The notes beneath the pieces are model-generated. The model was not told the origin of the DNA and ran no database searches. It worked only from the letters and a program-made list of their open reading frames with translations. A DNA stretch of 32,000 nt from contig NC_016803.1 of assembly GCF_000189295.2 (NCBI RefSeq), positions 1,020,001-1,052,000 of the forward strand, written 5' to 3'. The stretch comes from Pseudodesulfovibrio mercurii (GTDB taxonomy: Bacteria > Desulfobacterota > Desulfovibrionia > Desulfovibrionales > Desulfovibrionaceae). The position numbers were made by a program, and so were the translations under genes. Position 1 is the stretch's first letter. Each line of letters begins with the position of its first letter. Of the stretch, positions 1 to 32,000 are shown in pieces.

Positions 1-425
1 GCCGCGCCCTTTTCGAGGATGTAGCGGACGTCGTCGTCATGCATGATGAGCAGCAGGCCGGATTCCTTGGACACGCCCGCCTGGAGGCCCCAGCCCACCG
101 AGGACTTGGACAGGAAGACCGGGCCGGTCCAGCCCGCGTCGGTGCGGGCTGCCAGGAGCGCGTTGCCGTGGCCGAGGGAGAAGATGAAGCTGACGTCGCC
201 CACGGCCGGGATGATCATGATCCCCCGGGCGTCATGGAGCAGCTTGTGCAGGCGGCCGGTCTCGTCCTTTTCCAGGTAATGCGTAACCATGCCGGTGGCT
301 TCGTCCACCAGCGCCTGGGCCGTGCCCCGGTTGGTGGCGGCCCCGTCGGAGGCCGTGACGGCGCATCCGGCCAGCAGGGCCAGACAGAGCGCGACGGACA
401 GGATGTTCAATGCGCGAATCGGCAT
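1..425 (-). CDS. SYLF/Ysc84 (DUF500)-like lipoprotein; the C-terminus runs off the window edge
   Basis: Not in the ORF track because it is open at the window edge. My reverse-strand translation from ATG (complement of 423-425) gives MPIRALNILSVALCLALLAGCAV..., a signal peptide with an LAGC lipobox. It continues ...IMIIPAVGDVSFIFSLGHGNALLAARTDAGWTGPVFLSKSSVGWGLQAG..., which resembles the Ysc84/SYLF domain. Confidence 0.6.
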   Translation of the reverse strand, partial: MPIRALNILSVALCLALLAGCAVTASDGAATNRGTAQALVDEATGMVTHYLEKDETGRLHKLLHDARGIMIIPAVGDVSFIFSLGHGNALLAARTDAGWTGPVFLSKSSVGWGLQAGVSKESGLLLIMHDDDVRYILEKGA

Positions 426-456
426 AGCCTTGGCCTAAAGGGTGCGTTCCGACCTG

Positions 457-2364
457 TCAAGAACGTTTGCGCAGGCGGCGGGCATCGCCCACGCGCACGG
501 TCAGTTTCTCCTTGTCGAAATATTCAAGGACCGGAATGAGATACTTGCGCGACAGCCCGGTCAGGTCCTTGAAGTCCGGGGCGGTCATCTCCTCGTGGTC
601 GGCGAAGAAGCCGACGATGGCGTCGCGGATACCGGTCAGGGCCGGGGCGTGGTAGTACATGTCGTCCTTGATGCGCGTCAGCTCCCCCTGATCCTGGAGG
701 ACCTTGAGCACGGGCATGGCCTGCTTGACGTCCATGCCGAGCGGTTCGAGCACGTCCTTGAGGTTGGGCGGGGTGGCCCCCCCTTCGGTGTAGGCGGACA
801 GGATGGTCTCGCGGACCTTGGCCTGGTCCGAGGCCAGGGAGACCGTGTGGCCCTTGAGCCGGATGACCTCCTGCTCGGCCTCGATGTCGCCCTTCTTGAG
901 CAGCCGTTCCAGGAGAAAATGCAAGAGCTTGGGCGGCAGGTTCCGGCCCCAGGACGAGGCCAGTTCGCCCCGCTGCACGCCGGGCTTCATGGATTCGCGG
1001 CGGTGAAAGTCCGCCAGGAAGTCGAGGAGCTCCGAGGACAGCCGCTCGGCCAGGGGGCCGCCCGCGTAGCGCCGGGCCTCCTTGTCGAAGAGCACGGCCT
1101 CCTGGCGTCCGCCGAGCACGCCCAGGGTCTTTTCCAGCCCCTTGGTTTCGAGGTTGGTCATGGTCAGCAGTTCGGCGAAGCTCACGCCTGCGGGCCCGGC
1201 CAGTTCCAGCTGGGCGGCGGCCACCTCCTCGGGCTTGTCCGAGGCCAGCTTGCGGAGCAGGTCCACGTCCCCGGAGAACCGCTTCACGCGGTGCCCGGAC
1301 GGGCAGATGACCCGCCCGCCCGCAAAGGCGCGCAGGGGGGAGAAGGAGCGCAGCACGATGCGGTCGCCCCAGACCCCGGCCATGGGCTCGCTGAAGCGGG
1401 CCTGGCACACGGCGGTCTCGCCGGGCGCAAGCTCGTCGCGGTCGAGCAGGTAGATGCGCGCCAGGACCTCCCGCGCGCCGTGGTGGAAATGGATTTCCTT
1501 GCGGTGCTTGAGGGGCAGACGCGAGGATTCGAGCACGGTCAGCTCGATGTCCCAGACATCGGACGGGAACAGGGTGCCGGGCCGGGCCAGGACATCGCCC
1601 CGGCGCACGTCGTCCACCTCGAGGCCCGCCAGGTTCACGGCGGTGCGCCGTCCGGCCTGGGCCGTCTCCACGGTCTCGCCGTGGGATTGCAGGCCGCGCA
1701 CCTTGGAGACGGTCTCGCCGGGGTACAGTCGGACGTCCTCGCCCACGGAGATGGAGCCGGAGATCATGGTCCCGGTGACCACGGTGCCGTGGCCCTTCAT
1801 GGTGAAGACCCGGTCAACGGGCAGCCGGAAGAGATCCGAGCGCCGCTTGGGCTTGAACTCGGCCACCAGTTTCCTGAGCGCGTCCTTGAGGGCGTCGAGC
1901 CCCTGGCCGGTGTGGGCGGACACGGGCAGGATGGGCGCACCGGCCAGGAAGGTCGGCTCCAGGTAGGCGGCCACCTCCTCCTGGACCATCTCCAGCCATT
2001 CCGCATCGACCATGTCGGTCTTGGTCAGGGCCACCAGGCCGGTGGTCACGCCCAGCAGCTGGCAGATTTCCAGGTGCTCGCGGGTCTGGGGCATGATGCC
2101 CTCGTCCGCGGCGATGACCAGGACCACGAAGTCCACGCCCGCCGCGCCCGCGACCATGTTCTTGACGAACTTCTCGTGGCCGGGCACGTCCACGATGCCC
2201 AGCCGGGTCTCCTCGCCGAGGTCCAGGAAGGCGAACCCCAGTTCGATGGTGATGCCGCGCTTCTTTTCCTCGGACAGCCGGTCGCAGTCGATGCCGGTGA
2301 GGGCCTTGATGAGCGTTGTCTTGCCGTGGTCGATGTGTCCGGCGGTTCCCATGATGACGGGCAT
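457..2364 (-). CDS. selB: Selenocysteine-specific translation elongation factor SelB
   Basis: 635 aa. N-terminal GTPase motifs [18 protein letters not shown] and TKTD. A long C-terminal winged-helix extension is typical of bacterial SelB. Confidence 0.93.
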
Positions 2365-2595
2365 AGTGCGTATTCCCCGCTGCGTGCTGGTTGAGATTCA
2401 GGTGGAGACAAAGGTCCATGGTAGGGAAAAACGGGCCGCGTAACAAGGCCATGGATGCGATCCGGGGTTTGGCACGGACGCCCCCTCTCCCAAGGCGGTT
2501 TCAGCGTCCGCAACGGGCCGGAATTCCATTGACCTGTACCATACTTATGGTAAGAGGATGCAGCATTGACATATTTTTCCCAAGGGAGAGGTTTC

Positions 2596-3513
2596 ATGAA
2601 CAAGATTGGTGCGCTACTGCAATGCTTCCTGCTGGCGGCGGCCCTTGTCGCGACCGTCCCGACGGCCGTCGCGGCCATGGAGCCCGTCCCGGAGAACCCC
2701 GACGCCGTGGGCCAGGTGGTCTCCCTGAACGGGAAGGTCACGGCCCAGGGGGCGGACGGTACGGTCAGGACCCTGAACGTGAACCACCCGGTGGTACCCA
2801 GGGACGTCATCGTCACCGGCTCCCGGAGCAACGTGGAGATTCTGTTCAAGGACCGCTCGGTCCTCTCCCAGGGACCGGATTCCCGAACCAGTGTCGATGA
2901 ATACGTCTTTTCCGACACACCGTCCGCCTCGAAGATGCTCCTCAAGGTGGGCACCGGCACCTTCCGCTACGTGACAGGCCAGATCGTCAGGCAGAATCCC
3001 GACGCCTTCGCCCTTGAGACACCGACCACGACCATCGGCATCCGGGGCACCGAGGTCTTTGCCGAGAACACGGTCGAGGGCGAGGAGATCGGCGTGCTGT
3101 CCATGACTCCCGGCCACAGGGTGGAGGTGTCCATGCCGGGCCAGCAGCGGACCATTCCCCGCGCGGGGTTGTCGGTCATGGCCGCCGGAGGGCAACTGTC
3201 CGCCCCGGCCCCCACGAACCCGGCCACCCGCTCCAGGGTCATGCGGGCCGCGCCCCAGACCACCCAGGGCGAGCAGGCCGCGCCCCCCCGGTCCGACCTC
3301 GACCGACGCATCGAGGCCTTTGCCTCGGCCATCGACCGGACCAAGGGCGGGCTCGGCGGCCTGGACGACCGCCCGGACTACAACGCCCTGCACAACATCA
3401 CCCTCCAGACCCAGGCCCGCGACGCGGCCGAAAGCGGACGCGACGGCGCAACGGCGGGGCTGGGCACCGGCGGTGACGGCGACGGCGGCAGCGAAGGCGG
3501 CCAGGGCGAATAA
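2596..3513 (+). CDS. Secreted FecR-domain protein
   Basis: I prefer the internal ATG at 2596 (MNKIGALLQCFLLAAALVATVPTAVAA, a signal peptide), preceded by GGGAGAGG. The segment GQVVSLNGKVTAQGADGTVRTLNVNHPVVPRDVIVTGSRSNVEILFKDRSVL matches the FecR-like beta-rich domain pattern. The C-terminus is low-complexity Gly/Asp-rich. Confidence 0.7.
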   Translation: MNKIGALLQCFLLAAALVATVPTAVAAMEPVPENPDAVGQVVSLNGKVTAQGADGTVRTLNVNHPVVPRDVIVTGSRSNVEILFKDRSVLSQGPDSRTSVDEYVFSDTPSASKMLLKVGTGTFRYVTGQIVRQNPDAFALETPTTTIGIRGTEVFAENTVEGEEIGVLSMTPGHRVEVSMPGQQRTIPRAGLSVMAAGGQLSAPAPTNPATRSRVMRAAPQTTQGEQAAPPRSDLDRRIEAFASAIDRTKGGLGGLDDRPDYNALHNITLQTQARDAAESGRDGATAGLGTGGDGDGGSEGGQGE

Positions 3514-3555
3514 CCGCGCATCCGTTTCCGGCCAACCATCAAGAGGAACGACGAC

Positions 3556-4092
3556 ATGAAGACATTGCGATACGCGCTCATCCCCGCCCTGCTGCTCCTG
3601 CTGTCCGGCTGCGTGCTGAGCACCATGAACGAACGCCAGGGGACCAAGGCCTATCTGGAAAAGGACTATGCCACGGCCAGGGCCAAATACGAGGAGGCCG
3701 CCGCCGACGGCAACGCCAAGGCCATGTACCACCTGGCGGTCATGTACGCCGAGGGCCAGGGCGTGGAACAGGACTACGCCAAGGCGGCCGGGCTGCTCGA
3801 ACAGTCTGCGAACCTCGGACAGGACGACGCCCGGCTCATGCTCGGCCTGTTCAACCTCTACGGCGACGGCGTGCCGCGCGACGTGGACAAGGGCGCAGGC
3901 CTGATCCGGACCGCCGCCGAAAACGGCAACGACACGGCCATGTACTACCTGGCCAACCTCTACGCCTCGGGCCTGGGCGTGGAACAGGACCTCGACAAGG
4001 GGCTGTACTGGATGAACGAGGCCAGGGACGCGGGCTTCCCGGTCCGGGACGAGCTGCTGACCAGGGACGGCCTGGCCGCCCTGTACCAATAG
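3556..4092 (+). CDS. Sel1-repeat (TPR-like) lipoprotein
   Basis: MKTLRYALIPALLLLLSGCV carries a lipobox. Repeated Sel1-type units are present: AMYHLAVMYAEGQGVEQDYAKAAGLLEQSA, LGLFNLYGDGVPRDVDKGAGLIRTAA and AMYYLANLYASGLGVEQDLDKGLYWMNEA. Confidence 0.85.
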   Translation: MKTLRYALIPALLLLLSGCVLSTMNERQGTKAYLEKDYATARAKYEEAAADGNAKAMYHLAVMYAEGQGVEQDYAKAAGLLEQSANLGQDDARLMLGLFNLYGDGVPRDVDKGAGLIRTAAENGNDTAMYYLANLYASGLGVEQDLDKGLYWMNEARDAGFPVRDELLTRDGLAALYQ

Positions 4093-4130
4093 TCGTCACA
4101 GTCCGGACTCCGGCCTTCCGAAGAACGCAG

Positions 4131-4166
4131 AAAGGGCGGCGGGAATGTTCCCGCCGCCCTTTTCTT
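4131..4166. terminator. Bidirectional intrinsic terminator between convergent genes
   Basis: GGGCGGCGGGA (4134-4144), loop ATGT, TCCCGCCGCCC (4149-4159). It is flanked by an A-run upstream and TTTTCTT downstream. Confidence 0.6.
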
Positions 4167-4198
4167 GCGAATGATGTCTTTCGGGGAGATTCCCCGCC

Positions 4199-5584
4199 CT
4201 ACCGCTTCAGGAACTCGCGGAAGGCCAGGACGCAGGCGTAGATGTCGGCCTTGGCGGACAGCTCGAAGGGCGAGTGCATGGACAGGACCGGCACGCCCAC
4301 GTCGATGACGTCCATGCCGTACACGGCCAGGAACTTGGCCACGGTGCCGCCGCCGCCCGCGTCCACCTTGCCCAGCTCGGACATGTGCCAGGGCACGCCC
4401 GCGCCGTCGAAGATGGCGCGCAGCCAGCCGATGAAGTCCGGATGGGCGTCGTTGGCCCCGACCTTGCCCCGGTGGCCGGTGAACTTGTTGAAGCACGGGC
4501 CGTAGCCCAGCCGGGCGGCGTTGAGGGGCTCGTAGACGTCCTTGTAGTCCGGGTCCATGGCCGCGGACACGTCGGCGGACAGGGCCGAGCCGTTCATGAG
4601 CACGCGGGACAGGCGCGCGCCCGGCTCCCAGGCGTCCACCAGCTCCTCCATGCAGTACTCGAAGAAATAGGACTTGGCGCCCGTGGCCCCCTCGGAGCCG
4701 ATCTCCTCCTTGTCCCAGAAGAGCACCACCTGGCAGTATTCCGGCTCGGGCTCGGCCAGGAAGGCCTCGAGGGCGCAGAACACGCTGGACCGGTCGTCCT
4801 GGCCATAGCCGCCGATGAGGGACTCGTCCAGCCCCACGAAGCGGGCCGGACCGGCGGGCACGGCCTGCATCTCGGCGCTGAGGAAGTCGGCCTCCTCAAT
4901 GCCGTAGCGGGCGTTCAGGAGCTCCAGGACCTTGCGCTTGACCGGCTCCTTGACCTTGTCCTCGTCGTTGCCGGACGGGGCCGCGACCGGGGACTGGCCC
5001 AGGACCAGGTTGAGCTTTTCGGCCTCGAAGGCCTCCTCGACCTTCTTGGTGACCTCCTTGTAGGCCAGGTGCGGCAGCAGGTCGGTGATGGTGAAGACCG
5101 GGTCGCTCTGGGACTCGCCGATGCACACGGTGACGGTCTCGCCGGACCGCTTGACCACGGTGCCGTGCAGGGCCAGGGGGATGGTCAGCCACTGGTACTT
5201 GCGGATGCCGCCGTAGTAGTGGGTCTTGGCCAGGCAGATGTCCAGGTCCTCGTAGAGCGGGCGCTGCTTGAGGTCCAGGCGCGGGCAGTCGGCGTGGGCG
5301 CCGACCAGCCGGTACCCCTCGGACAGGGGCCGTTTGCCCTTGCGGGCCAGGAAGCAGGTCTTGTTGCGGTTGAAGCGGAAGACCTGGGGTCCGGCGAAGT
5401 CCTCGACGAAACCGGCGGCCTCGATCCGTTCACGCACGTAGTCCATGACCAGCCGTTCGGTCTTGCACTCGCTCAGGAACCGGACGTAGTCGATGGCCAT
5501 GGCGTCCATGGCCGCACGGTGCTCGTCCGAGGCGTAGGCCTCCCAGGCGGACCTGGGTTCGTATTCCAGTTGCTGCTTGCTCAT
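4199..5584 (-). CDS. M18-family aminopeptidase (aspartyl aminopeptidase / aminopeptidase 1-like)
   Basis: 461 aa. Motifs GAHADCPRLDLK, DDRSSVF, WDKEEIGSEGATGA and SMHSPFE are typical of zinc-dependent M18/M42-type aminopeptidases. Confidence 0.8.
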   Translation of the reverse strand: MSKQQLEYEPRSAWEAYASDEHRAAMDAMAIDYVRFLSECKTERLVMDYVRERIEAAGFVEDFAGPQVFRFNRNKTCFLARKGKRPLSEGYRLVGAHADCPRLDLKQRPLYEDLDICLAKTHYYGGIRKYQWLTIPLALHGTVVKRSGETVTVCIGESQSDPVFTITDLLPHLAYKEVTKKVEEAFEAEKLNLVLGQSPVAAPSGNDEDKVKEPVKRKVLELLNARYGIEEADFLSAEMQAVPAGPARFVGLDESLIGGYGQDDRSSVFCALEAFLAEPEPEYCQVVLFWDKEEIGSEGATGAKSYFFEYCMEELVDAWEPGARLSRVLMNGSALSADVSAAMDPDYKDVYEPLNAARLGYGPCFNKFTGHRGKVGANDAHPDFIGWLRAIFDGAGVPWHMSELGKVDAGGGGTVAKFLAVYGMDVIDVGVPVLSMHSPFELSAKADIYACVLAFREFLKR

Positions 5585-5596
5585 GACGTATCCTCG

Positions 5597-7003
5597 TTAT
5601 TTGGTCAGCGCGTCCACTGCCTGCTTCAGGGCGTGGGCGGCCAGCTTGAGTTCGGAGGACCCCAGGGTGCGGGGGTCCAGCAAAAATTCGTCGTCCTCGA
5701 TGCGCGCCACCAGTGGCGGGTCGGTGTCGAGGAGCGCGCCGCGCAGGGCCTCCGGGGGAATCCCCCGCACGGACACGGTGACCATGGTGCCGGGCAGGTC
5801 GTACTCCGGGAAGGAGCCGCCGCCCACACGGGAGAAGCCCTTCTTCATGCCCACCTCGGCCCGCTCGCCCAGGGACTCGCGCACGGCCTCGGCCAGCCGC
5901 CGGGCCTTGGACTTGAGGGCCTCGGGCGAGGCGGTGATCATGTTCAGGGTGGGGACCTTGCGCCGGGCCTCGTCCATGTCGAGGTACAGCCGCAGGGTCG
6001 CCTCCAGGGCGGCCAGGGTCATCTTGTCGATGCGCACGGCCCGGTTGATGGGGTTCTTCTTGATGCGGTCGATGTACTCCCGGCGGCCGACGATGACGCC
6101 CGCCTGGGGACCTCCCAGGACCTTGTCGCCCGAGAACGAGACCACATCCGCGCCCTGGGCGACCACCTGCTGCACCGTGGGCTCGCCGAGCAGCCCCTCC
6201 CCCGCCAGGGAATAGAGGGTGCCGGAGCCCAGGTCCTCGATGACCGGGAGCCCGTAACGGTCGCCGAGCACGCGCATCTCGGCCAGGGAGACCTCCTTGG
6301 TGAACCCGACCACGCGGAAATTGGAGGTATGCACGCGCATGAGCGCGGCGGTCTCGTCGCCGATGGCGTTCTCGTAGTCGTGCACGTGGGTCCGGTTGGT
6401 GGCCCCGACCTCGCGCAGCCGCGCCCCGGACTTGACCATGACGTCCGGGATGCGGAATGAGCCGCCGATCTCGACCAGCTGGCCGCGCGAGACGATGACC
6501 TCGCGCCCCCTGGCCAGGGTTTCGAGCATGATGAACACGGCGGCCGCGTTGTTGTTGACCACCAGGGCGGCCTCGGCCCCGGTGATGTCGCACAAGATCT
6601 TCTCCACGTGGGAGTAGCGGCTGCCGCGTTTGCCCGTGGACAGGTCGAACTCGCAGTTGGAGTAGTGCCCGCAGGCCTCGGCCACGGCGTCGATGGCCGA
6701 CTTGGCCAGCAGGGAGCGGCCCAGGTTGGTGTGGATGACCACGCCCGTGGCGTTGAGCACCCGGCGGAAATGGGGCCGCGCCTTGGACCGCACGTAGGCG
6801 GTCAGCCGGGGCGACAGCGCCTTGGCCGAAAGCTGTCCGGCCTCGGTGAACGCACCCGCGCGGATCTCCTCGCGGCAGATGTCCAGAAACTCGTTGACCA
6901 GATTCTTGACCAGGGGACGAGGCAATTCGCTTATGCCCTCGATCCTGCCCAGGACCGAGAGGACCTCGTCCACGGACGGCAGGTGCCTGAAAAGATTGCT
7001 CAT
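5597..7003 (-). CDS. selA: L-seryl-tRNA(Sec) selenium transferase SelA
   Basis: 468 aa. N-terminal LPSVDEVL motif. VINATGVVIHTNLGRS-like segment (LNATGVVIHTNLGRSLL). PLP-lysine region FSGDKVLGGPQAG. Confidence 0.93.
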   Translation of the reverse strand: MSNLFRHLPSVDEVLSVLGRIEGISELPRPLVKNLVNEFLDICREEIRAGAFTEAGQLSAKALSPRLTAYVRSKARPHFRRVLNATGVVIHTNLGRSLLAKSAIDAVAEACGHYSNCEFDLSTGKRGSRYSHVEKILCDITGAEAALVVNNNAAAVFIMLETLARGREVIVSRGQLVEIGGSFRIPDVMVKSGARLREVGATNRTHVHDYENAIGDETAALMRVHTSNFRVVGFTKEVSLAEMRVLGDRYGLPVIEDLGSGTLYSLAGEGLLGEPTVQQVVAQGADVVSFSGDKVLGGPQAGVIVGRREYIDRIKKNPINRAVRIDKMTLAALEATLRLYLDMDEARRKVPTLNMITASPEALKSKARRLAEAVRESLGERAEVGMKKGFSRVGGGSFPEYDLPGTMVTVSVRGIPPEALRGALLDTDPPLVARIEDDEFLLDPRTLGSSELKLAAHALKQAVDALTK

Positions 7004-7016
7004 GCGTCTTCCAATG

Positions 7017-8282
7017 TTAGGCGGTGAGAAAACGAGGATTCAGGATATAGAACTCGGCCAGCAAATACAAGGACCCGCAGACCAGTGTCGGTCCGGAAAG
7101 TTCAGGCTCCGCGTCCAGTGCCGCCTGCAACGACTCCGACGCCGAGGCGCGCCCACCGATGGCGGCCGCGATGGCCCGGTTGTCCGCGGCCCGCTCGCCG
7201 TGCATGGCCGGGACCAGGATGGGCCCTTCGGTCAGGGTGCGGATGAGCGGCAGCATGTCGGTCAGATTCTTGTCGCGCAGACAGGCGAAGACGAGCTTGC
7301 CCGGACGCACGCCCTCGGCCCGGATGGCCGCGTTCAGGGCGACCAGGGCGTGGGCGTTGTGCGCCCCGTCCAGGATGATCTCCCGGCCGTCCAGGTTCAC
7401 GGACTGGAACCGGCCCGGCAGGAAGGCGCTCTCCAGGCCGAACCGCTCCGTGTCGTGGTCCGTGCGCAGGGACCGGCCCGCCGCGAACCAGCGCCAGCCG
7501 GCCAGGGCCAGCCGGGCATTGGTCGTCTGGTGGATGCCCCTGAGGCCCAGGCGTACGTGGTCCACGGGATCGGCCGCGTCCACGGCGTAGACCAGCCGCG
7601 CACGGACCGCCTCGGCCCGCTCCTGCAGCCGGATCATGGCCTCGGGCTCCTGGGGGCCGGTCAGGGCCACCCCGCCCTCGCGGATGGCCCCGGCCTTGTC
7701 CCCGGCGATGTCCGAGAGCGTGGGCCCGAGGATCTTCTCGTGGTCCATGCCGATGGGCGTGAACAGGGTCAGGCCCGGCGCGAACACGTTGGTCGCGTCA
7801 TAGCGCCCGCCCAGCCCGGCCTCCATGACGGCCAGGTCCACCCCGGCCCGCTCGAAGGCCAGCATGGCCAGGCAGGTCTGGAATTCGAAATAGGTCAGGT
7901 CCTCGGCGCCGGGCACGGTCATGGCCTCGTTGGCAAGCTCCAGCCAGGCCTGCTCCGAGAGCATGCGCCGGTTGACCTGGATGCGTTCCCTGGGGGTGAC
8001 GAAGTGCGGCGAGGTGAAGGTACCGACCTTCTGTCCGTGGGCCCGGGCCAGGGAGGTCAGGAAGGCGGCGGTGGACCCCTTGCCGTTGGTCCCGACCACG
8101 TGGACCACCGGGATGTCGGGCTGGCCCCGGACCGCCCAGAAGGCCTCCATGCGGCCCAGCGTCAGGTCCATGCGGAACAGGCCGAGCCGGTCCATGTAGG
8201 CGGAGAGTTCGGAAAAGGTGCTGAAGTGTGTCACGAGGGGGTTCCTATCAGGAAAGCGGCCGGTATGGAACTCCCGGAACAC
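7017..8282 (-). CDS. folC: Bifunctional folylpolyglutamate synthase / dihydrofolate synthase
   Basis: 421 aa. Mur-ligase P-loop VVGTNGKGST, TSPHFV, and DGAHN in the C-terminal domain. It lies 13 bp upstream of selA on the same strand. Confidence 0.88.
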   Translation of the reverse strand: MFREFHTGRFPDRNPLVTHFSTFSELSAYMDRLGLFRMDLTLGRMEAFWAVRGQPDIPVVHVVGTNGKGSTAAFLTSLARAHGQKVGTFTSPHFVTPRERIQVNRRMLSEQAWLELANEAMTVPGAEDLTYFEFQTCLAMLAFERAGVDLAVMEAGLGGRYDATNVFAPGLTLFTPIGMDHEKILGPTLSDIAGDKAGAIREGGVALTGPQEPEAMIRLQERAEAVRARLVYAVDAADPVDHVRLGLRGIHQTTNARLALAGWRWFAAGRSLRTDHDTERFGLESAFLPGRFQSVNLDGREIILDGAHNAHALVALNAAIRAEGVRPGKLVFACLRDKNLTDMLPLIRTLTEGPILVPAMHGERAADNRAIAAAIGGRASASESLQAALDAEPELSGPTLVCGSLYLLAEFYILNPRFLTA

Positions 8283-8397
8283 GGTTCCGGCCGCCTACCC
8301 GGTACGTTGCAACGCATTATAATCTGCCGCATCCCCATGGCGCAAAGGGAAACAAGTGTGCTAGTCGCTGAAGGGACTACCTTTCAAGGAGAAAGCG

Positions 8398-10137
8398 ATG
8401 CTCAGAAAGATCACGATCAAAACCAGAATCCTCTTGCTCATTTGCTGTATCGTCCTGTTCACCGCGGGCTTCACCCTGGCCTTCCTGGACGGCGTGACCA
8501 AAGTCAAGGAGGTGGGCGTGGACTTCGCCACCAAGGCCATGCTCGAGGGCGAAAAGCGCAAGCTCGAGGTCGCCACCCTGTCCATGGCCGGCACCCTGGG
8601 CACGGCCCTGGCCGACGTGACCGACCCCGAGGCGCGGGTCGCCCTGATCCGCAAACTGGTGGACAAGATCCGCTTCGAGAATGACAAGTCCGGCTATTTC
8701 TTCGTCTACGACAAGACGGTCAACGTCTGCCTGCCCACGGCCCACGACAAGCAGGGCAAGGACCTGAGCGGGCTCAAGGACCCCAACGGGTTCCAGCTGG
8801 TGGTCGAACTGAACAAGGTGGCCCACGCGGGCGGCGGGTTCGTGACCTACATCTGGCCCAAGCCCGGCAAGGGCGACCAGCCCAAGCTCTCCTACGCCAC
8901 GCTCATCCCCGGCACGGACATGTGGATCGGCACCGGCGTGTACCTCGACAACGTGAACGAGGAGGAACAGAACATCACCGCCAGGATCGAGGACATCGTC
9001 TCCAGGTACGTCTGGGGCATCGGCGGGGCCATCCTCGGCGTGTTCGCCCTGCTCCTCCTGCCCTTCTGCCTGTTCATCGTCCGGTCCATCGTCCAGCCCC
9101 TGAACGAGGCGCTGGAACTGGCCGACCAGGTGGCCTCGGGCGACCTGACCCGCAACATCTCTTCCCAATACAAGGATGAACCCGGCAGGCTGACCGCCTC
9201 CCTGGGGGTCATGGTCCGCCGCCTGCGGCAGATCGTGGGTCAGGCCAAGGACGGCGCGGACCAGGTGGCCTCGGGCAGCACCGAGGTGACCGACTCGGCC
9301 ACGGCCCTGGCCGACGGGGCCAACCGCCAGGCCGCCTCGGTGGAGCAGGTCTCCGCATCCATGGAGGAGATGATCGGCCAGATCGGCCGGAACACGGAAA
9401 ACGCCGCCCAGACCGAGCGCATGGCCCACCAGACGGCCCTGGACGCGCAAAAGGGCGGCGACACGGTCATGGAGGCGGTCCACTCCATCAAGAACATCGC
9501 CGAGAAGATCTCCATCATCGAGGAGATAGCACGGCAGACCAACCTCCTGGCCCTGAACGCGGCCATCGAGGCAGCCCGCGCGGGCGAGGCGGGCAAGGGG
9601 TTCGCCGTGGTCGCGGCCGAGGTGCGCAAGCTGGCCGAACGCAGCGGCGCGGCCGCGGCCGAGATCGGCGAGCTGTCCACCACCACCCTGGCCAAGGCGG
9701 ACGAGGCCGGGGCCATGCTTACCCGCATGGTCCCCGACATCCGCAAGACCGCCGACCTGGTCCAGGAGATCTCGACGGCCAGCATGGAGCAGAACGCCGG
9801 GGCCCAGGAGATCAACAAGGCCGTCCAGGAACTGGACAACGTCATCCAGCAGAACGCCGGGGCCTCGGAAAAGCTGGCCTCGGCCGCCAGGGAGTTCACC
9901 TCCCAGGCCGCCCAGCTCCAGCAGGGCATGCAGTACTTCACCATCGACTCCCGGTCCGCGCGGTCCGTCGAGCGGCCCGTCGTGCCCCCCGCGCCCGTCG
10001 CCCGAACACAGGCCGTCCGCCCCGTCCGGGCCCAGCTGCCGCCCTCCCGGCCCCAGGCGCCCGATGCCCAGGCGGACCGGGGCGTGGACCTGGACATGAA
10101 CATGGACGTGGACGACCGGGACTTCGAACGATTCTGA
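8398..10137 (+). CDS. Methyl-accepting chemotaxis protein with a periplasmic single-Cache-like sensor and HAMP
   Basis: 579 aa with two TM segments. Cache-like GYFFVYDKT...[13 protein letters not shown]. The highly conserved MCP hairpin region is present: [44 protein letters not shown]. Confidence 0.93.
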
Positions 10138-10163
10138 GCCCTTCCTACGACAAGACGAAAACC

Positions 10164-10191
10164 GGGCGCGCCGCGACAATGCGGCGCGCCC
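10164..10191. terminator. Bidirectional GC-rich hairpin terminator between the MCP and the AEC permease
   Basis: GGGCGCGCCGC (10164-10174), loop GACAAT, GCGGCGCGCCC (10181-10191). GAAAACC lies upstream and GTTCCGTTTTCGG downstream. Confidence 0.55.
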
Positions 10192-10219
10192 GTTCCGTTT
10201 TCGGGGCGATCCGCCGGAC

Positions 10220-11125
10220 TCAAAGGGCCATGAGCAGCCAGTACCACAGGGGGCGGGTCAGGATGGAGAGGGGGACGCCTATGCCGAGCATGGCCGCCGC
10301 CAGGCGGGGGCGCGCGCCGTAGGTCATGGCGATGATCCCTCCGGAGATCATCGGGCCCATGCCCGCCTCGAAGATCGTGACCTTGGCGGCCATGTCCGTC
10401 AGCCCCAGGACCCAGACGTAGAGAACGAGGATGAGGACCGGCGCGATCATCAGCTTGTACCCCAGCCCGACGAGGAGTTCCCGGCCCTTGCCGCGCAGGG
10501 TGTTGAACCGCAGGGTCAGCCCCACGGACAACAGGGCCAGGGGGCTCAGGGTGGAGCCGAGGCGGGAGAGCATGCCTTCGAGCCACGACGGATACGGGAC
10601 CGCGTGCAGGGCGAAACCGACGGCGATGGCGATGAGCGGAGGAAAGAGCAGGACCTTGCGGACCAGTTCGCGCCCGCTCAGGGTTTGGCTGGAAGCGCCC
10701 GCGGCCAGCAGGATGCCCGGCCCGGCCAGGACCATGAAGGAACCCGCCGTGTCGCAGAGCATGCCCACGCCGAGATACTGCGGGCCGAAAAAGGCCTCGA
10801 TCATGGGCAGCCCCACGAAGGAGGTGTTGCCCAGCCCGCCGGTCAGGGCCAGGCAGGCCACGGTCTTGCGGTCCCAGCCCAGGCGGCGGCCCAGGACGGC
10901 GAACAGGACGTAGCCGACGCCGAAGACGATCCAGGCCATGGCCGCGGGCGGGATCAGCCCCGGTCCGAGCGGCAGGTCGTGGGCGTAGAGCAGGGCCAGG
11001 GCGGGCAGCGACATGTGGATGATGACCGCGTTCAGCGCGGCGGGACCGTGCTCGCCGATGATCCCGGCCACGCGCAGACCGATACCGAGCAGGAAGCAGA
11101 CGCCCAACAAGAGAAAATTGTCCAT
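10220..11125 (-). CDS. AEC-family (auxin efflux carrier-like) membrane transporter
   Basis: 301 aa, polytopic and hydrophobic. The pattern ...LPALALLY..., GLGNTSFVGLPMIEAFFG is typical of AEC/mleP-type permeases. Confidence 0.8.
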   Translation of the reverse strand: MDNFLLLGVCFLLGIGLRVAGIIGEHGPAALNAVIIHMSLPALALLYAHDLPLGPGLIPPAAMAWIVFGVGYVLFAVLGRRLGWDRKTVACLALTGGLGNTSFVGLPMIEAFFGPQYLGVGMLCDTAGSFMVLAGPGILLAAGASSQTLSGRELVRKVLLFPPLIAIAVGFALHAVPYPSWLEGMLSRLGSTLSPLALLSVGLTLRFNTLRGKGRELLVGLGYKLMIAPVLILVLYVWVLGLTDMAAKVTIFEAGMGPMISGGIIAMTYGARPRLAAAMLGIGVPLSILTRPLWYWLLMAL

Positions 11126-11284
11126 GAAGCACTCCGGATATGGTCAGTCCGTTACCGGGATTTCGCGGCGATTTCAAGGAGTTCCGCCCTCACACGATCC
11201 CCGCACCGCCCTTTTGCGCATTTCCCGACAAAAAGTGCTTGCAAACCGCCCGCCCGGCATATATAAGCCTCTTCGCCTGAACGT

Positions 11285-11371
11285 GCCGAAGTGGTGGAAT
11301 TGGTAGACACGCATGGTTCAGGACCATGTGGCCGTTCGGCCGTGGAAGTTCGAGTCTTCTCTTCGGCACCA
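11285..11371 (+). tRNA. tRNA-Leu (anticodon CAG), class II with a long variable arm and an encoded CCA
   Basis: Hand-folded. Acceptor GCCGAAG/CTTCGGC. D-arm GTG-GAATTGGTAGA-CAC. Anticodon stem CATGG/CCATG with loop TTCAGGA (CAG). Variable arm GGCCGTTCGGCC. T-arm GGAAG-TTCGAGT-CTTCT. Discriminator A plus CCA. Confidence 0.9.
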
Positions 11372-11386
11372 GTAAAGAACAAGGGT
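11351..11386 (+). repeat. attL: 36-bp direct repeat covering the T-loop to the 3' end of tRNA-Leu plus 15 nt downstream
   Basis: CGAGTCTTCTCTTCGGCACCAGTAAAGAACAAGGGT recurs at 29941-29976 with one mismatch (C11370 versus A29960). Confidence 0.85.
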
Positions 11387-11420
11387 TGCGGTTAATACAC
11401 CGCAACCCTTTTTCTTTTTT
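11381..11420 (+). terminator. Intrinsic terminator of tRNA-Leu (island-side copy)
   Basis: AAGGGTTGCGG (11381-11391), loop TTAATACA, CCGCAACCCTT (11400-11410), followed by TTTTTCTTTTTT. Confidence 0.7.
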
Positions 11421-11511
11421 ATCCGGCAAGTTACGTGATTGTCTTCGTTTCGGCGTGATTTGACCCCAAGGGGTCAAAGTACCCGGAATCGTCTGCCGCC
11501 GGAGACGTCAC

Positions 11512-12916
11512 ATGCCCCAAACCGCGCGTTCCCCGAACCACCTTTACCGGAACGCGCTCAATCTATTACTTTCACCACGTCATCCCGCACGACCTGCGGA
11601 ACTCGTTGGGCCGCTCCGAAGTCAGGATGTCCCTACAGACCGACTACCTGGCCGAAGCAAGGCCCAAGGCCCGACTATTGGCCTCGGGCGTAAACCGGAT
11701 ACTGACCAAGATGAGGAACGGTGAACTCCCCATGGATGATTTCGACCCGATAAAAGTGTTCATGAACGACTGGCTCAAGCGTTTCCTGAAAGGAAATGAA
11801 CACATTGCCATCAACAAGCTCACCCCGCCCATCCACACACGCAATACGTGCCGGGAGATACCGGAAGGATTATCGAAACGCTCAAGGACCTGATGGTGTC
11901 CAAAGACTACGCCACCATGCGGAAATACACGATCATGGCGGCTGAAGACGGGGCTTTCGGCCCACCTGACTCGCTCCCCTTGTCCGATGAGTTCGCGCAC
12001 GAATTCATCAAAACCCTTATCGCCTACTATCGCATCATCAGCCACCGGGCCGAAGGCGATCACACCTTTGAAAAATCCATCCTTCCGCCCGAATCAGTCG
12101 CTCCGCAGCCGACACAGGAACCCAAGCCCCAAATCCTGCTTTCCGAAGCCCTGGAACGCTACAAGACGGACAGGATCTCCGCCAAGCGCTGGAGCGAGGG
12201 CAGTGCCAAGGCCATCCTGTCCACGCTCAACAGCCTGACCGACATCCTCGGCGACATTCCGGTGGATGAAGTGGACCGGCAAGCTGTGCGCCGATACCCT
12301 GCTCCAACTCCCCAGATTTCGGAATAGCAAACGATTCAAGGGCAAGACCATCCAAGAAATGGTCGCCCTTGAACCAGACAATACCGTTGCCGTCAGCACC
12401 GTGAATAACAACCTGACCAACATCTCATCATTTTTGACGTGGTGCGAGGACGAGCAGCTCATTCCCACCAACCCGCCCACCGTCTGAAAATCAAAGAAGA
12501 AAAGCCGGAAACGGAGCACCGCTCCCCGTACACGACCAACGACTTGAAAAACATCTTCAACGCGCCTCAATATGTTGACGACACATTCCTGCACCCGTCC
12601 GACTTCCGGTGCCCTATTCTTTCCCTTTTCACGGGCGCACGGCGTGAGGAGGTATTCCAACTCCACGTTGAAAAGGGTGTGGGTCCTGGACATCAACAAG
12701 GAAAAGAATGTTCATGGGTTCTCCAACTTCTTCAAGCAGAAGAAGATGCAGGACGACCCGTTCGAACAGACCTTTGGCCACAAGCTCAACAAGATGTCCG
12801 CAGAAATATTTGGCGGGTGTTTCCCGGCCTCCATGTGCTTCGAGGAGGTCATAGCCCACCTCGACTATGGGGTGGACCTGTCTCATCTGGTAAAATCGAA
12901 ATACGTTCCCAAATGA
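11512..12916 (+). pseudogene. Decayed tyrosine integrase (phage/ICE type, DUF6538-like N-terminus) with multiple frameshifts and internal deletions
   Basis: Integrase-like pieces are spread over at least 5 ORF fragments in alternating frames. Fragments: HLYRN / IYYFHHVIPHDLRNSLGRSEVRMSLQT; VDEVDRQAVRRY / LLQLPRFRNSKRFKGKTIQEMVAL...STVNNNLTNISSFLTWCEDEQLIPTNP; YTTNDLKNIFNAP...LSLFTGARREEVFQLHVEK; VLDINKEK...; C-terminal HLDYGVDLSHL. The catalytic-Arg box (TGARREE) is present. I could not find the K, HxxR or Tyr regions. Confidence 0.8.
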
Positions 12917-13069
12917 TGGACCTCATTTGACGGTAGTCCTTTTCTCTGATCGGCCCCAAGCCGACGGGAGGAAAGGACGGTTCCGTGGGGGAGATAACTC
13001 GCCCAGGCGATTCATCTCACCCATGGAACCTCACGCTTAAAAGGGAAACCCAGTCGAAGCGGGGTCCTG

Positions 13070-13802
13070 TCACGGACTGCTGCCAAGGTAGGCGCCGGAC
13101 ACATCCCGCCTTCCTGCGGGATGCCCTGCGGTCACTTCGATGTCGTCACGGACTTCGGCGTTGAGCCGGGGCCATTCTTCCCCGGCCTGTCGGATTGGCT
13201 TACCCAAGCCAACGCCCGTTCCAAGGCCTCCTGCTGCTTGTCGGACAGATGGGCCAGCGTCCTGGGCCGTCCCCCTTCGTCCCATACTGGACGAGCAGGC
13301 TGCGGCCTTCCCTGTTCCAGTCCGTGTCCAGATCGACTTTGGCCGATTCTTCTCGGCGAACGCCCAGTTCCCATTGCAGGCGGATTTGGGCGGCACACCG
13401 GGGACCGTATTCATGGGCAAGCTCTTTTCCCAGCTTGTCGATTGCCCCCTGCACGAAGGCGGGGGCAACCGCTTTGCTGTTGGCGTTGGCAATGCTGCCC
13501 GGCCGAACGTCGAACACGTCATTGGTCGGGCTGATGCCGGTATTCCCATAGGCCTTGCAAAGGTCACGGGCCGCCGAAAATATGTCGGCGATGCGTCCGT
13601 CACCCTTGCCTTCTTCCTGCATTTGCCGGGCAACAGCCGAAAAGTGCTTATTCGTGACATTGGTCCATTTGCGAACCCCGAACCCTGCACGGCGAAGCCG
13701 CTTGGCAAAGGCTCGGGCATTCTGACGAACCCTGTGTTGCTTCGAGCGCGGCGCTGAGAGGGTTGCCCTGTTCGCGCCCAGCACCAGAGTGATGGATTTC
13801 AT
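13070..13802 (-). pseudogene. Second recombinase remnant (Integrase_1/Phage_int_SAM_2-like), frameshifted and truncated
   Basis: Start ATG at 13802, preceded by GGAAGGAGA. The sequence ...WTNVTNKHFSAVARQMQEEGKGDGRIADIFSAARDLC...QIRLQWELGVRREES...LVQYGTKG then needs a frameshift to continue GGRPRTLAHLSDKQQEALERALAWV (ORF 13132-13398). No HxLRH or Tyr region follows. Confidence 0.5.
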
Positions 13803-14556
13803 GTAAATCTCCTTCCTGAAATTCGGGACAGCGCCCTGGGACAAAGCAGGTCGGACCTTCCCCGTTTGCCGGGAAATGACCTACCTATGGCGTGAATGCG
13901 CCACACAACAACCGACACGGGACAAATCAATGTCCGTTTCCCACAGAAGGAAAAATTCTGAGAATCCATTCAATAAGGGGTGCCACCACGCAGGCTCGTT
14001 CATCCTGCGCATAAAGCGGTGGTCGTGGGGGAATTTCGACAACGGCAGATTTCTAGATACCTGTCGTTTGTCCGGCGAGGGTGCTGTGTTCCAGCCTGGC
14101 GTTTGGATGTAAAAGCGGGCCGTTTGGAAATGAACGGCAGAGAAGTGTTTGGTGTTACGCATGTTAGTGCCAACATAAGCGTTCATAAGTTTTAACGAAG
14201 TCTAAACTGATGAACGCGCCTTGGATGCGTTTTACCTCCTTCCGGTTACTCAACCTGACTGGTTATGCCCTGTCGTATCATCTCGGGAAATCGTCGCGCA
14301 AGGTTCGGCGGATGGGTTTCTGTCCTCCCGCCGATTTTCCCGCGAGCATGACGCAAGCCTGTCCACCTAAAAGTCGTCGCTCAGGGGGCCGAAGAACCAA
14401 GGCCACTTCTATCAGTCGGAACTCCCTGAAATTAGGCCATTGACCGTTTTCTGTATAATGAGTAGGCGGAAGCGACAAATGAATTTTAAAAGGCTCGCTG
14501 CATGGCATTTATCGGCCGTGCAGGAGCCTTCAGTTTCTTATTTGGAGTATGCTCTC

Positions 14557-17373
14557 ATGCCGAGCCAGAAGTTTATCGATGCCGTTTCAGATTCATTTCC
14601 CAAGGATCAGGTCTATCTGGACGAGGTGATCGTCCACGCCTTGTCCTTGGACGCAAGCCCCTTCGAGCCCCGCGCCAAGATGCTCGTGGATGTGCGCAGC
14701 GAAGAGGAGTTGCAGGATCTGTTGTCCCTGGCGCGTGAGCACGGTGCGGGTTTGACCTTCAGGGGCGCCTGTTCGGGCATCAACGGGCAGACCGTGGGCG
14801 AGGACGTCATGGTCCGGTTCCGCGGGCCTGCCTGGACCGGGATTAGGGTCCTCGACAACGGTGATTCCATATGGGCCCAGAACATGGTTCCGGGGCAGGC
14901 CCTTAACGGAGCCCTGGTCCCGTTTGGCCGCATCATCGGCCCCGATCCCGGGTCCATCTCGGTGGCCACCCTGGGGGGCATGGCCGCCAACAACTCCACG
15001 GGCATGTGTTGTACCATAGAGCAAAGCATCTTCCACACTATGAGGTCCATGCGCGTCCTCCTGGCGGACGGGACCATACTGGACACGTCCGACGAGCATT
15101 CCCGCACGGCGTTCCGCAAGGCCCACGAAGAGCTCCTGAGCGGTCTTGCCGATATCCGGGCGCGCATCCTTGCCGATGACGAACTCAAAGGGAAGATCAA
15201 GCGCAAGTACTCCATCCGCAATACCTCAGGCTACAGCATGAATGCCTTCACTGAGTTCGAGGACCCCATGGATATCCTCGTGCATCTGATGATCGGTTCC
15301 GAGGGAACCCTCGGATGCATCCTCGACGTCTGCCTGAAGACCGTCGTGCTGGAGCCCTGCCGGGCCACGTCCTTCATGCTGTTCCCGTCATTGGAAAACG
15401 CGATCCAGGCCATTTCCGTGCTCAGTCGGGAAAAGGGCCTCGCCAGGGCCGCCGAACTCATGGACCGGGTGACCCTCAAGGCCGTCGAGTCCTTTCCTTC
15501 CACCTCGGATATCGTCCACACCCTGGACGACAAGGCCTGCGCCGTGCTTCTGGAGACCCAGGCCAGGGATGAAGCCACCTTAAAACAGCGTACCGATACC
15601 ATTCTGGAGCTGCTGAAGGATATTCCCTGTCTAACCGAGCACGAGTTCGTCACGGATCCAAAGGACTACGCCCGTCTGTGGGATATGCGGCGAAACACCT
15701 ATCCCGCCTTTGCCGGGTTTGGCGGCCCCTCCGAGTTCACTGTCACCGAGGACTGGTGCGTCCCGCCCGAAAGGCTGGGAGAAGCTGCCGAAACCTTGCA
15801 GAACCTGCTGGAAAAGCATGGTTTTCAGGGCGGGATCATGGGGCATGCCTTTCACGGAAACATGCACTTCATTCTGTCCCTTCCTCTGGCGGAGCAGGCC
15901 GCTGTGGACAATTTGAAGGGACTCACCGAAGACATCGTGGACGTAATGATCGAACATTTCGAGGGTTCCCTCAAGGCGGAGCACGGAACCGGCCGCTCCA
16001 TCGCCCCCTATGTCGCCCGCGAGTGGGGACCGGAAATCTATGGCATGATGCAGAAATTGAAGCGGTTGCTGGATCCTCAGGGCCTTTTCAACCCGGGCGT
16101 TCTCCTTAACGATGACCCGGACTGCAACTTTACCGGCCTGAAGCAGCCTTGGGGGCTGCACGAGTTCGTCGACAACTGCAACGGCTGTGGTTTCTGCGAT
16201 TCGGTCTGTCCCACGAGGGAGATCGGTTTTACTCCGCGCCAGCGCATCTACGTCAAGCGTACCATCGAAAGGCTGCGGAAGCAGGGCGACACCAAGCGGG
16301 CCGAGCATTGGGAGGAGATGTTTCGCCAATACGGTCTGGACATCTGCGCCACGGACGGACTTTGCCAGTTGCGCTGTCCCCTGGCCGTGGACACCGCTTC
16401 CTACATGCGGCATTTGCGCCATGAAAACCTGAGCGATTTCGCCAAAGGCACGGCCCATCGGATCGGCCGGAATTTTTCGAAGGCGGCCGGACTGGCCTCT
16501 ATGGCCCTGACTGTGGGGCGTGGCTCCCAGGAGATCATCGGCCACGGCGGCGTCGCCCTCGTGGATCGTCTGGCCCGCAAGGCCGTGGGCATGTGCGTAC
16601 CCGACCTACCCGCCATGAAGCTGAGGGGCGGTTCATCCGTTCCTTCTGCAAAGGCCAACGCATCCAGGCAGAAGGTCGTGTACTTTCCGTCCTGCGCCGT
16701 GCGTACCATGGGGTATGACAAGGACGGCGGCCCGGGCCAGGTACCGCTCATGGATACAACGGTAACACTTCTGTACCGTGCAGGATATGAGGTGATTTTC
16801 CCGGAGGGGATGAAAAATCTATGCTGCGGCAAGGCCTACGAAACCAAGGGCATGTCCGAGGAGGCCGACCGCAAGTCCGACGAACTCGGCGAATCCCTGC
16901 TCAAGGCCACGGAAAACGGCCGCTGGCCAGTACTCTGCGACACCAGCCCGTGTCTGGCCCGCATGAAAAAGCATCTGGACAAGCGGCTGGCCCTGTTCGA
17001 GCCTATCGAGTTCGCCAAAAAGTTCCTGGTGGACAGGCTAGATTTCGTTCAGCTGTCCAAAACCGTGGCCGTACACCCCACGTGCTCCACCCGGACCATG
17101 GGGCTGACCGACAGCATGGTGGATGTGGCCTCCCTGTGCGCCGAGCATGTGGTATTGCCGGAAGGCATCAACTGCTGCGGTTTTGCCGGGGACAAGGGGT
17201 TCACCCATCCTGAGGTGAACGCTTCGGCCCTGGCCGAGTTGCCCGCCCAGGTGGCGGCCTGCCGGGAAGGGTACAGCACTTCCCGGACCTGCGAATCCGG
17301 ACTGACCCTGCACAGCGGCAAGCCCTACTTCAACCTCCTGTACCTGCTGGAAGAGAGCAGCCGAGGTGCGTAG
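14557..17373 (+). CDS. YdiJ-like fused FAD-linked oxidase / 4Fe-4S / CCG-domain oxidoreductase (D-2-hydroxyacid dehydrogenase type)
   Basis: I prefer ATG 14557 (MPSQKFIDAV), 9 nt after GGAG. The N-terminal FAD_binding_4-like and FAD-oxidase C-terminal regions include KAEHGTGRS. Ferredoxin motifs CNGCGFCDSVCP and CATDGLCQLRCP. Two CCG-type repeats: YFPSCAVRTMG...NLCCGKAY and HPTCSTRTMG...INCCGFAGDKG. Confidence 0.88.
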   Translation: MPSQKFIDAVSDSFPKDQVYLDEVIVHALSLDASPFEPRAKMLVDVRSEEELQDLLSLAREHGAGLTFRGACSGINGQTVGEDVMVRFRGPAWTGIRVLDNGDSIWAQNMVPGQALNGALVPFGRIIGPDPGSISVATLGGMAANNSTGMCCTIEQSIFHTMRSMRVLLADGTILDTSDEHSRTAFRKAHEELLSGLADIRARILADDELKGKIKRKYSIRNTSGYSMNAFTEFEDPMDILVHLMIGSEGTLGCILDVCLKTVVLEPCRATSFMLFPSLENAIQAISVLSREKGLARAAELMDRVTLKAVESFPSTSDIVHTLDDKACAVLLETQARDEATLKQRTDTILELLKDIPCLTEHEFVTDPKDYARLWDMRRNTYPAFAGFGGPSEFTVTEDWCVPPERLGEAAETLQNLLEKHGFQGGIMGHAFHGNMHFILSLPLAEQAAVDNLKGLTEDIVDVMIEHFEGSLKAEHGTGRSIAPYVAREWGPEIYGMMQKLKRLLDPQGLFNPGVLLNDDPDCNFTGLKQPWGLHEFVDNCNGCGFCDSVCPTREIGFTPRQRIYVKRTIERLRKQGDTKRAEHWEEMFRQYGLDICATDGLCQLRCPLAVDTASYMRHLRHENLSDFAKGTAHRIGRNFSKAAGLASMALTVGRGSQEIIGHGGVALVDRLARKAVGMCVPDLPAMKLRGGSSVPSAKANASRQKVVYFPSCAVRTMGYDKDGGPGQVPLMDTTVTLLYRAGYEVIFPEGMKNLCCGKAYETKGMSEEADRKSDELGESLLKATENGRWPVLCDTSPCLARMKKHLDKRLALFEPIEFAKKFLVDRLDFVQLSKTVAVHPTCSTRTMGLTDSMVDVASLCAEHVVLPEGINCCGFAGDKGFTHPEVNASALAELPAQVAACREGYSTSRTCESGLTLHSGKPYFNLLYLLEESSRGA

Positions 17374-17667
17374 AGGTTTCAGCGATCCGATGCCGCCAAT
17401 CTCTGGCAACAATGATCGCTACCCGCAAGCAGTATTGCCGAGTTTAGAAAAAAGTCGCCATTTGATAATAGCCCCTGAATCTGTCCCGCCAAGGCCAATA
17501 CATAAACAAAGAGAACCATTCAAAACAAACGCTTCTGGTAGCAGCCAGTAGCACTAAAGCGAGATTCTTACAGCAGCGCCGGAAAATTTTCATGGGATAA
17601 AATGAAGCCGCTTGGCCTTACGCAAACGGTTTTTGCATATTTAAGACAACCAACAGGAATTGTCCTA

Positions 17668-19200
17668 TTAAGCCGTCTGCGCTATCCCCAGTTTCCTCAT
17701 CTTCGCGCGTAGTGTGCTGGGGTTCAATTTAAGTACTTCGGCAGCGCCGTTTGCTCCTGTAATTTTACCGGATGTCATCGTCAAAACTTTCAGAATATGG
17801 CCTTTGACCGCCGTTTCGAATGACAAGTCAGAGATGTCGCTTTCGGATTCAAACCCATCGAGCTTACGACATATATCCTGAAAGAAATCATTATTTGGAG
17901 TTATGGTAAACGGTTTGTCCGGAGAATTCCCCCAAAGAAGAACCGCGCGCTCAACGGCATTTTGCAACTCACGAATATTACCACGCCAGGAGTAAGCGCA
18001 AAGCTTTTTCATCTCACTGCCGCTTACACGTGGAGGATGGCATATCCCTAAGAATGAGCAGCGTTTTTTTATAAAATATGTAATCAATATAGGAATGTCT
18101 TCTCGCCTTTCCCGAAGAGGGGGAATGTATATCGGAAAAATATTCAAGCGATAAAGCAAGTCCTTGCGAAAACGTCCTTCCTCGCACATTCGTACAATAT
18201 TGCGGTGGGTGGCCGCAATGATTCGTACATCGACAGGAATCTCTGTCGAACCGCCGACACGCTCTATAACGCCTTCTTGCAAGACACGAAGAAGTTTGGC
18301 TTGCGCTAAAATTGGGAATTCACCGAGTTCATCCAGCAAAAGCACTCCATTATTTGCTCGTTCAAACCTCCCCTTTACCGTTTCTGTTGCTCCTGTATAA
18401 CTACCGCGCTCATGACCAAATAATTCACTTTCGATAAGATTTTCCGGCATATTTGCGCAGTTTATCTTAATAAACGGCGCAGACCTTCGCACAGAACCTT
18501 CATATATAGTATTTGCGACGACCTCTTTTCCTGTTCCCGTTTCCCCCAGAATGAGAACAGGGAAAGTTTCTCTACTGACCTTCCAGATTAGTTCATTAAC
18601 GTGTTGCATACCAGGAAGGTCCAGAGGGAGTCTTGAGGCATCCTGCATTTGCCATTGTTTTTGAGATGATGGGATTTTATTTTCGCAAAATTTTGTATAT
18701 GAATCGGCAAATTTAAAAAAATATGATACATGTTTATCGCTATATGCATTATTTTTTTTCGAAACTAGTGCAAGAGTAACCGCAAATTTTTCAAAAATTA
18801 TATTTCTGAAGTACATTAATGAAAAATTTTTATTTTTGATGATAGATTTAGTCGCTTGGCACAAAAGGAATTTATCATCCTGATTCGCTATCCTAACTAT
18901 ACGCTTTGGGCTACTATTCATGACAACTCTACCCTGCTCAATGGAAATCATTTGTGTATAGTGCTCTTCATTTATATCAGGTGCAAATATATTGTATTCA
19001 TGCTCGCCATATAAAGTTGCAGGCAGCGCCAACATTATCATATCAACTGGAAATATGTTTTTAAATAAGAAATAAATCGATTTAACCTTTTCACATATCG
19101 ATGAATTATCTAATAGTATGTCTAGATAACTTTGATATAACGCTTTAAACCTATTGGTGACTTTCCCAAGACTTGAAGGAGGTTCATAGTAAACTCTCAT
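17668..19200 (-). CDS. Sigma-54-dependent transcriptional activator (bacterial enhancer-binding protein) with a GAF-like N-terminal sensor and a C-terminal Fis-type HTH
   Basis: 510 aa. Walker A LILGETGTGKEVVA. ESELFGHERGSYTGA (a GAFTGA variant). Walker B VLLLDELGE. RFRKDLLYRLN. C-terminal AAEVLKLNPSTLRAKMRKLGI. No receiver-domain signature. The N-terminal ~195 aa end in a GAF-like FAVTLALVSKKNNAYSDKHVSYFFKFADSYTKFCEN. Confidence 0.93.
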   Translation of the reverse strand: MRVYYEPPSSLGKVTNRFKALYQSYLDILLDNSSICEKVKSIYFLFKNIFPVDMIMLALPATLYGEHEYNIFAPDINEEHYTQMISIEQGRVVMNSSPKRIVRIANQDDKFLLCQATKSIIKNKNFSLMYFRNIIFEKFAVTLALVSKKNNAYSDKHVSYFFKFADSYTKFCENKIPSSQKQWQMQDASRLPLDLPGMQHVNELIWKVSRETFPVLILGETGTGKEVVANTIYEGSVRRSAPFIKINCANMPENLIESELFGHERGSYTGATETVKGRFERANNGVLLLDELGEFPILAQAKLLRVLQEGVIERVGGSTEIPVDVRIIAATHRNIVRMCEEGRFRKDLLYRLNIFPIYIPPLRERREDIPILITYFIKKRCSFLGICHPPRVSGSEMKKLCAYSWRGNIRELQNAVERAVLLWGNSPDKPFTITPNNDFFQDICRKLDGFESESDISDLSFETAVKGHILKVLTMTSGKITGANGAAEVLKLNPSTLRAKMRKLGIAQTA

Positions 19201-19860
19201 CAGGATACCCTTTTAGTTGCTATTTATTTACTGACATTCAAAAAAATATGTCTGTATAGGACAAACCACAAAAAATTCTGTTTATTAATAAACAAACAAC
19301 GTAAAATTCGGTTCGACCCTACGGTCATTGCGTCATGGTAGATTTACAGCGCCCACGCTGACTTCATGCCAGCTAACTCATGTATACGTCTTGCAAAGGT
19401 CGATACGTGCTTTCAAGCAGATCACCAAGACAAAGCCCGGCACGGTCGAGCTCTCATTTTCCTCTCCCGCCAGAAGCGCCTTCATTGCAAAAAGCGTCAT
19501 TCTAAATTGCCCTCCCCAGCCCACGAATCCATACCAAAACTGATCACGCGCTTCCCCGATTATCAAAAAACGGACTGACCGGTTTACGATTTTGGATGGA
19601 TGGCCTTCCGCTTCATCCGCAGACACCTCAGCCGTCTTCCCCTTTTTCCTATCAGGGCATTCGTCAAGGATGCATCCATCTGAGACCATAAGGAAAACCT
19701 ATAGTCGATTTATCGACATAAAACGGTAAACCGTAATTCCACGTCTAACGCAGCCGTTTTTTCAAAATGTGTTCCCTTAAAAAAAGCCTAACCAGCCTGT
19801 AATTATCAACAGGAATACATTCAACACGTTTCTAGCAGACACGGGGCCAGCTGTCACCGA

Positions 19861-19883
19861 ATAAGACGATAAAAACGTCTTAT
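19861..19883. promoter_or_regulatory. Candidate enhancer (UAS): inverted repeat ATAAGACG-N7-CGTCTTAT
   Basis: Perfect 8-bp arms. The centre lies ~70 bp upstream of the -24 element and ~95 bp upstream of the expected TSS. Assignment to the EBP is inference only. Confidence 0.3.
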
Positions 19884-19939
19884 TTGACGACATGTATGGT
19901 GGATTGTTTTTATGTATTTGTAATATTTGAACTTTTTTT

Positions 19940-19954
19940 TGGCACACATATTGA
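19940..19954 (+). promoter_or_regulatory. Sigma-54 (-24/-12) promoter
   Basis: TGGCAC-ACATA-TTGA versus consensus TGGCAC-N5-TTGC: correct GG/-12 spacing, one mismatch. It is preceded by a T8 run. It lies 58 bp upstream of ATG 20012, which has RBS AAGGAG at 20001-20006. The EBP gene is divergent. Confidence 0.7.
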
Positions 19955-20011
19955 TATAAATTTCACAACTCATGTTGAACCCTGTATCGTAGAACTATAA
20001 AAGGAGAAGTC

Positions 20012-21967
20012 ATGAAACGACCGAAGAGAGTGTTGCTTGTTGGTATTGACGGAGCAGTACCCGGGCTTGTTGAAAAACATATTGCGGAGGGGATTTGCCC
20101 CAATTTTAAAAAGATTTTCGAAGGTGGCGTGAAGAGTTTGAATAGCCTTTGCCCCATGCCTACCATCACGCCGCCCAACTGGACGACGATCTCCACTGGC
20201 GCCTGGCCCGTTACGCACCAGATTACTGACTATTGGAGGCACATTCCCGGAACATCGCCCAATGCCGCCAACACCGAGATGAACTTCAGCGGCGAACGCA
20301 TCAAGGCTGAAACCATTTTCGAGGCGGCAGAGCGCGCCGGGAAGAAATCCATCGTCGTCAACTATCCTACCAGCTACGGCATTCATAAACGCCTGAAAAA
20401 TTCAATTGTTGTCGGCGGTTCTGGCCTGAGCGTGGGAACCATTCAAGATAACGAAACGTCGAAAAATCTTGGCGCCCCGTATGCGGGCGGACAAATTTTC
20501 TGCGACGACCTCATCGTCGGTTCTGCCTACCACCCGGGTGGTATCGTCAGCGATTTTTCACCGGCCAAAGATTGGGAAAACGTTCACGAGCTGGGTGACG
20601 ATCCGATGGAAATCGAGTTCGACCTGCCTTTCGAAAAAAGCCCCTTCAAGCCGCAAAAGCATACTTGGTATTGGCTGATCAGGGACGTCGAAGGCGACGG
20701 CTATGACACGGTCACCCTTTCTCCGTCGCGGAACTTTGATGATGCCTTCTTCACCCTCAAGCTCGGCGAGTGGAGTGACAGGGTTTTTGCCAACATCCGG
20801 CTTGAGGATGGAAGCGTCAAGGAAGTCGCCTTCCTTGGAAAAATTCTGAAATTGAATGACGATGGCACCGACTTTGATTTTTACCTTACGCAAATGCTGA
20901 ACACCGATGGCGACCTTTGGTGCTTCCCCAATAAAGCCGCAGCTTCGCTTCGCGACATCGAAGCCGTGCCTACGACAAAGGCTGGCTTCCTGCTGAGGAT
21001 GATGGGCTGGTACGATGACGAGATGTTCTCCGAACTTATTGAAATGCACAACAAGTGGCTCGGTGAAGCCCTCGTTTCGTTGATGGATAACAACGAATGG
21101 GATTTGTGCTTCTTCCATACCCACCCGACGGATTCGGTCTATCACTACATGATGACGGAGCTTGATCCGGATACGTGCAGCTCCAAGGAAGCGCACGAAC
21201 ATGCATGGGAGTTCCATCGTCGTTTGTACAGATCCACCGATGCCATGCTTGGCAAACTGATTGATTACGTGGGGGAAGACACGGCGATCATCCTTGTCTC
21301 CGACCATGGTTCAAAGGCGGACGGCGCTCCGTTTTCTCCTGTCAATGCCTTGATGGACGCTGGTCTTCTTGTGGCCGATGACACCAAGGAGCCCAACGAA
21401 GCAATCAAGCTTGCCATGAAGAATCTGAGCAAGGAAATGGCCGAAGCCATGCGCAAGAGCGCGGCGGAACCTGTCATTGAAAAGTGCAAAGCATTCCCCC
21501 AGAGGGCCTGCTATGTGTACGTCAACCTCAAGGGACGCGACCCGAACGGTATTGTTGAACCCGAAGACTACCACAAGGTCCAACGGGAAATCATTGACGC
21601 GCTTTACACCTATGTCGATCCTAAGACGGGGATTCGACCTGTCGCGTTGGCGCTCAGCAAGGAGGATGCGCTGGTCATCGGCATGGGTGGCGAACAGTGC
21701 GGTGATGTCGTCTACAGCCTCTATCCCGAGTTCGGTATGCAGCACGGCGCATTCCTCGCCACCGCCAAGTGGGGTATTGGCGATCTTCATACCATGGGTG
21801 TCTTCTACGGCCCCGGTTTCAAAAAGGGGTTCGAGATGGAGCGAGTGACACAACTTGCCGACATCGTGCCCACCATTTGTTATATGATGGGCCTGCCGTA
21901 TCCCAAGACGTGTGAAGGAGCTGTTCTTTACCAGGCTCTCGAAGAGCCCGATTCCTACACCTGCTGA
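20012..21967 (+). CDS. Cytoplasmic alkaline-phosphatase-superfamily hydrolase (type I phosphodiesterase/nucleotide pyrophosphatase, Thr-nucleophile class) with a large insertion
   Basis: 651 aa, no signal peptide. VLLVGIDGAVPG (metal Asp). CPMPTITPPNWTTISTGAWP (PSxTxPN-type nucleophile motif). HPTDSVYH (DxxxH). AIILVSDHGS. GMQHGAF. C-terminal DIVPTICYMMGLPYP. Confidence 0.82.
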   Translation: MKRPKRVLLVGIDGAVPGLVEKHIAEGICPNFKKIFEGGVKSLNSLCPMPTITPPNWTTISTGAWPVTHQITDYWRHIPGTSPNAANTEMNFSGERIKAETIFEAAERAGKKSIVVNYPTSYGIHKRLKNSIVVGGSGLSVGTIQDNETSKNLGAPYAGGQIFCDDLIVGSAYHPGGIVSDFSPAKDWENVHELGDDPMEIEFDLPFEKSPFKPQKHTWYWLIRDVEGDGYDTVTLSPSRNFDDAFFTLKLGEWSDRVFANIRLEDGSVKEVAFLGKILKLNDDGTDFDFYLTQMLNTDGDLWCFPNKAAASLRDIEAVPTTKAGFLLRMMGWYDDEMFSELIEMHNKWLGEALVSLMDNNEWDLCFFHTHPTDSVYHYMMTELDPDTCSSKEAHEHAWEFHRRLYRSTDAMLGKLIDYVGEDTAIILVSDHGSKADGAPFSPVNALMDAGLLVADDTKEPNEAIKLAMKNLSKEMAEAMRKSAAEPVIEKCKAFPQRACYVYVNLKGRDPNGIVEPEDYHKVQREIIDALYTYVDPKTGIRPVALALSKEDALVIGMGGEQCGDVVYSLYPEFGMQHGAFLATAKWGIGDLHTMGVFYGPGFKKGFEMERVTQLADIVPTICYMMGLPYPKTCEGAVLYQALEEPDSYTC

Positions 21968-21975
21968 TAAGTTTA

Positions 21976-22013
21976 GGGTTTCCGGGGGCACTCCCCCGGA
22001 AACCCCTTTTTTT
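21976..22013 (+). terminator. Strong intrinsic terminator/attenuator immediately after the hydrolase gene
   Basis: GGGTTTCCGGGGG (21976-21988), loop CACT, CCCCCGGAAACCC (21993-22005), then C plus T7 (22007-22013). It starts 9 nt after the stop and ends 33 nt before the tctC start. Confidence 0.75.
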
Positions 22014-22045
22014 AAAAAGGCAGTTGAACAAAAGGGGAAGTTACC

Positions 22046-22999
22046 ATGATCCGAAGAAAATTCTGTTTGATCACAATTTCGATTTTTGCCCTGCTCATTT
22101 CTTCATTTGGTATCGCACAGGCCGGATGGCCTGAGCGCCCAGTCAAATTTATTTTGGGGTCGCAGCCGGGGTCATCCATTGATTCAATCGGCAGAATCCT
22201 CGCAAAGCTTTTATCCGAAAAGTTTGGCCAACCTTTCGTTGCAATGAATATTACCGGAGGTGCTCTTGGAGCATTTCCCATGACAATGAAAAACAGCAAA
22301 AACGATGGATATGTCATCGGCATGGGCGCCGATATGAACTTTTCCTATACAGGATTAGAAAAAACAGCAGATTTTAACTTTGATGATTTTGATTACCTGT
22401 GCAGTATATTTAAAGGTGATTGCAGTTTTATCTGTAGCGGAACAAGGGAATGGACAAACATCAAGGACGCATTGGAAGATGTGAAGGCGCAGAGTAGACC
22501 GCTTATTTATCTTTTCCAGACATCTAAAGATCGGCTTATGATGCAGGAGTATGCAAAGCAGGTCGGAGCACAAATCAACTGTGTTCCCAGCCGCGGCCCC
22601 TCGTCCATCATCAGTTCTTTGCTGGGTGGGCACAGCGATGCCGGTTTCAGCGGCGGTGTTCATTATCCGCAGGCCAAAGCCGGAAAAATCAAGACGCTGA
22701 CCATGACTACCAGCAATCGCTCCAGCAACTATCCGGATGTGCCCACCGCGAGCGAACTGTTCGATCCTAGCTACGTTATGGACGCGTTACGCATCATCGT
22801 TGCCCCCAAAGGCTTTCCTGAGGAGGCCAGAACGGAATGCTTGAAGGCCATTTCTGAAGTCATCACAACCGATGAATTTAAAGCATTCGTCAATAACATG
22901 CATTTCGTGATCGATTATCATGAAGGCGAGGACTTGCAGAGGATATTGGACAGGCAGGTTATTGAAAACAAAAAAATGCTTGGTGACGCAGCGAAATAG
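22046..22999 (+). CDS. tctC: Tripartite tricarboxylate transporter (TTT) periplasmic substrate-binding protein, TctC/Bug family
   Basis: 317 aa. Signal peptide MIRRKFCLITISIFALLISSFGIAQA. WPERPVKFILGSQPGSSIDSIGRILAKLLSEKFGQPFVAMNITGGALG...NDGYVIG matches the TctC N-terminal signature. Confidence 0.87.
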   Translation: MIRRKFCLITISIFALLISSFGIAQAGWPERPVKFILGSQPGSSIDSIGRILAKLLSEKFGQPFVAMNITGGALGAFPMTMKNSKNDGYVIGMGADMNFSYTGLEKTADFNFDDFDYLCSIFKGDCSFICSGTREWTNIKDALEDVKAQSRPLIYLFQTSKDRLMMQEYAKQVGAQINCVPSRGPSSIISSLLGGHSDAGFSGGVHYPQAKAGKIKTLTMTTSNRSSNYPDVPTASELFDPSYVMDALRIIVAPKGFPEEARTECLKAISEVITTDEFKAFVNNMHFVIDYHEGEDLQRILDRQVIENKKMLGDAAK

Positions 23000-23067
23000 C
23001 ATCTGATCATGGGGCATTCTATGAATGCCCCATGTATGATGATTCACCGAAATACGAGGAGAGTATT

Positions 23068-23517
23068 GTGTATCGAGCAAATGTCATATCATATATTTTT
23101 TGTATAATATTCAGCTTGGTATTTTTATTGTGCTTAATACAGAGACAGTGCCCGGTATGGCCTGGATTTGGAATACCTGCAACGTACTTTCCGACATTAT
23201 TGTGTTCCGTAATATTAATATGTTCAACTGTGGCTCTTTGTAAAACAATTTTCGATAAGTACAAGTTGAAGGTTGTCGATAGTATAAAAATCGATAAGTC
23301 CCTGTTTTGGGGGCTGCTGAAGTACACTATTGCGATTACTGCCTGCATGCCTTTGATCTGTTACTTCGGATTCATCATAGGCGGCTTCATATCCATGGTA
23401 ATTTTCCAATACTTGATTGGCAGTCGGAAAATAGTCCAGATCGTATGCATTTCAATTATAACAGTATTAGTTCAGTATGCGGCCTTTTGGTATGGACTAA
23501 AAATTATACTCCCATAA
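23068..23517 (+). CDS. tctB: TTT small membrane subunit, TctB family
   Basis: Four predicted TM helices, at the expected position between tctC and tctA. I prefer GTG 23068 (RBS AGGAGAG 23057-63) to the ORF-track ATG 23032, which sits inside the hairpin at 23009-23033. Confidence 0.65.
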   Translation: MYRANVISYIFCIIFSLVFLLCLIQRQCPVWPGFGIPATYFPTLLCSVILICSTVALCKTIFDKYKLKVVDSIKIDKSLFWGLLKYTIAITACMPLICYFGFIIGGFISMVIFQYLIGSRKIVQIVCISIITVLVQYAAFWYGLKIILP

Positions 23518-23527
23518 GGACACAATA

Positions 23528-25033
23528 ATGGACGCAAGTATCTTAAATGGCATCTTTGATGCCTTTAACATCGTAAATATCAGCTATGTGTTTGTCGGCG
23601 TTGCCCTGGGGGTAATCGTCGGCGGTATTCCCGGTCTGTCAGGACCGATCGCGATCGCCATGGTCATCCCGATCACCTACTTCATGCCTGCCGTCGGAGC
23701 CATCGGCTTTTTGGTCGGCATCAACAAGGGCGGTTGTTTTGGAGGGTCCATCACGGCCATCCTGCTCAATACGCCTGGAGCACCAGAGGCAACAGCAACA
23801 ACATTCGATGGGTACCCACTGGCCCAATCCGGGAAAGCCGGTAAGGCGCTCAAAGTTTCTCTGCTTTCATCGGTGATTGGCGATCTGTTCTCCACATGCT
23901 TGGTCATTGCCATTGCCAGCCCTATCGCCTCGATCGCCTTAAAAATGGGGCCTGCTGAAATCGCGGCCATCCTGATACTCGCATTGACCATGATCGCGCT
24001 CCTGGAGAGCGAATCTTTCCTCAAAGGGATCATCGCATCCTGCTTTGGTCTGTTCTTCAGCACGGTCGGCATGGAACCTGTTGCCTCGCAAGCCCGATTC
24101 AGTTTCGGAATTTACCAGTTGGAATCCGGACTTTCTATCGGCGCCATGGCAATCGGAATGCTCGCCGCAGCCGAAATCGTCCGGCAGGCAATAGAGCTCA
24201 ACAAGGAGCAGGGCGTTAACCTTTCCTGCCTGAAAAAAGAAGACAAAAAGAATAACAACCTCAGCGTAAAAGAACTGATTTCGTTGATTCCGACCTGGCT
24301 TCGCTCCTCGCTTGTCGGCTCATTCATTGGCACCTGCCCTGGGCTGGGCTCAACAGTGGCCTGTTTCATGAGCTACGGTATCGCCAAAAAAATGGGTAAA
24401 CCCGGCGAAAAATACGGGACCGGAGAAATCAAGGGCGTAGCCGCGCCTGAAGCCGCGAACAATGCGGTTGTCGGTTCGTCACTCATCCCGCTTTTTACCT
24501 TGGGCATACCGGGGAGTGTTGCCGCATCTCTCCTTGTCGGAGCCTTCGTTATTCATGGAATCACACCTGGTCCTCTGATGTTCGAAGAACATGGCCGTGA
24601 AGTCTATTCGATTTATGGCTGCATGATTGTTGGTAATATTGCGGTTCTCATCCTTGGATATCTTGGAATCAAGATTTTTGTGAAGGTTCTTGAAGTACCC
24701 AAACAGATTCTTTACCCAATCATTCTTTTTACATGCGTTGTCGGCACGTACATTATGGAAAGTGATCCTTTTTATGCCTATGTCATGGTGTTCTTCATGA
24801 TAATCGGGTTCTTAATGAAGATTACTGAATTCCCATTCGTCTCCTTTGTCATTGGTTTTGTGCTGGGAGGCTCTCTGGAGATATCTTTACAGCAGACTCT
24901 TATCATGTCGAGCAATCACATATCTGTTCTTTTTACCAGACCTATATCCGGCTCAATAATGGCAACAACCATGATTGCCATCCTATACTCTGGATATAAG
25001 TACTTTAGGCAGATCAGGATTACCCACAACTAA
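23528..25033 (+). CDS. tctA: TTT large permease subunit, TctA family
   Basis: 501 aa and highly hydrophobic. GVIVGGIPGLSGPIAIAMVIPITY, GGSITAILLNTPGAPEA and FIGTCPGLGSTVACFMSY are typical TctA motifs. Confidence 0.9.
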   Translation: MDASILNGIFDAFNIVNISYVFVGVALGVIVGGIPGLSGPIAIAMVIPITYFMPAVGAIGFLVGINKGGCFGGSITAILLNTPGAPEATATTFDGYPLAQSGKAGKALKVSLLSSVIGDLFSTCLVIAIASPIASIALKMGPAEIAAILILALTMIALLESESFLKGIIASCFGLFFSTVGMEPVASQARFSFGIYQLESGLSIGAMAIGMLAAAEIVRQAIELNKEQGVNLSCLKKEDKKNNNLSVKELISLIPTWLRSSLVGSFIGTCPGLGSTVACFMSYGIAKKMGKPGEKYGTGEIKGVAAPEAANNAVVGSSLIPLFTLGIPGSVAASLLVGAFVIHGITPGPLMFEEHGREVYSIYGCMIVGNIAVLILGYLGIKIFVKVLEVPKQILYPIILFTCVVGTYIMESDPFYAYVMVFFMIIGFLMKITEFPFVSFVIGFVLGGSLEISLQQTLIMSSNHISVLFTRPISGSIMATTMIAILYSGYKYFRQIRITHN

Positions 25034-25047
25034 AGGTTCAAAAGGTT

Positions 25048-26340
25048 ATGAGCAATAAGAATATTAATATCCCCCTGCTTAACAGGCCACTGGTGATTCT
25101 CGGCCTGTTGTGCATAATGTACTGCTTTAGCTTCTTCCACCGGGCATGCATTGCTGTGCTGTCTGTCGATATCATGAATGATTTTGCGATGACGACAGCG
25201 AATATTGGATTAATAGGTTCCGCAACGATGCTCGGCTATGCTTTAAGCCAGGTTCCCACGGGAATATTTACAGATCGTTTTGGAGCCAGAAAAACCTTGT
25301 TTGTTTACCAGATACTTGCTGGCATTAGCGCTATTTGCTTTGCGTATTCCACGGACTGGAAGTTCGCTGTTGCCTCAAGATTTGTGCTGGGGTTGACGAT
25401 AGCCGTAAATGTCCCTGCGTTGAAACACCTTGCACTTTGGTTGCCTGCAGCATGGTATAGCAAGGCTTCAAGCATCCTTTTAACCTTCGCTACAGTCGGA
25501 ACATTTCTCGCCTCGACCCCTCTTGCTTTTGCTTCCAGCGTCTGGGGATGGAAGTTCTGCCTTGTCGCTGTCGGTGTGGCAACCATTGCCCTCGCTTTGA
25601 CCGCATTATTTGGCCTCAAGGACAGGCCGGAGAATCAGATCCTCGCATCACACGAGCCAGAACGAAAGATCAGTCTATCGGTTATCTTTTCCAAAATAGT
25701 CCGCGTCCGCAATTTCTGGCTGTTGTTTATTTGGTTTTTGATCATGGTCGGTAATTTGTATGTCCTTTTCACCATGTGGTGGGGAACCTATCTGATGCAG
25801 GGGGTAGGGTTGGACAAGAATGAGACCGGATTATGTCTGTCCATAATGGCTATTTGTTCTGCTATCGCAATGCCTCTTTTCGCAGTACTTTCCGATAATA
25901 TTCTTCATTCAAGAAAAAAGATTCTTGTTATCGGGTCTGTGGTCGCTTCACTCCTCTTATCCGGCCTGTGTTTTGGTTTCACCGGACACTCAGTACCGGC
26001 ATTGGCTTTTATTAGTGCTTGTTTGAATATTGCATTTGTCGCACCTGCTCCAATGGTCTTTACAATGGCTAAGGAGTCATTGCCGGAGGAAGTGATAGGA
26101 ACTGCATTCGGAATTCTCAATTTTGGTGCCCCTATATACGCATCAATAATTCAATGGATATTTGGTCTTGTTGTTAACAGCGGAATGGAATCCGGTAATA
26201 CAATTTTGGAATCCTATTCATCAGCTTTTATTATGATACTTGCTTTTACGATGATTGGTTTTGTTGCAACATTTTTTATGAAAGATACTTTTACTAGTGA
26301 AGAATGCTATGCGGACCTTGCCACAGAAAAAAGCCGATGA
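25048..26340 (+). CDS. MFS transporter (anion/organo-anion permease type; subfamily not resolved)
   Basis: 430 aa, ~12 TM. MFS signature GIFTDRFGARKTL between TM2 and TM3. The N-terminal FFHRACIAVLSVDIM is COG2271-like. It starts 14 nt after tctA. Confidence 0.88.
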   Translation: MSNKNINIPLLNRPLVILGLLCIMYCFSFFHRACIAVLSVDIMNDFAMTTANIGLIGSATMLGYALSQVPTGIFTDRFGARKTLFVYQILAGISAICFAYSTDWKFAVASRFVLGLTIAVNVPALKHLALWLPAAWYSKASSILLTFATVGTFLASTPLAFASSVWGWKFCLVAVGVATIALALTALFGLKDRPENQILASHEPERKISLSVIFSKIVRVRNFWLLFIWFLIMVGNLYVLFTMWWGTYLMQGVGLDKNETGLCLSIMAICSAIAMPLFAVLSDNILHSRKKILVIGSVVASLLLSGLCFGFTGHSVPALAFISACLNIAFVAPAPMVFTMAKESLPEEVIGTAFGILNFGAPIYASIIQWIFGLVVNSGMESGNTILESYSSAFIMILAFTMIGFVATFFMKDTFTSEECYADLATEKSR

Positions 26341-26581
26341 ACTTGTTTTGGAATATGTTCGAGTGCTGGCTAATGCAAAAGGATTTGGACTAAGTTTTTT
26401 AGAACCGTATGTGATTTTGTCCAAAATACAAATTACTGAAATTGGTAAAACTACTTTTGAATATGCATGGCAGAAAACCCCGCTATTTGTGCTTGAACGC
26501 AATCTCGCAGGGGGGCGCGATGTATGGACTGTAAAAACGACTAATAACATCGTTATCGATGAGTTTTGCGTAACAATCTAA
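26309..26581 (+). CDS. Small hypothetical protein (~90 aa) with no recognisable motif
   Basis: The ORF overlaps the MFS 3' end by 32 nt (44 nt from the GTG at 26297). It is on the operon strand and ends 16 nt before the next gene. No similarity recognised. Confidence 0.4.
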   Translation: MRTLPQKKADELVLEYVRVLANAKGFGLSFLEPYVILSKIQITEIGKTTFEYAWQKTPLFVLERNLAGGRDVWTVKTTNNIVIDEFCVTI

Positions 26582-26597
26582 CGGATAGGAGCAAATT

Positions 26598-27179
26598 ATG
26601 GCAACGGGAAAAACAGCTGTCCTTGTGTTTACATCTCTCAACGAAGGGATTTTCTCGGACCAAAAAACTTCTGGAATGATGAAGTTGTTTAATGAAGGCA
26701 CCGCCGCCCCGCTGACGGTAAAAAAGGATTTTCGTATCGAAACCTTATCTGGTGCCGAGTCGGGTGAAAGCGTTGTCGATGCGGCACACAAAGGCGGTTA
26801 CGTCATGGAAGAACTGTCCGACGCAACCGAATTTTATGTAGCCGATTGCGTTACGAAGGAATCTTTCGCCGAGTTGATGAAAGAGGCAACGGCGCTGGAT
26901 CCGAAAAAAACGCTTATTACGATTGTCAGTCCTTCCGCGGTGTTGTTTTCCGGGCTGGGTGTAAAAAAGAATGTGAAATTGTCGACTCCCATTCCTGCCT
27001 CAAGCATCGCCCCCACCTTGGCCCTGATCGCAGATCTGCCGCTTCCCGCCCAGGTTGCCTATCCGCCGGCATATGCAGTCCTTGATGGTCTGGATTTCAA
27101 GGCACGGGAGTTCGCCGAGATGAAACGCACGATGGATGGGCTGATGAAAAACATTGAGGAAGCGAACAGCCAAAATTGA
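26598..27179 (+). CDS. Mini AP-superfamily-like protein, paralog 1 (predicted non-catalytic)
   Basis: 193 aa, RBS GGATAGGAG. It aligns collinearly with paralog 2. It has by-eye similarity to the N-terminal strand, the DHG strand and the C-terminal 34 aa of the 651-aa hydrolase, but the catalytic residues are replaced (see findings). Confidence 0.7.
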   Translation: MATGKTAVLVFTSLNEGIFSDQKTSGMMKLFNEGTAAPLTVKKDFRIETLSGAESGESVVDAAHKGGYVMEELSDATEFYVADCVTKESFAELMKEATALDPKKTLITIVSPSAVLFSGLGVKKNVKLSTPIPASSIAPTLALIADLPLPAQVAYPPAYAVLDGLDFKAREFAEMKRTMDGLMKNIEEANSQN

Positions 27180-27257
27180 TGGCACTGCCATCCAGACAAT
27201 TGAAAGACTGACATAGGCGTATATTAACTATCAGTTTATAAGCTAGAAGGTGTAATT

Positions 27258-27860
27258 ATGATTACGGGTAAGACTGCAGTTTTGATCTTTACTACGTTAT
27301 CCGATGAGGCTCTGAAGAACAGTGACAACTCCGATATCGGCAAGCTTTTTCGCAAGGGTTCCGCTGTACCATTGAAGGCTGAAAACGATTTGCGGACAGA
27401 AGCTCTGGCCGGTTCAACGATGGGCGAAAGCATTGTCGAAACCGCCAAGGCGGCTGGCTATAAAACTGATGAACTCGGATCCGATACGGACTTGTACGTC
27501 ACCGAAGCGGAAACTGAGGAACAGTTGGCGTCGATTTTGTCTGTTGCTTATACTGTTGGCGTCAGCAACACGCTGATTATCCTCGCCAGTCCGACTTTGG
27601 CCATTTTCTATGGCCTTGGCATTCAACGAAAGGTTCAATTGAAAGAGCCGCTCAATGCAACTTGCATCGCTCCGACGATTTCCTGGATTGCCGATATTCC
27701 CTACCCGGCAGATGTTGAGGCCGCCCCTGCGTACCCCGTACTGAAGGGTTTGAACTTCAAGGCCGGCGAAATGGCAAAACTCAAGAAGTCTCTTGATGCG
27801 CTGACCTTGAACATCGAAAGAGGCAACCTCAAGCCTTGGGACAAACACGATTGCGCGTAA
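27258..27860 (+). CDS. Mini AP-superfamily-like protein, paralog 2 (predicted non-catalytic)
   Basis: 200 aa, RBS AGAAGGTG. Roughly 35-40% identity to paralog 1 over the full length without gaps (by eye). FYGLG...IAPTISWIADIPYP aligns gaplessly with FYGPG...IVPTICYMMGLPYP of the hydrolase. Confidence 0.7.
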   Translation: MITGKTAVLIFTTLSDEALKNSDNSDIGKLFRKGSAVPLKAENDLRTEALAGSTMGESIVETAKAAGYKTDELGSDTDLYVTEAETEEQLASILSVAYTVGVSNTLIILASPTLAIFYGLGIQRKVQLKEPLNATCIAPTISWIADIPYPADVEAAPAYPVLKGLNFKAGEMAKLKKSLDALTLNIERGNLKPWDKHDCA

Positions 27861-27877
27861 TGTCCGACTAGGCATTG

Positions 27878-27917
27878 TTCGATTTCTGCGGGGAATTAAA
27901 TTTCCGCAGGAATCGAA
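27878..27917 (+). other. Long RNA stem-loop between mini-AP paralog 2 and the DsrH-like gene
   Basis: TTCGATTTCTGCGG (27878-27891) pairs with CCGCAGGAATCGAA (27904-27917): 14 bp with one G-U, and a 12-nt loop. No T-tract follows. Confidence 0.45.
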
Positions 27918-27963
27918 CCATCCTTGATTCTTAGACGCTAAATTCCGGCAAGGAGAACTCGTA

Positions 27964-28245
27964 ATGCTCTTTTTCTTAAACAAAACTGGTAAACTAAATG
28001 TAGACCTTATTGGTATGATTTCTGGTGGAGAAGAATCGAGTCTTCTCCTTGTCGGAGACGCGGTGACCCTGGGCACTCCGACGGGACAGGAACTCTTGTC
28101 CGATTTCGAATTCGAAGACGTATTCGTACATCGCGATGCCGTCGAGGCAAGGAACATTTCCCTGTCTGAACGGTGCGTGCCCGTTACGTATTCTGACATG
28201 GTCGACATCTTGATGAACCATGATGGTCAGATCGTTTCTTTGTAG
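27964..28245 (+). CDS. DsrH/TusB-like small protein
   Basis: 93 aa, RBS AAGGAG. LLLVGDAVTL, then VFVHRDAVEARNI and VTYSDMVDILMNHDGQIVSL, match the DsrH/TusB pattern (LLL.DGV...DL.ARG...idy..fV.L......v.sW). Confidence 0.65.
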   Translation: MLFFLNKTGKLNVDLIGMISGGEESSLLLVGDAVTLGTPTGQELLSDFEFEDVFVHRDAVEARNISLSERCVPVTYSDMVDILMNHDGQIVSL

Positions 28246-28265
28246 CAACCGACGACGAGGAAATC

Positions 28266-28664
28266 ATGCCCAAGACACTTACTTTACTGCTGATGTCCGG
28301 TTCCGCCGAAAACGAGGACGCTGAATTCGCCACAAAACTGAGTTCGGCAGCTCTTGAAAAAGGACATCGTGTTCAAATCTATCTTTTCGGCAATGCGGTG
28401 AATCTTTCCAAAAAGGAATTCCCCATAGAAGGCGATCTTCATATCGCTCCGATGCTGATTGAGCATATCGAACCAACAAAAAGCTTTACAAGGATTGCAG
28501 AGTTATGCCGCGAAGGCGCCGACATTTCAACATGCCATACTAATGAACACGCCCGGGGCATCGAGTCACGAGAGTATATCGATGGAGTAAAATGGGGAGA
28601 TGTTGGAGGGACATTTACAAAATATCTTCTCGGATCCGATGTATTACTTTCAATCTCGCACTAG
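28266..28664 (+). CDS. DsrE/TusD-like protein with the conserved active-site-position cysteine
   Basis: 132 aa. LTLLLMSGSAENEDAEFATKLSSAALEKGHRVQIYLFGNAV, then ADISTCHTNEHARGI (the C-x6-RG position equivalent to the DsrE/TusD persulfide-carrying Cys), then DVLLSI at the C-terminus. Confidence 0.75.
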   Translation: MPKTLTLLLMSGSAENEDAEFATKLSSAALEKGHRVQIYLFGNAVNLSKKEFPIEGDLHIAPMLIEHIEPTKSFTRIAELCREGADISTCHTNEHARGIESREYIDGVKWGDVGGTFTKYLLGSDVLLSISH

Positions 28665-28721
28665 CTCAAACGGCTAGTCCTTTTGGGGCATTGTAACTTA
28701 TGCATTCCAATAGAGGTTAAT

Positions 28722-29054
28722 ATGATTAATTCACTCGTGTTGTTTGTCAACAAACCACTTGGGGTAGAGTTGTCCGCCCTTGGTGTCAGGACGGCCTGGG
28801 CATGTCATGAAAACTCTTTTGACGTAAAGTTGATTTTTCTTGGCGACGGGGTGTGGTGTGCGACTGACAAGCGCGGCTACCATGCTGAAATGATAAAAAG
28901 ACTCATCGAAAATGATGGCGAAGTTTTTTGTGTGGAAGAAAGTCTGAAAGAACAGGGTATCGATCCGGACAGCCTCATCGAAGGTATTGATGTTGTGCCC
29001 CGTGAGGAGATCTGTGATTTCTGTGAAGACGTTGAAAGTGTTGTTTCATTCTAA
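28722..29054 (+). CDS. DsrF/TusC-like protein
   Basis: 110 aa from ATG 28722 (RBS AGAGG). LVLFVNKPLG...LGVRTAWACHENSFDVKLIFLGDGVWC, then EVFCVEESLKEQGI and DVESVVSF, follow the DsrF/TusC pattern. Confidence 0.7.
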   Translation: MINSLVLFVNKPLGVELSALGVRTAWACHENSFDVKLIFLGDGVWCATDKRGYHAEMIKRLIENDGEVFCVEESLKEQGIDPDSLIEGIDVVPREEICDFCEDVESVVSF

Positions 29055-29070
29055 ATAAGGATTAAATACC

Positions 29071-29508
29071 ATGCCAGAAGTTACTTTTGCAAGAAACGTT
29101 GCTACCGGAAAAGATACGTACAAGCTTGGTTCTTGTTTCTCCGAAGAATTTGTTTTTGACTTGAACTCTGTTTCTGTTGAAGAACGAAATCAGGATCACA
29201 CCGGAGCCAGGTTGTTGTGCGCTGCAGCACTCGCGTGCTTCTGCAACACTTTTTACAACGAGCTTGTCAACTCTGGTGCTGAAGTCAAATTTATCCACGC
29301 TTCAGCAAACACTGAAAAAGAACAAGACCTGACTATGAGAACGCATTATTGCGCTATGAGTATTGAATTAGAAGCTGGAATGAACGAAAAATATATGCAT
29401 ATCTTTGATGAAGTTGCGGAGCATATGCTCAATGGATCACTGCTTACATATAGCCTTGAAGAAGCAATGAGCATTGATTACAACTTCAAGTTAACTTTTG
29501 TTGATTAA
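29071..29508 (+). CDS. OsmC/Ohr-superfamily-like protein
   Basis: 145 aa, RBS AAGGA. GARLLCAAALACFCNTFYNEL resembles the OsmC helix motif (P.ELL.AAL..C). The canonical second Cys (CP motif near the C-terminus) appears replaced (EHMLNGSLL). Last gene of the array. Confidence 0.6.
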   Translation: MPEVTFARNVATGKDTYKLGSCFSEEFVFDLNSVSVEERNQDHTGARLLCAAALACFCNTFYNELVNSGAEVKFIHASANTEKEQDLTMRTHYCAMSIELEAGMNEKYMHIFDEVAEHMLNGSLLTYSLEEAMSIDYNFKLTFVD

Positions 29509-29555
29509 TATTTGACACAACATACTGACGCAATTAACGCCTCCATCCTAAAACA

Positions 29556-29587
29556 GGGGTGCCCACGGTGCGAGCCATGGGCACCCC
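29556..29587. terminator. GC-rich hairpin downstream of the array (possible terminator)
   Basis: GGGGTGCCCA (29556-29565), 12-nt loop, TGGGCACCCC (29578-29587). It lies 48 nt after the OsmC-like stop. There is no clear T-tract on the + strand. Confidence 0.4.
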
Positions 29588-29940
29588 ACCCCTCGCCACT
29601 TCATATAATAAAGTTTAACATTACGCCGAGTAGATATAAAACATCCGTCCATGACGAAACGTTTTATCGATATGCCTGACAAGCGCAGCCTTATCTGACC
29701 ATCACCATAATCACCCAAAAGGTAACCCCCTGCCCTGGTTAGAAAACAGAGCAAGGCGTGGCTTTCCAGAAACGTGGTGGGTATTTTTTGAAATAGATCC
29801 GCCATCATTACAGTTATATCCTTCCAGTTGCTGAAGCTAGGTCAAAACGGTAGGTCAACGTGCAAATACAAAGGACACGTCAAAACACAATAGACAAACA
29901 AAATCACAATATTGCCGCACAGCTGAAAAGTTGGGACTTC

Positions 29941-29976
29941 CGAGTCTTCTCTTCGGCACAAGTAAAGAACAAGGGT
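29941..29976 (+). repeat. attR: displaced copy of the tRNA-Leu 3' end (36-bp direct repeat)
   Basis: CGAGTCTTCTCTTCGGCACAAGTAAAGAACAAGGGT, 35/36 identical to 11351-11386. GC rises sharply immediately to the right. Confidence 0.85.
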
Positions 29977-30352
29977 CCCAACCAGCAGGTTGAGGCCCCT
30001 TTTCTTTTGTCGCTGGCAAGGTTCGGCGCATCTCCTCCCGGCACTACGGGTGCGCGGGGACAGCCCCCCGCCCCGGCCTCTTCCCCTGCCGCCCCCGGCC
30101 ATTCCCTCCCTGACCATTGCGGCCTGATCGGGACACTCCCCAGGCCGAAGCGGACTTTCCTTGTAAAAAAGCCAATAACTCGCTATGGCGTTATCATCAG
30201 GTTCCTTTTGATCGCGGACGCTCCCGGGATTGCCGGGGCATCCGCGCGGACGGTCGGGCACGGCATCCCTCCGGCAGGCGGCGTGACGTGGCTCGCGGCA
30301 TCGCGTTCCCCGCTCCTCACGACATGGCCATATCCAAACAGAGGTCCATTCC

Positions 30353-31960
30353 ATGGCAGTCATAACGCCCCGCGATCTGGAAAACGGGAAGACCCTCGAA
30401 GCGGACATCTGCATCTGCGGATCGGGACCGGCGGGCATCAGCCTGGCCCACGCCCTGGAGGGCTCCGGCCGCTCCGTCTGCATCGTCGAAAGCGGCATCG
30501 ACAAACCCAACGAGGAAATACAGCATCTCAACGACCTGGAGAACGTGGGCTTCCCCCTGCGTCCGCACTTCGTCAACCGGCTGCGGATGATCGGCGGCAC
30601 ATCGAACCTGTGGCCCGGCAGGTGCGTCCGCCTGGACCCCATCGACTTCGAGCGGCGGCCGTGGGTCCCCTTCAGCGGCTGGCCGCTCGCCTACGCCGAA
30701 TACACGGCCTACATGCGCAGGGCCGCACCCCTGCTGCGCCTGCCCGAGCCGTGCCCCGAATCCCCGCTGGCGGACGGCGGGAGTCCGTCCCACATACCCG
30801 GTCCCGAGGCCTGGGACGCGGCGGGCCTGGACGCGACCGAAGGGCTGTGGGCCAAGGCCCCGGCCCGGTTCTGGCCGATCTTCCGGAAACGGCTCACCCG
30901 GTCCTCGGGCGTGACGCTCATCGCCGACCTGACCCTCACAGGGCTCGACTTCAGCGACGACGGCGGCCACGTGACGTCCCTGGAGACCCGCGACCGCTCC
31001 GGCAGGCGGTTCACCGTCCGCGCCGGGCAGTACATCCTGGCCATGGGCGGGCTGGAAAACACCCGCACCCTGCTGCTCGCCGCGGAGCGAAACGCGCAGG
31101 CCCGGATACCCCGCGCGCCCCTGGGCAAGTATTACATGGACCACCCCAAGACCACCTGCGGCCGGATAGAACTCGCCGAGGGGGTGGACTGGCGCCGGCT
31201 GGTCGGCCGCCACGCCGTGCCCGGCGGAAGACGCCAGCTGCTCTTCCGGCTGTCCCCCGAGACGCAGCGCCGCGAAGGGCTGCTCAATGCCTACGTCAAT
31301 CTGGAGCCCAGCTATTCGGGCGGTACCGAGGCCAACTACAACCGGACCATCGAAATCCTCAAGCGGCTGCTCCGCAAGGGACACGTGGGCAACCGCCTGG
31401 ACCTCTCGGAGATGGAGGGGATGCGCGACCTCATCTACCAGCTCACGCCCGACGAGATAGTGCCCTACCCGGTCTATCGCCTGCTCCAGTTCGTGAAGCA
31501 GCATCTGAAAAAGCCGCCCCGGCATCTGGTCATCGTCAACCACTGCGAACAGATACCCAACGAAAACAGCAAGATATCGCTCTCCGACCAACGCGACCGG
31601 TTCGACAACCCGCGCATCCGGCTGCACTGGGAGGTGGTCCCGGCGGAGATCGAGACCCTGGCCCGCCTGCAAACACATCTCGCCGACTTCCTGGAGCAAA
31701 ACGGGATCGGCAAGCTGGTGACCGACGTCTCCGAACTGTCCGGCTCCCACTACACGGACGCGTCCCACCACATGGGCGGGACGCGCATGAGCGCGGACCG
31801 GGAGACCGGCGTGGTGGACGAACATCTCGCGGTGCACGGCGTGGACAACCTGCACGTGCTCGGCAGCTCCGTCTTCCCGACCGGAGGCGCCGCGAACCCG
31901 ACCTGGTCCATCGTCGCCCTGGCCCTGCGCCTGGCGGACCGGCTGACGGACAGCACCTAG
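30353..31960 (+). CDS. GMC-family FAD-dependent oxidoreductase
   Basis: 535 aa. N-terminal Rossmann motif DICICGSGPAGISLAHAL...CIVESG. C-terminal GMC signature HHMGGTRMS...VVDEHLAVHGVDNLHVLGSSVFPTGGAANPTWSIVALALRLADRL. Confidence 0.88.
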   Translation: MAVITPRDLENGKTLEADICICGSGPAGISLAHALEGSGRSVCIVESGIDKPNEEIQHLNDLENVGFPLRPHFVNRLRMIGGTSNLWPGRCVRLDPIDFERRPWVPFSGWPLAYAEYTAYMRRAAPLLRLPEPCPESPLADGGSPSHIPGPEAWDAAGLDATEGLWAKAPARFWPIFRKRLTRSSGVTLIADLTLTGLDFSDDGGHVTSLETRDRSGRRFTVRAGQYILAMGGLENTRTLLLAAERNAQARIPRAPLGKYYMDHPKTTCGRIELAEGVDWRRLVGRHAVPGGRRQLLFRLSPETQRREGLLNAYVNLEPSYSGGTEANYNRTIEILKRLLRKGHVGNRLDLSEMEGMRDLIYQLTPDEIVPYPVYRLLQFVKQHLKKPPRHLVIVNHCEQIPNENSKISLSDQRDRFDNPRIRLHWEVVPAEIETLARLQTHLADFLEQNGIGKLVTDVSELSGSHYTDASHHMGGTRMSADRETGVVDEHLAVHGVDNLHVLGSSVFPTGGAANPTWSIVALALRLADRLTDST

Positions 31961-32000
31961 GACACGGACCGGAACGACAACCAAGCAACACAACAACCGG

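Follow-up and report, generated by a model that had tools for sequence, protein, structure and literature searches.

The locus and its genomic setting

The window, a 32,000-nucleotide stretch of DNA from the sulfate-reducing bacterium Pseudodesulfovibrio mercurii ND132, contains a horizontally acquired, low-GC island of about 18.6 kb that is integrated at tRNA-Leu and flanked by a 43-nt direct repeat at both borders. The left repeat copy (11344-11386) contains the 3' end of tRNA-Leu(CAG) and the right copy marks the right border; GC content falls from 0.70 to 0.56 at tRNA-Leu and returns to 0.68 from position 30001. The island is composite and the locus is a mosaic combining two lineages. Twelve same-strand genes (20012-29508) lie divergent from a sigma-54 activator gene (17668-19200, minus strand), in the order hydrolase, tctC, tctB, tctA, MFS, orf94, mini1, mini2, dsrH, dsrE, dsrF and osmC. 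The open reading frames and coordinates of a preliminary description of this DNA held on recheck, its count of 11 same-strand genes being a miscount. Intergenic distances along the array are, in order, 78, 32, 10, 14, -32 (overlap), 16, 78, 103, 20, 57 and 16 nt. The features are:

11285-11371, plus strand: tRNA-Leu(CAG), island integration site (ARAGORN; Rfam tRNA, 54 bits)
17668-19200, minus strand: sigma-54 enhancer-binding protein (EBP), 510 aa (Pfam Sigma54_activat, 2e-64; AAA_lid_14, 6e-17)
19852-19892, unstranded: 17-nt inverted repeat (TGTCACCGAATAAGACG / CGTCTTATTTGACGACA), from a repeat search
19940-19955, plus strand: sigma-54 -24/-12 promoter element TGGCAC-N5-TTGAT, 71 nt upstream of the hydrolase ATG
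20012-21967, plus strand: cytoplasmic NPP/AP-superfamily hydrolase, 651 aa, catalytic subunit (PF01663, 2e-29)
21976-22005, plus strand: intrinsic-terminator-like hairpin between the hydrolase gene and tctC
22046-25033, plus strand: TctC (22046-22999), TctB (23032-23517) and TctA (23528-25033) (Pfam, 1e-22, 7e-11 and 9e-136)
25048-26340, plus strand: MFS permease, 430 aa, anion:cation symporter type (MFS_1, 6e-42)
26309-26581, plus strand: orf94, conserved protein of about 90 aa (7 distinct orthologs, one in L088 74% identical)
26598-27179, plus strand: mini1, 193 aa, without Cys tail, 44% identical to mini2 (hhalign to the AP family)
27258-27860, plus strand: mini2, 200 aa, carrying the tail PWDKHDCA (hhalign to the AP family; comparison of C-termini)
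27964-28245, plus strand: DsrH/TusB-like protein, 93 aa (PF04077, 6e-6; orthologs in 13 other loci)
28266-28664, plus strand: DsrE/TusD-like protein, 132 aa (PF02635, 1e-4, just at cut-off)
28722-29054, plus strand: DsrF/TusC-like protein, 110 aa (PF02635, the DsrE model, 3e-9)
29071-29508, plus strand: OsmC-like protein, 145 aa (family profile against E. coli OsmC 1qwi, 4e-8)
29556-29587, unstranded: 13-bp GC-rich hairpin, 48 nt past the osmC stop codon, where the gene array ends
29934-29976, plus strand: right copy of the 43-nt direct repeat, 91% identical to 11344-11386 (repeat search)

The EBP, whose gene is conserved in divergent orientation across orthologous loci, carries the sigma-54 contact loop GSYTGA in its AAA+ domain and a weak HTH_8 at its C-terminus. 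Residues 1-190 form a clade-specific N-terminal domain and putative sensor without a match in Pfam or PDB-profile searches, so that the GAF-like sensor previously ascribed to this protein is unsupported. The -24/-12 element shows no enrichment within the window itself. All close orthologs (L001, L004, L006, L008, L011) have it 51-74 nt ahead of the hydrolase start codon, as do several distant loci (L015, L020, L047, L048, L064, L066, L068). Together with the tRNA-Leu and repeat borders, this conserved element bears out the proposal of a sigma-54-controlled accessory locus. By position only, the inverted repeat, about 50-90 nt upstream of the -24 element, is a candidate EBP binding site. The earlier view of one array behind this promoter holds for the promoter, but a strong terminator-like hairpin, then overlooked, splits the hydrolase gene from the rest, and co-transcription of all 12 genes is therefore unproven. 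This hairpin consists of a 13-bp stem with 10 GC pairs followed by CTTTTTTT; L001, L004, L006, L008 and L009 also have a GC-rich hairpin there, without a U-tract. It is probably an attenuator or mRNA 3' stabiliser. The hairpin at the end of the array has a T-run on the minus strand only.

TctC, TctB and TctA are predicted to constitute a complete tripartite tricarboxylate-type transporter (TTT) for an organic anion, and the same set is found in L001, L009, L010 and L011. All three and MFS_1 score above their cut-offs, in line with the full TctCBA transporter plus MFS permease described before; the best NCBIfam match of the permease, a D-galactonate-transporter subfamily (2e-39), falls below its cut-off. 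As had been noted, the scanned ORFs of the window include no tusA, dsrC, rhodanese, phn, pst or pho genes.

Hydrolase, mini-APs and cysteine-bearing partners

The hydrolase family comprises 547 confirmed relatives in genomes, and in one MAG there are over 10 paralogous loci, many of which include a separate EBP gene. Membership in the AP/NPP superfamily, proposed from the sequence, was confirmed by PF01663 and by Foldseek matches of the AlphaFold (AF2) model (pLDDT 80) to PafA, SPAP, PhnA and NPP. The protein combines a complete two-metal site with a beta-rich insertion of about 230 residues. Residues D13, T53, D374, H378, D431, H432 and H578 are invariant in an alignment of 12 diverse homologs, T53 (codon 20168-20170) aligning with the PhnA nucleophile Thr64; the metal and nucleophile motifs had thus been correctly read as intact. 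By sequence, the closest PDB and NCBIfam entries are both phosphonoacetate hydrolases (3szy, 1.5e-6, in the PDB), the NCBIfam PhnA match spanning only the N-terminal ~110 residues at 38 bits versus a 408-bit cut-off. To our knowledge, characterised two-metal AP-superfamily enzymes with a Thr or Ser nucleophile all transfer phosphoryl or phosphonyl groups; the known sulfatases of the AP fold rely on formylglycine.

The window hydrolase ends in ...DSYTC and is without the long C-terminal tail of its family. Both mini-APs lack the metal ligands and correspond to hydrolase residues 419-651, a homology seen with hhalign (probability 99.2%, E 6e-20). They are, judged from these alignments, catalytically dead paralogs of the C-terminal third of the hydrolase, which agrees with their initial description as tandem pseudo-enzyme-like proteins. 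Mini-AP residues 113-200 match the extreme C-terminus of long hydrolase homologs (phmmer, 1e-16); the predicted mini-AP structure, at a pLDDT of 51, is too uncertain to interpret. The mini2 tail is encoded at 27834-27857 (Cys199 codon, 27852-27854), and mini1 shares its tail-less C-terminus with its 78% identical ortholog P0122 in L088. The individual parts of the locus had been recognised; the conserved C-terminal tail that unifies them had been overlooked. Across the family, the tail ...PWDKH(D/E)CA is found on the hydrolase or on a separate mini-AP, never on both (0/27 vs 14/48, p = 0.0013, as phylogeny-uncorrected counts). An OsmC-like gene lies within 8 kb of 30 of 41 tail-bearing genes vs 9 of 34 tail-less ones (p = 7e-5, likewise uncorrected for phylogeny) and is missing from that distance for the other 11 of the 41. 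Where Chloroflexi have tandem arrays, this gene comes after the hydrolase copy with the tail and not after the one without. The tail is near-universal in mini-type matches from a search of 1.84 billion representatives, degenerate intermediates of the mini type exist (P0189, P0223), and P0172 is an orf94-mini-AP fusion (BLASTP, 2e-7). The comparisons support a mini-AP that stands in for the tail carried in cis by other family members, and with it part of the earlier suggestion that the small proteins are non-catalytic subunits: a dead C-terminal paralog would replace the tail. orf94, which has no Pfam match, is always located directly upstream of a mini-AP within the ND132/Mailhella clade; translation most likely starts at the ATG at 26309, which would make it 90 aa long, like its L088 ortholog.

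The DsrH/E/F-like trio of the preliminary description was recovered by the profile matches given above, the DsrH-like protein reaching 34 bits against TIGR03011, under the 49-bit cut-off. The DsrE-like profile matches DsrE (2hy5) at 1e-3 as well as YchN (1jx7), and the protein has 45 homolog clusters, many from cultured Desulfovibrionaceae. Its Cys90 (28533-28535), in the motif T-C-H-T-x-E-x-x-R-G, is invariant in 10/10 sequences. The dsrF start was set by alignment to 110-aa orthologs at Met14 (28722) of an ORF opening at 28683. For the OsmC-like protein the assignment holds at the level of the family profile, the window sequence alone being under the Pfam cut-off (E 0.027). OsmC/Ohr proteins are lipoyl-dependent thiol enzymes. 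Here, Cys56 (29236-29238), which corresponds to the peroxidatic Cys59 of OsmC, is invariant in 36/36 sequences; the resolving position is Ser123 in the window protein and Cys in about 50% of the family overall.

Recurrence of the module in other genomes

The co-occurrence raised in the preliminary description was surveyed in 83 non-redundant related loci from Desulfobacterota, Chloroflexota and archaea, with a clearly positive result: the hydrolase recurs with the tail, an OsmC-like protein and the trio or Lpd/GcvH. An OsmC-like gene accompanies the hydrolase family in 40 of the 83 loci, and a DsrE-like gene or DsrH-E-F-like trio in 14, all of which also encode an OsmC-like protein. Dihydrolipoamide dehydrogenase (Lpd-like) genes occur in 6 loci, none of them among these 14, lying directly after the OsmC-like gene in L001, L046, L055 and L071 and usually accompanied by a GcvH-like gene (L021, L046, L055, L071). 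The trio is thus present in the window but optional as a component: the closest orthologs, from Mailhella, are without DsrHEF, which argues that it is not essential to the core reaction, and Lpd/GcvH is found elsewhere instead. Transporter type differs by locus (TTT, TRAP, MFS or BCCT). SdsA-type alkyl sulfatases neighbour 9 loci, in one case inside the operon between mini-AP and OsmC (L082), and the unrelated PF00884 sulfatases neighbour 6. The hosts are mostly dissimilatory sulfur metabolisers.

Used as an independent search anchor, the DsrE-like protein brought up this module again in M. salexigens, T. muris, Desulfobaculum and Salidesulfovibrio. Taurinivorans muris is without Sat and cannot respire sulfate, and still keeps the module. 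On taurine, sulfolactate or thiosulfate, its cluster, which adjoins a cuyA-type cysteate cluster, stays silent (0-3 TPM). Of three mice, one showed a joint rise in gut transcripts for hydrolase, BCCT, DsrH and DsrE-like protein (188, 83, 70 and 41 vs 8.5, 0, 0 and 0 in the lowest mouse). The T. muris paper calls its own copy of the dsrEFH trio 'enigmatic', and 'DsrEFH type II' (2026) is a different cluster from the trio described here. As previously surmised, the combination matches no described pathway: the searchable literature yielded no published description of it.

Proposed function and alternatives

We tentatively favor, at clearly less than an even chance, a substrate-induced catabolic module in which a cysteine relay passes on a sulfuryl group or oxidising equivalents from the reaction. 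An effector would activate the divergent EBP and the -24/-12 promoter would fire. TctCBA and/or the MFS permease would import an organic anion with a carboxylate, most likely a sulfate ester, to be split in the cytoplasm by the two-metal, Thr-nucleophile NPP-type hydrolase. The latter may pair with mini1 and mini2, probably also with orf94, mini2 providing the mobile tail in trans. The tail Cys, whose penultimate position recalls DsrC and TusE, would accept the transferred group, proposed to be sulfuryl, as a Cys-S-sulfonate, a step likened to the ECGLH tail of PAPS reductase. The invariant OsmC-like Cys would resolve the adduct, which would then be handed on to the DsrH-E-F-like complex (DsrE Cys90) or re-reduced by way of it, with NADH, Lpd and lipoyl-GcvH taking this last role in other genomes. 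Products would be an alcohol and sulfite rather than sulfate, the sulfite feeding DsrAB; most likely, the net reaction would thus convert a sulfate ester to sulfite.

The cytoplasmic enzyme, the dedicated importers, the EBP and the absence of phn, pst and pho neighbours point to catabolism, and the sulfatase neighbours and sulfur-metabolising hosts to sulfate esters. The preliminary description had envisaged phosphoryl, thiophosphoryl or sulfuryl groups on an imported carboxylate; the two sulfatase neighbour families and the invariant Cys best fit the sulfuryl option as the putative transferred group. However, the nearest relatives in sequence and structure (PhnA, PafA, NPP) are phosphoryl or phosphonyl enzymes, a hydrolase attacking another group of the same substrates would be just as likely to have sulfatase neighbours, and we estimate conversion of a sulfate ester to sulfite by thiols to be near thermoneutral at best, which counts against the favored reading.

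NPP6 and NPP7 act on choline phosphoesters, and His, Asp and Cys of the tail are plausible metal ligands. A rather doubtful alternative is that the hydrolase is a typical NPP-type phosphatase or phosphodiesterase whose substrate is a phosphorylated organic acid taken up from outside or, in loci with BCCT transporters, which would suit such substrates, phosphocholine or glycerophosphocholine. The fold, nucleophile and metal ligands are those of phosphoryl-transfer enzymes, and the tail could be an active-site lid or supply an extra metal ligand. OsmC-like proteins, DsrHEF or Lpd/GcvH would be caretakers that keep an oxidation-sensitive tail Cys reduced or redox-gate the enzyme, in keeping with a separate, expressed Lpd-OsmC-GcvH cluster in T. 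muris that marks this trio as a general thiol-repair system. Yet none of the 83 loci contains pho, pst or phn genes or a Pho-type context, the recurrent neighbours are sulfatases rather than phosphatases, the hosts are almost all sulfur-metabolising anaerobes and a three-subunit DsrEFH-like complex would be odd upkeep for one cysteine. We consider it unlikely that plain ester hydrolysis is combined with a detoxification set, in which OsmC-like and DsrHEF-like proteins scavenge a reactive by-product (sulfite, persulfide, an electrophile or peroxide) and the tail is structural or regulatory and unrelated to them. Protective thiol peroxidase activity is the classical role of the OsmC family, members of the DsrE family bind sulfane sulfur or thiosulfonate, and a rhodanese is encoded close to the M. 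massiliensis locus; against this, the OsmC-like gene tracks the tailed copy specifically, including in the Chloroflexi arrays, its resolving Cys is not conserved and the hosts are strict anaerobes.

Sulfolactate, isethionate, taurine and DHPS are known to be taken up by transporters of the TTT and TRAP types, with SlcHFG and DctPQM seen among such systems. These transporter types would fit a PhnA-like hydrolase cleaving C-S or C-P bonds next to a carboxylate in organosulfonates or phosphonates (sulfoacetate, sulfopyruvate or phosphonoacetate analogues), the tail Cys capturing the sulfonyl group of sulfonates and the thiol relay releasing sulfite. Despite the phosphonoacetate hydrolase matches and the cuyA-type cluster in T. 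muris, this is quite improbable: the PhnA match is partial and far under its cut-off, neighbouring sulfatases act on esters and are not sulfonate enzymes, and the T. muris cluster is not expressed on sulfolactate or taurine. Chance stacking of unrelated accessory genes by horizontal transfer is strongly disfavored and barely credible. The two-lineage mosaic, the composite island and the hairpin after the first gene would allow it, but the same combination recurs across phyla with varied gene orders and transporters, was recovered from two independent anchors, is linked by fusion and fission events and is kept in the exact ND132 arrangement in a second organism at 72-87% amino-acid identity.

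The locus encodes an enzyme system that occurs in many anaerobes and is so far uncharacterised. If the favored reading is true, imported sulfate esters may not merely be hydrolysed but become respirable sulfite.

Conservation and gene content of the module

The locus comprises a sigma-54 activator gene (EBP, 17668-19200, -) and, divergent from it, a run of + strand genes (20012-29508) in the order hydrolase, tctC, tctB, tctA, MFS permease, orf94, mini1, mini2, dsrH, dsrE, dsrF and osmC. Mini1 and mini2, referred to as mini-APs, are catalytically dead paralogs of the C-terminal third of the hydrolase. The ORF positions of the preliminary description were borne out, and its count of 11 same-strand genes is corrected to 12 co-directional genes. 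The window is from Pseudodesulfovibrio mercurii ND132, whose proteins match the hydrolase and mini1 at 100% identity, mini1 being DND132_0964. TctC, TctB and TctA are adjacent and each scores above its Pfam cut-off, giving a full TTT set, so that the complete TctCBA transporter plus MFS permease noted initially is supported by Pfam and NCBIfam.

A genome-wide scan yielded 547 confirmed relatives of the hydrolase, found in Desulfovibrionaceae (notably Mailhella), Desulfobacterales, Desulfarculia and Syntrophaceae as well as in Dehalococcoidia, other Chloroflexota and Thermoprotei, with many paralogs in some genomes. Whether the genes co-occur elsewhere had been raised as a question in the preliminary description, and a survey in which all ORFs of 83 non-redundant loci were searched with the window's proteins answers it positively: an OsmC-like gene was found in 40 of the 83 loci and the DsrH-E-F-like trio in 14, all 14 of which also carry the OsmC-like gene. 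The closest orthologous loci, from Mailhella (73-78% identity), encode the activator, the divergent hydrolase, TctCBA and/or the MFS permease, orf94, one mini-AP and the OsmC-like protein, and are without the trio. Using the DsrE-like protein as an independent anchor recovered the module in the cultured organisms Maridesulfovibrio salexigens, Taurinivorans muris, Desulfobaculum bizertense and Salidesulfovibrio onnuriiensis, each of which combines the trio with a family hydrolase, a mini-AP, an OsmC-like protein and a sigma-54 activator, here with BCCT and EamA transporters. As judged from these sequence comparisons, the genes form a conserved module.

The ND132 locus is a mosaic of the two arrangements. 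From the activator through mini2 it is nearest to the Mailhella type, whereas DsrH/E/F and the OsmC-like protein are nearest to the BCCT type, with DsrE 77% identical and the OsmC-like protein showing 54% identity to the BCCT type versus 28% to its Mailhella-type counterpart. A contig of another organism preserves the exact order MFS, orf94, mini1, mini2, DsrH, DsrE, the proteins being 72-87% identical in amino-acid sequence. Orf94 is conserved only in the ND132/Mailhella clade; two proposals for its origin, as a fragment of the AP fold and as a relative of the ~90-aa proteins of BCCT-type loci, were each discarded at hhalign probabilities below 1%.

In two Desulfovibrionaceae MAGs (SRP242652_co1_18 and co2_123) the hydrolase family is greatly expanded, reaching more than 10 loci in a single genome; the loci concerned are numbered L013-L020, L026, L028, L029, L032, L043, L044, L047, L072 and L078 in our survey. 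Many of these have their own divergent sigma-54 activator, and they are mostly without the C-terminal tail described below, a mini-AP or an OsmC-like gene.

Hydrolase, Cys-tipped tail and thiol proteins

The hydrolase matches PF01663 (NPP-type, AP superfamily) in two stretches with 103.5 bits against a cut-off of 23. Seven residues (D13, T53, D374, H378, D431, H432 and H578) are invariant among 12 homologs of 38-77% identity, confirming the initial view of an AP/NPP hydrolase with intact metal and nucleophile motifs. The two-metal site consists of Asp13, Asp374/His378, Asp431/His432 and His578. An AF2 model of reasonable confidence (pLDDT 79.7, pTM 0.82) retrieved PafA, SPAP, PhnA and NPP by Foldseek with probability 1.0 and target-normalised TM scores of 0.5-0.64, at 11-14% identity to these closest solved structures. 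The first core strand begins five residues after the protein start, leaving no room for a signal peptide. The hydrolase thus shares the alpha/beta core, two-metal site and Thr nucleophile of the NPP/PhnA/PafA branch, but differs from it by a ~230-residue beta-rich insertion, a cytoplasmic and catabolic setting, a family-specific helix plus ...PWDKHDCA tail carried in cis or on a dead paralog, and a consistent link to thiol proteins. We know of no characterized AP-superfamily enzyme with such thiol partners. The PafA equivalog NF042991 was not matched (29 bits, cut-off 650). The AP-superfamily fold is also common to type I (formylglycine, PF00884) sulfatases; the hydrolase, however, scores only 16 bits against PF00884 (cut-off 25), contains no formylglycine motif C/S-x-P-x-R, and has PTITPPNW in the nucleophile region. 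With a Thr in a T-x-T-P-P-N motif, two metal sites and a fold other than MBL, it is distinct from both type I and type III sulfatases.

Mini-AP residues 2-170 correspond to hydrolase residues 419-651 (hhalign probability 99.2%, E 6e-20), with D431 and H432 replaced and the H578 region deleted, in agreement with their first description as pseudo-enzyme-like AP-fold proteins. The hhalign comparison was used because the AlphaFold model of mini2, built from a 6-sequence alignment, was too poor for a fold search (pLDDT 51). The last ~90 mini-AP residues align with the very end of longer hydrolase homologs. The C-termini listed share a conserved helix followed by ...R-x-P-W-D-K-H-(D/E)-C-A-stop, and this tail is carried either by a full-length hydrolase or by a separate mini-AP. 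In the window it is found on mini2 (Cys199), the hydrolase and mini1 being tail-less. Of 48 tail-less hydrolase genes 14 have a mini-AP nearby, versus 0 of 27 tailed ones (p = 0.0013), and an OsmC-like gene lies within 8 kb in 30 of 41 cases with a tail on either carrier versus 9 of 34 without (p = 7e-5), these counts and p values taking no account of phylogeny. Chloroflexi tandem arrays show a tailed hydrolase copy followed by an OsmC-like gene. A profile search run exhaustively over 1.84 billion representative sequences returned only 60 hits, and nearly all mini-type proteins among them end in the tail. Two intermediate-length AP paralogs, P0189 (406 aa, nucleophile Thr replaced) and P0223 (451 aa), retain the tail, and P0172 (316 aa, metagenomic) is a natural fusion of an orf94-like domain with a mini-AP; together, these three database proteins suggest stepwise reduction from a full paralog to a mini-AP.

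Many tail-less hydrolases have a Cys a few residues from the C-terminus (...NFRPACK, ...RPACCKK, ...DAYTCK). The window hydrolase ends in ...DSYTC (21944-21964), and similar ends occur at loci L013-L016, L020, L023, L024, L026, L033 and L048. Such ends may represent a second type of Cys terminus, shorter than the tail.

Conserved Cys residues on mobile C-terminal segments are familiar from two other systems. The Cys of the C-terminal ECGLH tail of CysH, the PAPS/APS reductase, takes a sulfuryl group as S-sulfocysteine which is then resolved by thiols, and the penultimate-Cys arm of DsrC/TusE accepts sulfur from DsrEFH or TusBCD. The likeness is one of analogy only, as the tailed proteins have neither sequence nor fold kinship with CysH or DsrC/TusE, and we infer the role of the tail here from conservation and co-occurrence.

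The assignment of the three adjacent small genes to a DsrH/E/F-like trio is upheld by Pfam (DsrH 6e-6, DsrE 1e-4 and, for the DsrF-like protein, DsrE 3e-9). All three stay below the equivalog cut-offs of TIGR03011, TIGR03012 and TIGR03010 (33.8, 16.2 and 25.3 bits against 49.2, 89.3 and 94.2, respectively), and the gene order H-E-F is unlike that of dsrEFH or tusDCB. Family profiles were used in place of single-sequence PDB searches, which gave no match for the OsmC-like protein and E 0.05 for the DsrE-like protein. The DsrE-like profile matches DsrE (2hy5) at 1e-3 over the N-terminal half only. Cys90 of the DsrE-like protein is invariant within a T-C-H-T-x-E-x-x-R-G motif and aligns weakly with the Cys-x6-RG of YchN (E = 0.17). 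Like DsrEFH (type I) and TusBCD, the trio consists of three adjacent paralogous DsrE-superfamily genes, and its invariant Cys90 may correspond, at the Cys-x6-R-G position of the family, to the conserved active-site Cys78 of the DsrE/TusD subunit. In contrast to them, it has no DsrC/TusE, TusA or dsrAB context, is partnered by an AP-fold hydrolase and an OsmC-like protein, and occurs in sulfate or sulfite reducers rather than sulfur oxidisers. Neither DsrC/TusE nor TusA was found in the window or in the related loci surveyed. Of the usual partners first listed as absent from the window (tusA, dsrC, rhodanese, mnmA, hdr and sox, together with phn, pst and pho), none was found among its scanned ORFs.

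A further parallel was considered in DsrEFH type II of the YeeE-TusA-DsrEFH ('YTD') cluster, which shows yeeE/tusA synteny and an active Cys67 and escapes sequence-based annotation (Plum-Jensen et al. 2026, PMC13293266). Both are non-canonical trios with a single functional DsrE Cys in organisms with reductive DsrAB. However, the trio described here has Cys90, gives weak Pfam matches and adjoins the AP hydrolase and OsmC genes; tusA and yeeE/yedE are present in 0 of the 14 trio-bearing loci, and the cultured carriers named in PMC13293266 lie outside the Desulfovibrionaceae and share no organism with the present survey. Identity with type II was rejected on context, Cys position and host lists, the two being set apart by the published description rather than by its sequences. 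In the T. muris paper, the dsrEFH genes of that organism are listed as enigmatic.

The OsmC-like label stood in part. The window protein alone is sub-threshold in Pfam (15.3 bits, cut-off 27.5), but a profile built from 18 orthologs finds E. coli OsmC over 100 residues (3.6e-8). Cys56 is present in 36 of 36 sequences and aligns with the peroxidatic Cys59 of E. coli OsmC; the position of the resolving Cys is Ser123 in the window and Cys in ~50% of orthologs. A dihydrolipoamide-dehydrogenase-like (Lpd-like) flavoprotein is encoded in six of the surveyed loci, none of which has the trio. It directly follows the OsmC-like gene at L001, L046, L055 and L071, and is accompanied by a GcvH lipoyl carrier at L021, L046, L055 and L071. 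OsmC/Ohr enzymes are lipoyl-dependent, and together with the Lpd/GcvH loci this suggests that the OsmC-like protein is redox-cycled, with the DsrHEF-like complex and Lpd/GcvH as alternative partners. T. muris LT0009 also has a separate, well-expressed dihydrolipoyl dehydrogenase/OsmC/GcvH cluster (TAUVO_v1_1662-1665; PMC10507020 supplement), which indicates that Lpd/OsmC/GcvH is a general unit in Desulfovibrionaceae.

Promoter, spacers and genomic island

Two features bear on expression of the module:

19940-19955, + strand, predicted -24/-12 element TGGCAC-N5-TTGA, at -71, position conserved in orthologs
21976-22005, + strand, strong terminator-like hairpin with U-tract, directly after the hydrolase stop codon

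The AAA+ domain of the activator matches PF00158 with 216 bits. Its sigma-54 contact loop (residues ~266-271, 18400-18420 region) reads GSYTGA, a variant of the canonical GAFTGA found in the orthologs of L004, L011 and L082. A GAF-like sensor, as initially proposed, is unsupported: no GAF match was obtained for the N-terminal sensor region by Pfam, run on 5 orthologous N-termini, or by a PDB profile search. The -12 part of the window element is TGA rather than TGC, orthologs having TTGC, and the sigma-54 pattern is not significantly enriched within the window. Support for the promoter is comparative, in that all close orthologous loci, and several distant ones, have the same element 51-74 nt before the hydrolase start. 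Sequence conservation thus favors the sigma-54 activator and -24/-12 promoter originally predicted.

A 17-nt inverted repeat 50-90 nt upstream of the -24/-12 element is a candidate activator site. The activator-hydrolase intergenic region (19201-20011) is unusually long at 811 nt, with a core (19300-19700) of GC ~0.5 and AT-rich ends. It contains direct repeats of 22 nt and 13 nt (19239-19313) and a 103-aa ORF (19378-19689, -) without a Pfam match; the region might be the remnant of another gene or hold regulatory sites.

At the 3' end of the hydrolase gene, GC-rich hairpins are found in Mailhella orthologs too, the U-tract being confined to the window, and BCCT-type loci have long structured spacers after the hydrolase gene. 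Hairpin and spacers suggest that expression of the hydrolase differs in level from that of the genes downstream. Given the strong terminator-like hairpin, the 12 genes may not all be co-transcribed.

The locus lies within a region of distinct composition, with the following features:

11285-11371, tRNA-Leu(CAG), island integration site
11344-11386 and 29934-29976, 43-nt direct repeat, copies 91% identical, left copy including the tRNA-Leu(CAG) 3' end
14440-17373, + strand, 977-aa FAD-linked oxidase (GlcD-like)/4Fe-4S dicluster/CCG fusion, in the island just upstream of the activator gene

Because the left repeat copy includes the tRNA 3' end, the locus resides inside a ~18.6-kb island integrated at tRNA-Leu(CAG). 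GC content is ~0.68 in the flanks, 0.54-0.61 at 11-17 kb and 0.39-0.54 at 17.5-30 kb, so that by GC the island is composite, with distinct left and right parts. A short ORF adjoining the tRNA (11606-11893, +) matches DUF6538, a domain of integrase N-termini, just under the cut-off (E 9e-6). No intact integrase was found in the island, and since the 11.4-14.4 kb stretch holds only this sub-threshold fragment, the integrase looks decayed. The remaining ORFs of that stretch have no Pfam matches, an Rfam scan of the island matched the tRNA alone, and the left part of the island gave a single 60-nt match in a plasmid database. The 977-aa fusion protein was rejected as a module member, having one weak match among the 83 hydrolase-family loci. 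Genes for SelB, SelA, an M18 peptidase, an MCP, a transporter and a GMC oxidoreductase occupy the core flanks, the selenocysteine machinery genes selB and selA lying at 457-2364 (-) and 5597-7003 (-). In the Desulfarculia chromosome OY759352 (L082), a module of TRAP, hydrolase, mini-AP, alkyl-sulfatase-like, OsmC and DsrH-E-F genes has several transposase genes on both sides, which argues that the module is mobile in more than one lineage.

Substrate, proposed mechanism and significance

Transporter type varies by locus (TTT, TRAP, MFS, BCCT, EamA, ABC), so the hydrolase family probably acts on a single functional group borne by a range of scaffolds. Type I (PF00884) and type III (MBL, SdsA-like) sulfatases are recurrent neighbours: SdsA-type MBL alkyl sulfatases occur in 9 loci, once within the Desulfarculia operon between mini-AP and OsmC, and PF00884 sulfatases in 6. 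Chloroflexi loci also carry acyl-CoA ligase, SDR, DUF169 and TetR genes. T. muris cannot respire sulfate because it is without Sat, and despite this retains the module, as seen from the T. muris paper. Its cluster stays silent in pure cultures grown on taurine, sulfolactate and thiosulfate, and in mouse-gut metatranscriptomes transcripts of its hydrolase, BCCT transporter, DsrH and DsrE-like protein rise jointly in 1 of 3 mice (PMC10507020). In Desulfobaculum bizertense (L086), a glycyl-radical enzyme gene (PFL-like + Gly_radical; 18133-18399, -) lies ~1.4 kb past the end of the activator gene of the BCCT-type module and extends off the locus; it could encode a substrate-related choline or isethionate lyase.

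We tentatively favor a thiol-relay-coupled esterase, a reading that is possible rather than probable. An imported ester, most likely a sulfate ester, would be attacked at the Thr/two-metal site, and the transferred group would be taken by the tail Cys supplied by mini2. Cys56 of the OsmC-like protein would resolve the adduct, which would then be passed to, or re-reduced through, Cys90 of the DsrE-like protein, with an alcohol and sulfite as products. Stated for the family, which might in that case represent an enzymology not recognised before, an AP-superfamily enzyme would forgo hydrolytic release. The group would pass instead to the Cys of a mobile C-terminal arm, which either belongs to the enzyme itself or is provided by a dead paralog, and the adduct would be resolved by a thiol relay dedicated to this task, running from the OsmC-like protein to the DsrEFH-like proteins or to lipoyl-GcvH/Lpd. 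The net reaction would be reductive cleavage of sulfate esters to sulfite; this general form is rather unlikely.

The main chemical counter-argument is one of precedent. All characterized Thr-nucleophile two-metal AP-fold enzymes are, to our knowledge, phosphoryl or phosphonyl transferases, which makes a phosphoesterase the leading rival; in such an enzyme the tail Cys would serve as lid or ligand, and the thiol proteins would keep it reduced. Phosphate-acquisition genes were not seen in the loci, and we consider this rival unlikely. A hydrolase accompanied by a detoxification set would draw on the likeness of the OsmC-like protein to OsmC/Ohr thiol peroxidases, whose fold family and invariant Cys at the peroxidatic Cys59 position it shares; unlike theirs, its gene is tied to a Cys-tailed AP protein rather than to stress regulons and its resolving Cys is not conserved, and we rate such a set as rather improbable. 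Less probable still is a PhnA-like C-S or C-P hydrolase: T53 aligns with the PhnA nucleophile Thr64, but the match to the PhnA equivalog TIGR02335 reaches 38 bits against a cut-off of 408 and covers the N-terminal 110 residues only. Chance juxtaposition of the genes is essentially excluded.

All parts belong to known superfamilies and none fits the equivalog definitions of PhnA, PafA, TusB/C/D or OsmC. No description of the hydrolase family, the tail or the combination of genes was found in the searchable open-access literature. The locus elaborates an AP-superfamily enzyme into a multi-component system that we found undescribed; we consider it rather unlikely that new chemistry is involved. 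The AP superfamily is among the best-studied, and its phosphoryl/sulfuryl-transfer promiscuity is a classic question; should the thiol-relay-coupled esterase prove correct, the superfamily would gain a multi-subunit thiol-coupled member. Even with a phosphoester substrate, the split-or-fused Cys tail and the mutually exclusive DsrHEF and Lpd/GcvH partners would still stand, and both are directly testable in cultured, sequenced organisms.

If the thiol-relay reading holds, the 'enigmatic' DsrEFH-like genes found in reducers of sulfate and sulfite (T. muris and M. salexigens, for example) would receive their first functional context. Sulfite-respiring anaerobes, including Sat-less T. muris, would be able to respire organosulfates without spending ATP on sulfate activation. 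This would constitute a new entry of organic sulfur into the dissimilatory sulfur cycle of guts and sediments, and an unrecognised route from organosulfate to sulfide in the gut (Mailhella, Taurinivorans) and in anoxic sediments (Desulfobacterota, Dehalococcoidia), hosts in which the hydrolase family is expanded to many paralogs per genome.

Follow-up and report, generated by a model that had tools for sequence, protein, structure and literature searches.

We found that two tandem genes of Pseudodesulfovibrio mercurii ND132, encoding proteins of 193 and 200 amino acids, belong to an unannotated family whose members, about 176 to 207 amino acids long, are degenerate, miniaturized copies of an alkaline phosphatase (AP)/NPP-type enzyme. 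We consider the 200-amino-acid protein a probable detachable "swinging arm" subunit in an uncharacterized enzyme system, one that is common among sulfide producers of the gut and of sediments. The sequence comparisons described below make it reasonably likely that this protein acts in trans and uses a C-terminal cysteine arm to link an AP/NPP-type enzyme to a thiol relay. Both genes lie in the window, the 32,000-nucleotide stretch of ND132 DNA that we analyzed, and its features are listed in Table 1.

Table 1. Features of the window, with positions counted from its first nucleotide
Feature	Position	Strand	Evidence
Sigma-54-dependent transcriptional activator, divergent	17668..19200	-	PF00158 2e-64; 49/80 loci
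651-aa cytoplasmic AP/NPP-type enzyme, complete two-metal/Thr site	20012..21967	+	PF01663 2e-29, alignment, site conservation
TctC, TctB, TctA tripartite tricarboxylate-type transporter	22046..25033	+	Pfam; also in L005-L012
MFS transporter	25048..26340	+	Pfam MFS_1 6e-42; conserved in the clade of ND132
u90, conserved ~90-aa protein, immediately 5' of the mini genes	26309..26581	+	90-aa gene in L087, L088
193-aa mini paralog; same fold and helix, no PWDKHDCA tail, ends in EEANSQN	26598..27179	+	
200-aa mini AP-fold protein, DND132_0965, tail-bearing paralog	27258..27860	+	ORF, AF2 model, homolog clusters, dN/dS
Conserved C-terminal module of the 200-aa protein, residues 113-200	27594..27857	+	hhalign to enzyme family
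Tail K-P-W-D-K-H-D-C-A-COOH, residues 192-200, invariant penultimate Cys199	27831..27857	+	Near-invariant in alignment
DsrH/TusB-like protein	27964..28245	+	PF04077 6e-6, TIGR03011 3e-8
DsrE/TusD-like protein, invariant Cys90 in TCHTxExxRG motif	28266..28664	+	PF02635; Cys90 13/13
DsrF/TusC-like protein	28683..29054	+	PF02635 3e-9, TIGR03010 1e-5
OsmC-like thiol protein, invariant Cys56	29071..29508	+	Weak NCBIfam OsmC match; Cys56 42/42

Two tandem genes encode members of an unannotated family

The first-pass annotation of this DNA had described the two mini proteins as tandem paralogs that align end to end without gaps. Both open reading frames are real and have the coordinates it gave, and the gapless pairing extends over 190 residues, 83 of them identical (44%; E = 4e-58). 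A 651-amino-acid hydrolase had been placed seven genes upstream, which is correct counting from the 200-amino-acid frame; from the 193-amino-acid frame the distance is six genes. Homologs of the 200-amino-acid protein form 28 clusters at 90% identity and 78 clusters at 50% identity. The tandem arrangement is also kept in a second species (L087). Against its L087 ortholog the 200-amino-acid protein has a dN/dS of 0.07, and the 193-amino-acid protein, which is 78% identical to its ortholog and has the same length and stop position, has a dN/dS of 0.19. Purifying selection is acting on both paralogs.

Neither paralog reached the gathering threshold of PF01663 (Phosphodiest) or PF00884 (Sulfatase), and neither had a Pfam or NCBIfam match at E ≤ 0.01 or a sequence match in the PDB. 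The proposal that they form a new family thus agrees with what the Pfam and NCBIfam models cover. Literature searches on the DND132 locus tags, on AP with DsrE and OsmC, on Bilophila sulfatase or sulfite, and on choline-O-sulfate with CutC returned nothing on this system.

The mini proteins have a predicted AP fold and share their C terminus with the enzyme

An AlphaFold2 (AF2) model of the 200-amino-acid protein (pLDDT 84.7; pTM 0.75) was compared with the PDB using Foldseek. The top 50 matches all belonged to the AP superfamily, with TM-scores on the query of 0.5 to 0.6. They included arylsulfatase A, LtaS, NPP3, and, among the best, YejM/PbgA (E = 5.6e-4, the lowest value reached); the C terminus of PafA aligned locally at rank 42, with 31% identity over 52 columns. 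An AP fold had been suggested by eye, and the structural comparison that had been proposed as a check returned this fold rather than an unrelated one.

The suggested derivation from the enzyme had rested on three segments. The third, a 34-residue C-terminal match to the 651-amino-acid protein, is real; with BLASTP it covers 51 residues, 31% of them identical (E = 8e-8 for the 200-amino-acid copy and 1e-3 for the 193-amino-acid copy). By profile-profile alignment with hhalign, residues 113 to 200 are homologous to the C terminus of the enzyme family (probability 99%; E = 2.4e-18; 89 columns), which bears out the derivation; these 89 columns are the only part of the mini protein that matches the PF01663-bearing family. 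The N-terminal 115 residues gave no significant hhalign match to the enzyme family, and a weak collinear one (ESIVETAKAAG with ETIFEAAERAG) had an E value of 0.077. The other two pairings, VLLVGIDG with AVLIFTTL and AIILVSDHG with LIILASPTL, are not significant by sequence. They fall on predicted strands beta1 (residues 6 to 12) and beta4 (residues 105 to 110) of the AF2 model, and this placement is plausible on the basis of fold rather than sequence. As modeled, the N-terminal ~115 residues keep the AP core topology with a poorly conserved sequence.

The AP active site is lost in the mini proteins

In 69 enzymes the site is complete: D13, T53, D374, H378, D431, H432, and H578 are conserved at about 97 to 100% (T53 at 95% or more). 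In 68 mini proteins, in contrast, the metal ligands and the nucleophile are unconserved, as the first-pass annotation had claimed for the two paralogs, and just M1, A2, K5, and K33 are conserved at 90% or more within positions 1 to 116. The metal-binding Asp at the end of beta1 is present in 67 of the 69 enzymes; the position is T13 or S13 in the two paralogs and S, D, A, G, or E across the 68 mini proteins, in an alignment made by strand placement, the sequence similarity there not being significant. No nucleophile motif PT[IV]TPP[NS]W (T53) occurs in the mini proteins, where positions 38 to 44 are variable. The site of the Asp-His pair (VSDHG in the enzyme) reads SPT or SPS in the paralogs and varies across the family. 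The segment bearing H578 is deleted, and beta4 and beta5 form a hairpin at residues 105 to 118. The description "non-catalytic" holds only in the AP sense; the invariant tail cysteine may be chemically active.

A conserved C-terminal module ends in a cysteine tail

The C-terminal module consists of the last strand and helix of the AP core, a long amphipathic helix (residues 163 to 189, ~25 residues), and the terminal tail. Apart from the four N-terminal positions named above, every residue conserved at 90% or more in the 68 mini proteins sits in this module. Its signature, F117...Y159...K163-N166-K168-E171 followed by PWDKHDCA, is complete in the 200-amino-acid protein. The 193-amino-acid protein has the module without the last 7 residues, including the cysteine, and so shows the family features in part. 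The pattern [PS]W[DER]KHDCA identified 137 confirmed loci in GTDB species genomes from several phyla, nearly confined to sulfate or sulfite reducers. The tail has low pLDDT in the isolated mini protein and, judging from the model, is probably flexible there; in the modeled fused enzyme the helix is confidently packed.

The first-pass annotation overlooked the PWDKHDCA tail, which is the most conserved element, and its absence from the 193-amino-acid paralog. Past the stop codon of that paralog we found no conserved remnant of the tail in a comparison with the L087 ortholog. A decayed tail or read-through of its TGA codon (in frame WHCHPDN and a stop) was rejected, as L087 reads RQALPTN and a stop.

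The module is found both fused to the enzyme and as a separate protein

The 651-amino-acid enzyme ends in ...LYQALEEPDSYTC, directly before the point where relatives carry the helix and tail, and a modeled relative matched PafA, SPAP, and NPPs structurally. Enzymes adjoining mini proteins end in LYQALEDPDxYT, whereas P0071, P0068, and similar enzymes run on into the helix and PWDKHDCA. A tail-less enzyme of this family, whose members have 630 to 670 amino acids, is encoded directly upstream of 46 of the 66 mini genes and in the same operon as ~13 more, and in the window the enzyme gene and both mini genes have the same transcriptional direction. Seven loci and many metagenomic proteins have the module fused to the enzyme; none of the seven tail-fused enzyme genes has a mini gene within 3 kb. 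This adjacency, together with fusion in other lineages, is a functional link and not a mechanism, and the fusion/split pattern argues for the earlier idea that the mini proteins may be subunits of the enzyme. Whether they always neighbor a full-length enzyme had been posed as a question. Most do, and three orphans (L036, L043, and L074) lie far from any enzyme gene. In L074 the mini gene is accompanied by OsmC, Lpd, and GcvH genes with no enzyme gene there; the MAG encodes enzymes elsewhere.

The appendage varies within the enzyme family. Tandem full-length enzymes elsewhere form an asymmetric pair, one ending in KKDDAP and the other in KHECA. Tails without cysteine, LTHTY and KKDDAP, also occur on the same helix, and thus redox activity need not be a general property of the appendage. 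In a sample of seven neighborhoods of enzyme relatives chosen without reference to the tail, Cys-ended tails (RPACCKK, VERPPMC, and RPVGCR) adjoined nitroreductase-family or glutaredoxin/FTR genes, and relatives without a Cys tail (LTHTY or tail-less) had no such reductase-type neighbor.

Genes for thiol proteins recur beside the mini genes

Neighboring genes were called by family-seeded searches in a main set of 80 loci, which was retrieved by the tail motif, so that the frequencies are biased. An OsmC-like gene was present in 60 of the 80 loci, an Lpd-like gene in 29, a GcvH-like gene in 27, and DsrHEF-like genes in 14, including ND132. The DsrHEF-like and Lpd-plus-GcvH-like sets are mutually exclusive, no locus having both; the latter is typical of most Desulfovibrio and Bilophila. 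The OsmC-like protein of the window had no match in a PDB sequence search, and jackhmmer ties it to PF02566-annotated neighbors in other loci. The u90 gene is found in 10 loci of the ND132/Mailhella clade (dN/dS 0.12), and P0031 reads as a fusion of u90 with a mini protein.

A proposed role for the cysteine tail

In the mechanism that we favor, the 200-amino-acid protein would dock as a pseudo-protomer on the 651-amino-acid enzyme through its AP-fold remnant and helix. The flexible arm would present Cys199 to the two-metal/Thr53 site of the enzyme, or to its invariant Cys623, and Cys199 would be the covalent acceptor or redox partner for the group that the enzyme moves. Cys56 of the OsmC-like protein would then discharge or re-reduce Cys199, in ND132 with a DsrHEF-like relay (DsrE Cys90); the role of this relay may fall to an Lpd-like flavoprotein together with a lipoyl carrier of the GcvH type in most Desulfovibrio and Bilophila. 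By analogy with the KKDDAP/KHECA enzyme pairs, the 193-amino-acid paralog might perhaps be a second, arm-less partner. Two points count against the relay: OsmC, Lpd, and GcvH alone could form a peroxide-detoxifying unit, and PafA and NPP, the closest structural relatives of the enzyme, are plain hydrolases that need no thiol.

We weighed other roles for the tail against this relay. The first is autoinhibitory or regulatory: His-Asp-Cys-Ala-COOH would act as a pseudo-substrate or "cysteine switch" that plugs the two-metal site, with its grip set by an OsmC-linked redox state. His, Asp, Cys, and the terminal carboxylate each make a good Zn ligand or phosphate mimic, the KKDDAP and LTHTY tails likewise end in potential ligands, and the conserved adjacency would suit the "regulatory subunit" of the first-pass annotation. 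However, such a plug leaves unexplained the specific association of Cys-type tails with reductase-type partners, as well as the need for a dedicated Lpd/GcvH or DsrHEF set if regulation were its only task, and we regard this role as unlikely. It is improbable that the tail is instead a persulfide carrier, ferrying sulfane sulfur to or from the DsrHEF-like proteins in the manner of DsrC/TusE while the AP enzyme frees sulfur from a thio-substrate. The penultimate cysteine on a flexible C-terminal arm resembles DsrC/TusE, DsrH-E-F-like genes with the invariant DsrE Cys90 lie immediately 3' in the window, and the loci are almost limited to sulfate or sulfite reducers. On the other hand, just 14 of 80 loci have DsrHEF-like genes, Lpd and GcvH standing in elsewhere, the mini proteins have no homology to DsrC/TusE, and we know of no AP-type reaction that yields sulfane sulfur.

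The orphan loci bear on the idea that the mini proteins serve OsmC, DsrHEF, or Lpd-GcvH independently, for example as a peroxide or thiol stress substrate or adaptor, and are merely coregulated with the AP enzyme. In L074 a mini gene accompanies OsmC-Lpd-GcvH where no enzyme gene is present, and the mini genes of L036 and L043 are distant from enzymes; but the MAG of L074 does have enzymes, and covalent fusion of the module to the enzyme, in the seven loci and the metagenomic proteins, leaves little room for an independent function. It is more doubtful still that the mini protein is a metallochaperone or assembly factor, either loading the binuclear site with its HDC tail or stabilizing or folding the enzyme: the HDC motif is a plausible set of metal ligands and the retained enzyme-like fold could template an interaction, yet permanent fusion of a chaperone tail to the enzyme would be unusual and the thiol partners would be left unexplained. 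That the two frames are functionless, decaying remnants of duplicated enzyme genes, as their short length and missing catalytic residues might suggest, can practically be dismissed in view of the dN/dS values (0.07 and 0.19), a tail invariant over 137 loci in several phyla, and conserved length and synteny; dN/dS and conservation likewise rule out pseudogene status.

Comparison with known systems

Textbooks use the AP superfamily as a model for catalytic promiscuity and for the evolution of enzymes. Within it, a half-sized pseudo-enzyme that persists only as the carrier of a detachable Cys-ended arm, and for which a fused version can substitute, would represent a new architecture, and the mini proteins would be a clean natural case of gene fission leaving a pseudo-protomer. 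Among solved structures, PafA/SPAP and NPP (PDB 5tj3, 3q3q, and 2gsn; E = 3e-15) are closest to the partner enzyme family, and hence to the ancestor of the mini proteins; they share with that family a Thr nucleophile (PTxTxPN-like motif) and two metal sites. They have neither the C-terminal helix and Cys tail nor thiol partners, and relative to them the mini proteins have lost all catalytic residues and ~450 residues of inserts. The periplasmic domain of YejM/PbgA (PDB 6vat, 5i5d, and 6xlp) resembles the mini proteins in combining an AP fold and an incomplete catalytic apparatus with a non-hydrolytic role. However, YejM/PbgA is ~340 amino acids long, membrane anchored, and periplasmic, acts in LPS/cardiolipin regulation, and has no Cys tail, no catalytic paralog encoded alongside, and no detectable sequence similarity to the mini proteins.

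Parallels to the arm and its partners are found outside the superfamily. In SoxYZ, a C-terminal Cys "swinging arm" presents a sulfur-oxyanion adduct to the binuclear-metal hydrolase SoxB; the folds are unrelated to those of the mini protein and enzyme, and that system is periplasmic and oxidative, with the motif GGCGG. Lipoyl-dependent Ohr/OsmC peroxidase and Lpd-DlaT-AhpD-AhpC use a chain of NADH, Lpd, a lipoyl carrier, a small thiol oxidoreductase, and a target Cys. The loci studied here resemble the Ohr/OsmC-Lpd chain in that OsmC, Lpd, and GcvH-like genes occur together in 27 to 29 of them. Those chains end on peroxide, whereas here the presumed terminal acceptor is the AP-type enzyme or mini tail, and ND132 differs from them in having DsrHEF-like genes in place of Lpd/GcvH. 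DsrC/TusE resembles the 200-amino-acid protein in that its C-terminal arm bears a conserved penultimate Cys and that DsrE/F/H-like proteins with an active-site Cys are encoded nearby, but it has a different fold; the mini protein does not match PF04358, and DsrHEF-like genes lie beside it in 14 of 80 loci. APS/PAPS reductase (CysH) has a catalytic Cys in a conserved, flexible tail at its C terminus. This Cys attacks the transferred group, and a thiol partner resolves the covalent S-sulfocysteine that results (PMC1175818; bioRxiv 10.64898/2026.09.04.749436). CysH has an unrelated PP-loop ATPase-like fold, and its tail, with the motif ECGLH, acts in cis; the likeness is one of analogy, not homology.

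Possible substrates and distribution

The genes around the enzyme give some indication of what it acts on. In ND132, the TctABC and MFS transporters point to an organic anion. For the largest subfamily, the BCCT and CutC neighbors suggest a choline ester, and BCCT/CutC together with alkyl-sulfatase neighbors hint at choline or sulfate esters as substrates. The "choline sulfate medium" of the G20 transposon paper is choline plus sulfate and hence is uninformative here.

There is a small chance that the system is a reductive sulfatase. The sulfuryl group of an ester would pass to the tail Cys as S-sulfocysteine, and the OsmC-like protein with lipoyl-GcvH/Lpd or DsrHEF would release free sulfite. 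Candidate substrates for such an enzyme are choline-O-sulfate in the BCCT/CutC loci, alkyl sulfates in the alkyl-sulfatase loci, and an anionic ester in ND132. To our knowledge, reductive chemistry by an AP-type enzyme is unprecedented, so that it would be a first for the superfamily if this is what the thiol partners mean. Sulfite from a reductive sulfatase would enter dissimilatory reduction with no need for ATP-dependent sulfate activation, and organosulfates would become accessible to organisms that respire only sulfite, such as Bilophila.

Gut Desulfovibrionaceae (among them Bilophila wadsworthia, Desulfovibrio desulfuricans, and Mailhella) commonly carry the system, as do sulfate reducers of marine and sediment habitats. 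A BCCT transporter and a choline-TMA-lyase (CutC) microcompartment cluster adjoin it in many genomes, and because of this location the substrate may bear on microbial H2S and trimethylamine production.

Two half-sized paralogs resemble the C terminus of a nearby hydrolase

The first-pass annotation read two small tandem ORFs of Pseudodesulfovibrio mercurii ND132 as gapless paralogs; both are present, and their products, hereafter called minis, align without gaps at 44% identity (E 4e-58). It had also aligned three segments of each by eye with the 651-aa AP/NPP-type hydrolase (AP, alkaline phosphatase), hereafter the enzyme. The C-terminal resemblance is significant: BLASTP aligned the enzyme with the 200-aa copy over 51 residues (31% identity, E 8e-8) and its C terminus with the 193-aa copy (E 1e-3), and a profile comparison of 29 mini-family members with nine enzymes matched 89 columns (probability 99%, E 2.4e-18). 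The N-terminal and middle segments were undetectable by sequence but were placed on strands beta1 and beta4 of a structural model. Between the minis' N-terminal 115 residues and the enzymes there was only a weak collinear match (ESIVETAKAAG to ETIFEAAERAG, E 0.077). Neither paralog matched Pfam or NCBIfam models or PDB sequences.

Features of the window discussed here
Feature	Coordinates	Strand	Remark
FAD-linked oxidase fusion, 977 aa	14440-17373	+	FAD_binding_4 and FAD-oxidase_C with 4Fe-4S and CCG domains
Enzyme, 651 aa	20012-21967	+	
u90, conserved ~90-aa protein	26309-26581	+	immediately precedes the minis in the ND132/Mailhella clade
Mini, 193 aa	26598-27179	+	
Mini, 200 aa	27258-27860	+	product DND132_0965
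GMC-family oxidoreductase	30353-31960	+	weak similarity to choline dehydrogenase

The minis keep an AP fold and lack the AP site

We modeled the 200-aa protein with AlphaFold2 from the 29-sequence alignment (pLDDT 84.7, pTM 0.75). The model has five strands, a long helix (163-189), and a tail at low confidence. When the PDB was searched with it by Foldseek, the best 50 matches were all AP-superfamily proteins, including arylsulfatase A, YejM/PbgA, LtaS, NPP3, and other sulfatases (TM-score on query 0.5 to 0.6; E down to 5.6e-4). Among 68 non-identical minis, residues vary where the beta1 Asp, nucleophile, and Asp-His pair would lie, the distal-His stretch of the enzymes is missing, and only M1, A2, K5, and K33 are at least 90% conserved within positions 1 to 116. 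In 69 partner enzymes, D13, T53 (within PT[IV]TPP[NS]W), H369, H371, D374, H378, D410, D431, H432, H578, and Cys623 are 97 to 100% conserved. Thus, the predicted structure and this pattern support the earlier reading of the minis as a miniaturized AP fold without AP catalytic residues.

A conserved C-terminal module is either detached or fused

Apart from M1, A2, K5, and K33, strong conservation in the minis lies in a C-terminal module (F117, G119, T140, D146, Y159, K163, N166, K168, E171, K174, L175, R188, and R191) closed at the extreme end by the invariant tail PWDKHDCA. The first-pass annotation had overlooked this feature. The 193-aa paralog retains the module and helix and ends seven residues early, hence it has no Cys. 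Searching 1.84 billion cluster representatives with a profile recovered 78 relatives, including more distant minis of ~190 aa and full-length enzymes of 400 to 780 aa whose extreme C termini match profile positions 113 to 201 and end in PWDKHDCA. In the alignment, mini-adjacent enzymes (the window, L001, and L005) stop at ...LYQALEDPDxYT, the exact point where tail-fused relatives run on into helix and tail. The tail-less 651-aa enzyme itself ends in ...DSYTC (21953-21967); several close relatives have a near-terminal Cys (ANTCS, AFTCPPEL, and AYTCK; database proteins P0112, P0113, and P0114 compared), and others end in AYTVK or AYTA.

Searching GTDB contigs (one genome per species) for the tail pattern gave 137 confirmed loci, mostly in Desulfovibrionaceae (Desulfovibrio, including D. 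desulfuricans and D. falkowii, Bilophila wadsworthia, Mailhella, Maridesulfovibrio, and a Lawsonia-like MAG) and otherwise in Desulfobacula, Desulfarculia, Syntrophaceae, and Chloroflexota. The 80 loci analyzed held 74 minis (~150 to 235 aa) and seven tail-fused enzymes. The question of whether minis always neighbor a full-length AP-type hydrolase had been raised earlier, and they usually do: among 66 minis with sufficient upstream sequence, 46 directly follow a tail-less enzyme, about 13 (the window included) share its operon with transporter or DsrHEF/OsmC genes between, and four or five are orphans, frequencies that are biased because loci were retrieved by the tail motif. No mini lies within 3 kb of any of the seven tail-fused enzymes. 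Mainly because of this split-versus-fused complementarity, we infer that the mini functions together with the enzyme. The orphans in loci L036 (9520-10173) and L043 (8037-8639) have intact tails, with any AP enzyme far off. The product of the gene upstream of each ends in ...LGVVHMHDCLRAGIE, and our guess is a KpsF/GutQ-like protein. The MAG containing L036 also carries a tail-fused enzyme (L019).

Locus L087 matches the window in gene order (u90, 193 aa, 200 aa, DsrH), and its 193-aa ortholog has identical length and stop position. With dN/dS of 0.19 (193-aa copy) and 0.07 (200-aa copy), both paralogs are, judging by sequence, maintained. An in-frame WHCHPDN-stop after the 193-aa TGA (27177-27203) was considered as a decayed tail and rejected; the resemblance is due to chance, because the L087 ortholog reads RQALPTN-stop there. 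The u90 gene occurs in 10 loci (dN/dS 0.12), and its product has no family match and no conserved Cys. A 316-aa database protein, P0031, looks like a fusion of a u90-like N terminus with a mini.

Thiol proteins accompany the minis

An OsmC-like gene is present in 60 of the 80 loci, and Cys56, at the peroxidatic position of its product, is invariant (42/42). With it comes one of two non-overlapping gene sets: a DsrH-DsrE-DsrF-like triplet (14 loci, including the window), with invariant DsrE Cys90 in a TCHTxExxRG motif, or an Lpd-like pyridine-nucleotide disulfide oxidoreductase (29 loci) and a GcvH-type lipoyl carrier (27 loci). No locus among the 80 (L008-L086) combines them, and the triplet and the Lpd/GcvH-like pair seem to be alternatives serving a single step. 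A sigma-54 activator is found in 49/80 loci.

We propose that the 200-aa protein docks onto the 651-aa enzyme as a pseudo-protomer and brings Cys199 on a flexible arm. This Cys would take up a transferred group or shuttle reducing equivalents; it would be regenerated by the OsmC-like and DsrHEF-like proteins in ND132 and by the OsmC-like protein with Lpd and lipoyl-GcvH elsewhere. SoxYZ/SoxB and DsrC/DsrEFH are further analogies to such an arm. The nearest mechanistic precedent is the APS/PAPS reductases, in which a C-terminal-tail Cys forms S-sulfocysteine that a thiol partner resolves (PMC1175818; bioRxiv 10.64898/2026.09.04.749436). Among rival readings, the mini might instead be a persulfide carrier. 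The tail might also be autoinhibitory or a cysteine switch, or the mini a metallochaperone. A function independent of the enzyme would suit the few orphans and sits poorly with the split-versus-fused complementarity. We see a minority chance that the system represents a kind of reductive chemistry new to the AP superfamily.

The searched literature and family models held no description of the minis or the system, in line with the suggestion of a new family. There are separate precedents for AP-fold domains without catalysis (YejM/PbgA) and for Cys swinging arms, but none is known for the two combined in a detachable piece left over from the enzyme, with thiol partners of its own.

Enzyme C termini and genomic neighbors

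Database names for the enzyme family are generic (e.g., "alkaline phosphatase family protein"). For one tail-fused enzyme, modeled at pLDDT 94.8, the C-terminal helix is placed confidently and the last ten residues are at pLDDT 69; its nearest structural matches are PafA, SPAP, and NPPs, all two-metal hydrolases with a Thr nucleophile. Enzyme C termini are of several types: no extension; helix plus PWDKH[DE]CA, PWDKKDDAP, LTHTY, or VERPPMC; and short tails ending in RPACK or similar.

We selected seven further neighborhoods on enzyme similarity alone. In this sample, two enzymes without a C-terminal Cys (tail-less and LTHTY) had no thiol or redox neighbor, and three short Cys-tailed enzymes had a nitroreductase-family neighbor (twice) or glutaredoxins and a ferredoxin-thioredoxin-reductase subunit. 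The nitroreductase-family flavoprotein gene lies immediately downstream of the enzyme relative (L090, 10061-10633; L091, 10477-11046), the tails at these loci being ...RPACCKK (Desulfovibrionaceae MAG) and ...VERPPMC (Chloroflexota); it could encode a redox partner of a third kind. Each of the two KKDDAP enzymes has another full-length enzyme in tandem, and genes for OsmC and a complete SdsA1-type alkyl sulfatase come next. At locus L093 (8001-12120), the first enzyme ends in QPWDKKDDAP (no Cys) and the second in QPWDKHECA, an asymmetric enzyme pair that mirrors the tail-less and tailed minis of ND132; on the P0161 contig the first also ends in QPWDKKDDAP, the second enzyme's tail having been read in L093 only. 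Both clusters, with TetR and DUF169 genes also downstream and acyl-CoA ligase, SCP2, and SDR genes upstream, look like alkyl-sulfate degradation clusters.

Operon-adjacent transporters differ: TctABC and MFS (window and Mailhella), TRAP (Desulfarculia), and BCCT (36/80 loci; the immediate neighbor in D. falkowii and four Maridesulfovibrio genomes). The D. desulfuricans operon adjoins a choline-utilization cluster (MerR regulator, BMC shell protein, aldehyde dehydrogenase, and glycyl-radical enzyme [GRE]), whose GRE scores 1135 bits against D. alaskensis CutC and ~265 bits against isethionate sulfite-lyase; in strain SFAD67, the enzyme-mini operon directly abuts this CutC choline TMA-lyase microcompartment cluster and MerR. 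Loci L061 (1-5314) and L072 (5756-7405) illustrate these CutC and BCCT neighborhoods. PFL-like GREs lie <10 kb away in 14 loci, and alkyl-sulfatase-like genes occur in five loci and the two tandem-enzyme clusters. The transporter, CutC, and alkyl-sulfatase neighbors hint at esters of choline and of sulfate as substrates and are no proof of either. In the window, the flanking genes for the FAD-linked oxidase fusion and the GMC-family oxidoreductase could be part of the same catabolic island. The enzyme P0194 (LTHTY-type tail; L092) has a different setting, among genes for an NMT1-type ABC transporter, an IF-2B family (MtnA-like) isomerase, a PNP_UDP_1 phosphorylase, and an amidohydrolase, pointing to a substrate of the nucleoside or methylthioribose type for this subfamily.
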